Below the pieces are notes generated by a model that searched no databases, was not told the DNA's origin, and saw nothing but the letters and a program-made list of their open reading frames with translations. From the IMG/VR virus record IMGVR_UViG_3300033475_001489, positions 1 to 40,888 of that record: 40,888 bases of DNA; one strand, written 5' to 3'. Both the position numbers and the translations under genes were made by a program. The DNA is from a virus. Lineage: Duplodnaviria; Caudoviricetes. Shown here one piece after another: positions 1-40,888 of the stretch (position 1 is the first letter of the stretch; every line of letters begins with the position of its first letter).

Positions 1-214
1 AATCTTCAACATTTTCGAGTACTTTCATCCTAAATGCTTCTTCACCATATTCATTATAAGCTTGTTGTAGTTTGTAATTTTGGTGATTTCCAGCTTTAAG
101 ATACTTGAAATGACGATTCTTTCGATCAAGAAAGTTTTTGGCACTTCCGATATAGAAGTCTCTTGTAACCATGTTGAGAATTGCATAGACGCCGCCAGAT
201 GTTGGTAAATCCAT
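1..214 (-). CDS. GIY-YIG homing endonuclease, N-terminal part (runs off window)
   Basis: Manual translation from ATG at 214: MDLPTSGGVYAILNMVTRDFYIGSAKNFLDRKNRHFKYLKAGNHQNYKLQQAYNEYGEEAFRMKVLE; GVY..YIGS..R..H..LQ.AY..YG motifs; AGGAG RBS upstream. Confidence 0.88.
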   Translation of the reverse strand, partial: MDLPTSGGVYAILNMVTRDFYIGSAKNFLDRKNRHFKYLKAGNHQNYKLQQAYNEYGEEAFRMKVLENVED

Positions 215-318
215 TTACCACTAACTCCTTACATTAGACCTCGATTGCGGAGGCCGAAGTGGATCAAGGTCATCCCTTTTCGTGATAATTCATGACGTTA
301 TCACTATCGGCCACTTCT

Positions 319-347
319 ATTATATCATATTTAGTTGTTTATGTACA
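319..347 (-). promoter_or_regulatory. TGTACA-N17-TATAAT promoter upstream of the GIY-YIG gene
   Basis: Exact family match, 17-bp spacer. Confidence 0.7.
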
Positions 348-349
348 CA

Positions 350-379
350 TTGTGGGAAAATTCGTAGACTTTTCCACAA
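350..379 (-). terminator. Hairpin downstream of the major capsid gene
   Basis: ttgtgggaaaa...ttttccacaa imperfect inverted repeat. Confidence 0.45.
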
Positions 380-412
380 ACTATTCGTTACAAATTACAG
401 TTTCTTAAGCAA

Positions 413-2170
413 TCAGGCTGTGACTATTCCCGAAAGTATACCTTGGCCTCCCAAATACTGGCAGACCATTGTTTCTGAACTGTACGCGCCATACATCCAC
501 TGAGTCGGGTGACTCTGGTCGGGGGGGTATTCTAATGCCCACATTTCCCTATTGGTACTAATGCGAAGAGGGGGCTTGTCAATTTCTGCAACTTGGAAAG
601 GAAGTGTCAAGCTAACAGCAATCATTGTTCCCTGCATCAAGTAAGGCACCATGATAATATCAACAAGACGACCAGTTGTTTGATTGATCCACTTCGTCGC
701 ACGGCCACCGCCAACCATATCTGACAGAGCTGCCTGATTTGGCGTAACGTTAACACGATAGTTTGTACTTGTTGTGATAATGTTTGTCAGTGCTTTGTGA
801 TCTTTTACGCTGACGAGAATTGCTTCAGGATTTGCACGAGAGTTGAGATACATTGCCTCGAGCCATCCGTCAATATCACTCTTTGAAAGCGCACCAGTAG
901 GATCAGCAACTCGACGTACAGCAGCAGTTTCACCACCAACACCGACTGTAGAAAGAGTACCAGCATTTTGATAGATTAAGCTCTGAATACCGTCGAATAC
1001 GAGAGGCTGATTTGCAGGAGTACCAGTGTTACCAGAAGTGAATGACATTGCGGTGTTACCTGCAGTTACAACAGAGCTATATGCAGTACCGCTAGATGTC
1101 AAAGCAGTCATGGTTACATTAAAGTACCCAGTCGCGAGACCACCTGGATCATTGAGAAAACTTTGTCCACCGAAGTTTGCAACCGCCTGTCTGAATAGAG
1201 CAGAGTTTGCAGGCTGAGAAGCTCCAGATCCAACATACACGTTGTAGCTTGCTGCATTCGGTACACGCATGATGTTGAATGAGATTGTGCTCGTTGTACC
1301 TGTTGTTGTAACTGATGTTGCAACAGGAGTAGAACCACCGTATGCTAACGTCTCACCCTGAGCATTTACGGCAGTTACAACGATCCAGTATGTTGCAGCA
1401 GTTGCAATAGTACCACCAGTACCAGAAGTTGTTGGTGTATTTGCAGGAGCAGGAGCCCAAAGGTACTGAGAGCCATTCAGATACCAAACTTCTTGGCCGA
1501 GCATCAGACTAGGAGCAAGTTTTGCAGCAACCTTAGCACGAACATCAGGCTCGAACATTCGACCATAGAGTTCAGATTCGATCGTCACAACATCACTAAA
1601 TGCAATCTGCTTCAGAACGTTGCTTTTATTTGCCCATGTGTATGATGCTTTTTGAGGAGCAGTCTGCTGAGCAAGAATAAACGATCCAACAGAAGGACCA
1701 ACGCCGCCGAATACATCAGTGATTGCACGCCAGTTTTCAATATCGATACCAACACTCGGCGTACGAGGAAGCATATTGCGGAATGGAGTGTCGTAAGGAA
1801 CAACGAATTTCGCAAGGGGCTCCAGGTAGTAACCAGTCCAGTCAGCATTACTGCCGAGATACTGTTGATCACGATTTTGACTACCTTGAACGATCTGATT
1901 GATCGTATCTTCATTCAACCTCTGATGAACGTACTGTTTCGGAAGATTGAGATTTCGCACCTGACGAACAAATTTATCAGAGAATTCATCGCCATCATCA
2001 TATGCAGAACCGCCGCGTGCCCTTGCCATAACAAGTGCTTGACGAGCAAGAATATCACCTTCAGTATAAAGACTATTATCGATAACGCCAGCAATTTGAG
2101 TAGTATCACCAGTTTCTTTCTGAGCATTTGCTGGCAATTGATTTTTAATAATTGATTCTGTTACAGCCAT
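413..2170 (-). CDS. Major capsid protein (HK97-like) with an inserted Ig/FN3-like segment
   Basis: Directly downstream of the protease; P.DTPFRN.LPR motif, FDGI motif, T/G-rich beta insert (YWIVVTAVNAQGET...YNVYVG). Confidence 0.8.
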   Translation of the reverse strand: MAVTESIIKNQLPANAQKETGDTTQIAGVIDNSLYTEGDILARQALVMARARGGSAYDDGDEFSDKFVRQVRNLNLPKQYVHQRLNEDTINQIVQGSQNRDQQYLGSNADWTGYYLEPLAKFVVPYDTPFRNMLPRTPSVGIDIENWRAITDVFGGVGPSVGSFILAQQTAPQKASYTWANKSNVLKQIAFSDVVTIESELYGRMFEPDVRAKVAAKLAPSLMLGQEVWYLNGSQYLWAPAPANTPTTSGTGGTIATAATYWIVVTAVNAQGETLAYGGSTPVATSVTTTGTTSTISFNIMRVPNAASYNVYVGSGASQPANSALFRQAVANFGGQSFLNDPGGLATGYFNVTMTALTSSGTAYSSVVTAGNTAMSFTSGNTGTPANQPLVFDGIQSLIYQNAGTLSTVGVGGETAAVRRVADPTGALSKSDIDGWLEAMYLNSRANPEAILVSVKDHKALTNIITTSTNYRVNVTPNQAALSDMVGGGRATKWINQTTGRLVDIIMVPYLMQGTMIAVSLTLPFQVAEIDKPPLRISTNREMWALEYPPDQSHPTQWMYGAYSSETMVCQYLGGQGILSGIVTA

Positions 2171-2181
2171 TTTATTTTAAT

Positions 2182-3819
2182 TTATCTCCTATTGCGCTGT
2201 GCCGCCAGGCCTGCTGCCATTGCTTGAACTTGTCGATCAGGAGTATTTAGCTCTCCACTCCTTGACAAATTTGCAATCGCATCATAAACAGCGCCGTAAT
2301 TTTCATAAGTTTGTTGTTGTTGAACAGGAGGATCAGTAGGTAACGATTTATTTATTACAGATGCATTCATCACTGGCCCACCAGGCATAGGAGTTTCTGC
2401 AATCTTTACGACTTGATCTTTTACAGTAGCTAATTCAGCCTGCACTTTATCTAAGCTCGCTTGTGATGGCAAATTTTCCAACTTGGTGTCAAGTGCTTCG
2501 AGTGCCCTAGTAATAGAAGAAGTAATCACTTGATCGATATTGGATGTATTTGTTTTTGCTAGTGTTCCTGCAATATTTTGGAGACGCGCGTAGACAGGAG
2601 TGAGCATTCTCTCAACCATTCCAGTAAGAACACGCTCGTTAACAGCAGTAGCATCGAGCTTTGATGCATCATTATCTGTATCAAGAAGGCCTCCGAGATC
2701 TACATCTCCATCATCGTCAGGGTCTATTATATGAGATACGGCATTACAAGTATCACAACCGCAATTATTCATTTGAGCAACAGCAGCTTTGAGTGTATGC
2801 CCTATCGATGTATGCATTTTGCTCTGTGTATCATTAGATACTCTCGCACCAGCACGTTGTAGCTCTTCTGTTTTATCAGCTTCCACATCAATTTCCACAT
2901 CAATAATATCAGTAACAAAGCCATCAGCGCGTACAAGTGAAATGTTACATCCAGGAGTAGCGGGATTATCCACGTAAGAAGTTTCTGCAACCGAATAACG
3001 TGGGAGGTATGGATACAGTTTGCCTTCATATTCTTTTTTAGGCCATTTCTTGATATCATTTCCGAACTCTGGATCTGGCATAATCGAAGCGCTATATCCT
3101 GTCAATACACCATCTTCAATTTTGAGCCATGTATCCTGAGCACCTCTTGATACTTTAGAAGTAACGTAGATAGCTCGTTCTTCCGGTTCAGGGATAACTT
3201 CAATGGCTTTACCAACAGCTTTTTTTGGATCATGTTGTTCACGCATGTTTCCACGCCATTTGAGCCATGCTTCTGGATAGTAACCGAAAATTGTCCCATA
3301 AGCATCTGGTTTTTCTACTGTCGCTTGACCTGTAACAATTCGATCTCGATTATTAATACGAGTGATTGGAAGATATACACTAAAACTATCAGGCGTAAAG
3401 CCTTCAGTTACGGTCCTATCAACAGCAATAGGAGTATTATCGGCATCATCGTTAACAACATCAGATTGATTAACTTCTGCTGACCTGTTATGTGATTCGT
3501 GAACATGATCATGAGCGCTATCGTCAGAATGCTCATGAGAATGATTATGAACAGTACCATCCACGTGTTCGTGTGAGTGTACATGTGTTCCATCAAATTG
3601 CGGATGATCATCCTGATTAGATGTCGTATCTTGAACTTCAGTTTTATTCGCTTCAGCATCAACAGCTCTTGTCATTGTTTTCTCATTTTCTTCCATAGCA
3701 GGAATTTCTGGCTCCTTTCTTGTTGTAATCTCGTCTATTTGTAATTTAAGTTTCTCTTGTAGATTATTCGCATTATAGAGTCGAATTGCTGTAACAATAG
3801 CATCTTCATCCATTAGCAT
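2182..3819 (-). CDS. Prohead protease/scaffold fusion (HK97/XkdF-like protease domain)
   Basis: MREQH..KAVGK, W.KI..G.LTGYS, ETSYVDNPA motifs; C-terminal coiled coil; lies between portal and capsid. Confidence 0.82.
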   Translation of the reverse strand: MLMDEDAIVTAIRLYNANNLQEKLKLQIDEITTRKEPEIPAMEENEKTMTRAVDAEANKTEVQDTTSNQDDHPQFDGTHVHSHEHVDGTVHNHSHEHSDDSAHDHVHESHNRSAEVNQSDVVNDDADNTPIAVDRTVTEGFTPDSFSVYLPITRINNRDRIVTGQATVEKPDAYGTIFGYYPEAWLKWRGNMREQHDPKKAVGKAIEVIPEPEERAIYVTSKVSRGAQDTWLKIEDGVLTGYSASIMPDPEFGNDIKKWPKKEYEGKLYPYLPRYSVAETSYVDNPATPGCNISLVRADGFVTDIIDVEIDVEADKTEELQRAGARVSNDTQSKMHTSIGHTLKAAVAQMNNCGCDTCNAVSHIIDPDDDGDVDLGGLLDTDNDASKLDATAVNERVLTGMVERMLTPVYARLQNIAGTLAKTNTSNIDQVITSSITRALEALDTKLENLPSQASLDKVQAELATVKDQVVKIAETPMPGGPVMNASVINKSLPTDPPVQQQQTYENYGAVYDAIANLSRSGELNTPDRQVQAMAAGLAAQRNRR

Positions 3820-6800
3820 TTCTCTGACTTTCTATCTCGCTTACTTGAACTAATCGGAAGATGCTTTTTACTTCATCTACCGTCGTACTTCTAGAAAGAG
3901 CAATAGTTATTTCTTTGTGTATCATTTCAGGAATAAGAGTTGTCGTAAAACCTCTTTGCGGCCTTCCTGATTTCACATCATCTATTGCTCGTTGCCGCCA
4001 GCGACGATAGTCTTCTGATGATGCATTTGTCTGATTGGTGAATTTATTCTCTGTTCTGCCGTCAGATTTGTCACTAGCTCTTTCAATTTCTTTGGGTTGT
4101 TTAACACTTTCGCTATTTGTTTCTTCTGTGCTTTCTTTTTCTGTTTGTTCATCGAGAATTTGAAGTAATTCTCTAATTGTGTCTCTTTGATCGTTTCTGT
4201 AATATGCACTGATTTCATCGAATATTTCATTTTCTAGTACTCTTTGTAAAGAAATTTGTTGTTCGAGTTTTGTTACTAAGTGCTCAAGAGAAGAAGCTCT
4301 CCCGCTGCTTATTCCTTTTTGATTTTGTAGTTCGTTAAGTGATTTTGACACATTATCTAGAAGTTCTACTGCATTTGATTCATCCTGATGTGCATTAATA
4401 ACATCCATAACTTGTTTCAAATCACTCGAAATAGTTTGCGATTCTTGTGACTCTTTTGCTGTCCATGTTTTAGATATTTTTCTTCCTGAGAGTGCGTTAT
4501 AAAGAGAAGCTTTATTTCCGATAGTTTTTGAGATTGCTTGAACTGCTTTTGCAGCCGCTGCAGCTGCCTGTGCTGTTTTCATTTCAGATTTTGATTGTGC
4601 AGTGTTTGTTTTAGCAGCATTTACCGCAGCAATTTGCGATTTTCTCTGTAATGTGGCATTCATTCTTGCTGTTTTTGCAGAAGCAGCTGCTGACATTTTC
4701 TGTAAATGTGCAGCTTGTGATTGCGCTTTTGCTCTTGCTTTTGCAGTCGCTGCAGCTGCCTTAGCTTTTGCTTTTGCTTCAGCAAGTTCTTTCTTCTTTT
4801 CGTCTGCAATTTTCTTAGCCTCTGCTTTAGCTTTATCAGCTTTAGCCTTAGCCTTTGCTTTAGCTTTTGCAGCCTTTTCTTTTGTTTCTTCTTTCTCTTT
4901 GGCTGCTTCTTCTTTTGTTTTTTCTGCTTTGGCTTTCACCTCTGCTTTGACTTTATCTGCAGTAGCTTTTTCTTGTGCTTTTTGTGTATCTGTTTTAATA
5001 TGCTGTTGGTCTGTAGCAATATCTTTTGTGAGTCGTTTTTCTAGTGTCGTTTGTTTCTTTGCATCTTTTGCTGTTGCAGGTTTCTCTGCTTGAGCAGCTT
5101 TCAGTGCAGCCTGATCTTTCGTTAACTTATTCTGCGCATTTGTTAGTGCCTTTGATGTAGACGCAGGAGAGCTCTTAGTTGCTGGAATAGGACTCTTTGC
5201 TACTTTTGCTGCCATTGCTTTTTGAAGTTTTGGTGTTTTATCATGATCTGCACCGTATGCTGGATGCGTCCAGTTACCATGCACTTTTTGATCATGATGC
5301 CCATGTCGATCAAGTGTATCGAGTTCTTCACCGAATTCATTAACGACATATCGCTCTAACGGGCTATATGGATGTTCTAAGTCTTGCTCTAAAAGTTTGA
5401 GAATTTCTTTCTCTTGAGCGATATCTTCTTCTGTGAGAGCGTCATAATCTATCTCGTTACCAAATTGATCATATTGTTTATACTTTTGAATCTCCGCTTC
5501 GATAGCAGCAATATCATCCACGTTTCCATTGTCTGTTTCATCATCATCTTCATCATCTGTATCATCTTCATCCTGATCTTCTTCTTCGTCATCAATTTCA
5601 TCTCCAGCTTCACCAGCTTCTACATCTGCATCATCTTCTGCGGGATCTTCTGGGTCTTCAAATTCAGCTTCTGTTTCTTCATTTTCATCTACTTCTTCGA
5701 TATCATCTTTGGGATCTTCTTGGTTATCGTCAGCAACAGCTCTATTAATGCTATCTTGAATATTCGCATTCGAATTAGATCCAGTTTTGCTCGCATTTGT
5801 ACTTGTTGTCGGCTGACTTTCTTTGTTTTGTGGACTCTGTTGATTTTGCTGAGTTTGTTGTGACTGCGATTGATTATTTTCGCCTTGAGTTTTAGCTTGA
5901 ATAGGCGGTACACCAGGAGCAGTCGGAGGCTTGGGTATTGCTCCAGGAACTGCACCAACAGTTTTACCAGGTTGACCTGGTGTTGTTGTACTTTGCTCAG
6001 TTTGTTGCTGATACGTTGCCATTTTCGCTTGCAGTTGTGCTTGGCGTACTTTTTCTGTTGCGATATCATCCAGGAATATTGGTCCGTCTTTTGTCATAAC
6101 GACACGACCAATATATGGCGCATTAGGATCATCTGGAAGTTTTAGTAATTTACTTGCATTTGAAATTCCTAAGAGACCTGCATTTGTCAGTTTCGTGTAC
6201 GCATCAGCAAGTTCTGAAACATCTTCTTCTTCGTCATATCCTGTGAACACGGCTCTGAACATTTCACCGTGTAGTTCTTCAGGGAAATCTTCATTAATAA
6301 TGCCAGTCAAGATTTGAGAATAAATAACCGCAAGAGGATCTATCGTTCTTCTGTAGACAACATTTTGCTGACTATCTCCAGATGATTTATGAATGTTTTC
6401 TGTGAACGATAGGTCCTGCATAGAAAGCCCGTAGACCGAGACAGCAATATTGATAATGAATTTGTCAAAATCAGGTGACAAATCATATTGATCATATTTT
6501 TGATATTTCATTCCTGGCTGTGTGAATTTTATCTTTACCTGCTGACTCGCATTGCCAGATATAAGAGAGTTCCATTGTTGTTCGTATGCATCAATTTGAT
6601 CTGGTGTCCATGTTGATGACTCAGGAACTTCCATCATTCCCTGCGGAATATTGCCCTCAGTGAAGTGACTCAAATCTTTCTTTTGTTTTCTTAGTGCCTG
6701 ATTTACGAGGAGAAGAATTCGTTCTACTCGACTTTGACCATACGGATTGTCAGCAGCAGGAGATTCTTGATAATGAATAAGTTCATCTGATTTGAACCAT

Positions 6801-7510
6801 GCTCCTGGGATTCCCCATGGATATTGCTGATATGCATAATTCGGCGGCTGAGGTATTCTTCCCCAGTCATCTAATAGAGGCTTAAACTGATCACCTGAAT
6901 GAATCTCTAAACTATAGAGTTCACCATTTCTCTTCTTGCGTTTATAAATGTACAGTTCGTCGATCTGCGTCTGCTCTCTTAATGCCATTCTTAACCATGA
7001 GTGCAGATCATGCATTTTATCAGGAGATTCAAACCAACCCATAAAATAAGCGATTTCGGTCTGGTAATCTTTTTCATTTGCTCCTGCAGTGATATATTCA
7101 GGCTTTAATTCTATTTTGAACTGCATTCTAGGAACCATGTCCAACCATGCGCGTTCGCAAAGAGTAATTCCATTGTACATTTTAGCAAGCTGACGTAACT
7201 GCTGAAAACTAGGGATATCTGGGTTGTTCGAAGTTCTGTCAACAGGAAATGTATTGACAGCGACAGGAAAGCGCCATTGGACAGGATATCCACCAGAATT
7301 TACGCCCGGTTGATTCTGCAGAGGAATTCCAGGAGAGAAAAGTGCCTCTTGACCGGTGGGAACATTTGCAGTCTGACTCCCATAAAAAGTCTGTCCTAGT
7401 ATTCCTTGCTGTTGTTGTGCAGGTACATAGAGCAGACCATTATTTAACATTGTAGGACCTGCTCTATGTATTGTAGCTATATTCGATTTTTTACGATTTC
7501 TTTTGTTCAA
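3806..7510 (-). CDS. Portal protein with a long low-complexity C-terminal extension
   Basis: N-terminal ~490 aa carry portal motifs (YG.S.VE, FTEGNIPQG, WTPDQI, I...YG.S..DLSF); then Q/P-rich, acidic and K/A-rich tracts. Confidence 0.85.
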   Translation of the reverse strand: MNKRNRKKSNIATIHRAGPTMLNNGLLYVPAQQQQGILGQTFYGSQTANVPTGQEALFSPGIPLQNQPGVNSGGYPVQWRFPVAVNTFPVDRTSNNPDIPSFQQLRQLAKMYNGITLCERAWLDMVPRMQFKIELKPEYITAGANEKDYQTEIAYFMGWFESPDKMHDLHSWLRMALREQTQIDELYIYKRKKRNGELYSLEIHSGDQFKPLLDDWGRIPQPPNYAYQQYPWGIPGAWFKSDELIHYQESPAADNPYGQSRVERILLLVNQALRKQKKDLSHFTEGNIPQGMMEVPESSTWTPDQIDAYEQQWNSLISGNASQQVKIKFTQPGMKYQKYDQYDLSPDFDKFIINIAVSVYGLSMQDLSFTENIHKSSGDSQQNVVYRRTIDPLAVIYSQILTGIINEDFPEELHGEMFRAVFTGYDEEEDVSELADAYTKLTNAGLLGISNASKLLKLPDDPNAPYIGRVVMTKDGPIFLDDIATEKVRQAQLQAKMATYQQQTEQSTTTPGQPGKTVGAVPGAIPKPPTAPGVPPIQAKTQGENNQSQSQQTQQNQQSPQNKESQPTTSTNASKTGSNSNANIQDSINRAVADDNQEDPKDDIEEVDENEETEAEFEDPEDPAEDDADVEAGEAGDEIDDEEEDQDEDDTDDEDDDETDNGNVDDIAAIEAEIQKYKQYDQFGNEIDYDALTEEDIAQEKEILKLLEQDLEHPYSPLERYVVNEFGEELDTLDRHGHHDQKVHGNWTHPAYGADHDKTPKLQKAMAAKVAKSPIPATKSSPASTSKALTNAQNKLTKDQAALKAAQAEKPATAKDAKKQTTLEKRLTKDIATDQQHIKTDTQKAQEKATADKVKAEVKAKAEKTKEEAAKEKEETKEKAAKAKAKAKAKADKAKAEAKKIADEKKKELAEAKAKAKAAAATAKARAKAQSQAAHLQKMSAAASAKTARMNATLQRKSQIAAVNAAKTNTAQSKSEMKTAQAAAAAAKAVQAISKTIGNKASLYNALSGRKISKTWTAKESQESQTISSDLKQVMDVINAHQDESNAVELLDNVSKSLNELQNQKGISSGRASSLEHLVTKLEQQISLQRVLENEIFDEISAYYRNDQRDTIRELLQILDEQTEKESTEETNSESVKQPKEIERASDKSDGRTENKFTNQTNASSEDYRRWRQRAIDDVKSGRPQRGFTTTLIPEMIHKEITIALSRSTTVDEVKSIFRLVQVSEIESQRNANG

Positions 7511-7993
7511 CTAATTGTCCATATTTGTAGTTTCAGCTAAAATTTCTCTGCATTGCATTACTAGATCATAATTTTTTTGAATAAAATCAGTTTGAACGAC
7601 TAATTCTTGGATAATTCGTTCTATTTTTTCGTAGTTACTTTTATTCACTACGTGATCAGCTTCTGCGATTAATTCAGCGTGTTTCTGAGTGATATTTTGA
7701 CCGACCTGAATTACTGGTCCGCCAATAAGCTGAATTAAATTTCCTAAAAAGAGCAAAAACACAAACGGATATGGATCAAATGCTGATTTTGTGATAAATC
7801 CTTGCCATAACATCCATCCTGAAATGAATGCAATCAAGAAGTATACAAACCACATTGAGCCATATAAAGATGTGAGTGCCACAGCAATGGCATCATTAAA
7901 TGACGAAGTCTTTGCTCTGACTTTGTTCACATTAACGATAGGGCCATACTGTTCTTGTTCTTTCTTCAGGGCTTTAATATGTTGTTTTACCAT
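7511..7993 (-). CDS. DUF1003-family membrane protein
   Basis: GSMWFV...FDPYPF.FL......Q....P.I..GQN signature, two hydrophobic helices. Confidence 0.8.
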   Translation of the reverse strand: MVKQHIKALKKEQEQYGPIVNVNKVRAKTSSFNDAIAVALTSLYGSMWFVYFLIAFISGWMLWQGFITKSAFDPYPFVFLLFLGNLIQLIGGPVIQVGQNITQKHAELIAEADHVVNKSNYEKIERIIQELVVQTDFIQKNYDLVMQCREILAETTNMDN

Positions 7994-9540
7994 GGCATCA
8001 CCGGTTTACTTTCTTGCCTGATCTCCTGTCTGCTCGCCGCTAATGCAACTCGTCTTTTCAGGGCTTTAATATGCTCTTCTGGGCTTATTTCAGAACCGGC
8101 AATTGTGTCGCATGCCATTGAACAATTGTCTACTTGGTCGTCATGCTGCGCATTCGGGAAAAGCATTAATTCCTCTTCCCATTCTGGTAACCATATCTCA
8201 TTAAGAGGATGGTATACTTTGCCAGATTCGTAATAGACAGACGCAGTAGAAGCCCGACTTACTTTGTCTTTTACTGGCTTAAATTCTGTTACTGGAAAGC
8301 CTTGCTTCCGCAGTTGTTGAATCAGTGCAAGTTGATACGCTACATTTTCGACCTTAATAAAATTCGGCATGTGCTTTCTATAGATAAGAGAAATTTGTTT
8401 TTGCTGTTCAGGATTATCTAATCGTTCTCTTAATCTATCGACAAGCAATAGGTCATTTTCAGGTGTTACCGCCCACACACAAATGACCGTATAGTCTGCC
8501 GTTTGTTTCTGACTAATCGCAAGATCTACGGTAATAAAATGCCAACAATCAGAAATAAGGATTCGTTTTATCTCATCTGGTAGAATGAGCTCATAATACT
8601 TTAACTTTGTTGTAAAATATCTGAACCATCGCTTCTGGAATTGACCACCTTCTGCTGGCATCGGACGTTGCTGATACTGCCCTGCAAAGCCAACAGATCC
8701 TAACATCTTTTTTAAAGAATTTAGCGATGTTTTCGGTAATCTCTCTGGCCAGAGTAGTTCACCTTCTTCTTTGCGCGGATCTGACCAGCCGATGCTCGTA
8801 AAGCATTTCGTTTCTGGTTCAAATTCAGCAGGAAGTTTCAGATGAACATAATTACCCTGATCTAAAATATGACCACTGAGATCTGCCTGATGAACTCTCT
8901 GCATCACGATGACTCTAGCACCAGTTTTAGGATTATTGAGACGAGAACTCATCGTTTGATCCCACCAATCAAGTGTTCCTTGTCGAATTATCTCTGACTC
9001 AGCGTCGTTAACATTATGTGGATCATCACAAACAATTCGATCTCCACCTTCACCAGTGGCGGCGGAACCAACAGATACAGCAAGTCGATAACCACTTTTA
9101 TCATTTTCGAACCTTGATTTTAAATTTTGATCTTTTGCTAATTGAAAAATATGACCCCAATTACCCTTATACCAATCTGATTCGATTAATCTTCTACATT
9201 TGATACTATCGCGAATTGCCAGTGAAAGTGCGTAACTTGAAAACATCCATCGAGTATATGGTTTCTCGATCCACTCCCACATTGGCCAAAATACAGAAAC
9301 GCAAAGACTCTTCATCGCTCTAGGCGGCATATTAATGAGTAAATTACTGATTTGATTGTTAGAAACTGCTTGAAGATGCTCGCAAATTGCATCAATATGC
9401 CAATTATGTATATACGGAGTTGATGGTTCTGTAACATGCCAGGCTTGCTTCACAAACGAGCACAATGACCGTTCAGCACGAATCATTCTCTCTAATCTGA
9501 TGTCCTCTATATTCAGAAGTTGCTCATATTGTGTCGGCAT
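7987..9540 (-). CDS. terL: Terminase large subunit
   Basis: Walker A LLINMPPRAMKS, Walker B IVCDDP, MQR motif, YQQRP, nuclease VDLA...ADYT...HDDQVD; start at ATG 9540 preferred over TTG 9585. Confidence 0.95.
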   Translation of the reverse strand: MPTQYEQLLNIEDIRLERMIRAERSLCSFVKQAWHVTEPSTPYIHNWHIDAICEHLQAVSNNQISNLLINMPPRAMKSLCVSVFWPMWEWIEKPYTRWMFSSYALSLAIRDSIKCRRLIESDWYKGNWGHIFQLAKDQNLKSRFENDKSGYRLAVSVGSAATGEGGDRIVCDDPHNVNDAESEIIRQGTLDWWDQTMSSRLNNPKTGARVIVMQRVHQADLSGHILDQGNYVHLKLPAEFEPETKCFTSIGWSDPRKEEGELLWPERLPKTSLNSLKKMLGSVGFAGQYQQRPMPAEGGQFQKRWFRYFTTKLKYYELILPDEIKRILISDCWHFITVDLAISQKQTADYTVICVWAVTPENDLLLVDRLRERLDNPEQQKQISLIYRKHMPNFIKVENVAYQLALIQQLRKQGFPVTEFKPVKDKVSRASTASVYYESGKVYHPLNEIWLPEWEEELMLFPNAQHDDQVDNCSMACDTIAGSEISPEEHIKALKRRVALAASRQEIRQESKPVMPW

Positions 9541-9706
9541 CTTTGTGCAGTCGTTTCTTGTTCGCCTTCTTTGCGAGTATTTCAAGAATTTCTAATTCTT
9601 CATCAGAGAGTAACATTAACTCTTTATTTCTTTTTCTTTCTTGATGTATATAACTTTGATCCGTTTTATCTAGCCGATACACGTTTTCAATATTATTTTT
9701 ATCCAT
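9524..9706 (-). CDS. Small protein resembling a TerS C-terminal helix
   Basis: Overlaps terL start; LLSDEELEIL resembles LLSEQEVDIL of 13152..13769. Confidence 0.5.
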   Translation of the reverse strand: MDKNNIENVYRLDKTDQSYIHQERKRNKELMLLSDEELEILEILAKKANKKRLHKDADTI

Positions 9707-9932
9707 TTTTTAATATCTCATAAAACTAATGTTATTTTCTGATATTTAAGACCTTTTGTTTATTGAATTGTAACATAAAAATAGTGGAAATATGTTGATT
9801 TTGATACGAATAATAAGCTATGTTAAGATGGTCATAGTATTCGTTATAGTTCTCTATGTGACACAATGTGATAAAGTATACACAGTAAGAAACACTTCTT
9901 GGGTCTATAAAGTATGGAAGTAGTTATTGTCA

Positions 9933-10021
9933 TCACCCAGAGGACAGCAGGACATTACTGATGAACTTTGATGTATATTTATATAGCTCATAAAGAAGGT
10001 CACCAAATGTCATCCTGGTGA
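9933..10021. repeat. Tripartite inverted-arm element E1 (89 bp, two long arms)
   Basis: TCACCCAG 9933; core ATGTATA-TT-TATATAG 9971-9986; CCTGGTGA ending 10021. Confidence 0.85.
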
Positions 10022-10059
10022 TAATCATCATCTTTATGCTGTACGCTTGTAAAAAAATA

Positions 10060-10088
10060 TGTACAAAATAGCGATATCAATGTATAAT
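10060..10088 (+). promoter_or_regulatory. TGTACA-N17-TATAAT promoter
   Basis: Family match. Confidence 0.8.
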
Positions 10089-10130
10089 GTATTTATAATG
10101 CTGAATATGAAAAAAATAAAGGAGAAACAA

Positions 10131-10343
10131 ATGTCGAGCGCGAAAAGTGGAGAGTTTATCTGTTGCGATTGCAAAATAAAGTTTGATGAGGGATTTGAGG
10201 GTGAGGTTTTTGAAAAAGATGGCCAAAAGCAAACCCGTTGTGGGTATTGCTATAATATGAAGAATGAAAATACGCAATTAAGCATCGTAAGCTTATTGGA
10301 GGACGTAGATACACTACGTAAATTAGGAGATGTTTCAGAGTAA
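10131..10343 (+). CDS. Small Zn-finger-like hypothetical protein
   Basis: CCDC...CGYC; GGAG RBS at 10121 sets ATG 10131. Confidence 0.7.
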   Translation: MSSAKSGEFICCDCKIKFDEGFEGEVFEKDGQKQTRCGYCYNMKNENTQLSIVSLLEDVDTLRKLGDVSE

Positions 10344-10444
10344 TATTGCTGTTTTTAGTTACAAGATACTCATTAGGATACGTAGAGTATCCTATTTTTG
10401 TGCTGCTTTTATTTATAAAATTGTAAATGAATATTTTTTTAATA

Positions 10445-10473
10445 TGTACAATTTGTCAAAAATAGTTTATAAT
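10445..10473 (+). promoter_or_regulatory. TGTACA-N17-TATAAT promoter
   Basis: Family match. Confidence 0.8.
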
Positions 10474-10515
10474 ACTATCATAAAGTTAAATGTTAAATTA
10501 AAAAGGAAAAAAGAA

Positions 10516-10878
10516 ATGAAAATCGAAATGGTTACATCACCAGAAACTATTGCTGAATTGCATCTGAAGGAAATTTCCAGAGAAGATCGAATCAATTCGA
10601 ACCTTAAAAAAATAGAATCAATGAACTCTGTTGTTGCGATCATTGTTTTTGGACAAAAGTACAAGATCATTAAAGCAGAAAAGAATAGTGATTTTCTACA
10701 TGATATTGAAATATTTTTATTAAAAGAAGAAATTAAACCGCCATTCACGGCAAATTCTGTCGTTCGCCAAGAAACAAGAATCTCTCCATCAGCGCAATAC
10801 GTCTATTCTCTTATCAAACAAATCGAAAAAATCGTACGTATGGATAAAGTTAACACGACATTCATTATAGAATTGTAA
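10516..10878 (+). CDS. Hypothetical protein
   Basis: ATG 10516 downstream of promoter and AAGGA. Confidence 0.65.
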   Translation: MKIEMVTSPETIAELHLKEISREDRINSNLKKIESMNSVVAIIVFGQKYKIIKAEKNSDFLHDIEIFLLKEEIKPPFTANSVVRQETRISPSAQYVYSLIKQIEKIVRMDKVNTTFIIEL

Positions 10879-10889
10879 AAGGAGTTACA

Positions 10890-11561
10890 GTGGCGTATAC
10901 TGAATTTGTGGGAAAAGGTAGATTCCCAAAAAGAGTTACAGAGATAGCAGAGAAAATCAAAGAAGAAATCAAAGAAGTTTTAAGTAACAGTAAAGATGAC
11001 GACCTGGATTATAGCAAGATAGAGCTCGATTCTGGTTTTATTGCAAACATGACAGACATAAGAGATGATAAAATAATTCTCTATTTCATTCATGTTCTCA
11101 TCGACACAGGCTGCACAGCAATCATCATTTCTGAACGACCAAATGGCGTACTCAGGTACGTCAGTCAGGGATCAAATGAGCAGTTGTATAGAGTATCAAT
11201 GCAGTATTATCATTGTGGCGATATAAAAAGTGAAGAGGAGGAGTCAACCGAAGGAAAAATCGTTCTGTATGATGGAATTTATAGATTCCCTGATGATGTA
11301 CAAAGTGTTATAGAAGAAGATATCAGCGAAGAAGATAAAAGACATATTGATGGTGTTGCATTTATGATTGTTGCTTACAATCTTGTTTATTACTACGTTC
11401 ATATTGTGATAGATGGTGCGTGTAAAGGTCTTGTTTATGCACTTTCTTCTAGCGGCGAAAATGATGATGAACGCATAATCACGAGAGTGACTGTACAGAC
11501 AACATTAATGGCATTTGATCAAAAATATCATCAAAAACTCATCATTGAATCTGCGAAATAA
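10890..11561 (+). CDS. Hypothetical protein with an internal domain duplication
   Basis: GGAG RBS; two RFP..V...E.I.EE.K...Y..H..ID..C units. Confidence 0.75.
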   Translation: MAYTEFVGKGRFPKRVTEIAEKIKEEIKEVLSNSKDDDLDYSKIELDSGFIANMTDIRDDKIILYFIHVLIDTGCTAIIISERPNGVLRYVSQGSNEQLYRVSMQYYHCGDIKSEEEESTEGKIVLYDGIYRFPDDVQSVIEEDISEEDKRHIDGVAFMIVAYNLVYYYVHIVIDGACKGLVYALSSSGENDDERIITRVTVQTTLMAFDQKYHQKLIIESAK

Positions 11562-11570
11562 TAAATGTAG

Positions 11571-11596
11571 ATAGCCTCTATTTATTTAGGGGCTAT
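11571..11596 (+). terminator. Hairpin, possible terminator
   Basis: atagcctcta-loop-taggggctat. Confidence 0.5.
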
Positions 11597-11618
11597 TGTT
11601 GGCATTTAGGAGAAACAG

Positions 11619-11960
11619 ATGAGAAGACAAATAAACAGTAGAAAAATTGTATTTCCACAATGGAAATTTGGTACTGCATATGTTGCAGATAGAGAGCTTC
11701 TATGCGCAGGTTTTGAGTGTGGAAAAATAATCGAACAAGGAGAATTATATACTCGTAAAAAAGTGGAAATCGTAAAAATTACCACTAATTCTAGCATTTC
11801 TGTTCACCCATTTTGTAGGAAATGTATTACGTTTGTAGAGGCAGATATTGCAGAAATAGAAATGACGCTTCTAGCAAAATATAGACTTACAAAATATGGA
11901 AAAATAGATACTGACTTAGCAGCCTATAACAAATCAGATTCACAAACATTTTACTTATAA
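11619..11960 (+). CDS. Zn-finger-like hypothetical protein
   Basis: CAGFEC...GE.Y...FCRKC; AGGAG RBS. Confidence 0.7.
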   Translation: MRRQINSRKIVFPQWKFGTAYVADRELLCAGFECGKIIEQGELYTRKKVEIVKITTNSSISVHPFCRKCITFVEADIAEIEMTLLAKYRLTKYGKIDTDLAAYNKSDSQTFYL

Positions 11961-11975
11961 CAAATTGGAGTACTA

Positions 11976-12446
11976 ATGATAAAAGACACCAAAGTTCAAT
12001 CTATTAATGCAGAACTCGCAAATGGTGAAACAATTTTCGCAAATGATGGAAGTTCATGCCGTTTTGACAGAGCAAAAGGATCATTTGTTCACGTCAAAGG
12101 CAAAGATGTTCATTATTTCAAACAATTTGGAGAGCTTGCAAGTTTTATAGCATTTTTTAATGCTGAAACAGATAAAAAAGAAGAAACGGCAACAAAAAAT
12201 CGCAAATGGTTTGTTTTAACAGCAGAGAGAGTGTATAGCAACTTTCATACAAAGCAAGAAGCTTCTGATTTTTGTGTTCAAGCTTTTGAAAATCAGCCAT
12301 ATAAAATTAGCAAAATAAATCAAGGCATATATGTCTGCGCTTTGAAAAAGAACTCTGTAAATAGTTACTATATAGGTATCAGAGAGAATTTAATAGAAAG
12401 TGGATTCGGCGAACAAATTAAAAAATGGGAAGAAAAGCAAAAATAG
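11976..12446 (+). CDS. Hypothetical protein
   Basis: GGAG RBS, operon continuity. Confidence 0.7.
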   Translation: MIKDTKVQSINAELANGETIFANDGSSCRFDRAKGSFVHVKGKDVHYFKQFGELASFIAFFNAETDKKEETATKNRKWFVLTAERVYSNFHTKQEASDFCVQAFENQPYKISKINQGIYVCALKKNSVNSYYIGIRENLIESGFGEQIKKWEEKQK

Positions 12447-12447
12447 G

Positions 12448-12476
12448 TGTACTTTTCATAAATTTTGTTATATAAT
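12448..12476 (+). promoter_or_regulatory. TGTACT-N17-TATAAT promoter
   Basis: Family match. Confidence 0.75.
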
Positions 12477-12519
12477 TGATATTAATATAGTAATTTTAAA
12501 TAATAATAAGGATAAAAAA

Positions 12520-12699
12520 ATGCAATGTGAACATGAAAAATTAAACCAATGCCGTAAATGTCGTATGTGCGTCAACTGTTGTGAGTGCTCCTCGAATCGA
12601 CAAGTAATACGAAGACCATTTAGAACAAAGTATGTTGATCATGAGGAATTGAGACGTCAAAAGACTGTGCGGAGAACACGACAAGAAACGACATATTAA
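12520..12699 (+). CDS. Small Cys-rich protein
   Basis: MQCEH...CRKCRMCVNCCEC, downstream of promoter. Confidence 0.6.
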   Translation: MQCEHEKLNQCRKCRMCVNCCECSSNRQVIRRPFRTKYVDHEELRRQKTVRRTRQETTY

Positions 12700-12708
12700 C
12701 CAAATGCC

Positions 12709-12743
12709 AAAAAGGAGGTAGTGAATGCTACCTCCATTTTTTT
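12709..12743. terminator. Bidirectional intrinsic terminator
   Basis: aaaaa-ggaggtag-tgaatg-ctacctcc-attttttt between convergent genes. Confidence 0.75.
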
Positions 12744-12996
12744 ATCTGTTTCTATAACTTGCAAGAGCAGGAGAACTATCGAAATGCCATTTTGCATTTG
12801 TCGTTTTTACAGGATTTCTGTATCTTGAACCAATATCTATCGCATCAGCGAAATTTTTCTGTTTAATTTTTCTTACAGAAAATGTCTCTTTTTCAGCAGG
12901 CATAAGTGCTGCTGTTGTTTTAAAATTCCCATTTCTGTTGCTTTCACTACTTTTTACAATTTTGTTACTAGCAGCATAAGGAATAATCTCCGACAT
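12742..12996 (-). CDS. Hypothetical basic protein
   Basis: GAGG RBS upstream of ATG 12996; start uncertain. Confidence 0.55.
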   Translation of the reverse strand: MSEIIPYAASNKIVKSSESNRNGNFKTTAALMPAEKETFSVRKIKQKNFADAIDIGSRYRNPVKTTNAKWHFDSSPALASYRNR

Positions 12997-13151
12997 GATG
13001 ATCATGCCTCTATTAAAGAGGTGCCTCGTAATTTTGCTTTTAATTGTGCTTGAGCCAACAATTTTCAGTGTCATTTCTGTTAACATGTTTCTTTTCTTTC
13101 GCTATCTTTGTTTCTAATTTTCTTCTTACATTTTCTGTTCTACGAGATGCA

Positions 13152-13769
13152 CTACTCTTCTACTATCTGTGCCGTTGTCGTGATAGCTTTTATACTCATT
13201 TTGCTGATGAAGTTATCGAGAATATCTACTTCCTGCTCTGACAGAAGAGAAATATCTACACTTGACGATGGAGATTCGTTTTCATTTGAGTTTCTATTGC
13301 TATTATTTTCAGTGCTGAGACCGAGTGCCAATCTTCCAGCTTTTTGCCAGTTGACAGCTGCTCTACCGAGTCGATCAAGGCTCAATTGATCAAGAACTTT
13401 GCCATCTGCAGATGCAGTATCAATGTGCATAAGAATATGGTCCATAGCACGCTGAGCTGCTGTGATGCACGTTTCATTGAATCGGTCTGCAGCTTTGATA
13501 TAATCATCCATATTTGCTGCAGATACCCATTTATGCAGTTTCGCTTGCCAATTTTCCCTCTTATTGATCCACTGGCCCTCATTCATTCTACGATGAACAG
13601 TTGAATACGGAATATCGTGTGCCTCTGATATCTCAGTGAGAGTAGGATAATAAACTTCTCCATTAGGTTGAAGAAGCCCCTGAACGAATTGCCTCTCTAT
13701 GATCTCCCAAGAGATATTTGTGCTATTGATAGAAACGACTTTTCCTTTTTTGACTCCCCTTGATGCCAT
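13152..13769 (-). CDS. Terminase small subunit-like protein (N-terminal HTH)
   Basis: W..I...F..G...TL.EIS..H.IPYSTV.RR...W...R HTH, helical middle, GRLALGL.TE, DISLLSEQE tail. Confidence 0.65.
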   Translation of the reverse strand: MASRGVKKGKVVSINSTNISWEIIERQFVQGLLQPNGEVYYPTLTEISEAHDIPYSTVHRRMNEGQWINKRENWQAKLHKWVSAANMDDYIKAADRFNETCITAAQRAMDHILMHIDTASADGKVLDQLSLDRLGRAAVNWQKAGRLALGLSTENNSNRNSNENESPSSSVDISLLSEQEVDILDNFISKMSIKAITTTAQIVEE

Positions 13770-13782
13770 AATGCGTTTACCC

Positions 13783-14037
13783 CTATATGATCGGCCTCTT
13801 CATTTCTATTTCGATCATTTTGGCCTTCTTCTTTAATTCAGCGTATCTCTCAACGCTATCTTTGCCGACCATCTTTTTATCGCCAACAATAATTTCTTTA
13901 AGGCACCTATCTTCCATGAGACGATATACTTGTGTTCTTGACATTCCTAACAGCCGACTAGCATGCTGCACAGAAACAATATTTTTTATTACTCTTGAAT
14001 CAGTTTCATTTGACAATTCATTTGATACTTCATTCAT
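13783..14037 (-). CDS. Excisionase/HTH_17-like DNA-binding protein
   Basis: SVQHASRLLGMSRTQVYRLM...L..I.VG...V...SVERY; GGAG RBS before ATG 14037. Confidence 0.8.
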   Translation of the reverse strand: MNEVSNELSNETDSRVIKNIVSVQHASRLLGMSRTQVYRLMEDRCLKEIIVGDKKMVGKDSVERYAELKKKAKMIEIEMKRPII

Positions 14038-14226
14038 ATAAAAATCTCCATAGTCTATAATGTTTGATACTATTATAATATACAATTGAGTGTATTTTAC
14101 ACACATTACAAAAAATGGTTTTAGAACGTAAAAGGTCATAGTGTCAATGAGTTTTTCATAACTATATACTTTTTTCTCATTTTGTATTATAATTTATATA
14201 AGAAGTAGTGCAAAAAGAAGAAAAAT

Positions 14227-14499
14227 ATGAAAGAGAGAACAACAAGAAGAGAAATAAGTCGAATAAAAAATGAAATTGAGAAATTCCTTGAAACATACGG
14301 GACTAATGATATTGATATCATGATTAATGGTAATCGTTATCATATAGTGACTCAAGATAATCAAAGATACATCATTTGTGTTCTCAGGAATGAAGTATGG
14401 TTTGCCAACTTGAGAAAAAGCGATCCAAAGAGAGTGATACATATCGAAAAGTCGAATCACTACGAAAGGGAAATGAGAAATGCTAAGTTTGTTCGATGA
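14227..14499 (+). CDS. Hypothetical protein
   Basis: Downstream of variant promoter TATACT-N17-TATAAT (14165-14193). Confidence 0.65.
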   Translation: MKERTTRREISRIKNEIEKFLETYGTNDIDIMINGNRYHIVTQDNQRYIICVLRNEVWFANLRKSDPKRVIHIEKSNHYEREMRNAKFVR

Positions 14500-14680
14500 A
14501 AATCACAAGTACACTGATCATGGGAAGTATCTTGATCTGGCTGCTGATGCGGCATTGAAACAGATTTTTGAGAAATTTTTGCAATTAGGATATTCGCCAA
14601 GAGAGATCTCCCATATTATACAGCTCAAAGTAACAGAATTCGAAACTCAGGCAATCGTTGAAAATGATTTGAAGAAGTAG
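14480..14680 (+). CDS. Hypothetical protein
   Basis: Overlapping operon gene, GYSPREI motif. Confidence 0.65.
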   Translation: MLSLFDENHKYTDHGKYLDLAADAALKQIFEKFLQLGYSPREISHIIQLKVTEFETQAIVENDLKK

Positions 14681-15408
14681 TGGAGAATGACGTGAGAGAA
14701 GTTACAGAAGTTCATATCGATATCGACGGGACAATCGCTAGAGAAAACAAAGATTCATTGTTAGAATTGTGCAATGAGATTTTTAAATTAGGCATTGACA
14801 AAAATCAGTTGAAGAATGTTTCTTTAGAGCGATTTCATTGGCTTCCTCGCGTCATTGAATATCGCAATCAGATCGGCGATGAAGTATATAATAATCAATT
14901 TAAAAAAATGCAGTATCATCCTGAACACATTGCAATACTGCACACGATAGCAGATGCTGTTGAAGGTGTAAACCAATTACATGCCGTTGCAGATGATTTA
15001 TACTACAACACATGCAGATTTACAAGACATACTCGGTGGAATGCAGATATTCAGCGAATGACACATTTCTGGCTAGAGACGAAAAATTTCCCAAATCATG
15101 AAAAGACAATATTCTGCGAAGGATATCACGGAAAATTAGTGAGTATCCTGAGCAGATTAAGAGAAAATTCAGATCTCAGAATTATTTTAATCGACGATAA
15201 CGCCGAAGTTCAGCTGCAGTTCTTCGATCAACTCGCAAGAAAAGATCAAGAAATTGTAGCATCACGATTAGTTCTTGTAGGTTTTAGTTTTGATGAAGAA
15301 GAGTTATTGCCAGATATGCCAATTCGGCTACATTCACTGGAAAAATGGCAAAATGTGAAACAGCTAATTGAAAAGGAGTTCAAAAATGGCGGACAAAAAC
15401 AAAGATAA
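14680..15408 (+). CDS. HAD-superfamily hydrolase, 5'(3')-deoxyribonucleotidase-like
   Basis: DIDGTI motif I, T.R, T..WL...FP, K, LIDD motif IV. Confidence 0.75.
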   Translation: MENDVREVTEVHIDIDGTIARENKDSLLELCNEIFKLGIDKNQLKNVSLERFHWLPRVIEYRNQIGDEVYNNQFKKMQYHPEHIAILHTIADAVEGVNQLHAVADDLYYNTCRFTRHTRWNADIQRMTHFWLETKNFPNHEKTIFCEGYHGKLVSILSRLRENSDLRIILIDDNAEVQLQFFDQLARKDQEIVASRLVLVGFSFDEEELLPDMPIRLHSLEKWQNVKQLIEKEFKNGGQKQR

Positions 15409-15706
15409 CAGACGATATGATATGGGCGGATTTCAGTCTCATGACGGTGGTGGCCATGATGGCGGAGGTTACGGTGGATCTGGTGATAGTGACAATGCTC
15501 GAGATCCAAATTGTCGATTTTGCAAAAATAATGAACGTTGTCCATATATTGTCTGGAGCGATATCACCGGTGGTTATATTCACGATTCAAGCGGTTCTGC
15601 TACGTATTCAGAGAAAATAATCACAGACAATAGCTTTCCGACAGTTGAAAAGACGCCACGTCCAGGAGACAAAGATAAAAAGAAGAAAGGATTCTTCAAC
15701 TGGTAA
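15386..15706 (+). CDS. Gly-rich, Cys-containing hypothetical protein
   Basis: AAGGAG RBS; HDGGG repeats; CRFC....C. Confidence 0.65.
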   Translation: MADKNKDNRRYDMGGFQSHDGGGHDGGGYGGSGDSDNARDPNCRFCKNNERCPYIVWSDITGGYIHDSSGSATYSEKIITDNSFPTVEKTPRPGDKDKKKKGFFNW

Positions 15707-16201
15707 ATGTATAACCATACTGTGGGCGATGTTATTATTCAAGAGCGTCCTGTTAAGAATAGATTGCATGCCACGATCTTTTATTTAAAAAGATTTAATG
15801 GAGAAAAATGGGTATTCCTTAGCAGGACCATCGATATAGCAGATTACATCATAAATTGGAAACATGTTTACTTTCAACCACAACAGAATAGAGTCTATTG
15901 GAGAAAGAAAATGGCAGAAGATCAAGAATTAACAGAAGTTGACAAAGCAAGAATAGAAATTCAGCGAAAATTAAAGCAACTCGGCGCCCCTGAACGTTTT
16001 ATTGTCGACATAATAGAATTGTTTAAAGAAAATGCTTCTACAGCATTTGATAATAATGTAGCCAAAGATCCTGAATTTCTATTAGAATATAGTGCGTTAA
16101 TCAAAGAAATGCAAGCACATAAAGTTACTGATGATCAAATTGTCGAAGTTACAGGTTTGCTCAAAGTTTATACGACTGCCATTAACGAAAAGAAAAACTA
16201 G
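15707..16201 (+). CDS. Hypothetical protein
   Basis: Abuts previous stop; alternative start at 15911. Confidence 0.6.
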   Translation: MYNHTVGDVIIQERPVKNRLHATIFYLKRFNGEKWVFLSRTIDIADYIINWKHVYFQPQQNRVYWRKKMAEDQELTEVDKARIEIQRKLKQLGAPERFIVDIIELFKENASTAFDNNVAKDPEFLLEYSALIKEMQAHKVTDDQIVEVTGLLKVYTTAINEKKN

Positions 16202-16277
16202 AAACTTTGTACTATAAAAATGACGTAATTGCAACTAATGCCTATTAGTTGCAATTAAGATTTAGAAAGGTGAAATT

Positions 16278-16421
16278 ATGAAAAAGAAATATGGAATGGC
16301 AAGGCCAAAATTGTCAAAGAGTATGCAAGCATTTAAAGCAAAAGAAACAAAAATAATAAAACCGCCTAAGAATAAAGGCATAAAAAAACAAAACAAAGAT
16401 GATGAAAAGGAGATAAAGTGA
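16278..16421 (+). CDS. Small Lys-rich protein (47 aa, not in ORF track)
   Basis: AAAGGTG RBS, MKKKYGMARPKLSK..., stop overlaps next GTG. Confidence 0.5.
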   Translation: MKKKYGMARPKLSKSMQAFKAKETKIIKPPKNKGIKKQNKDDEKEIK

Positions 16422-16630
16422 TTATTCTTATCAATGACTACCTATTTGGTATCAATAAAGACAATGTGACATTTGAAGATTTGATTAAATTGGTTGGCAA
16501 ACCTGAGTATTCAACTGTTATTTACGGAAAAGGCCCCCAAGAGAATCAAGAAGGATTATTATTAGCAGGTCAATCTGTCAAAATTAAAGAAGGCATGATT
16601 TTCAGCATTGTTGTTACTGGAAATGCTTAG
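16418..16630 (+). CDS. Multiubiquitin (ubiquitin-like beta-grasp) domain protein
   Basis: IILIN...VTFEDLIKL...TVIY.KGP..N.EG.L..GQSVKIKEGMIFSI pattern matches bacterial Multi_ubiq proteins as I recall them; AAGGAG RBS. Confidence 0.75.
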   Translation: MIILINDYLFGINKDNVTFEDLIKLVGKPEYSTVIYGKGPQENQEGLLLAGQSVKIKEGMIFSIVVTGNA

Positions 16631-16731
16631 AAACAGCAACAGCAAAAGCAGCAGTTCAATTATTAAAAATCGTAGCTGCGTTGTCTACAAGTATACTTGA
16701 GTAAAAAAAATGATGCGATAATATAAAAAGA

Positions 16732-16760
16732 TGTACATAGTGTACATTATTGTTTATAAT
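16732..16760 (+). promoter_or_regulatory. TGTACA-N17-TATAAT promoter
   Basis: Family match. Confidence 0.75.
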
Positions 16761-16798
16761 ACTATCAAAGAAGAGTAATCAAAAGAAGGAGGTTCGCC

Positions 16799-17167
16799 AT
16801 GAATGCAGTAATGTCAACAATAGAAGAAAAGTGTGAACGCGTTATCAAAAATAAGATACGATGTGGTGGACCTTCTGCTTTTGTCGAAATTTTGAACAAA
16901 ATGATACGTGAGTATAGAAAAAAATTTGGCCTCGGATCGTATCAGATTCTTAAGTTAGACGATGTGTGTATGTCTCTGGCCAGAGCAGAATTTGTCGGAG
17001 GCAAGGTTATTCTCTTCGGGTATGAGACCATCATTGACAACTATGAATCAAATTTCGATTTTGACAATGAATTACATATTATTATTGAAACAAAAGAAGT
17101 AAGAAGAATTGTAGAGAGCATCATGATCAGAATGCTAATATCTATTAAGATGCTCACAGCTGCATAA
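16799..17167 (+). CDS. Hypothetical protein
   Basis: GGAGG RBS. Confidence 0.7.
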   Translation: MNAVMSTIEEKCERVIKNKIRCGGPSAFVEILNKMIREYRKKFGLGSYQILKLDDVCMSLARAEFVGGKVILFGYETIIDNYESNFDFDNELHIIIETKEVRRIVESIMIRMLISIKMLTAA

Positions 17168-17177
17168 AGGAAATAGT

Positions 17178-17537
17178 ATGAATTGGGATACAAAATTGTC
17201 GTACAATAGTGAAATAACGTATGGCGTATATTATGAGATTGGCAAAGTTGAATTTACAGCAATTGACGGCAATATCAGAGTCGTGTCAATCAATGATTTA
17301 CTATACTGCCAAAGCTGTGGAATACGCAATGGAGAAACAGTAAATAATTATCAGAGTAGAAGTCTAATGGTTGCTGCTGCTGAAGTGACATGCCGCGGTG
17401 TCGTTCACAATGTAAAAATGTCAGTAGAAGGAACACTGTGCCAGTGTTGTGCATACAATTGGCACAATTTTGATCAATTTACAGGTTTGCCAGAAGCACA
17501 AGAGTATGAACCAGAAATAAAGAGATTTATGATCTAG
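17178..17537 (+). CDS. Zn-finger-like protein with C-terminal IKRFMI tail
   Basis: CQSC...LCQCC; ends EPEIKRFMI. Confidence 0.7.
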   Translation: MNWDTKLSYNSEITYGVYYEIGKVEFTAIDGNIRVVSINDLLYCQSCGIRNGETVNNYQSRSLMVAAAEVTCRGVVHNVKMSVEGTLCQCCAYNWHNFDQFTGLPEAQEYEPEIKRFMI

Positions 17538-17564
17538 AAATAACGAATTAAGGAGAAAAGCAAA

Positions 17565-17915
17565 ATGAAAGAACTTGAATACATCTTAGTAAAAACATTT
17601 GCAAATGGCGAAATTAGAGTAGATAATCATCAGAATGAGATCGGCATACGATCAGAGAGTACAGAAATTATTGCTGGAAGTTACTATGACACATGGCAGT
17701 ATGACAAAAATAACACGGTAAGTATGAGAATACATACAGAAGATCGTGGAGGACTTTTGTATCGGTTTGTTTTCATTGATCAAAGTCCAAGCGCTATTGT
17801 CATTGCCATCGAGCAGAAAACAAGTCTCGATGGCATTATCGCGATTACACCAATCAAAACATATAACGGCTGTAACATGGAATTGTACAAAACGTACTTT
17901 TTCAATGTCAAGTAA
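17565..17915 (+). CDS. Hypothetical protein
   Basis: AAGGAG RBS. Confidence 0.7.
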   Translation: MKELEYILVKTFANGEIRVDNHQNEIGIRSESTEIIAGSYYDTWQYDKNNTVSMRIHTEDRGGLLYRFVFIDQSPSAIVIAIEQKTSLDGIIAITPIKTYNGCNMELYKTYFFNVK

Positions 17916-17920
17916 ATAAC

Positions 17921-17962
17921 AAAAATAGCATAGGTAGAATCAAAAATGCCTACGCTATTTTT
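17921..17962 (+). terminator. Intrinsic terminator
   Basis: aaaaatagcatagg...cctacgctattttt. Confidence 0.6.
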
Positions 17963-17978
17963 ATGCATTCTTACATTA

Positions 17979-18057
17979 TCACCCAGATGACAATTCCTCG
18001 TTATATGTATAAATATACATCTTTTTTGATTTAAGTCATCAAATGACCTCTGGGTGA
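17979..18057. repeat. Tripartite element E2 (79 bp)
   Basis: TCACCCAGATGA; perfect core ATGTATA-AA-TATACAT 18005-18020; CTGGGTGA. Confidence 0.9.
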
Positions 18058-18143
18058 TGACATTTTTGTTCACGAGTCACGGTTCGAGACAAAATAAAAT
18101 GCGGATTTTTAATTTAAGTGAGAATCCGCAAACTCACTACTTA

Positions 18144-18374
18144 TTAAATTTCGACGACGTCGTATACGTCGTCTGCGCGTCTCTCGTCATCTTCTGGGAT
18201 TTCAACGAGTTTGTAACCTTTTTGGGTTAACTCTCGTTTCAACTTTCCGTTTTCGATCTTCAAATCCAACTCGTACAGTTTCTCGATTGGAGTGGTGAAC
18301 TCTTCAGTCAGTGCACGTTCGTTGACGTTGATTTGATCGAGGATCCAGAGGATTTCGAGAGGGAGATCGTTCAT
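18144..18374 (-). CDS. Hypothetical protein (IN.NER family)
   Basis: AAAGG RBS before ATG 18374; similar to 18645..18929. Confidence 0.7.
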   Translation of the reverse strand: MNDLPLEILWILDQINVNERALTEEFTTPIEKLYELDLKIENGKLKRELTQKGYKLVEIPEDDERRADDVYDVVEI

Positions 18375-18430
18375 TTTGGTTTTTCCTTTCACTTTTTACG
18401 TTTGAGTAAACTCATTTAGCTTACATTATG

Positions 18431-18459
18431 ATTATAACACGGAATCGCGCAAATGTACA
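18431..18459 (-). promoter_or_regulatory. TGTACA-N17-TATAAT promoter (divergent pair)
   Basis: Family match. Confidence 0.8.
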
Positions 18460-18567
18460 TACTCTGGGTACGAGTTTTCATTATTTTCAAAGAATTCGTT
18501 AAAATTCGTTGTGAAATACGAGTTTATACCAACTTTGACAAATTAGTGAGAATTCGTACCCAGAGTA

Positions 18568-18596
18568 TGTACATTTAGGTGATTTCATGTTATAAT
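18568..18596 (+). promoter_or_regulatory. TGTACA-N17-TATAAT promoter (divergent pair)
   Basis: Family match, followed by TTAGAAGTTG. Confidence 0.85.
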
Positions 18597-18644
18597 CATA
18601 TTAGAAGTTGAGTACATAGAGTAAACCGCAAGGAGAAAAGAAAA

Positions 18645-18929
18645 ATGGAAAAGAAGATCACTCAGAGCATCGAGGAAATCGAAGCGCGTATCCGTGAACT
18701 GTTTCCAAAACACGTCTCGAAGAACCGAGAAGGAAACAGAAAGCCAATCCCTCAGGAAATCAAAGATCTGGTCGCTGAGATCAACGAAAACGAGCGTATT
18801 CTGGGTGAGACTTATGGAAATCCACACCTGTTCGATCGTAACGAAGCTCTAAAGAAGTCTCTGCCAAGTGAGTATCGCCTGATCCCAGAATGGAAGCATG
18901 GTAACATTTACAGAGTCGAGTACGCGTAA
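18645..18929 (+). CDS. Hypothetical protein (IN.NER family)
   Basis: AGGAG RBS; IPQEI..LV.EINENER.L. Confidence 0.75.
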   Translation: MEKKITQSIEEIEARIRELFPKHVSKNREGNRKPIPQEIKDLVAEINENERILGETYGNPHLFDRNEALKKSLPSEYRLIPEWKHGNIYRVEYA

Positions 18930-18986
18930 TATCTAAGCGAATTTCCACGAACTTAGTAGAAAACGTGGAAATTCACATAAAAACTA

Positions 18987-19015
18987 TGTACAAACGCTCG
19001 ATTCTGATGTATAAT
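18987..19015 (+). promoter_or_regulatory. TGTACA-N17-TATAAT promoter
   Basis: Family match. Confidence 0.85.
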
Positions 19016-19059
19016 ATATTTAGAAATTGGAAATGCATAAAGTAAAAGGAGAAACGCAA

Positions 19060-19269
19060 ATGTACGTAGTAAGATTCAAAATGATCGGTGGTAAAGAGAT
19101 CCTCGGTGACGATCCTACAAAGCATCGTAAAGTCGCCCTCATCGATGTCGTATCTCGTTTAAAGCTTGCTTTCATTACTGAGGTCACACTCGTTGACACC
19201 TCTAAAAATACACAAAAAGTTTATACAAAAGCAGATTTAAAAGAGTTAGAGGAGTGGATCGAGGATTAA
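19060..19269 (+). CDS. Hypothetical protein
   Basis: AGGAG RBS before ATG 19060; terminator ctcctagg..cctaggag-tattttt follows. Confidence 0.7.
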   Translation: MYVVRFKMIGGKEILGDDPTKHRKVALIDVVSRLKLAFITEVTLVDTSKNTQKVYTKADLKELEEWIED

Positions 19270-19324
19270 AAACAAGCTCCTAGGAGAGATCCTAGGAGTA
19301 TTTTTATGCGTTGTTTTAGAACGA

Positions 19325-19403
19325 TCACCCAGATGATAATTTAGCACGAGCTATATAAATATATATCTACATTTATGGAGGTCCCCAATTTTCACCCTGG
19401 TGA
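19325..19403. repeat. Tripartite element E3 (79 bp)
   Basis: TCACCCAGATGA; core CTATATA-AA-TATATAT 19351-19366; CCTGGTGA. Confidence 0.88.
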
Positions 19404-19474
19404 TGACAATTTGTGATCAAGAGACAGAAAAATAGCCTGGTACGAAAAATACCAGGCAGTAAAATGAAAAAACT

Positions 19475-19813
19475 TTATTCTCTCTCTATTTCTTCATCCT
19501 CAATTTCTTCTTCAATTTGCATAATAGGTTTTACAAGGATTGTCACTCTGGACGTCGCAAGAACAATATCATTTTCTTCATCTGGACGTAACACAAGAGC
19601 AGTTTTCATTAATGTTTTTAGCGACTCGTCAATGTCAACAAAAACAAAATCTCGATCAAAAAGAAGGAGTGAATTTTCTGAATCTTTGAATAATCCCTTT
19701 ATGCTAACTTCAATTTCCCTTCCTAATAGATTTATTGCGTTTTTTATAAAATTTTTGATATTTGACGGTTCGATTTCATGTGCTAAGATTGTACTAAAAG
19801 GACTAATTTTCAA
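19475..19813 (-). CDS. Hypothetical protein with acidic tail
   Basis: GAGGT RBS then TTG 19813; the longer ORF would overlap the upstream gene. Confidence 0.55.
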   Translation of the reverse strand: MKISPFSTILAHEIEPSNIKNFIKNAINLLGREIEVSIKGLFKDSENSLLLFDRDFVFVDIDESLKTLMKTALVLRPDEENDIVLATSRVTILVKPIMQIEEEIEDEEIERE

Positions 19814-19823
19814 CGTCTTTACC

Positions 19824-20519
19824 TCACGTTTTATTAATTTCAAGTGGTGACGAGTCAGGATAATTCCATCCGCAGAACGTACAAGGACCTGCTCCTGTTT
19901 CTTGATCTCCATTATCCTGATTTGTAAGACATGGTTGAAAACACCTCGGACAGATCCCACGTGAAGTGCACACTTCACAAGGATCTGAACCAGGAGATTC
20001 TGGATTATTATCTGATCCTGGAAAAATGCCGTGCCCGTTGCAATTAACGCAATAAAAAGGCCATTTATTTTTGTATTCCTCAATTTCTTTCATTACTTGT
20101 TCATATGCTTCTTTAGAGCCATATTCTCCCCATTGGCGAGGGTCTTCTTGAATAGCCACAAATTCTTTATCTAGAAACATTCTAACTGCCCAACTTACAA
20201 TTGCGTCTCTAGTAGCTGCTGGTGATTTTTCTTTTACTTGTTTAAATGCTGCCTCGAATACCGCAGCTTCTGCCGGCATCAACGCCATTTTTATATCGTA
20301 TTTCACTATCTCCTTTCCGAATGTTTCACTGTTCAATTTTAAGTACGACCAGATATTCTGTCTTAATTGTATAACAAGATATGATCGACCTTCTGAATCG
20401 ATATATTCACCTAGTGTTTTATCTCCAGTCCATGTTCCTATCTTTCTGACATGGACATTTTTCACAGAAACGTTGTCGATAGGCAACCCGAATATACTGT
20501 TATTTATATAGTTTTCCAT
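19824..20519 (-). CDS. Multi-domain protein with a RHH-like segment and a Cys-rich Zn finger
   Basis: IVSWAVRMFLD segment; CVNC..G.G, PCEVC, CPRC, PCTFCGW. Confidence 0.7.
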   Translation of the reverse strand: MENYINNSIFGLPIDNVSVKNVHVRKIGTWTGDKTLGEYIDSEGRSYLVIQLRQNIWSYLKLNSETFGKEIVKYDIKMALMPAEAAVFEAAFKQVKEKSPAATRDAIVSWAVRMFLDKEFVAIQEDPRQWGEYGSKEAYEQVMKEIEEYKNKWPFYCVNCNGHGIFPGSDNNPESPGSDPCEVCTSRGICPRCFQPCLTNQDNGDQETGAGPCTFCGWNYPDSSPLEINKT

Positions 20520-20526
20520 TTTCACT

Positions 20527-20925
20527 TTACTCCTGATACATAAATAGATTCGGTGCACCATATAACATTAGATTTGCATTAACCGCGTCAAGAAACGCAT
20601 TAGGATATTTATCCCATTGAATTTTCTTGATATCATCATAAGATTCTATTTTTGCGTCTGTGTCTATCTGCTCAAGTAACTTTTTTAGTGTTATGAGCTG
20701 AGATTCTCTGTACTTTTCAATACAATTTTCGATAGGATATGTTGATAGAGATCGCACAAGTTTACGATGTATTGCAGCTCTGATTTCTTCTTCAGTAACG
20801 TCAAACTCTGGAGATTTTGTTACTGCTAACCAGATGTTCCATGGCGTGACTGCACCATAGTTAGCATGACTTTTTCTCACTGCTGCTTTGAGAACAACAT
20901 CTAAAAATACATCTCTGGTCGTCAT
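20527..20925 (-). CDS. Hypothetical protein
   Basis: AAGGAG RBS. Confidence 0.7.
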   Translation of the reverse strand: MTTRDVFLDVVLKAAVRKSHANYGAVTPWNIWLAVTKSPEFDVTEEEIRAAIHRKLVRSLSTYPIENCIEKYRESQLITLKKLLEQIDTDAKIESYDDIKKIQWDKYPNAFLDAVNANLMLYGAPNLFMYQE

Positions 20926-20987
20926 CCACTTTTCTCCTTTTTCTTAATGTAATCTAATAATAGTCTCAATGACTTTTTCTTTGTTGT

Positions 20988-21260
20988 TCACTTTGCTTTT
21001 CTCTTTCTGATGATGTGATTAGCAATACGTATACCTAAGTTAGTTCCTACATGATACGATATAATACCCACGATTGTATATACGATGAACTGAAGTAAAA
21101 ATGGAAGACCGATAAACTTGTTACTAATAAACGAAACTGCAGCACACAAAACCACAATGATTACGATTATCACTATTGAATCGACGTAAATGAAAATTTT
21201 CCAGTCTTTTCTAGTGTATCGTCTCATGTAACGCCACATTTTCATAATGTAATGTCTCAT
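20988..21260 (-). CDS. Small membrane protein (two TM helices)
   Basis: Hydrophobic helices; AAGGAG RBS before ATG 21260. Confidence 0.7.
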   Translation of the reverse strand: MRHYIMKMWRYMRRYTRKDWKIFIYVDSIVIIVIIVVLCAAVSFISNKFIGLPFLLQFIVYTIVGIISYHVGTNLGIRIANHIIRKRKAK

Positions 21261-21300
21261 TTTACATTTCTCCTTTAGTTTATTATGTACTCTTAAATAT

Positions 21301-21329
21301 ATTATACAACATTTTTCATAAAAAGTACA
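21301..21329 (-). promoter_or_regulatory. TGTACT-N17-TATAAT promoter
   Basis: Family match. Confidence 0.8.
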
Positions 21330-21416
21330 TATTTTATTGCATTTTTTCTGCATTTCATTGAAACTATAAAAAAAATAGCTCGTATGCTTAACACACACGA
21401 GCAGAATCTCAGTTTC

Positions 21417-22070
21417 TTATATCGTAAAGCTACTAAGAGCAGGTTTTACAAGTTTCTTTTTGTAATCATTCATGTAACTAGGACATTGTTCGATAAATTG
21501 ATTATATTTCTTTTCTGATAGCTCTATTTGTTTTGGAAGCGCTTGTTCTGATGGTGGTTCTGGCAATCTCGTAGACTCTAGAAGTTTCTTGATATTGTCG
21601 AATCGTTTGTGTGAATATACTCCTCTATCATTTTCAATAGATTCACTAATACTATTGTTGTGGACCTGCATTGTCGCAATATCATCAGGAGCAAAACCCA
21701 AATCATTTTCATTGACACTATGAAGATAGACCTTCATACTCTTCAAGGCTGCATAAGGTGACACATGACTGCGCCAAAATTCTTCAAGCTCATTAAGTGT
21801 GTATGATATTTTAAACTTTCTTAACACACGATATCTTTTCGGCAAAAGTAAACCATATTCTACACTCAAGTAGTTTTCCAAGTCATTGTAACCTACTAAT
21901 CGCTCGTCCTCCCATAGTTCTCCTAGTTTTGTTTCTATGACTCTTTCCCACATTAAGCCTATTTTGCTGGCTGTAATCTGATCGTTTGGCGTACCAGGAA
22001 TCACACCGTACCAAACACGGTACCAATAGTTGCATCGCCAAATTCTATCGAAATTTGTGAGTCTTTTCAT
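21417..22070 (-). CDS. Hypothetical protein
   Basis: 217-aa ORF with AAGG RBS. Confidence 0.7.
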   Translation of the reverse strand: MKRLTNFDRIWRCNYWYRVWYGVIPGTPNDQITASKIGLMWERVIETKLGELWEDERLVGYNDLENYLSVEYGLLLPKRYRVLRKFKISYTLNELEEFWRSHVSPYAALKSMKVYLHSVNENDLGFAPDDIATMQVHNNSISESIENDRGVYSHKRFDNIKKLLESTRLPEPPSEQALPKQIELSEKKYNQFIEQCPSYMNDYKKKLVKPALSSFTI

Positions 22071-22153
22071 TTATTTTTTTCCTTTTTACGAATCTGTATA
22101 TCCTGCTTATCACATAATGAACAAGCAGGATATACACACTCACGAGATCAATG

Positions 22154-22384
22154 TTATCCAATTTCACCAATCATTTCAAAGTACTTAAAGTCTGGAGCTA
22201 CTAAGAGTAAAATAAGAGTCTCATAGCCATCGTCGATTTTAATCATGCTTCCATTTTCCCACTGAAACCACTTTTCTGCTTGTCTGAAAAGATCAGGAGA
22301 ATCCGTGATAATGTAACTCATAACGCCTTCAAGGCGAATAATGCCACGAATATCTGCGCCTGGTTTTAGTTTCATGTAGAGCAT
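22154..22384 (-). CDS. Hypothetical protein
   Basis: Cassette with promoter, RBS and downstream hairpin (~22096-22137). Confidence 0.7.
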   Translation of the reverse strand: MLYMKLKPGADIRGIIRLEGVMSYIITDSPDLFRQAEKWFQWENGSMIKIDDGYETLILLLVAPDFKYFEMIGEIG

Positions 22385-22434
22385 TTCGCTTTTCTCCTTT
22401 GTGTTTAGCTGTTGTATTTACAATTTCTAAGTAT

Positions 22435-22463
22435 ATTATACAACATTTTTAGCAAAAAGTACA
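22435..22463 (-). promoter_or_regulatory. TGTACT-N17-TATAAT promoter
   Basis: Family match. Confidence 0.85.
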
Positions 22464-22552
22464 TACTTTTATGACACTTTGTAGCAACTCGTAGAAACTG
22501 GGCAGCAAAATAGGAGAGATTTCTCTCTCCTATCGCGCATTTCGTGCGCTTT

Positions 22553-22852
22553 TTATACAACGCGCACAATATCGTTTCTAGCAATCAACAATGCAGCGAG
22601 ATCATAATCTTCCGTGCCTTCTTTTAAAAACAAAAGTTTTTCGTCATCTTGCTCTAAACCATGCCAATTTTCTTTCGTATTGTGCTCGGCGTTCAAAAGT
22701 AAAATGCCGCTTTCCGTTTGTGAAAAATAAAAGTACTTTTTGCCATTGAGTTTGAACTCAACACTGTACTTTTCGTCTTTCACCTCACGCTCGTCAATTT
22801 CAATAATCGTTTTGCTAAAAAGCTCTTTTACAAATTTGCTTAGCATTTCCAT
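22553..22852 (-). CDS. Hypothetical protein
   Basis: Cassette; terminator ataggagaga..tctctcctat near 22510-22533. Confidence 0.7.
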   Translation of the reverse strand: MEMLSKFVKELFSKTIIEIDEREVKDEKYSVEFKLNGKKYFYFSQTESGILLLNAEHNTKENWHGLEQDDEKLLFLKEGTEDYDLAALLIARNDIVRVV

Positions 22853-22894
22853 TTCTCCTTTGTGATTTGCGTTTGTTATTCAACTTCTAAATAT

Positions 22895-22923
22895 ATTATA
22901 CACTATTTTTGGCAAAAAGTACA
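22895..22923 (-). promoter_or_regulatory. TGTACT-N17-TATAAT promoter
   Basis: Family match. Confidence 0.85.
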
Positions 22924-23033
22924 TACTTTTTATACGAATTTATAGCAATTTATAAAAGTTCGTGAAACTCGTAGAAACTACTATAAAAAATGGCTAATAC
23001 TTAGGTATTAGCCACAATAATTAAATAAATTAA

Positions 23034-23225
23034 TTATTCAATTGCAAACTCTCGAGTGAGTGTAACATACACTTTATTAGTATCCTCATTCACAATTTGA
23101 GCTTTTTCAATATAAAACTCTATGAATATTTTGTGAAGAGTGGGAGTTGCTTGCTCAACATTTTCAAATTTCTTCTTGTGCGTAAACTCCATTGCGTTTG
23201 CATGCATGTACTTAATAATGAACAT
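23034..23225 (-). CDS. Hypothetical protein (weakly similar to 35530..35718)
   Basis: M[FY][IV]IK...[IV]EK..I..E.T..V pattern. Confidence 0.65.
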   Translation of the reverse strand: MFIIKYMHANAMEFTHKKKFENVEQATPTLHKIFIEFYIEKAQIVNEDTNKVYVTLTREFAIE

Positions 23226-23277
23226 TATTTTTCCTTTCGCTTTTCGCTTTCGTAAGTTTAATTTAACTTACATTCTT

Positions 23278-23306
23278 ATTATACAACAAAATCGCATAAA
23301 TGTACA
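23278..23306 (-). promoter_or_regulatory. TGTACA-N17-TATAAT promoter (divergent pair, 41-bp IR)
   Basis: Family match. Confidence 0.85.
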
Positions 23307-23415
23307 TAGTTTTCGTATGTATTTTAGTGTATTTAACAAAATTCGTAGAAACTTGTCTTTTATCAACGAATTTTGGCGAATTTGTATAAATTCATAGAAA
23401 CTCGTACGAAAACTA

Positions 23416-23444
23416 TGTACATTTATGCGATTTTGTTGTATAAT
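23416..23444 (+). promoter_or_regulatory. TGTACA-N17-TATAAT promoter (divergent pair, 41-bp IR)
   Basis: Family match. Confidence 0.85.
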
Positions 23445-23504
23445 ATACTTAGAAATTGGAAATACGCAAAGAAAAACGCGAAAAGTAAAAAAGGAGAAAC
23501 CAAA

Positions 23505-23720
23505 ATGGAGAAAATGCATATTGGAGTCACAGGAAATTATGTAGGTCGTCGCTCTAACGGACACTTAATTATGGTAAGCGCAGAAGTGTTTCAAAAAGAA
23601 GCGAAGATGCACTTCGATGATTTGATCGAACATATCGAGAATCCTACTCTCACACAAATTTTGGAAACTTGGGAGCAAGTTGACATCATAGTAAATAATG
23701 TGATGTACTGGGAGATCTAG
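23505..23720 (+). CDS. Hypothetical protein
   Basis: AAGGAG RBS before ATG 23505. Confidence 0.7.
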   Translation: MEKMHIGVTGNYVGRRSNGHLIMVSAEVFQKEAKMHFDDLIEHIENPTLTQILETWEQVDIIVNNVMYWEI

Positions 23721-23742
23721 ACACTAAAAGGCCTCTGGCTAA

Positions 23743-23819
23743 TCACCAGAGGTCATTTTGGGCTTTCAATAGTAAAAGATGTATATTTATATAGCTCAAG
23801 AGCTACTGTCGTCTGGTAA
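23743..23819. repeat. Tripartite element E4 (77 bp, flipped orientation)
   Basis: TCACCAGAGGTCA; core ATGTATA-TT-TATATAG 23779-23794; GTCGTCTGGTAA arm lies inside the 3' end of a CDS. Confidence 0.8.
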
Positions 23820-24320
23820 GTCCTGAGCAACAGTCCAGGCGCTCGAGTATATCGACTTAAGATTGCTTGCATATTCTCGTGCAAATGATTCTGTCGCCCA
23901 AAAGCCTATGTCCTGCACGCTATTAACCGCGCTGCACATGATAAGAATGTTTGCCGTTTGGTTATAAGGGACCATTTCTTTCGGTTCAACAATAAACTCG
24001 TTTGCTCTATATTTTACACCAAAAACATCTAAAAGGGCAGAATCAGAGTTGAGACCAACAGCAGTAAGAGCCGTTAATGTTTTGTTCACTTGATGAATAA
24101 GTGTGTCTATCGGTGTTGTAAGATCAATAGAGTCTTTTTTAGAGTCTACGATCTTTCTGTGCTCAATGTATGTATTAGCATGATGCTCGAATTCGAATGT
24201 GACTCTACGACCGTTCTCCCAGTAGTCCGACCATAGGACACCATCAAATGTTGGAATAGCGAATTGTGGAACCCATCTGTGAGTCCCTTCAGGTTTTACT
24301 TTATAATCTCTTATAAGCAC
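23796..24320 (-). CDS. Two-domain hypothetical protein; C-half paralogous to 27485..27787
   Basis: GGAGG RBS before GTG 24320; shared VN..L..L...G[VI]KY...F......[ST]E.F.R.Y...L. Confidence 0.7.
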   Translation of the reverse strand: MLIRDYKVKPEGTHRWVPQFAIPTFDGVLWSDYWENGRRVTFEFEHHANTYIEHRKIVDSKKDSIDLTTPIDTLIHQVNKTLTALTAVGLNSDSALLDVFGVKYRANEFIVEPKEMVPYNQTANILIMCSAVNSVQDIGFWATESFAREYASNLKSIYSSAWTVAQDLPDDSSS

Positions 24321-24330
24321 GATTTCCTCC

Positions 24331-24618
24331 TTAAAGCATAAATCTTCTAACACCAGGTTCTTCTTCTGGAAGAAATTTCAGAATATAGTGCAGTGCCTGA
24401 ATTTCTGTTGAATACGTCACAATGACGTTCTCTATTGTTTCTCCATTAGGAGCACGTAGATCATACTTTATTTTTTTCTTTACGTATGACATCCATGAAT
24501 TTCTTCTACTATCAAAGTATTGAGGATAGCAGAAATTTTCAACGATATCGATTCTGAAGCCGCTGAAACCTTCTTGTGTAAAAAGTTTCTTCGTTTCATC
24601 TAAAGTCAAAGCTCGCAT
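24331..24618 (-). CDS. RFML-tail paralog 6
   Basis: LFTQEGFSGFRI...YPQY...W..Y...GVRRFML; GAGGTGG RBS. Confidence 0.8.
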   Translation of the reverse strand: MRALTLDETKKLFTQEGFSGFRIDIVENFCYPQYFDSRRNSWMSYVKKKIKYDLRAPNGETIENVIVTYSTEIQALHYILKFLPEEEPGVRRFML

Positions 24619-24628
24619 AATTCCACCT

Positions 24629-24904
24629 CTATAACATGAATCGCTTGATTTGTCCTTCTTCATCTTCCACAGTAACATCATCTTCAAAAATGTACATTAT
24701 AGCAGAGGATCCGAATAACATAGAAACAGGAGCAAGTTCTTGATTTTTATAAAATGATTTTGTAAATCTCATATATGGAGTCCATTTTCCTATATTGTCA
24801 ACAAACTTTTCAGGAAAATATCTTTCTCCATCGTGTCTAATTCTATCACCATTATATCCATTTTCTGAAAAAAGTTTGTTGACAATATCTCGAGATATTC
24901 TCAT
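24629..24904 (-). CDS. RFML-tail paralog 5
   Basis: LFSENGYNGDRI...FPEK...W.PY...IKRFML. Confidence 0.8.
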   Translation of the reverse strand: MRISRDIVNKLFSENGYNGDRIRHDGERYFPEKFVDNIGKWTPYMRFTKSFYKNQELAPVSMLFGSSAIMYIFEDDVTVEDEEGQIKRFML

Positions 24905-24912
24905 GATTCACC

Positions 24913-25176
24913 TCATAACATATATCGATGTACATGCGCATCTTCAGTATGAATAAATTTTGAAACATAATTTAGCGCTGCAAGCGCTGTGAAAAAACTA
25001 ATATCTTGATCTTTACGAGTTCCGTCACTATTTAATTCAAATTTGCTACAAGGTATCCACTTATTCTCTAGAGTATTTTTAAACTCTGGGCAATGTTTTT
25101 CTTCTTTTATGATAATCCTAAAATTTTGATATCCTTCTTCGGTGTAAAGACGTTCTATGATTTCATTCGCGAGCAT
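24913..25176 (-). CDS. RFML-tail paralog 4
   Basis: LYTEEGYQNFRI...CPEF...W...VHRYML. Confidence 0.8.
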   Translation of the reverse strand: MLANEIIERLYTEEGYQNFRIIIKEEKHCPEFKNTLENKWIPCSKFELNSDGTRKDQDISFFTALAALNYVSKFIHTEDAHVHRYML

Positions 25177-25188
25177 TTTTATTTCTCT

Positions 25189-25452
25189 TCACAACATGAA
25201 TCGTTTGATTGATGATTCTTCTTCAGGAAGTAATCTCGTAATATGATTAATCGCGGCAAGGTCTGTTTTATAACCGCATGGCTCAGAATAAGTTAAACCA
25301 TCAGAATTTGTTTTTACCATTGTATATTGCTGCCATGAATCTTTATCGTGATCAAAGTATTCAGGAAACCTCTTCTCCATGGTAACGATTCTGAAACCAA
25401 GGTAACCTTCTTCTGTATAAAGTTTTTCTATGATTTCATCACTAATATTCAA
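25189..25452 (-). CDS. RFML-tail paralog 3
   Basis: LYTEEGYLGFRI...FPEY...W..Y...IKRFML. Confidence 0.8.
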   Translation of the reverse strand: MNISDEIIEKLYTEEGYLGFRIVTMEKRFPEYFDHDKDSWQQYTMVKTNSDGLTYSEPCGYKTDLAAINHITRLLPEEESSIKRFML

Positions 25453-25733
25453 AGCATGAATCTCCTTATTTTAGGCTCTTCATTCTCGATTAATTCAATA
25501 ACAAAAGATATTGCATCTACTCTATTCTCAAAGAATAGTGTTTCATACGTTGTAACAGGTTTGTTTGTATCTGTAAATGTGACTGAAGTTTTTTTTATAT
25601 GTGGTTTCCATATATTCGCGACATAATCTTTATATTCTGGGAAAAACAAATCATCTATTCTACTAATTCTAGTGCCGCTGTACCCGTCCTTTGTAAAAAA
25701 CAAGTCTATGATTTTATTATCAAATATCATCAC
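25449..25733 (-). CDS. RFML-tail paralog 2
   Basis: FFTKDGYSGTRI...FPEY...W...IRRFML. Confidence 0.8.
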   Translation of the reverse strand: MMIFDNKIIDLFFTKDGYSGTRISRIDDLFFPEYKDYVANIWKPHIKKTSVTFTDTNKPVTTYETLFFENRVDAISFVIELIENEEPKIRRFML

Positions 25734-25743
25734 AAATTAATCC

Positions 25744-26037
25744 TCAAAGCATGAATCTTCTAACACCAGATTCTTCTTCTTTGTCTGGAAGAAGTTTTCC
25801 GATATAATGCAGTGCTTCTGGTGTTGCAGAATCGAAAGACACAATTTCGAACGATATATCTGCACTTTCTTTGCTGTCGTCAAGTTTCGTAATGCGCTTC
25901 AAGTACGATTTCCAAATATTCATAAAACGATCTTTATATTCAGGATACTCTATTCCGTCTTTCACAAAGATTCTAAAACCATTATATCCAGTATCAGAGT
26001 ATAATTGATGCACAATATCGTTATTGATAAATTTCAC
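25744..26037 (-). CDS. RFML-tail paralog 1
   Basis: GGAGG RBS before GTG 26037; LYSDTGYNGFRI...YPEY...W.SY...GVRRFML. Confidence 0.8.
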   Translation of the reverse strand: MKFINNDIVHQLYSDTGYNGFRIFVKDGIEYPEYKDRFMNIWKSYLKRITKLDDSKESADISFEIVSFDSATPEALHYIGKLLPDKEEESGVRRFML

Positions 26038-26510
26038 ATGTACCTCCCAATGCCATCCCAAGCATTTGTGAATTTGTATCTATCATACTGATCTTTTTCT
26101 ACAGGTTCATGCTCTTCGAAGTAAACTAGATGTTCATCAATCTTCTGCTGGATTTTTGCTAGACTACCCTGAACTCTAGCACGTTTCTTTTGCTCTAGCA
26201 ATTCATTGAGCTCTTTGAGTCTTGTTTCACACTCTTCAGTGACGAGAATGTCTCTGATTTCATCCCATTCTACATAGAATTTAATTTCATTGGCATTGTC
26301 GAAGACTCTTCGGACAGGAATACCGAGAAGAACAAATTTTATCATTCTGCGGTTCAAGAGTTGCAGCGTCTCGTGTTTGTAAGAGTGGTCGTTCTCATTT
26401 CTTGAGTCTCTTAGGATATCTACCATATCTACCTCAAGCATATCGAGCGTCTTACGAATATCAGTCTTTGTGATTTTGCGAGTCTTCAGGTCATCGATGG
26501 CATTTTTCAT
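26034..26510 (-). CDS. Hypothetical protein, paralog family A
   Basis: HE...F..LGIP...YV....DIL....C...LKELN shared with 26971 and 28837. Confidence 0.75.
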   Translation of the reverse strand: MKNAIDDLKTRKITKTDIRKTLDMLEVDMVDILRDSRNENDHSYKHETLQLLNRRMIKFVLLGIPVRRVFDNANEIKFYVEWDEIRDILVTEECETRLKELNELLEQKKRARVQGSLAKIQQKIDEHLVYFEEHEPVEKDQYDRYKFTNAWDGIGRYM

Positions 26511-26563
26511 TTCACTTTTCTCCTTGTGTAAGTTTTAAGGAGAAACTCACAAACCGTATGTTT

Positions 26564-26845
26564 CTAGATGACGTCTTCGAATTTGACGTGTTTGCTCAGA
26601 CGCTTTAGCTGCTTTAGCTGCTCATCAAGTTGGTTGATTTCAGCGCACATGATATCTGTGTTGAAAGAGTTTCCTTGTGACACTCCATGAGAATTTGGGA
26701 GTCTATCATTTTCAAGATCGAATATCGCTCTCTCTAAATTATCCTTCTGAAACCTCATACTTGCTAAGAGTCTCTTTTTCTTGTCTTCGATTTTCATCTC
26801 TACGTCGTGGATTTCCATAAAGAGGTATGAATTGTCTTGTGCCAT
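26564..26845 (-). CDS. Coiled-coil hypothetical protein, paralog family B
   Basis: RLPNS.GV.QGN...DI.CAE shared with 27949; AAGGAG before ATG 26845. Confidence 0.75.
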   Translation of the reverse strand: MAQDNSYLFMEIHDVEMKIEDKKKRLLASMRFQKDNLERAIFDLENDRLPNSHGVSQGNSFNTDIMCAEINQLDEQLKQLKRLSKHVKFEDVI

Positions 26846-26895
26846 TTCTATTTCTCCTTTGCATTCTTCGCATTTGTTATTCAACTTCTAAATAT

Positions 26896-26924
26896 ATTAT
26901 ACAACAATTTCATGAAAAAGTACA
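26896..26924 (-). promoter_or_regulatory. TGTACT-N17-TATAAT promoter
   Basis: Family match. Confidence 0.85.
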
Positions 26925-26970
26925 TACTTTTTATGTGAATTTACACGAAATTGTTGCAGTTAGTTGAATC

Positions 26971-27429
26971 TTATACGTAATTTACGAAGTAATACTCGTT
27001 ATCGAATCTGTACATTCTCTTGATTTTGTTAAATGTCACTGGTTCACCGTGTGTCTCAAGAAACTGCTTCAAAGAAACCATCTGAGAGTCATATTTTATT
27101 ATTGCCTCTGGATTTCTTGCTCGATAATGTTTCTCGTGAGTCACATTGAGCTCCTTGAGTTTAACAACACAATACTCTGGGATGAGAATGTCTTGGATAT
27201 CAGCATTCACAACATAATACTCTACTGTATCACCATCAAGTTTCTTGTGCAGAGGGACACCGAGAACTGCGAAGTTTGTAAGATAGTTGCCAATTTGCTC
27301 ATGGCGAAACTTGATTTCCTGCTGATCATCTGTTAACGGATTCTCGTCCTTGAGCTCATTCATGTATTCGTTGAGGACATAAAGCATAGAGTCTATGACA
27401 TCTGCAGTCGCTTTTGTTCCATTTCTCAT
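26971..27429 (-). CDS. Hypothetical protein, paralog family A
   Basis: FRHEQIGNYL.NFAV.G.PLHK. Confidence 0.8.
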   Translation of the reverse strand: MRNGTKATADVIDSMLYVLNEYMNELKDENPLTDDQQEIKFRHEQIGNYLTNFAVLGVPLHKKLDGDTVEYYVVNADIQDILIPEYCVVKLKELNVTHEKHYRARNPEAIIKYDSQMVSLKQFLETHGEPVTFNKIKRMYRFDNEYYFVNYV

Positions 27430-27484
27430 TGTACGTTTCTCCTTTGAGGTAGGCTCCCAGAATCATCCAGGAGCCTCCTGTTAT

Positions 27485-27787
27485 TTAGAACGTGTCTCCG
27501 ATTGGGTCGCCAGTGTAATCTACCATGGGATGCAGTGAAGTGAGGTATTTGCGAACGAACTCCTCAGAGACATCGAACGTGAAGTCCTCTGCAGAAGGGA
27601 CTTGGAGGCAATTCACCTGAGCCGCAGCAATAGAGTTTGGAGTTGGACTTCCGAGAGTGAAGTCACATGGCTGATACTTGATACCACCAAATTCTATAAG
27701 GCGAATGTCTTGGTTTTCTTCGTAGGCGACTACGCCCAAAAATTCGAGGACTTCGTTGACTTTTGCGATGATTTCTTCGAATAGCAT
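27485..27787 (-). CDS. Hypothetical protein
   Basis: Cassette gene; paralogous to the C-half of 23796..24320. Confidence 0.75.
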   Translation of the reverse strand: MLFEEIIAKVNEVLEFLGVVAYEENQDIRLIEFGGIKYQPCDFTLGSPTPNSIAAAQVNCLQVPSAEDFTFDVSEEFVRKYLTSLHPMVDYTGDPIGDTF

Positions 27788-27837
27788 TTTGTTTTCTCCT
27801 TTTGTGGTTAACGTTTTGATTTACAACTTCTAAGTAT

Positions 27838-27866
27838 ATTATACAACAAAATCACCTAAAAGTACA
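27838..27866 (-). promoter_or_regulatory. TGTACT-N17-TATAAT promoter
   Basis: Family match. Confidence 0.85.
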
Positions 27867-27948
27867 TAGTTTTCGTACGTATTTTTGCAATTTTAGGCGA
27901 TTTCGTGTAAATTCACTGATTCTTGCGACGTTCCTACGGAGTCTGCGA

Positions 27949-28281
27949 CTACAATTCTGACTTCGGAAATTTCTTGATTCGGTGCAACTGTTTCAGGTGT
28001 TCATTGATTCTATAGAGCTCTGCGCAACCAATGTCTATGTCCAAACCATTTCCTTGAACAACACCTCTAGAATTTGGCAATCGAGATGTCTCTGGCTCTG
28101 CTTCAAGTTGGGCAATGGCTCTGTTGAGACAATCTCGTACGTATTCCATGTTGCTTATGAGTTTCGTTTTCAAGTCATTGAATTGATACTCGACTTCCAT
28201 GATCTCGAGATCGAGTCTTGTTAGATTACTGGATTCAGCTTCAAGACTCTGATTTTTGATTGTCTCTCGGTTTTCTGGCAT
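27949..28281 (-). CDS. Coiled-coil hypothetical protein, paralog family B
   Basis: RLPNSRGVVQGN; alternative start 28302. Confidence 0.75.
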   Translation of the reverse strand: MPENRETIKNQSLEAESSNLTRLDLEIMEVEYQFNDLKTKLISNMEYVRDCLNRAIAQLEAEPETSRLPNSRGVVQGNGLDIDIGCAELYRINEHLKQLHRIKKFPKSEL

Positions 28282-28359
28282 CTTATTTTCTCCTTTTCCC
28301 ATTTTTTTTATTTCTCCTTAAGGTGTAGCTCACTATATTTCAAGTGAGCCATAGAAATT

Positions 28360-28719
28360 TTAGTATTGACTCCACTGATTTCGCGGTGCAAGGTGCTGAC
28401 CAAAAAGATTATAGAGACGTCCGCACTCGCATTCGTTTGTGAATGAATACAACTCAACTTCTCGACCGCAATCACAGAGACCAATTGCATTTTCATCAAC
28501 CTTATGATAATACTCTCTTACGCCTCTGTTCACGACATTGACTTCTCCTTTAAGGCACTTACGGAGAGACTCCAAGGCAGTTGACTCAAGATGGTAAACA
28601 TTTCCATGTTCATCGCTTTCGAACATGTATCCGCCATTTTCGTCATCTACAAATGCGAAATACAAGGCGTATGTAGTAACCCACTCGTGCTTTGCTTTGC
28701 TGATGATTTTCATTTCCAT
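28360..28719 (-). CDS. Zn-ribbon hypothetical protein
   Basis: CDCG...NECECG..YN..GQ.LAP. Confidence 0.75.
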   Translation of the reverse strand: MEMKIISKAKHEWVTTYALYFAFVDDENGGYMFESDEHGNVYHLESTALESLRKCLKGEVNVVNRGVREYYHKVDENAIGLCDCGREVELYSFTNECECGRLYNLFGQHLAPRNQWSQY

Positions 28720-28762
28720 TTTTCCTTTGTGATTTACGTTTGCTATTCAACTTCTAAAATAT

Positions 28763-28791
28763 ATTATACACTGAAATCGATGAAATGTACA
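28763..28791 (-). promoter_or_regulatory. TGTACA-N17-TATAAT promoter
   Basis: Family match. Confidence 0.85.
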
Positions 28792-28836
28792 TAGTTTTCA
28801 TATGAACTCCATCGATTTCATGCAAATTCGCTGACT

Positions 28837-29286
28837 CTACAAGAAATTAGTAAAGTAATACTCATTCACGAATCTGAATTCGTTGCTGATGCTATTATAT
28901 GATACTGGCTCGCCGTACGACTCAAGAAGTTGCTTCAGAGAGTCTATCTGTTCATGATACTTTGCTCTAAATTCAGTGCTTCTCGCTCGGTCGAGTTTCT
29001 TGTTGACATCATTTAATGCTTTAAGCTTGTCATAACAATATGCAGGAATCACGATACCGTAAAGATCTGTATAATCAACATAATACTCTACATATTTGCC
29101 AACATCTCGTTTGTGCAGAGGAATTCCCATCACTGCAAAATTAATAAGATAGTTTCCGATTTGTTCATGGCGAAACTGAATGTCTTCCTTACTGTCTTTT
29201 GCTTCTTCGACCATTTCATTCATGTATCCATTCAGAATCGTGATCATTGTTTCTATTGATGCTGCTGTTGTCTTTTTACCGTTCAT
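28837..29286 (-). CDS. Hypothetical protein, paralog family A
   Basis: FRHEQIGNYLINFAVMGIPLHK...NEYYF. Confidence 0.8.
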   Translation of the reverse strand: MNGKKTTAASIETMITILNGYMNEMVEEAKDSKEDIQFRHEQIGNYLINFAVMGIPLHKRDVGKYVEYYVDYTDLYGIVIPAYCYDKLKALNDVNKKLDRARSTEFRAKYHEQIDSLKQLLESYGEPVSYNSISNEFRFVNEYYFTNFL

Positions 29287-29338
29287 TTCTCATTTCTCCT
29301 TTGAGAGTCAGGGAGGTGATGAGCCTCCCATTCTCTTT

Positions 29339-29668
29339 CTACTGCTTGTTCTTTTCGTATAGTTTCTTGTTGCCTTCGTACATTCTTTCGAATGTTTGCT
29401 TGGCTCTCTCGTTTGCTTCGATTTTTTCAAGCGCGAAGTTTACTGCAGCACTGAGACTCTTATATTTAACAGGCACATAATCGTATTGACGCTGGCCGCG
29501 AGAAACTGCGTACTTTCTCCATTGGCCTCTTTTGTAAAAGCCTTTCCAATAGGCACCTGTAAACTCTGTTGGCTCATATTCGCCATTATTTAGCTCGATG
29601 CGGATTCCTTTGTAGCCTTCTTTTGTCTGCAACTGTTTTTTGATCGCTTCTTTTTCTGCTTTTTCCAT
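29339..29668 (-). CDS. Distant member of the RFML family lacking the tail
   Basis: LQTKEGYKGIRI...YEP.EF...W..F...Y.S..AA.NF. Confidence 0.75.
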   Translation of the reverse strand: MEKAEKEAIKKQLQTKEGYKGIRIELNNGEYEPTEFTGAYWKGFYKRGQWRKYAVSRGQRQYDYVPVKYKSLSAAVNFALEKIEANERAKQTFERMYEGNKKLYEKNKQ

Positions 29669-29714
29669 TTCTTTTTCTCCTTAAATTCGCTGTTGTTTTC
29701 TAACTTCTAAATAT

Positions 29715-29743
29715 ATTATACAACAAAACCATTGAAAAGTACA
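29715..29743 (-). promoter_or_regulatory. TGTACT-N17-TATAAT promoter
   Basis: Family match. Confidence 0.85.
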
Positions 29744-29788
29744 TAGTTTTTATGCGAATTTCAATGGTTTTTCAAAAGTTCGTAGTGT

Positions 29789-30061
29789 CTACTTCCAAAC
29801 TGCGACGTACCGATTTTGTTTTAGATCCCAATAGATTTGTTTCATGTCAATAGTAAGAATCGCACCAAACATTGTATCTGCATGTCTGCGGTGGTATTCT
29901 TTTTCTGTCTCTGTGAATCTATCATTGAGAATCTTTGATATTTTCTCATCAGACATCCACCCAACGATTTCAAGGGTGTGTACATTGTCCAACATCGTTT
30001 TAACGTAGCGCCATTTACTAAACTGAAAAATGTTTTTTGGCAGTTCTCTTGTATCTAGCAT
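29789..30061 (-). CDS. Hypothetical protein
   Basis: ORF in operon context. Confidence 0.65.
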   Translation of the reverse strand: MLDTRELPKNIFQFSKWRYVKTMLDNVHTLEIVGWMSDEKISKILNDRFTETEKEYHRRHADTMFGAILTIDMKQIYWDLKQNRYVAVWK

Positions 30062-30073
30062 TCCCTTGTCCCT

Positions 30074-30376
30074 TTAATGCAATGAATTCTTTTCTATTTG
30101 CTGACGAATCCTATTTCGATACTCTTCACCATCTTTCCAACCAATTTCTTCTTCAGTCGTAAGAGTTTTTCGGTACTCTTCTAAATCCATTGTCTGATAT
30201 TTTCTTAAGAATTTTTCTCGAAGTGTCCAAGGATATCCAAGATAGTCTTCGATAATAAAGAAAACATATTCTGGATCAGACTCTGCGATAAACCATGATT
30301 TTATCAAACCGAGAGATCCTTCTCCTCTTGATACTGTTGTTCCTAACTTTATTTTTGCCCATTCTTCTCTTGTCAT
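30074..30376 (-). CDS. Hypothetical protein
   Basis: AAGGAG RBS before MTREEW; the ORF-track 5' extension overlaps the tRNA-like RNA. Confidence 0.7.
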   Translation of the reverse strand: MTREEWAKIKLGTTVSRGEGSLGLIKSWFIAESDPEYVFFIIEDYLGYPWTLREKFLRKYQTMDLEEYRKTLTTEEEIGWKDGEEYRNRIRQQIEKNSLH

Positions 30377-30421
30377 TTCCATTTCTCCTTTCGACGTATC
30401 GCAACAACGGCCAAAAATAGG

Positions 30422-30534
30422 CTGGACTCCGAGGATTCGAACCACGGTTACTCCTGTCCAGGTGGATCTGGAGATCAATTTCACGCATCCACTCGTTGCC
30501 ATCGATCAGCAGGAGATACTTGCCAAAGAGTCCC
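30422..30534 (-). tRNA. tRNA-like RNA (Gln-CUG-like) with a 46-nt anticodon-loop insertion and reduced D arm; may be a pseudo-tRNA or ncRNA
   Basis: Acceptor GGACTC/GAGTCC, T arm CGTGG-TTCGAAT-CCTCG, anticodon stem TCCTG/CAGGA, 5-nt variable loop, discriminator G. Confidence 0.6.
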
Positions 30535-30578
30535 ATAGAATGCAAGTTTTTAAGAGGAACTTGCAAACCTCATAATCA

Positions 30579-30992
30579 CTAATCGATGTATTCATGTTGA
30601 TCGGTATCATAGTTGAACTTCAAGAAGCGGCCAGTGGCATCTTCTGGCATAGGTTCACCTACTTTCCAGATCTTCATGTACACTGTATCTGGGTCATCAC
30701 TCTTTATTTCTGCAAATTTTGCGCTTACATGCTGAGTAAGATCGAGAATCTTCTCTACGAATGTTTCTGCTTCCATTCCTTCTTCAGCAACAACAAGAGC
30801 ATAAGAATCGCAAATCATTTCTTCGAGCGAACCAAATGACATTTCAGAAACTGGAAGTATGTTAATTTCTTTGTCCTCGGCCACGAGTGACCAAACAAAG
30901 TATTCTTTTCCATCGTCCAGTGTCGCGAAAACCATTTTGTCAGACTTTTCCATTTCTTTGTAAGCTTTGCCAACTTCTTCCCAATCAATCAT
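30579..30992 (-). CDS. Hypothetical acidic protein
   Basis: AAGGAG RBS before ATG 30992. Confidence 0.75.
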   Translation of the reverse strand: MIDWEEVGKAYKEMEKSDKMVFATLDDGKEYFVWSLVAEDKEINILPVSEMSFGSLEEMICDSYALVVAEEGMEAETFVEKILDLTQHVSAKFAEIKSDDPDTVYMKIWKVGEPMPEDATGRFLKFNYDTDQHEYID

Positions 30993-31042
30993 TTTTCTGT
31001 TTCTCCTTTGTATTCGTATGTTTATTTTCAACTTCTAAGTAT

Positions 31043-31071
31043 ATTATACAACAAAAATGCGTAAATGTACA
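31043..31071 (-). promoter_or_regulatory. TGTACA-N17-TATAAT promoter
   Basis: Family match. Confidence 0.85.
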
Positions 31072-31116
31072 TACTTTTTGATGAAATCTACGCATTTTTG
31101 CGATTATTCGTCGAGT

Positions 31117-31563
31117 CTATTTTGTTTCGATTTTTGTAACATAATTGAAACAATTGCTGTTTCCGTTGTAAGAGACTCGGACAAATTCTATTTTTACTGG
31201 TTCATTTCTGAGAGCCTGACTAAGCACGTTTTCTATCTGAGAAGCGTCAAGATTGCCGACGAATCCAGCATTATTATTTTCAAGATAAAATGAAATACGA
31301 TCATTAACGTACTCAAATGGCTCAAACTCAGGGTCACCTACAAGATCATGACTAAAGTATAGTTTATGAAACAAATCTATTGAAACATGATTGTCTTTTG
31401 CATCAACAATTCGCATCAAAACTGTACCAATTTCCGGATTTCTTCTCCATGTGTTGTAGATTACAGGAATTGTCATGCCTTCTTCTAGAGCTTCGAATTT
31501 CTTTTTGAGCTTTTTGAGCTTTTCAGAAATCGCAATTAAGTCAGCTATGCTTAATTCTTGCAT
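31117..31563 (-). CDS. Hypothetical protein
   Basis: Cassette gene with RBS. Confidence 0.75.
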   Translation of the reverse strand: MQELSIADLIAISEKLKKLKKKFEALEEGMTIPVIYNTWRRNPEIGTVLMRIVDAKDNHVSIDLFHKLYFSHDLVGDPEFEPFEYVNDRISFYLENNNAGFVGNLDASQIENVLSQALRNEPVKIEFVRVSYNGNSNCFNYVTKIETK

Positions 31564-31612
31564 TTTTTTAGGTTCTCCTTAATGGTTGCTTATATTTCTA
31601 ATTTCTAATATA

Positions 31613-31641
31613 ATTATACATTGTTTTATTATAAAAGTACA
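31613..31641 (-). promoter_or_regulatory. TGTACT-N17-TATAAT promoter
   Basis: Family match. Confidence 0.8.
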
Positions 31642-31759
31642 TATTTTTATTCACTAATTTAATGTATTTATTTATTTTTGTAGAAACTCATTGCGAAATA
31701 TAATAAAAAAGTTGGTAAACCTGAAAGATCTACCAACTTTGTGAGTCTAGAAAATGATG

Positions 31760-31948
31760 TTAGAGGGTCGTATTGTAGTACGTTTTGCCGCGGCGGATGG
31801 TTGATGTGAGTTCGATCTTGTAACCTGCATCTTTGAGGCGCTTGTACTCAGCGAGAACCTGTTGCTCTAATACTGCACGATTTTCTGTGATGCAAGAATT
31901 GTGGCGAATAATCATCGTGTTGAAGTTCAAAATTTTGAAGTCTGGCAT
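31760..31948 (-). CDS. Hypothetical protein
   Basis: Cassette gene; terminator near 31708-31740. Confidence 0.7.
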   Translation of the reverse strand: MPDFKILNFNTMIIRHNSCITENRAVLEQQVLAEYKRLKDAGYKIELTSTIRRGKTYYNTTL

Positions 31949-32003
31949 TGTTTTTACCTTTCACTTTTTGCATTTATGTAAGCTACATTTAACTTACATT
32001 CTT

Positions 32004-32032
32004 ATTATAACACGAAATCACCTAAATGTACA
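32004..32032 (-). promoter_or_regulatory. TGTACA-N17-TATAAT promoter
   Basis: Family match. Confidence 0.85.
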
Positions 32033-32097
32033 TACTTTTTATGCGAATTCTAACGAGTTTGTAGAAATTCGTTGAAACTCGTTAGAATTATACCTTA

Positions 32098-32301
32098 CTA
32101 AATGAGTCTTGTTTTCTTTAAAGAGATCTGGCCCAAAGGAATTTGCTTCTTGTCTCTAGGCCATATTGATCGTCTTCTTTTTGTCTTAAGTCTCTTCTTA
32201 AGAACCTCTGTGCCAATGTCTGTGAACTCTTTTAATTGCCCTATTCCAAAAAGATAACCTTCTTTGAATCCGTAGAGAAAAATCATTTCTTCTTCGCTCA
32301 T
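32098..32301 (-). CDS. Hypothetical protein
   Basis: EE.I...G..EGY motif shared with the upstream gene. Confidence 0.6.
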   Translation of the reverse strand: MSEEEMIFLYGFKEGYLFGIGQLKEFTDIGTEVLKKRLKTKRRRSIWPRDKKQIPLGQISLKKTRLI

Positions 32302-32302
32302 G

Positions 32303-32524
32303 TTACTGCTCTTTTCTTTGTTTCTTTGCTTTATACTCTACTAAAGAAAAAATGTTTCCTGTCTGCTCAGAGAGTTGTTTTATTCTAACGATATCCAGGT
32401 ATCTGGTAGTAGGTGCTTCTTCGCTTGCTTCTTGAAGTCTTGGTTGTTTTTCTCCTCGTCTGTGCACCATGTAGCCATCAATGTAACCCTGTGAGTAGAT
32501 GATTTCTTCGTTGTCTGTAAACAT
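32303..32524 (-). CDS. Hypothetical protein
   Basis: GGAGG RBS; EEIIY.QGY.DGY. Confidence 0.7.
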   Translation of the reverse strand: MFTDNEEIIYSQGYIDGYMVHRRGEKQPRLQEASEEAPTTRYLDIVRIKQLSEQTGNIFSLVEYKAKKQRKEQ

Positions 32525-32536
32525 GGGATATCCTCC

Positions 32537-32824
32537 TTAAATTCCGAACATGTCATCGATTTTATTCTCTGTAGACTCTGATTCGAATAGCTTCTTGCAC
32601 TTCTCGGGGACAATGTAGTAATTTCCTTTCGGATTTGGTTGCTTTACGAGTCCTTGTTTAATGAGCTTCGATAAGAGAATACACACTAAACTGCTACTTT
32701 TGTTCACAGATTTGGCAATTTTGAACAACGGTAAACCGATAGTAGGATACAATGATAGTTCTTTGATGATTTCGATTCTCTCAGGAGATATTTTAGAGTA
32801 GAGTTCCTCTTTTTGTTCCTGCAC
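32537..32824 (-). CDS. Winged-helix DNA-binding protein (MarR/IclR-like HTH)
   Basis: IAKSVNKSSSLVCILLSKLIKQGLVKQ...G.YY; start uncertain. Confidence 0.7.
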   Translation of the reverse strand: MQEQKEELYSKISPERIEIIKELSLYPTIGLPLFKIAKSVNKSSSLVCILLSKLIKQGLVKQPNPKGNYYIVPEKCKKLFESESTENKIDDMFGI

Positions 32825-32951
32825 AACCGACCACGACGAGTTTCTGGTATCTGGAAAAACTCGTATCTATGATGATTTTATGATGCCAAATTTCTCAAAT
32901 CTTAGTGTTATATGAATCACCATATACAGGATTATTAGTGTCATAATGGCT

Positions 32952-33033
32952 CCTGGCCTATAGTGCCAGTTGGACAAAAAGCATTAAATACACTATTAAA
33001 CACTTTTTTGTCCAACTGGCACTATAGGCCAGG
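32952..33033. repeat. Perfect 29-bp inverted repeat with 24-nt spacer
   Basis: cctggcctatagtgccagttggacaaaaa (32952-32980) / tttttgtccaactggcactataggccagg (33005-33033). Confidence 0.95.
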
Positions 33034-33107
33034 TATCTCCTTGCTGGATGAAAACTTGGTCTCTAAATTCTAGTGAATCGTAAAAGTTGATGTTTTGGGA
33101 CTATGTC

Positions 33108-33374
33108 TTAAACTCGCTTAGAAGTCTTCGCATAGAGTCTTGACCTAATCATAGCATCAATAGAACGACAAAACTGGGCTTGCCAAAACTTTAGAATCTT
33201 CTCATCTTCTGTCAATTCAATAACGGTTGTATCCTCTGTTTCTTCAGTTTTTGGCTCCATAATTTTTGTTTCAGGCCACGATTTTGCAACGTTTCTATTC
33301 ATAAAGTTCCAGTGAGTGTTTCTGACATCATTCATAGTGTTTAATGTCTCATTTAATACGTTAAAATTTTTCAT
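33108..33374 (-). CDS. Hypothetical protein
   Basis: AGGAGG RBS. Confidence 0.7.
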   Translation of the reverse strand: MKNFNVLNETLNTMNDVRNTHWNFMNRNVAKSWPETKIMEPKTEETEDTTVIELTEDEKILKFWQAQFCRSIDAMIRSRLYAKTSKRV

Positions 33375-33399
33375 AGTGTCCTCCTGGATATATTATAAC

Positions 33400-33430
33400 A
33401 AAAAAAAGGAGAGGATATTTCACCTCTCCA
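33400..33430 (-). terminator. Intrinsic terminator, repeated family
   Basis: ggagagg-tgaaatat-cctctcc-ttttttt on minus strand; copies near 34222 and 35488. Confidence 0.8.
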
Positions 33431-33459
33431 GGATACGTGGATTTTATTTTTCCTTGTTT

Positions 33460-33969
33460 CTAATATAATTCTCTTCGTTTTTTTTTCTCAATATGTTCTA
33501 ATAAAAGAGAAAGCATAATATTTTTAAAATCTTTTTCTGATAATTCAAAATTTTTATTTTCTCCAGCAATTTCAACAGTTTCTATACTCGAAGAAAAATT
33601 TGTTGTTATAACTTGTCCAAATACCATTCCGATAATAAAACCAAGCGCAACATTATTGTCTGGAAAGCCTTCTTTTTCAAGATGTGAATCCATTAAATTT
33701 ACAATTTTCATATATGCTGGTCTGTTTTTTATCGCCTTAATGATTCTGTCTCTATCGTTTATATTTTCTTGCTGTTTGTCTTCACACAATTTTTTATAGG
33801 TTTTGATATATTCTCTCTGATATGTTATATGCCCATTTCTTGGAATATTAGATTTTCTCTCATTTTCTTCTACTGTTAACGATAGAGAAATATCGCCTAA
33901 AAATGGTCGATTTTTAAAGACTTTTTCTGCATCATGTTTCGCTGTTGCGATTACCTCTTCTTTTTTCAT
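33460..33969 (-). CDS. Hypothetical protein
   Basis: Cassette gene with RBS. Confidence 0.75.
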   Translation of the reverse strand: MKKEEVIATAKHDAEKVFKNRPFLGDISLSLTVEENERKSNIPRNGHITYQREYIKTYKKLCEDKQQENINDRDRIIKAIKNRPAYMKIVNLMDSHLEKEGFPDNNVALGFIIGMVFGQVITTNFSSSIETVEIAGENKNFELSEKDFKNIMLSLLLEHIEKKKRRELY

Positions 33970-34010
33970 TTATCTTCTCCTTTTTTTTTGGTTAAACAAT
34001 TTCTATTATA

Positions 34011-34039
34011 ATTATATAGCATTTTCATCAAAAAGTACA
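34011..34039 (-). promoter_or_regulatory. TGTACT-N17-TATAAT promoter
   Basis: Family match. Confidence 0.8.
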
Positions 34040-34119
34040 TATTTTATGCTAAAATATACTAAAATTTATTGTCTCTTGATGAAGATAACATTGCTACGGT
34101 TGATTATTTTACATTAGAG

Positions 34120-34198
34120 CTTACCAGATGACAGTAGCATTGTAGATGTATATTTATATAACTTTTTTCTTTGTGGTCCCCAATTGTGATCTGGGTGA
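34120..34198. repeat. Tripartite element E5 (79 bp)
   Basis: CTTACCAGATGAC; core ATGTATA-TT-TATATAA 34146-34161; CTGGGTGA. Confidence 0.85.
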
Positions 34199-34221
34199 TG
34201 ATAAATTGTTTTCATGACACT

Positions 34222-34250
34222 AAAAAAGAAGAGGATATTTCACCTCTCAT
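34222..34250 (-). terminator. Intrinsic terminator, repeated family
   Basis: gaggatatttcacctc core flanked by an A tract. Confidence 0.7.
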
Positions 34251-34265
34251 GGATGCGCGAACTTT

Positions 34266-34472
34266 TTACTTACTTGCTTGTGAGATCACTTCGATATGGA
34301 GCTTCCCATCCTCGTGTGTCAACTTAAGAACGAGATTATTATTCTTTGCGTATGCTTGAGCATGCAAATCGTAGATTCTAGACTCTAGAGCATCTCGGAC
34401 CTCTTGATTGTTGCTCAAATTGAAGCGGCGGATTGTGACCTCTAAGATAAAACTTAACGTTGTCATTTTCAT
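34266..34472 (-). CDS. Hypothetical protein
   Basis: Cassette gene. Confidence 0.7.
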   Translation of the reverse strand: MKMTTLSFILEVTIRRFNLSNNQEVRDALESRIYDLHAQAYAKNNNLVLKLTHEDGKLHIEVISQASK

Positions 34473-34514
34473 TTTTCCTTTGTGATTCTCATTTGTTACT
34501 CAACTTCTAAGATA

Positions 34515-34543
34515 ATTATAATATAGAATCACTAGAATGTACA
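34515..34543 (-). promoter_or_regulatory. TGTACA-N17-TATAAT promoter
   Basis: Family match. Confidence 0.85.
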
Positions 34544-34600
34544 TATTCTGGCAACGAGTTTTTTGTTTATTGTGAGAAACTCGTAAAACTCACATTTTTT

Positions 34601-34822
34601 TTAGATTAAATCATTGCTAACGAAATCGCGTGTAACTTGTAACAGTATGTAGTTACGAGTGCCGTCGTTCACTTCGATCGTTTCCAAATCACGGCTTCCA
34701 GCGAACACTTCCAGAGTTTTGTTATACGTTTCCAAACTTTTTGTGATCGTAAAATCAACAACTTGAGGATTGTTGACGACGTCGAAAAGATTTGCGTTCT
34801 GTTTGAGTGTCATGTTGCGCAT
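34601..34822 (-). CDS. Hypothetical protein
   Basis: Cassette gene, AAGGAG RBS. Confidence 0.7.
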   Translation of the reverse strand: MRNMTLKQNANLFDVVNNPQVVDFTITKSLETYNKTLEVFAGSRDLETIEVNDGTRNYILLQVTRDFVSNDLI

Positions 34823-34871
34823 TTAGATTTCTCCTTTTCCGTTTACGTAAGTTCATTTAACTTACATTCTT

Positions 34872-34900
34872 ATTATAACCTGTTTTTATGAGAATGTACA
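34872..34900 (-). promoter_or_regulatory. TGTACA-N17-TATAAT promoter
   Basis: Family match. Confidence 0.85.
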
Positions 34901-34977
34901 TAGTTTTCATACGAATTTCTATGATTTTGTAAATATTCGTTGAAACTCATAAAATAAGGAGGGGTTTCCCCCTCCTT

Positions 34978-35214
34978 CTATATAGCTTCGCCTGTCTCGT
35001 CGTCTTTAAACTCCCAATATGTTTCTGGGTGATCGTCGTCATCCTCTGGCCAATCTATCTCGACTAATGCAATTCCGGCATAATTTGCCAAACGCTTCAA
35101 TTTATTGAACTCATTGGTGTTGGCCTCGACATTTTCACCACGGTTGATTTTACGCTGCAATTCGTTGATCTCGTCGAACTTTGTGTACCAGTAGTCATAG
35201 TTGATGTTTTTCAT
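34978..35214 (-). CDS. Hypothetical protein (weakly similar to 18144..18374)
   Basis: KLKR....G..LVEI..PEDD motif shared. Confidence 0.7.
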   Translation of the reverse strand: MKNINYDYWYTKFDEINELQRKINRGENVEANTNEFNKLKRLANYAGIALVEIDWPEDDDDHPETYWEFKDDETGEAI

Positions 35215-35244
35215 TTTCGTTTCTCATTTTCAATTTCTAAATAT

Positions 35245-35273
35245 ATTATACACTGTTTTCACCTAAATGTACA
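35245..35273 (-). promoter_or_regulatory. TGTACA-N17-TATAAT promoter
   Basis: Family match. Confidence 0.85.
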
Positions 35274-35372
35274 TAGTTTTCGTACGAGTTTCTATGAATT
35301 TATACAAATTCGCCAAAATTCGTTGTAGAAAAGTGTCCAAGAGAGCACATTTTGATGAAAATATGTGTACGA

Positions 35373-35451
35373 GCACCCAGATGACCGCGGGCCCGTAGAT
35401 GTATAAATACTTAACTTATTTCTTTAAAGCTCCGGATTATGACCTGGGTGA
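35373..35451. repeat. Tripartite element E6 (79 bp)
   Basis: GCACCCAGATGAC; core ATGTATA-AA-TACTTAA 35399-35414; CTGGGTGA. Confidence 0.82.
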
Positions 35452-35487
35452 TCATAATTTTATCCAAGACTCTCCCGGGAACATGGC

Positions 35488-35518
35488 AAAAAAAAGGAGA
35501 GGATATTTCACCTCTCCA
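35488..35518 (-). terminator. Intrinsic terminator, repeated family
   Basis: Same sequence as 33400-33430. Confidence 0.8.
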
Positions 35519-35529
35519 GAATTTGAAAA

Positions 35530-35718
35530 TTAGTGAACTTTTTTCTTCATGTGGACTACGTCTTCTGTTTCCAATTCGATAATTTCAACTTTTTCAACAT
35601 GGTTCAAATCGAAGAGTCTATCGAATGTGCTGTACGCCAAAGATTCTTTCTCGTATGTGGCTGGCCAAAAATAAATTTTCTGATCCTCTTTGTTGGTTGT
35701 GCATTTGATTACGTACAT
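35530..35718 (-). CDS. Hypothetical protein
   Basis: Cassette gene, AAGGAG RBS. Confidence 0.7.
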   Translation of the reverse strand: MYVIKCTTNKEDQKIYFWPATYEKESLAYSTFDRLFDLNHVEKVEIIELETEDVVHMKKKVH

Positions 35719-35761
35719 TTGCGTTTCTCCTTTATTTTTCTCATTTCCAATTTCTAATATA

Positions 35762-35790
35762 ATTATACACTAGAATCATGCAAATGTACA
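35762..35790 (-). promoter_or_regulatory. TGTACA-N17-TATAAT promoter
   Basis: Family match. Confidence 0.85.
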
Positions 35791-35888
35791 TAGTTTTTAT
35801 ACGAATTTACACGAGTTTCTGAAAATTCGTTGTGGATTCGAGGCAAAAAAAACGCTTCCAGATTTCTCTGGAAGCTTGAGATTATTCA

Positions 35889-36137
35889 CTAAAAATTGCC
35901 TACAATATCGTCGATGAAGATTTCTTTATAAATTGGATAAGAACCTTCATCATAACCTGGATTAACTTCCTCCCAATCTCGAACTTGAATACGACCACCT
36001 CCATTAATATGACGAATCATTTGATCGAAGAAAATCATACGATTCGTTCGAACATTAATCCAAGTACCTGAATGTGTGACGCGAACCGTCATAACGTTAT
36101 CGCCTTCGAGAGAATCTTTAGAATAACCGTCTGCCAT
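35889..36137 (-). CDS. Hypothetical protein
   Basis: AAGGAG RBS before ATG 36137. Confidence 0.7.
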   Translation of the reverse strand: MADGYSKDSLEGDNVMTVRVTHSGTWINVRTNRMIFFDQMIRHINGGGRIQVRDWEEVNPGYDEGSYPIYKEIFIDDIVGNF

Positions 36138-36181
36138 TTTGTTTTCTCCTTTTACTTTATGCATTTCCAATTTCTAAGTAT

Positions 36182-36210
36182 ATTATACACTGTTTTCACG
36201 TATTTGTACA
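36182..36210 (-). promoter_or_regulatory. TGTACA-N17-TATAAT promoter
   Basis: Family match. Confidence 0.85.
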
Positions 36211-36390
36211 TAGTTTTCACGTATTTTAACGAATTTCTATGAATCTACGAAAAATCGTCATTTTTACCCATATTAAAATAAATGCTATAGGAGAGAGAAT
36301 CAATAGAGAAGAAACAGAAAGATTCATGTTATAATTCGCCATAGAATTAACAAACTGATGCAAAAGTGCTAAAATTTACATAAAAAACTA

Positions 36391-36419
36391 TGTACTTTTT
36401 AGCACTTTTATAGTATAAT
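36391..36419 (+). promoter_or_regulatory. TGTACT-N17-TATAAT promoter
   Basis: Family match, followed by ATATTTAGAAGTT. Confidence 0.85.
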
Positions 36420-36465
36420 ATATTTAGAAGTTAAACAAAACAAGTAAACAGCAAAGGAAAAGCAA

Positions 36466-36711
36466 ATGATAATCGAAGAATTGATGCAAAATGTAATCGA
36501 TGAAAATGAAACGAGAGTTGTGTACTTTGAGATAGAAGGAATTCTTTACACGTTTTTAGATGCAGAATTGTTTATTGCAACGGATGCAAATGGAGAATCT
36601 GTAGAGTATGTAAATTTATCTTTAGCATTTGATGGTGAAAATGAAAGTGCTGAATTTAATGTCCTCTTAACACAAGAATCATTTGAGAAAAAGTTTAACG
36701 AAAGAAAATAA
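36466..36711 (+). CDS. Acidic hypothetical protein
   Basis: Downstream of promoter and RBS. Confidence 0.7.
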   Translation: MIIEELMQNVIDENETRVVYFEIEGILYTFLDAELFIATDANGESVEYVNLSLAFDGENESAEFNVLLTQESFEKKFNERK

Positions 36712-36722
36712 AGGAAAAAGCA

Positions 36723-36980
36723 ATGAGATGGCCAAACGAGCAGGATGATCCCGATATGGATCAAGAATATCGAGTTGGAGATATTGTCTATAAAAGAGGA
36801 GACATGAAAACGTCATTAGTGATGGTTCGCATTGGAAATAGTAAGACAGAATTTGATTATCAGGTTCGTACACCAAATGGCGAATTAATCTCTATTGATT
36901 TAGATAGTATCGCAACACCATGTGAGCACGGATTTGACTCTCAATCATGCCAAATTTGTGTAAATAAGCTTAATGATTAG
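36723..36980 (+). CDS. Hypothetical protein (SH3-like beta barrel with Cys/His tail)
   Basis: YRVGDIVY...YQV; CEH......C..C. Confidence 0.65.
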   Translation: MRWPNEQDDPDMDQEYRVGDIVYKRGDMKTSLVMVRIGNSKTEFDYQVRTPNGELISIDLDSIATPCEHGFDSQSCQICVNKLND

Positions 36981-37021
36981 AATGTACAAAGCAGATGTAG
37001 ATCGCAAAGGAGAAAAGTGAA

Positions 37022-37387
37022 ATGAGTGAATCTGTAAACAAAACAAGATTGCTACCATGTAAAACATGTCCATGGAGAAAAAACAGAGATTCATCAACTA
37101 TTCCTGGATATAATCAAGAAAAAGCAGAAAATTTACTTCATACAGTCGGCGAAGGTGATGCTTTTCGTAGTGTAATGGCATGTCATCACTCTACTGATGA
37201 AAATACATTTGCCTGTAACGGGTATCTTGCTAAAGAAGGTTGGCATAATCTCAATGTCAGACTTTTACTCATCTCTGAAAAAATAAACAATCCAACCCAA
37301 GTATTAGAAGCATGCGAAGAAGCAGGCATTGAGCTTGAACCAGATTACTATACAGTTTTAGAAAAATTAAGGAGGAGTGAAAAATAA
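37022..37387 (+). CDS. DUF6283-like Cys-rich protein
   Basis: PC..CPWR...ACH.S.......C.GYL motif. Confidence 0.7.
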   Translation: MSESVNKTRLLPCKTCPWRKNRDSSTIPGYNQEKAENLLHTVGEGDAFRSVMACHHSTDENTFACNGYLAKEGWHNLNVRLLLISEKINNPTQVLEACEEAGIELEPDYYTVLEKLRRSEK

Positions 37388-37436
37388 GGTATAATTATCT
37401 TAGAAGTTGTAAATAACTAAAATACAAAGGAGAAAT

Positions 37437-37778
37437 ATGAACGTAAAAGATTATCAAAAATCAATTCAACGGACATTGGCTATGCCTGACGGGAGTCCGA
37501 TGAGTAAAGACGAAGCGATAAAATTGGCACTCGTTGGAATCTTGGATGAAGCGGGTGAAATTGCCGGCCCTCTGAAGAAACATTTCTGGCACGGACATCC
37601 AATGCCACTGACACAAGAGATGACTGACGAAATCGGAGATCTATTGTGGTATGTATTCACACTTTGCAATGCCCTTGGCATCGATGGTGAACGAGCAATG
37701 GATAAAAACATCGAAAAACTGAAACGGCGTTATCCCGACGGATTTTCCTCTAACAATTCTATAAACAGGAATAAATAA
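37437..37778 (+). CDS. mazG: MazG-like nucleoside triphosphate pyrophosphohydrolase
   Basis: EAGE...KK...HGH...DEIGD.LWY...N..KL..RYPDGF. Confidence 0.9.
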   Translation: MNVKDYQKSIQRTLAMPDGSPMSKDEAIKLALVGILDEAGEIAGPLKKHFWHGHPMPLTQEMTDEIGDLLWYVFTLCNALGIDGERAMDKNIEKLKRRYPDGFSSNNSINRNK

Positions 37779-37779
37779 G

Positions 37780-38079
37780 ATGCTCAGAAAAGAAAAAGAA
37801 ATATCACTTCTAATCATTGCTTTGCAGTCATATCACGATCGTCAAGGGAATTATTTTCCTGTAGATGAGAGTGAAATGCAGAAAGCAATAGATTCAGTGA
37901 TAGAAGCAAAGAAAAAAGTAAATTGCAGTCAAGATGCAATTTTGGCAAGAATTTTCTCTGATAGAGACGGCACTGAAGAGATAGTCCAAAAGTTGATAAA
38001 TCTTGCAACTGCTCTAACAGACTATGATAACGTTATCCACGATCAACTTCTTTATGTTCGCGGTAACCTTTTAAGATAA
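37780..38079 (+). CDS. Hypothetical protein
   Basis: Abuts mazG. Confidence 0.65.
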   Translation: MLRKEKEISLLIIALQSYHDRQGNYFPVDESEMQKAIDSVIEAKKKVNCSQDAILARIFSDRDGTEEIVQKLINLATALTDYDNVIHDQLLYVRGNLLR

Positions 38080-38219
38080 TTCAGCATGACACTTTCATGT
38101 TTTGACCTTGTTTCCCGGGTTCTCGTGTTTGTTTTCGCGTGTTTCAAAACCACTTCCCGATAGCAGTTTCCTGGATTTCCATGTCAAGACGACGGGCCTC
38201 GACTGACGGAATTGGGAAC

Positions 38220-39020
38220 AACTTGCTGGTACCGTGGCGCGTGACAGGTCAGAGGCGGCGGCTGGTACCGTTGTGATGAGGGCATTGTGCTGTGCCTCAC
38301 ACATCGTAGCCTCGCCACCTCAGAGCCGTGGCATGGGCGGTGGTCCACCTTATGCGCATAGCGTGACGCGTCGTGCGGCGTGGTGCTCGTCTCTGCTCCA
38401 TCAAAGATACAGCGTGTACATCATATGTGTCATATACCGCTGCTAGGCCACGGTGTATAGGCCTGCTAATGCTGACGTGCCTGCTGCAGCTACACCACTA
38501 CAGGAGACATCACATTCGCTGTGCCTCTGCTCTTGCTCTGCTGCGTGTCTATCTGCCTCTGCTGCATTGTGCTATGCAGTGTGTGCCACGCCTGCGCACT
38601 ACAATATGCCTGTGTATGCACCACAGGGGGTACACCTGCATAGGTATACATATACGGTATACAGTGTATATAGGGTACACTATACCTGTGTACAGGGCAC
38701 TAGCACCGGTACAGTATCGTACCATGCATACCTGTGCATATGTGCCTCTGCACAACGTACCTCTGTGCCTGTGGCCTCTCTGAGGGCGTGTCTCTGCAGG
38801 ACGACGAGAACGACGGCATTGTCACGTCACGTTGTGCGCGCCTTGCACCTGTGCGTATATGTAACGTGCTGCTGCCCTCTGTGCCATTGGCGTGTACGCT
38901 GTAGCAGACCGTACGCCTGCGCTATATAGGGTAATGTGGTGTAGCTCTATATACATATATACAACTGAGGGATAGTACCCCTGCAGAGGGATAGACTCTG
39001 TAGAGACTCGTCATAGAAGT
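38220..39020. other. Non-coding, purine/pyrimidine-alternating, A/T-tract-depleted island (candidate genome terminus, pac or origin region)
   Basis: One AAA and no TTT seen in ~800 bp; many TGTG/TATA/GTAC/TGCA words; flanking genes converge on it. Confidence 0.6.
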
Positions 39021-39167
39021 AACATTTGACTGGTGTCACAGAGAGGCCTTTCTGGGTCGTCTTTCGGTTCGCAGGCTCACAAGCCGGTTTCATATTTGGG
39101 GTCGCTCGTGCCAACGAGAGTCATGACCGGGGGACGTTGGCACGGCGGCTGCATCTTTGACCGAGGA

Positions 39168-39416
39168 CTAGAAGTCCTCAGCATCCATAGAAGGCTCCTC
39201 GTCCTCAGCTGGGGCCTCAGCCTCTGCACGCATCTTTGCGGCTCGGTCGAGGTAGAAGCGAAGGGCCCACGCCACCAGACGCTCTGGGGTCGTATTGGGC
39301 AGGTCCGCCTGAGCCGCTGCCAACTCGGCCTCCCAGCGTGCCTTGTAGGAGTCTGGCAGATGCAGCTCTCCAACTGTGAGGGTGAATGCGGCTGGGGTGA
39401 TGTTATTGTTTGTCAT
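39168..39416 (-). CDS. Small RHH-like protein with acidic tail
   Basis: LVAWALRFYLD resembles IVSWAVRMFLD of 19824..20519; AAGGAG RBS. Confidence 0.7.
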   Translation of the reverse strand: MTNNNITPAAFTLTVGELHLPDSYKARWEAELAAAQADLPNTTPERLVAWALRFYLDRAAKMRAEAEAPAEDEEPSMDAEDF

Positions 39417-39463
39417 TTTTGTTTCTCCTTTTGCGATTTAACTGTTACTCAACTTCTAAATAT

Positions 39464-39492
39464 ATTATAACATGTTTTCAACTGAATGTACA
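39464..39492 (-). promoter_or_regulatory. TGTACA-N17-TATAAT promoter
   Basis: Family match. Confidence 0.85.
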
Positions 39493-39549
39493 TAGCTGGT
39501 GTACGAGTTTCTACGTTTTCTACAAAGTTCGTAGAAACTCGTTTCCGCT

Positions 39550-39828
39550 TTATGGGCGGAATGGGAAGATGGAGGCGAGTTTGGTATTGATGACGCGGAC
39601 GATATCTTCCTGAGTCTTCTCTGCGATACCCTCGATCGCTGTATTGTGCATTCTTGCGATATTGGCGAAATCTGGATCGGTGAGATCTGCACCTTCGAGG
39701 AGGTTATCTACGGCCTCGAACTCTTCGGCGATTTCAACTGCGTCGTAGTCACCTGTGCGGCGAGCGATGTAGAAGAGATTGCGGAAGGTTTTGAAATTGT
39801 AGGTGTAGGTTTTGTTGTTGTCTTTCAT
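39550..39828 (-). CDS. Hypothetical protein
   Basis: Cassette gene, AAGGAG RBS. Confidence 0.75.
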   Translation of the reverse strand: MKDNNKTYTYNFKTFRNLFYIARRTGDYDAVEIAEEFEAVDNLLEGADLTDPDFANIARMHNTAIEGIAEKTQEDIVRVINTKLASIFPFRP

Positions 39829-39873
39829 TTTCGTTTCTCCTTTTGCGGTTTCGCATTTTCAATTTCTAAATAT

Positions 39874-39902
39874 ATTATACACTGTTTTCGTACGTTTGTA
39901 CA
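39874..39902 (-). promoter_or_regulatory. TGTACA-N17-TATAAT promoter
   Basis: Family match. Confidence 0.85.
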
Positions 39903-39958
39903 TAGCTGGGGTACGAGTTTTTTGTATTTTAGAGAAACTCGTAAAACTCGTTGTTTAT

Positions 39959-40195
39959 TTAATCCTCCCAACCATCGTCTTCGACGTCTTCAGCTGGAGG
40001 CAATTCTACGTCGAAGTTTGCTACGAAGACACCTTTATACGCTGGTCGAAATTTCAACTCTTGAGTCTCCAAATTGCGTACTTCGCAAAAAGTAGGATTG
40101 AAGACGGTGACGGAATGCCAGACTCCCATCCACCATACAAATGTTCCAACTCGCAAATCTGCATTCATCACTCGTTTTACTTTTTCGTTCGACAT
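39959..40195 (-). CDS. Small SH3-like hypothetical protein with acidic tail
   Basis: ADLRVGTFV...W..V; AAGGAG RBS. Confidence 0.7.
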   Translation of the reverse strand: MSNEKVKRVMNADLRVGTFVWWMGVWHSVTVFNPTFCEVRNLETQELKFRPAYKGVFVANFDVELPPAEDVEDDGWED

Positions 40196-40243
40196 TTTCG
40201 TTTCTCCTTTGTGATTTGTATTCGTTACTCAACTTCTGATATA

Positions 40244-40272
40244 ATTATAACATAGAACCGCTAGAATGTACA
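40244..40272 (-). promoter_or_regulatory. TGTACA-N17-TATAAT promoter
   Basis: Family match. Confidence 0.85.
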
Positions 40273-40392
40273 TAGTTTTCGTACGTATTTTAACGAATTT
40301 CTAGATATTCACAAAAACTCGTTGGTTCAGAGTCACGTTAGGAGGGCCCAGAGTCTCGAAAAAGGCCTCCAGAGTCACAAACTCACGTGTCA

Positions 40393-40471
40393 TCACCCAG
40401 GTCACAGAGTCTGGGAGATGTATAAATATATGTCTAGAGTCTACGGAGGTCACCAGGAGTCACCTGGGTGA
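40393..40471. repeat. Tripartite element E7 (79 bp)
   Basis: TCACCCAG; core ATGTATA-AA-TATATGT 40418-40433; CTGGGTGA. Confidence 0.88.
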
Positions 40472-40547
40472 TCGAAAGAGTCTCATGAACGACGCAAAAA
40501 AAAGTCTCAACCAATTTCTTGGAAGAGACCGTTAATGGAGAGGATGC

Positions 40548-40888
40548 TTACTCCTCGACTCCATTGTCGAAGAGATCATCGATGTCAACTACTGTGTCCT
40601 GGGTAGGTGCTGCAGCCTCTGTGATCGGCTCGACTTTGATTCCACTATCCTCGCGATTCGTGTCGCTGAATGTCACCTGAGTGAACAGGTGAGGATTCGC
40701 ATTGAACACGCGATTTGCGGCTGTACGAGTCACATCGTTTACGCGGAAGCGGCGTACACCCGGGTCCTCGGTGTTCATACCGTGAGGAAAGTGTAAGAGT
40801 TGCAGTGAACGCTGCAGGCACTGCTTAACCTCGCGTATCTGGGTAGCGCTAGCGTAGAAGAATGCGACCACAGTCTTCTCGTCTGCTT
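40548..40888 (-). CDS. Hypothetical protein, C-terminal part (frame open to window edge)
   Basis: No stop upstream of GTG 40871; acidic DIDDLF tail. Confidence 0.7.
   Translation of the reverse strand, partial: ADEKTVVAFFYASATQIREVKQCLQRSLQLLHFPHGMNTEDPGVRRFRVNDVTRTAANRVFNANPHLFTQVTFSDTNREDSGIKVEPITEAAAPTQDTVVDIDDLFDNGVEE

Follow-up and report, generated by a model that had tools for sequence, protein, structure and literature searches.

The window analysed here is a 40,888-nt stretch of viral DNA whose minus strand carries, at 413–9585, genes for a probable major capsid protein (413–2170), a head protease (2182–3819), a portal (3806–7510) and the terminase large subunit (7987–9585), a block that identifies the window as a fragment of a tailed phage. 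Judging from the labels of its protein homologues, this soil-type phage probably infects Ktedonobacteria. An initial annotation had reported seven dispersed elements, E1 to E7, in this window, and we found all seven to be real and correctly placed. When each copy was held out in turn from an nhmmer profile (n = 7), it was recovered with an E value between 1.1e-9 and 2.5e-16, whereas the best match outside the elements in the window had an E value of at least 0.26. This gap excludes chance and indicates that the window holds no eighth full copy.

E1 (9933–10021; 89 bp) has the terminase operon on one side and an early promoter on the other (at 10058); its core, at 9969–9988, has the spacer TAAATA, as read on the minus strand. 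E2 (17979–18057; core 18003–18022) and E3 (19325–19403; core 19349–19368) both have a short arm on the left and a long arm on the right; E2 lies between convergent genes, and E3 is enclosed by two convergent terminator-like hairpins, one upstream on the plus strand (19276–19299) and one on the opposite side on the minus strand (19435–19457). E4 (23743–23819; 77 bp; core 23777–23796) has its long arm on the left, forming half of a terminator-like hairpin at 23732–23752, and its short arm on the right. E5 (34120–34198; core 34144–34163) and E6 (35373–35451; core 35397–35416, one half degenerate) each lie downstream of a minus-strand terminator, at 34229–34248 and 35496–35517 respectively, and upstream of an early promoter, and E7 occupies 40393–40471 (core 40416–40435). 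Five elements (E2, E3, E5, E6 and E7) are 79 bp long, as first described. The distances from the central dinucleotide to the two ends are 32–33 and 43–45 bp in six of the seven, the exception being E1, which has two long arms (45/42); relative to E2, E3, E5 and E6, the short arm of E7 is 1 bp nearer and its long arm 1 bp farther. Placement at gene boundaries also stands for E1, between divergent gene blocks, and for E2–E4, between convergent ones, except that the short arm of E4 overlaps the last codons of an ORF at 23796–24353.

Overlapping assemblies lengthen this phage to an 87-kb composite with at least 12 copies of the site. The five additional copies come from neighbouring regions of replication and structural genes, so the array is not confined to the window or to early genes. 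The profile scan of the genome and its relatives proposed at the outset returned at least 12 copies in this phage, about nine in G001, a complete circular relative of 134 kb, and five in G007. Two of the G001 sites beat the null with a model trained on this phage alone and the remainder came from iterative training; candidates at 69423 (inside a gene) and 58040 (no arm) were dropped. G007 is of the HK97 type, its capsid is unrelated, and its five sites, found in 17 kb, all lie between late genes. A tree of the capsid proteins did not resolve. Presence is patchy, copy density differs about five-fold among phages, and positions are mostly non-orthologous between this phage and G001; sites nonetheless turn up repeatedly, in phages that are not related, at the portal–protease junction and behind the capsid gene.

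We found no site in three relatives, G002, G003 and G005 (45–103 kb each), in which de novo dyad scans also gave no comparable family, nor in the 4–14 kb of four phages whose capsids are related to that of G007. Searches with DnaE and the AAA-ATPase yielded no further close relative bearing sites. Pattern scans of viral sequences returned 7, 19 and 8 loci, the sole new one being G007; L003, L006, L280, L281, L284 and the other L261–L279 records scored as chance. A metagenome pattern scan returned 110 loci, none of which supplied the remaining part of this phage. Beyond this phage's own contigs most of these were (TA)n tracts, and solely L078 looked real (one copy, on a contig of 27% GC, score 41.5); L078 and L019 are retained as candidates. 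Neither literature searches nor Rfam nor a BLAST search with E2 of named phages and plasmids gave a description of the site.

Comparison across phages redefines the core as two inverted 7-bp half-sites (AGATGTA/TACATCT) flanking a 6-bp spacer, together a 20-bp dyad. Over 56 halves from several phages, positions 4–10 from the centre are conserved and spacer positions 1–3 differ among phages; conservation stops at position 10, which gives 7 bp per half. The 6-bp spacing of half-sites was the only one enriched, with 11 matches in the 87-kb composite against 0–1 at each other spacing from 2 to 12, and five against none in G007, both sequences having been in the training set of the model used. In eight of the 12 copies of this phage one half reads TACATC or TATATC and the other is a variant of the TATARC type. 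The half-sites show a suggestive mosaicism, seen without a control. The arm is directional, 22 bp long and begins two helical turns out, its boxes starting 20–23 or 30–34 bp from the centre; a second arm may be complete, halved or missing altogether, often absent in G001, and the outer ends are ragged.

The 2-bp centre of the initial annotation did not survive this comparison, since relatives differ at all six central positions. Variation within the window is limited to AA/TT, and all seven of its cores do contain TATAAATA, as had been noted. Because the spacer differs between phages, both TATAAATA and the central AA/TT are local features, which undercuts the readings of the elements as T4-type late promoters and as serine-recombinase sites. 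Spacers are identical in 45 of 66 pairs within this phage despite diverged filler, against one of 36 pairs in G001 and one of 10 in G007. The spacer has a phage-specific consensus. What holds is the broad idea of a site with several phased subsites that works as double-stranded DNA, in recombination or in a nucleoprotein complex; its serine-recombinase, cassette-shuffling and late-promoter versions do not.

The shuffling of early-gene cassettes is contradicted by placement, five of the 12 copies here lying among replication and structural genes and all five in G007 lying between late genes, and by gene order. A second assembly is colinear with the window across E1–E4, and a third is 100% identical to the composite in all seven pieces compared. 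Gene order is shared by this phage and G001 across some 55 kb, which run from A1 up to the terminase gene next to E1 and hold five sites; synteny is preserved across six sites. No rearrangement at sites was seen in the three assemblies or in the comparison with G001, although assemblies hide rare products. Variable gene junctions carried sites more often than others (8/80 versus 0/36), a link that vanishes at gaps of at least 80 bp (7/33 versus 0/4).

We next consider which protein might act at the sites. G001 encodes one tyrosine recombinase, with its R-K-H-R-H-Y residues intact, and its site at 98927 lies just upstream of a co-directional gene run that ends in this gene. Close homologues of the enzyme include proteins from Tengunoibacter and Chloroflexota, none above about 43% identity among representatives. 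As the initial annotation stated, the window encodes no recombinase, and we found none across the 87-kb composite of this incomplete genome, nor in the 17 kb of G007. G002 encodes an unrelated tyrosine recombinase and has no sites.

We favour, at a probability of roughly 35%, the reading that these are tightly controlled recombination sites for an Xer-like tyrosine recombinase and an arm-bound accessory protein; non-cutting docking sites of all kinds taken together are about as likely. The geometry points this way, resembling the core of Xer dif and pdif sites with accessory arms added, as do the intact tyrosine recombinase of G001, the position of site 98927 upstream of its gene run and the lack of a Pfam match to serine resolvases there. 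The spacer identity of most pairs in this phage, the frequent placement past terminators and the patchy presence at mostly non-orthologous positions fit it as well. A pair of recombinases would occupy both half-sites and cut at each side of the 6-bp spacer, while a second protein, bound to direct repeats of 11-bp period in the arms, would gate the reaction in the manner of the accessory sequences at cer and psi. Usually the partner of a site would be the copy of itself elsewhere on a multimer formed in replication, an exchange that leaves gene order unchanged, and capture or loss of accessory genes through the sites would be rare. Mismatched spacers mean that most sites in G001 and G007 could hardly recombine with one another. 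The ten identical spacers of this phage, several in direct repeats around essential genes, would carry a risk of lethal deletion if active. Also counting against the recombination reading are the colinear assemblies and the synteny with G001, the 7-bp halves (not the 11 bp of XerC/XerD) of sequence unlike dif, the lack of a recombinase in the composite and in G007, the unrelated, site-less recombinase of G002, and the absence of G at outward spacer positions 2 and 3 over the 56 halves, since a spacer that is not free suits a 20-bp operator.

The closest known parallel is the dif site and the multiple pdif sites of Acinetobacter plasmids, which have a strongly conserved inner inverted repeat around a variable 6-bp centre, with the XerD half conserved and the XerC half variable, and occur in many copies per replicon at the boundaries of gene modules (PMC6449649). 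The phage sites share the two inverted halves around a 6-bp central region and have one half more conserved. They differ in lacking 11-bp XerC/XerD arms, in having phased 22-bp arms, in lying also inside essential operons and in showing no module movement. In sequence their half-sites do not resemble dif. The accessory DNA of cer and psi is longer than the 22-bp arms. A core with a 6-bp spacer and flanking accessory DNA that could gate recombination is likewise found at cer and psi, which are single sites with one-sided accessory DNA for PepA, ArgR and ArcA, whereas here there are many sites with arms on one or both sides (bioRxiv 10.64898/2026.02.23.706985).

Dispersed simple palindromes are common in phages; what is unusual here is a two-part, helically phased 80-bp site that is near-identical in phages of unrelated capsids. 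One wider scenario, tentative and somewhat less probable than the recombination reading itself, is that such phages, infecting one little-studied soil phylum, acquired by convergence or exchange a genome-wide array of one composite site that recruits a tyrosine recombinase and a phased accessory protein, either for gated multi-site resolution and gene capture or to hijack a chromosome-management machine of the host. In that case phages would have their own equivalent of pdif arrays, written in a separate sequence code. If a tyrosine recombinase does use the site, the two would make a new recombinase–site pair in which the spacer varies naturally and control is built in as an arm, and would give a direct handle on multimer resolution and accessory-gene gain in large phages.

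The strongest competitor, which we put at about one chance in four, is that a phage regulator binds the sites without cutting, as operators or roadblocks; they would be either stoperator-like or targets of an integrase-fold repressor such as SroF/YopR. A dimer on the 20-bp dyad and a second protein or domain on the arms would jointly silence transcription genome-wide. Gene-boundary placement throughout the genome, often over stop codons (E4, A1, A3 and three G007 sites), the constrained spacer with its consensus for each phage, the six of 12 sites lying 80–180 bp from an early promoter and the lack of rearrangements all suit this model. Precedent exists in the stoperators of cluster A mycobacteriophages, of which more than twenty are dispersed in short intergenic spaces genome-wide (PMC9283540), and in SroF/YopR with the SPBRE of SPbeta-like phages, where a large phage has a protein of tyrosine-recombinase fold that binds distant, dispersed sites (bioRxiv 10.1101/2025.11.27.690993, 10.1101/2022.10.21.513154). 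However, stoperators are described there as 13-bp asymmetric monomer sites that follow transcription, and SroF as a monomer on a 26-bp box, whereas here about 80-bp composites have a dyad core and a long arm pointing either way. The G001 enzyme retains its catalytic residues, including the tyrosine that SroF lacks, and no shared repressor was identified. E3 lies at least 370 bp from any early promoter, and because sites often sit just past terminators or, as at E3, between convergent ones, there is little at such places for a roadblock or a promoter to act on.

Somewhat less probable than operators is an architectural role or one in replication, as dispersed origins, sites for partition or anchoring, or points that control SMC or topoisomerase; a host or shared protein would bend the DNA between core and arm, and unloading of SMC by XerD offers one idea for such a role. 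Sites lie in transcription-quiet gaps, and round the G001 circle their spacing is more even than chance (CV 0.51; random placements are as even in 3.4% of cases), for a site list that came from an iterative search. The motif of this phage resembles that of the unrelated G007 more closely than that of its relative G001, as expected of a host factor. The AT-rich centre, phased arms and length of about 80 bp presumably recall P1 parS, and we assume similar passing likenesses to the LexA box (TGT-N8-ACA) and the lambda Int arm site. Yet Pfam searches of G001 and the 87-kb composite found no ParB, Rep or initiator family, and the absence of sites from three relatives of 45–103 kb and the five-fold range in density fit this reading poorly. 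If a host protein does bind the site, it would reveal a DNA-management signal of Ktedonobacteria, in which little is known.

It is improbable that the sites are late or middle promoters that need an activator and use the spacer region as a −10-like element. The order terminator, element, ribosome-binding site and late gene at E0, L010 and L011, the repeated occupation of the portal–protease gap and of the position behind the capsid gene in unrelated phages, and a spacer polarity that often matches local transcription are what promoters would predict. Against this, TATAAATA occurs nowhere in G007 and four times in the 134 kb of G001, the type of the upstream arm is not fixed, convergent genes face E2–E4, and E3 lies between convergent terminators. 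A reading of site surroundings gave no consistent sigma70 −10 at a fixed offset from the cores, and Pfam found no sigma factor in the scanned G001 ORFs or the composite, though divergent factors can escape Pfam.

Still less probable are pac-like packaging sites. One terminase family is common to this phage, G001, G009 and G007 (43–66% identity) and missing from the site-less G002 and G003, and two arms around a central site recall what we take to be the layout of SPP1 pac. We reject the link because G005 has the same family, nearest that of G001 (62.5%), and no site in 45 kb; moreover, the candidate small subunit at 13152–13769 occurs, among the sequences compared, in this phage and G001 only and gave no informative match in a fold search.

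Serine-recombinase crossover sites, suggested by the AA/TT centre and phased arms in the window, are largely refuted by the six variable central positions in relatives and by the lack of PF00239 in the complete G001, in G004 and in the window, the sole serine resolvase found being in the site-less G005. Largely refuted too is a mobile or single-strand hairpin element (MITE, REPIN or attC-like): patchy presence, non-orthologous positions and inverted ends would fit it, but filler complementarity is 0.20 within and 0.28 between elements, folds are inconsistent, the paired positions of the core do not covary (their score is reached by 447 of 500 shuffles), Rfam gave no match, the elements end raggedly and G001 copies often lack a second arm.

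The arm box TGTCATCTGGG fits 10 of 11 positions of the PHO-box unit of Streptomyces PhoP, G(G/T)TCAYYYR(G/C)G, and shares its 11-bp period (PMC2275107). Position 1, reported there as important, is usually not G here, the inner unit fits poorly, and the arm repeats face outward on both sides with no promoter after them; the likeness is a resemblance only.

All seven elements that the initial annotation had placed in the window (E1–E7) are present where it put them, and the profile scan that it proposed retrieved the seventh element from a six-member profile each time (E 1.1e-9 to 2.5e-16); the best other match in the window had an E of at least 0.26 in these leave-one-out searches. E1–E7 are separate from a second, bigger family of sigma70-type early promoters (TGTACA-17-TATAAT). 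This strong promoter family, with about 30 copies between 10058 and 40274 (e.g. 23414 and 35245; TATGTAC(A/T)-17-TATAAT), has a conserved TATTTAGAA downstream and a ribosome-binding site, and heads single genes or short cassettes; a similar promoter family occurs in G001, a relative of this phage. No tRNA genes or Rfam families were found in the window. A 33.6-kb sister assembly differs from the window at two places over 18.6 kb, one of them within E3 (L005:7201-7303), at core-half position 10.

The window, which carries terminase, portal, protease and probable capsid genes, is a fragment of a tailed phage. Two further assemblies overlap it: the first matches window 1-26615 at 99.99–100% identity and extends 7 kb beyond the window start, and the second covers the join between the window and the adjoining contig G004 at 100% identity. 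The join-spanning contig was assigned to a genome bin labelled Cyclobacteriaceae, probably wrongly, since element-model matches at E≤0.1 in that bin fall only on this contig. Together, G004 and the window make up 87 kb encoding DnaE, RecA, primases and tail genes, with 12 elements 1.3 to 22.7 kb apart. All 12, which are also the model's training set, score 25.9–60.1 against a top score of 20.7 in 20 shuffled genomes. As the elements occur throughout the composite, the family spans the whole genome.

The composite site is real, and both its design and its sharing between unrelated phages are surprising. G001 is circular, complete and 134 kb long, with replication and structural modules in common with this phage. 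A model trained on this phage alone found two G001 sites above null, and an iterative search found nine, six being in the training set, two new in a later round (4069 and 12136) and one new later still (119871); candidates at 69423 and 58040 were dropped from the list. When spacer length was varied as a control, nine intergenic matches were obtained with 6 bp vs two, two, one and none with 4, 5, 7 and 8 bp. The HK97-type phage G007, whose capsid is unrelated, has five sites in 16.9 kb. One of them was a pick of the search pattern; with the own-phage model, four score 51.6, 38.2, 36.6 and 23.6 and the fifth 17. Two sites were present in G009 and one in G012, and in G013 part of an arm lies where a contig stops. 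Across 49 records a wider model matched 15 at E≤0.05, with several matches only in G001, this phage, G007 and G009, all four of which fed its training, and none in G002, G003, G005, G021 and G022. No prior description was found in literature listings or by BLAST against named phages and plasmids. A phage contig of 27% GC has one apparent, unproven element, picked by the search pattern, next to a VWA/AAA gene pair (L078:4900-4995). A site-less G007 relative has a perfect 22-bp palindrome with GATGTA/TACATC ends and a 10-bp centre, adjoining a (TA)n tract (L293, about 4770-4860).

Outward positions 4–10 from the centre are conserved across phages (TACATCT or the variant TATARCT) and positions 1–3 are fixed in this phage but variable in others, so the core is 7+6+7. 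The spacer is TAAATA in 10/12 own copies, AGAATW-like in G001, and TGCAAC, TGCATA, TGAATA or TGGTTA in G007; it is constrained, G being absent at outward positions 2 and 3 in 56 halves. Beyond about 11 unconserved bases, the long arm consists of two direct units, GTCCCCAAAT then GTCATCTGGGTGAT, and the short arm of the outer unit only. Arm boxes begin at 20–23 or 30–34 from the centre, i.e. one helical turn apart. Cross-phage conservation rests in the long arm, the second arm being long, short or absent. No arm pairing via the filler (0.20 within vs 0.28 between elements) and no core covariation were detected, and the site functions as double-stranded DNA. The arm box looks like the PhoP unit of Streptomyces (PMC2275107), at most a lead to a host response regulator.

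The sites are found where genes meet. Some extend over a stop codon and several are downstream of a terminator (E5, E6); E3 is flanked by two convergent terminators. The long arm points upstream at some sites and downstream at others. In the region shared with G001, a site occupies 8/80 non-conserved gene junctions vs 0/36 conserved ones, a difference that is lost among gaps of at least 80 bp (7/33 vs 0/4).

No rearrangement was seen: three assemblies are colinear over their common sites. None of the contig ends coincides with a site. From A1, an element of G004, to the terminase gene beside E1, this phage and G001 have kept the same gene order. Spacers are identical in 45/66 site pairs of this phage, 1/36 of G001 and 1/10 of G007. 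The colinearity, the kept gene order and the spacer mismatches in G001 and G007 make frequent exchange between different sites unlikely.

G001 encodes one Xer-like tyrosine recombinase, with all six catalytic residues, as the last gene of a short co-directional run beginning just after site 98927; its nearest representatives show 32–43% identity. The absence of a recombinase noted for the window extends to the 87-kb composite, which would lack about a third of a G001-sized genome. Among the phages that lack sites, G005 encodes a serine resolvase, and the tyrosine recombinase of G002 is an unrelated protein. From the Ktedonobacteraceae label of one capsid homologue, and from G001 recombinase homologues in Tengunoibacter and Chloroflexota, we infer a Ktedonobacteria host.

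We rank a gated tyrosine-recombination site first, at a probability of roughly 0.35, because of the 6-bp spacer with unequal halves, the accessory arms, the intact G001 enzyme and the transcription-quiet gaps. The spacer geometry with unequal halves resembles that described for dif and pdif sites (PMC6449649), and the arms recall the accessory sequences of the Xer sites cer and psi (bioRxiv 10.64898/2026.02.23.706985). The element would resemble, in its working, an Xer core with accessory DNA, but it does not have the 11-bp arms of dif and is therefore not classed as dif/pdif. The predicted Chloroflexi dif sites in PMC3025954 are from Dehalococcoides only and offer no comparison. We infer every step from protein binding onward; self-to-self recombination on multimers would leave gene order without a trace.

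This first rank is fragile, because the next two readings together outweigh it. A silencing operator is a tentative second, with precedents in PMC9283540 and in SroF and YopR; an early promoter lies 80–180 bp away at 6/12 own sites. The element itself does not qualify as a stoperator. An architectural or replication site is somewhat less probable; the nine G001 sites, a partly selected list, are more evenly spaced than 96.6% of random placements. Promoter function is doubtful, and the elements do not qualify as the T4-type late promoters offered as an alternative in the initial annotation. Sigma factor, ParB and initiator families were not detected by Pfam in this phage's ORFs or in the scanned G001 ORFs (141 + 54 of 208 called, a few twice, excluding large structural ORFs and four further ORFs). 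A pac site is improbable. The serine-recombinase crossover sites initially favoured are more improbable still: the element fails their defining tests, and G001 has no serine resolvase. Equally remote is a hairpin or mobile element, the defining tests of hairpin elements having failed.

Several other loci stood out. G001 carries a phage-encoded nitric oxide synthase oxygenase adjoining a globin (L040:1501-3338), a Ser/Thr kinase (L039:9626-11974), a CAAX protease and a receiver domain. In G004, an Acb2/Tad1-type anti-defence sponge and a UDP-galactopyranose mutase are inserted beside site A3 (L031:17403-18733), without counterparts at the equivalent place in G001. The C-terminal extension of the window's 1234-aa portal protein (3806-7510) is long, acidic and rich in lysine and alanine. 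An HTH protein common to this phage and G001 (13152-13769) looks by eye like a terminase small subunit, a fold search being uninformative; its gene is separated from terL by 3.6 kb in this phage and by about 20 kb in G001. At 24331-26061, six paralogous tandem ORFs of 87–118 aa, without Pfam or PHROG matches, each end in a similar RRFML-like tail. Finally, 38373-39470 is 49–52% GC within a 35% GC region and has short repeats and no clear large ORF.
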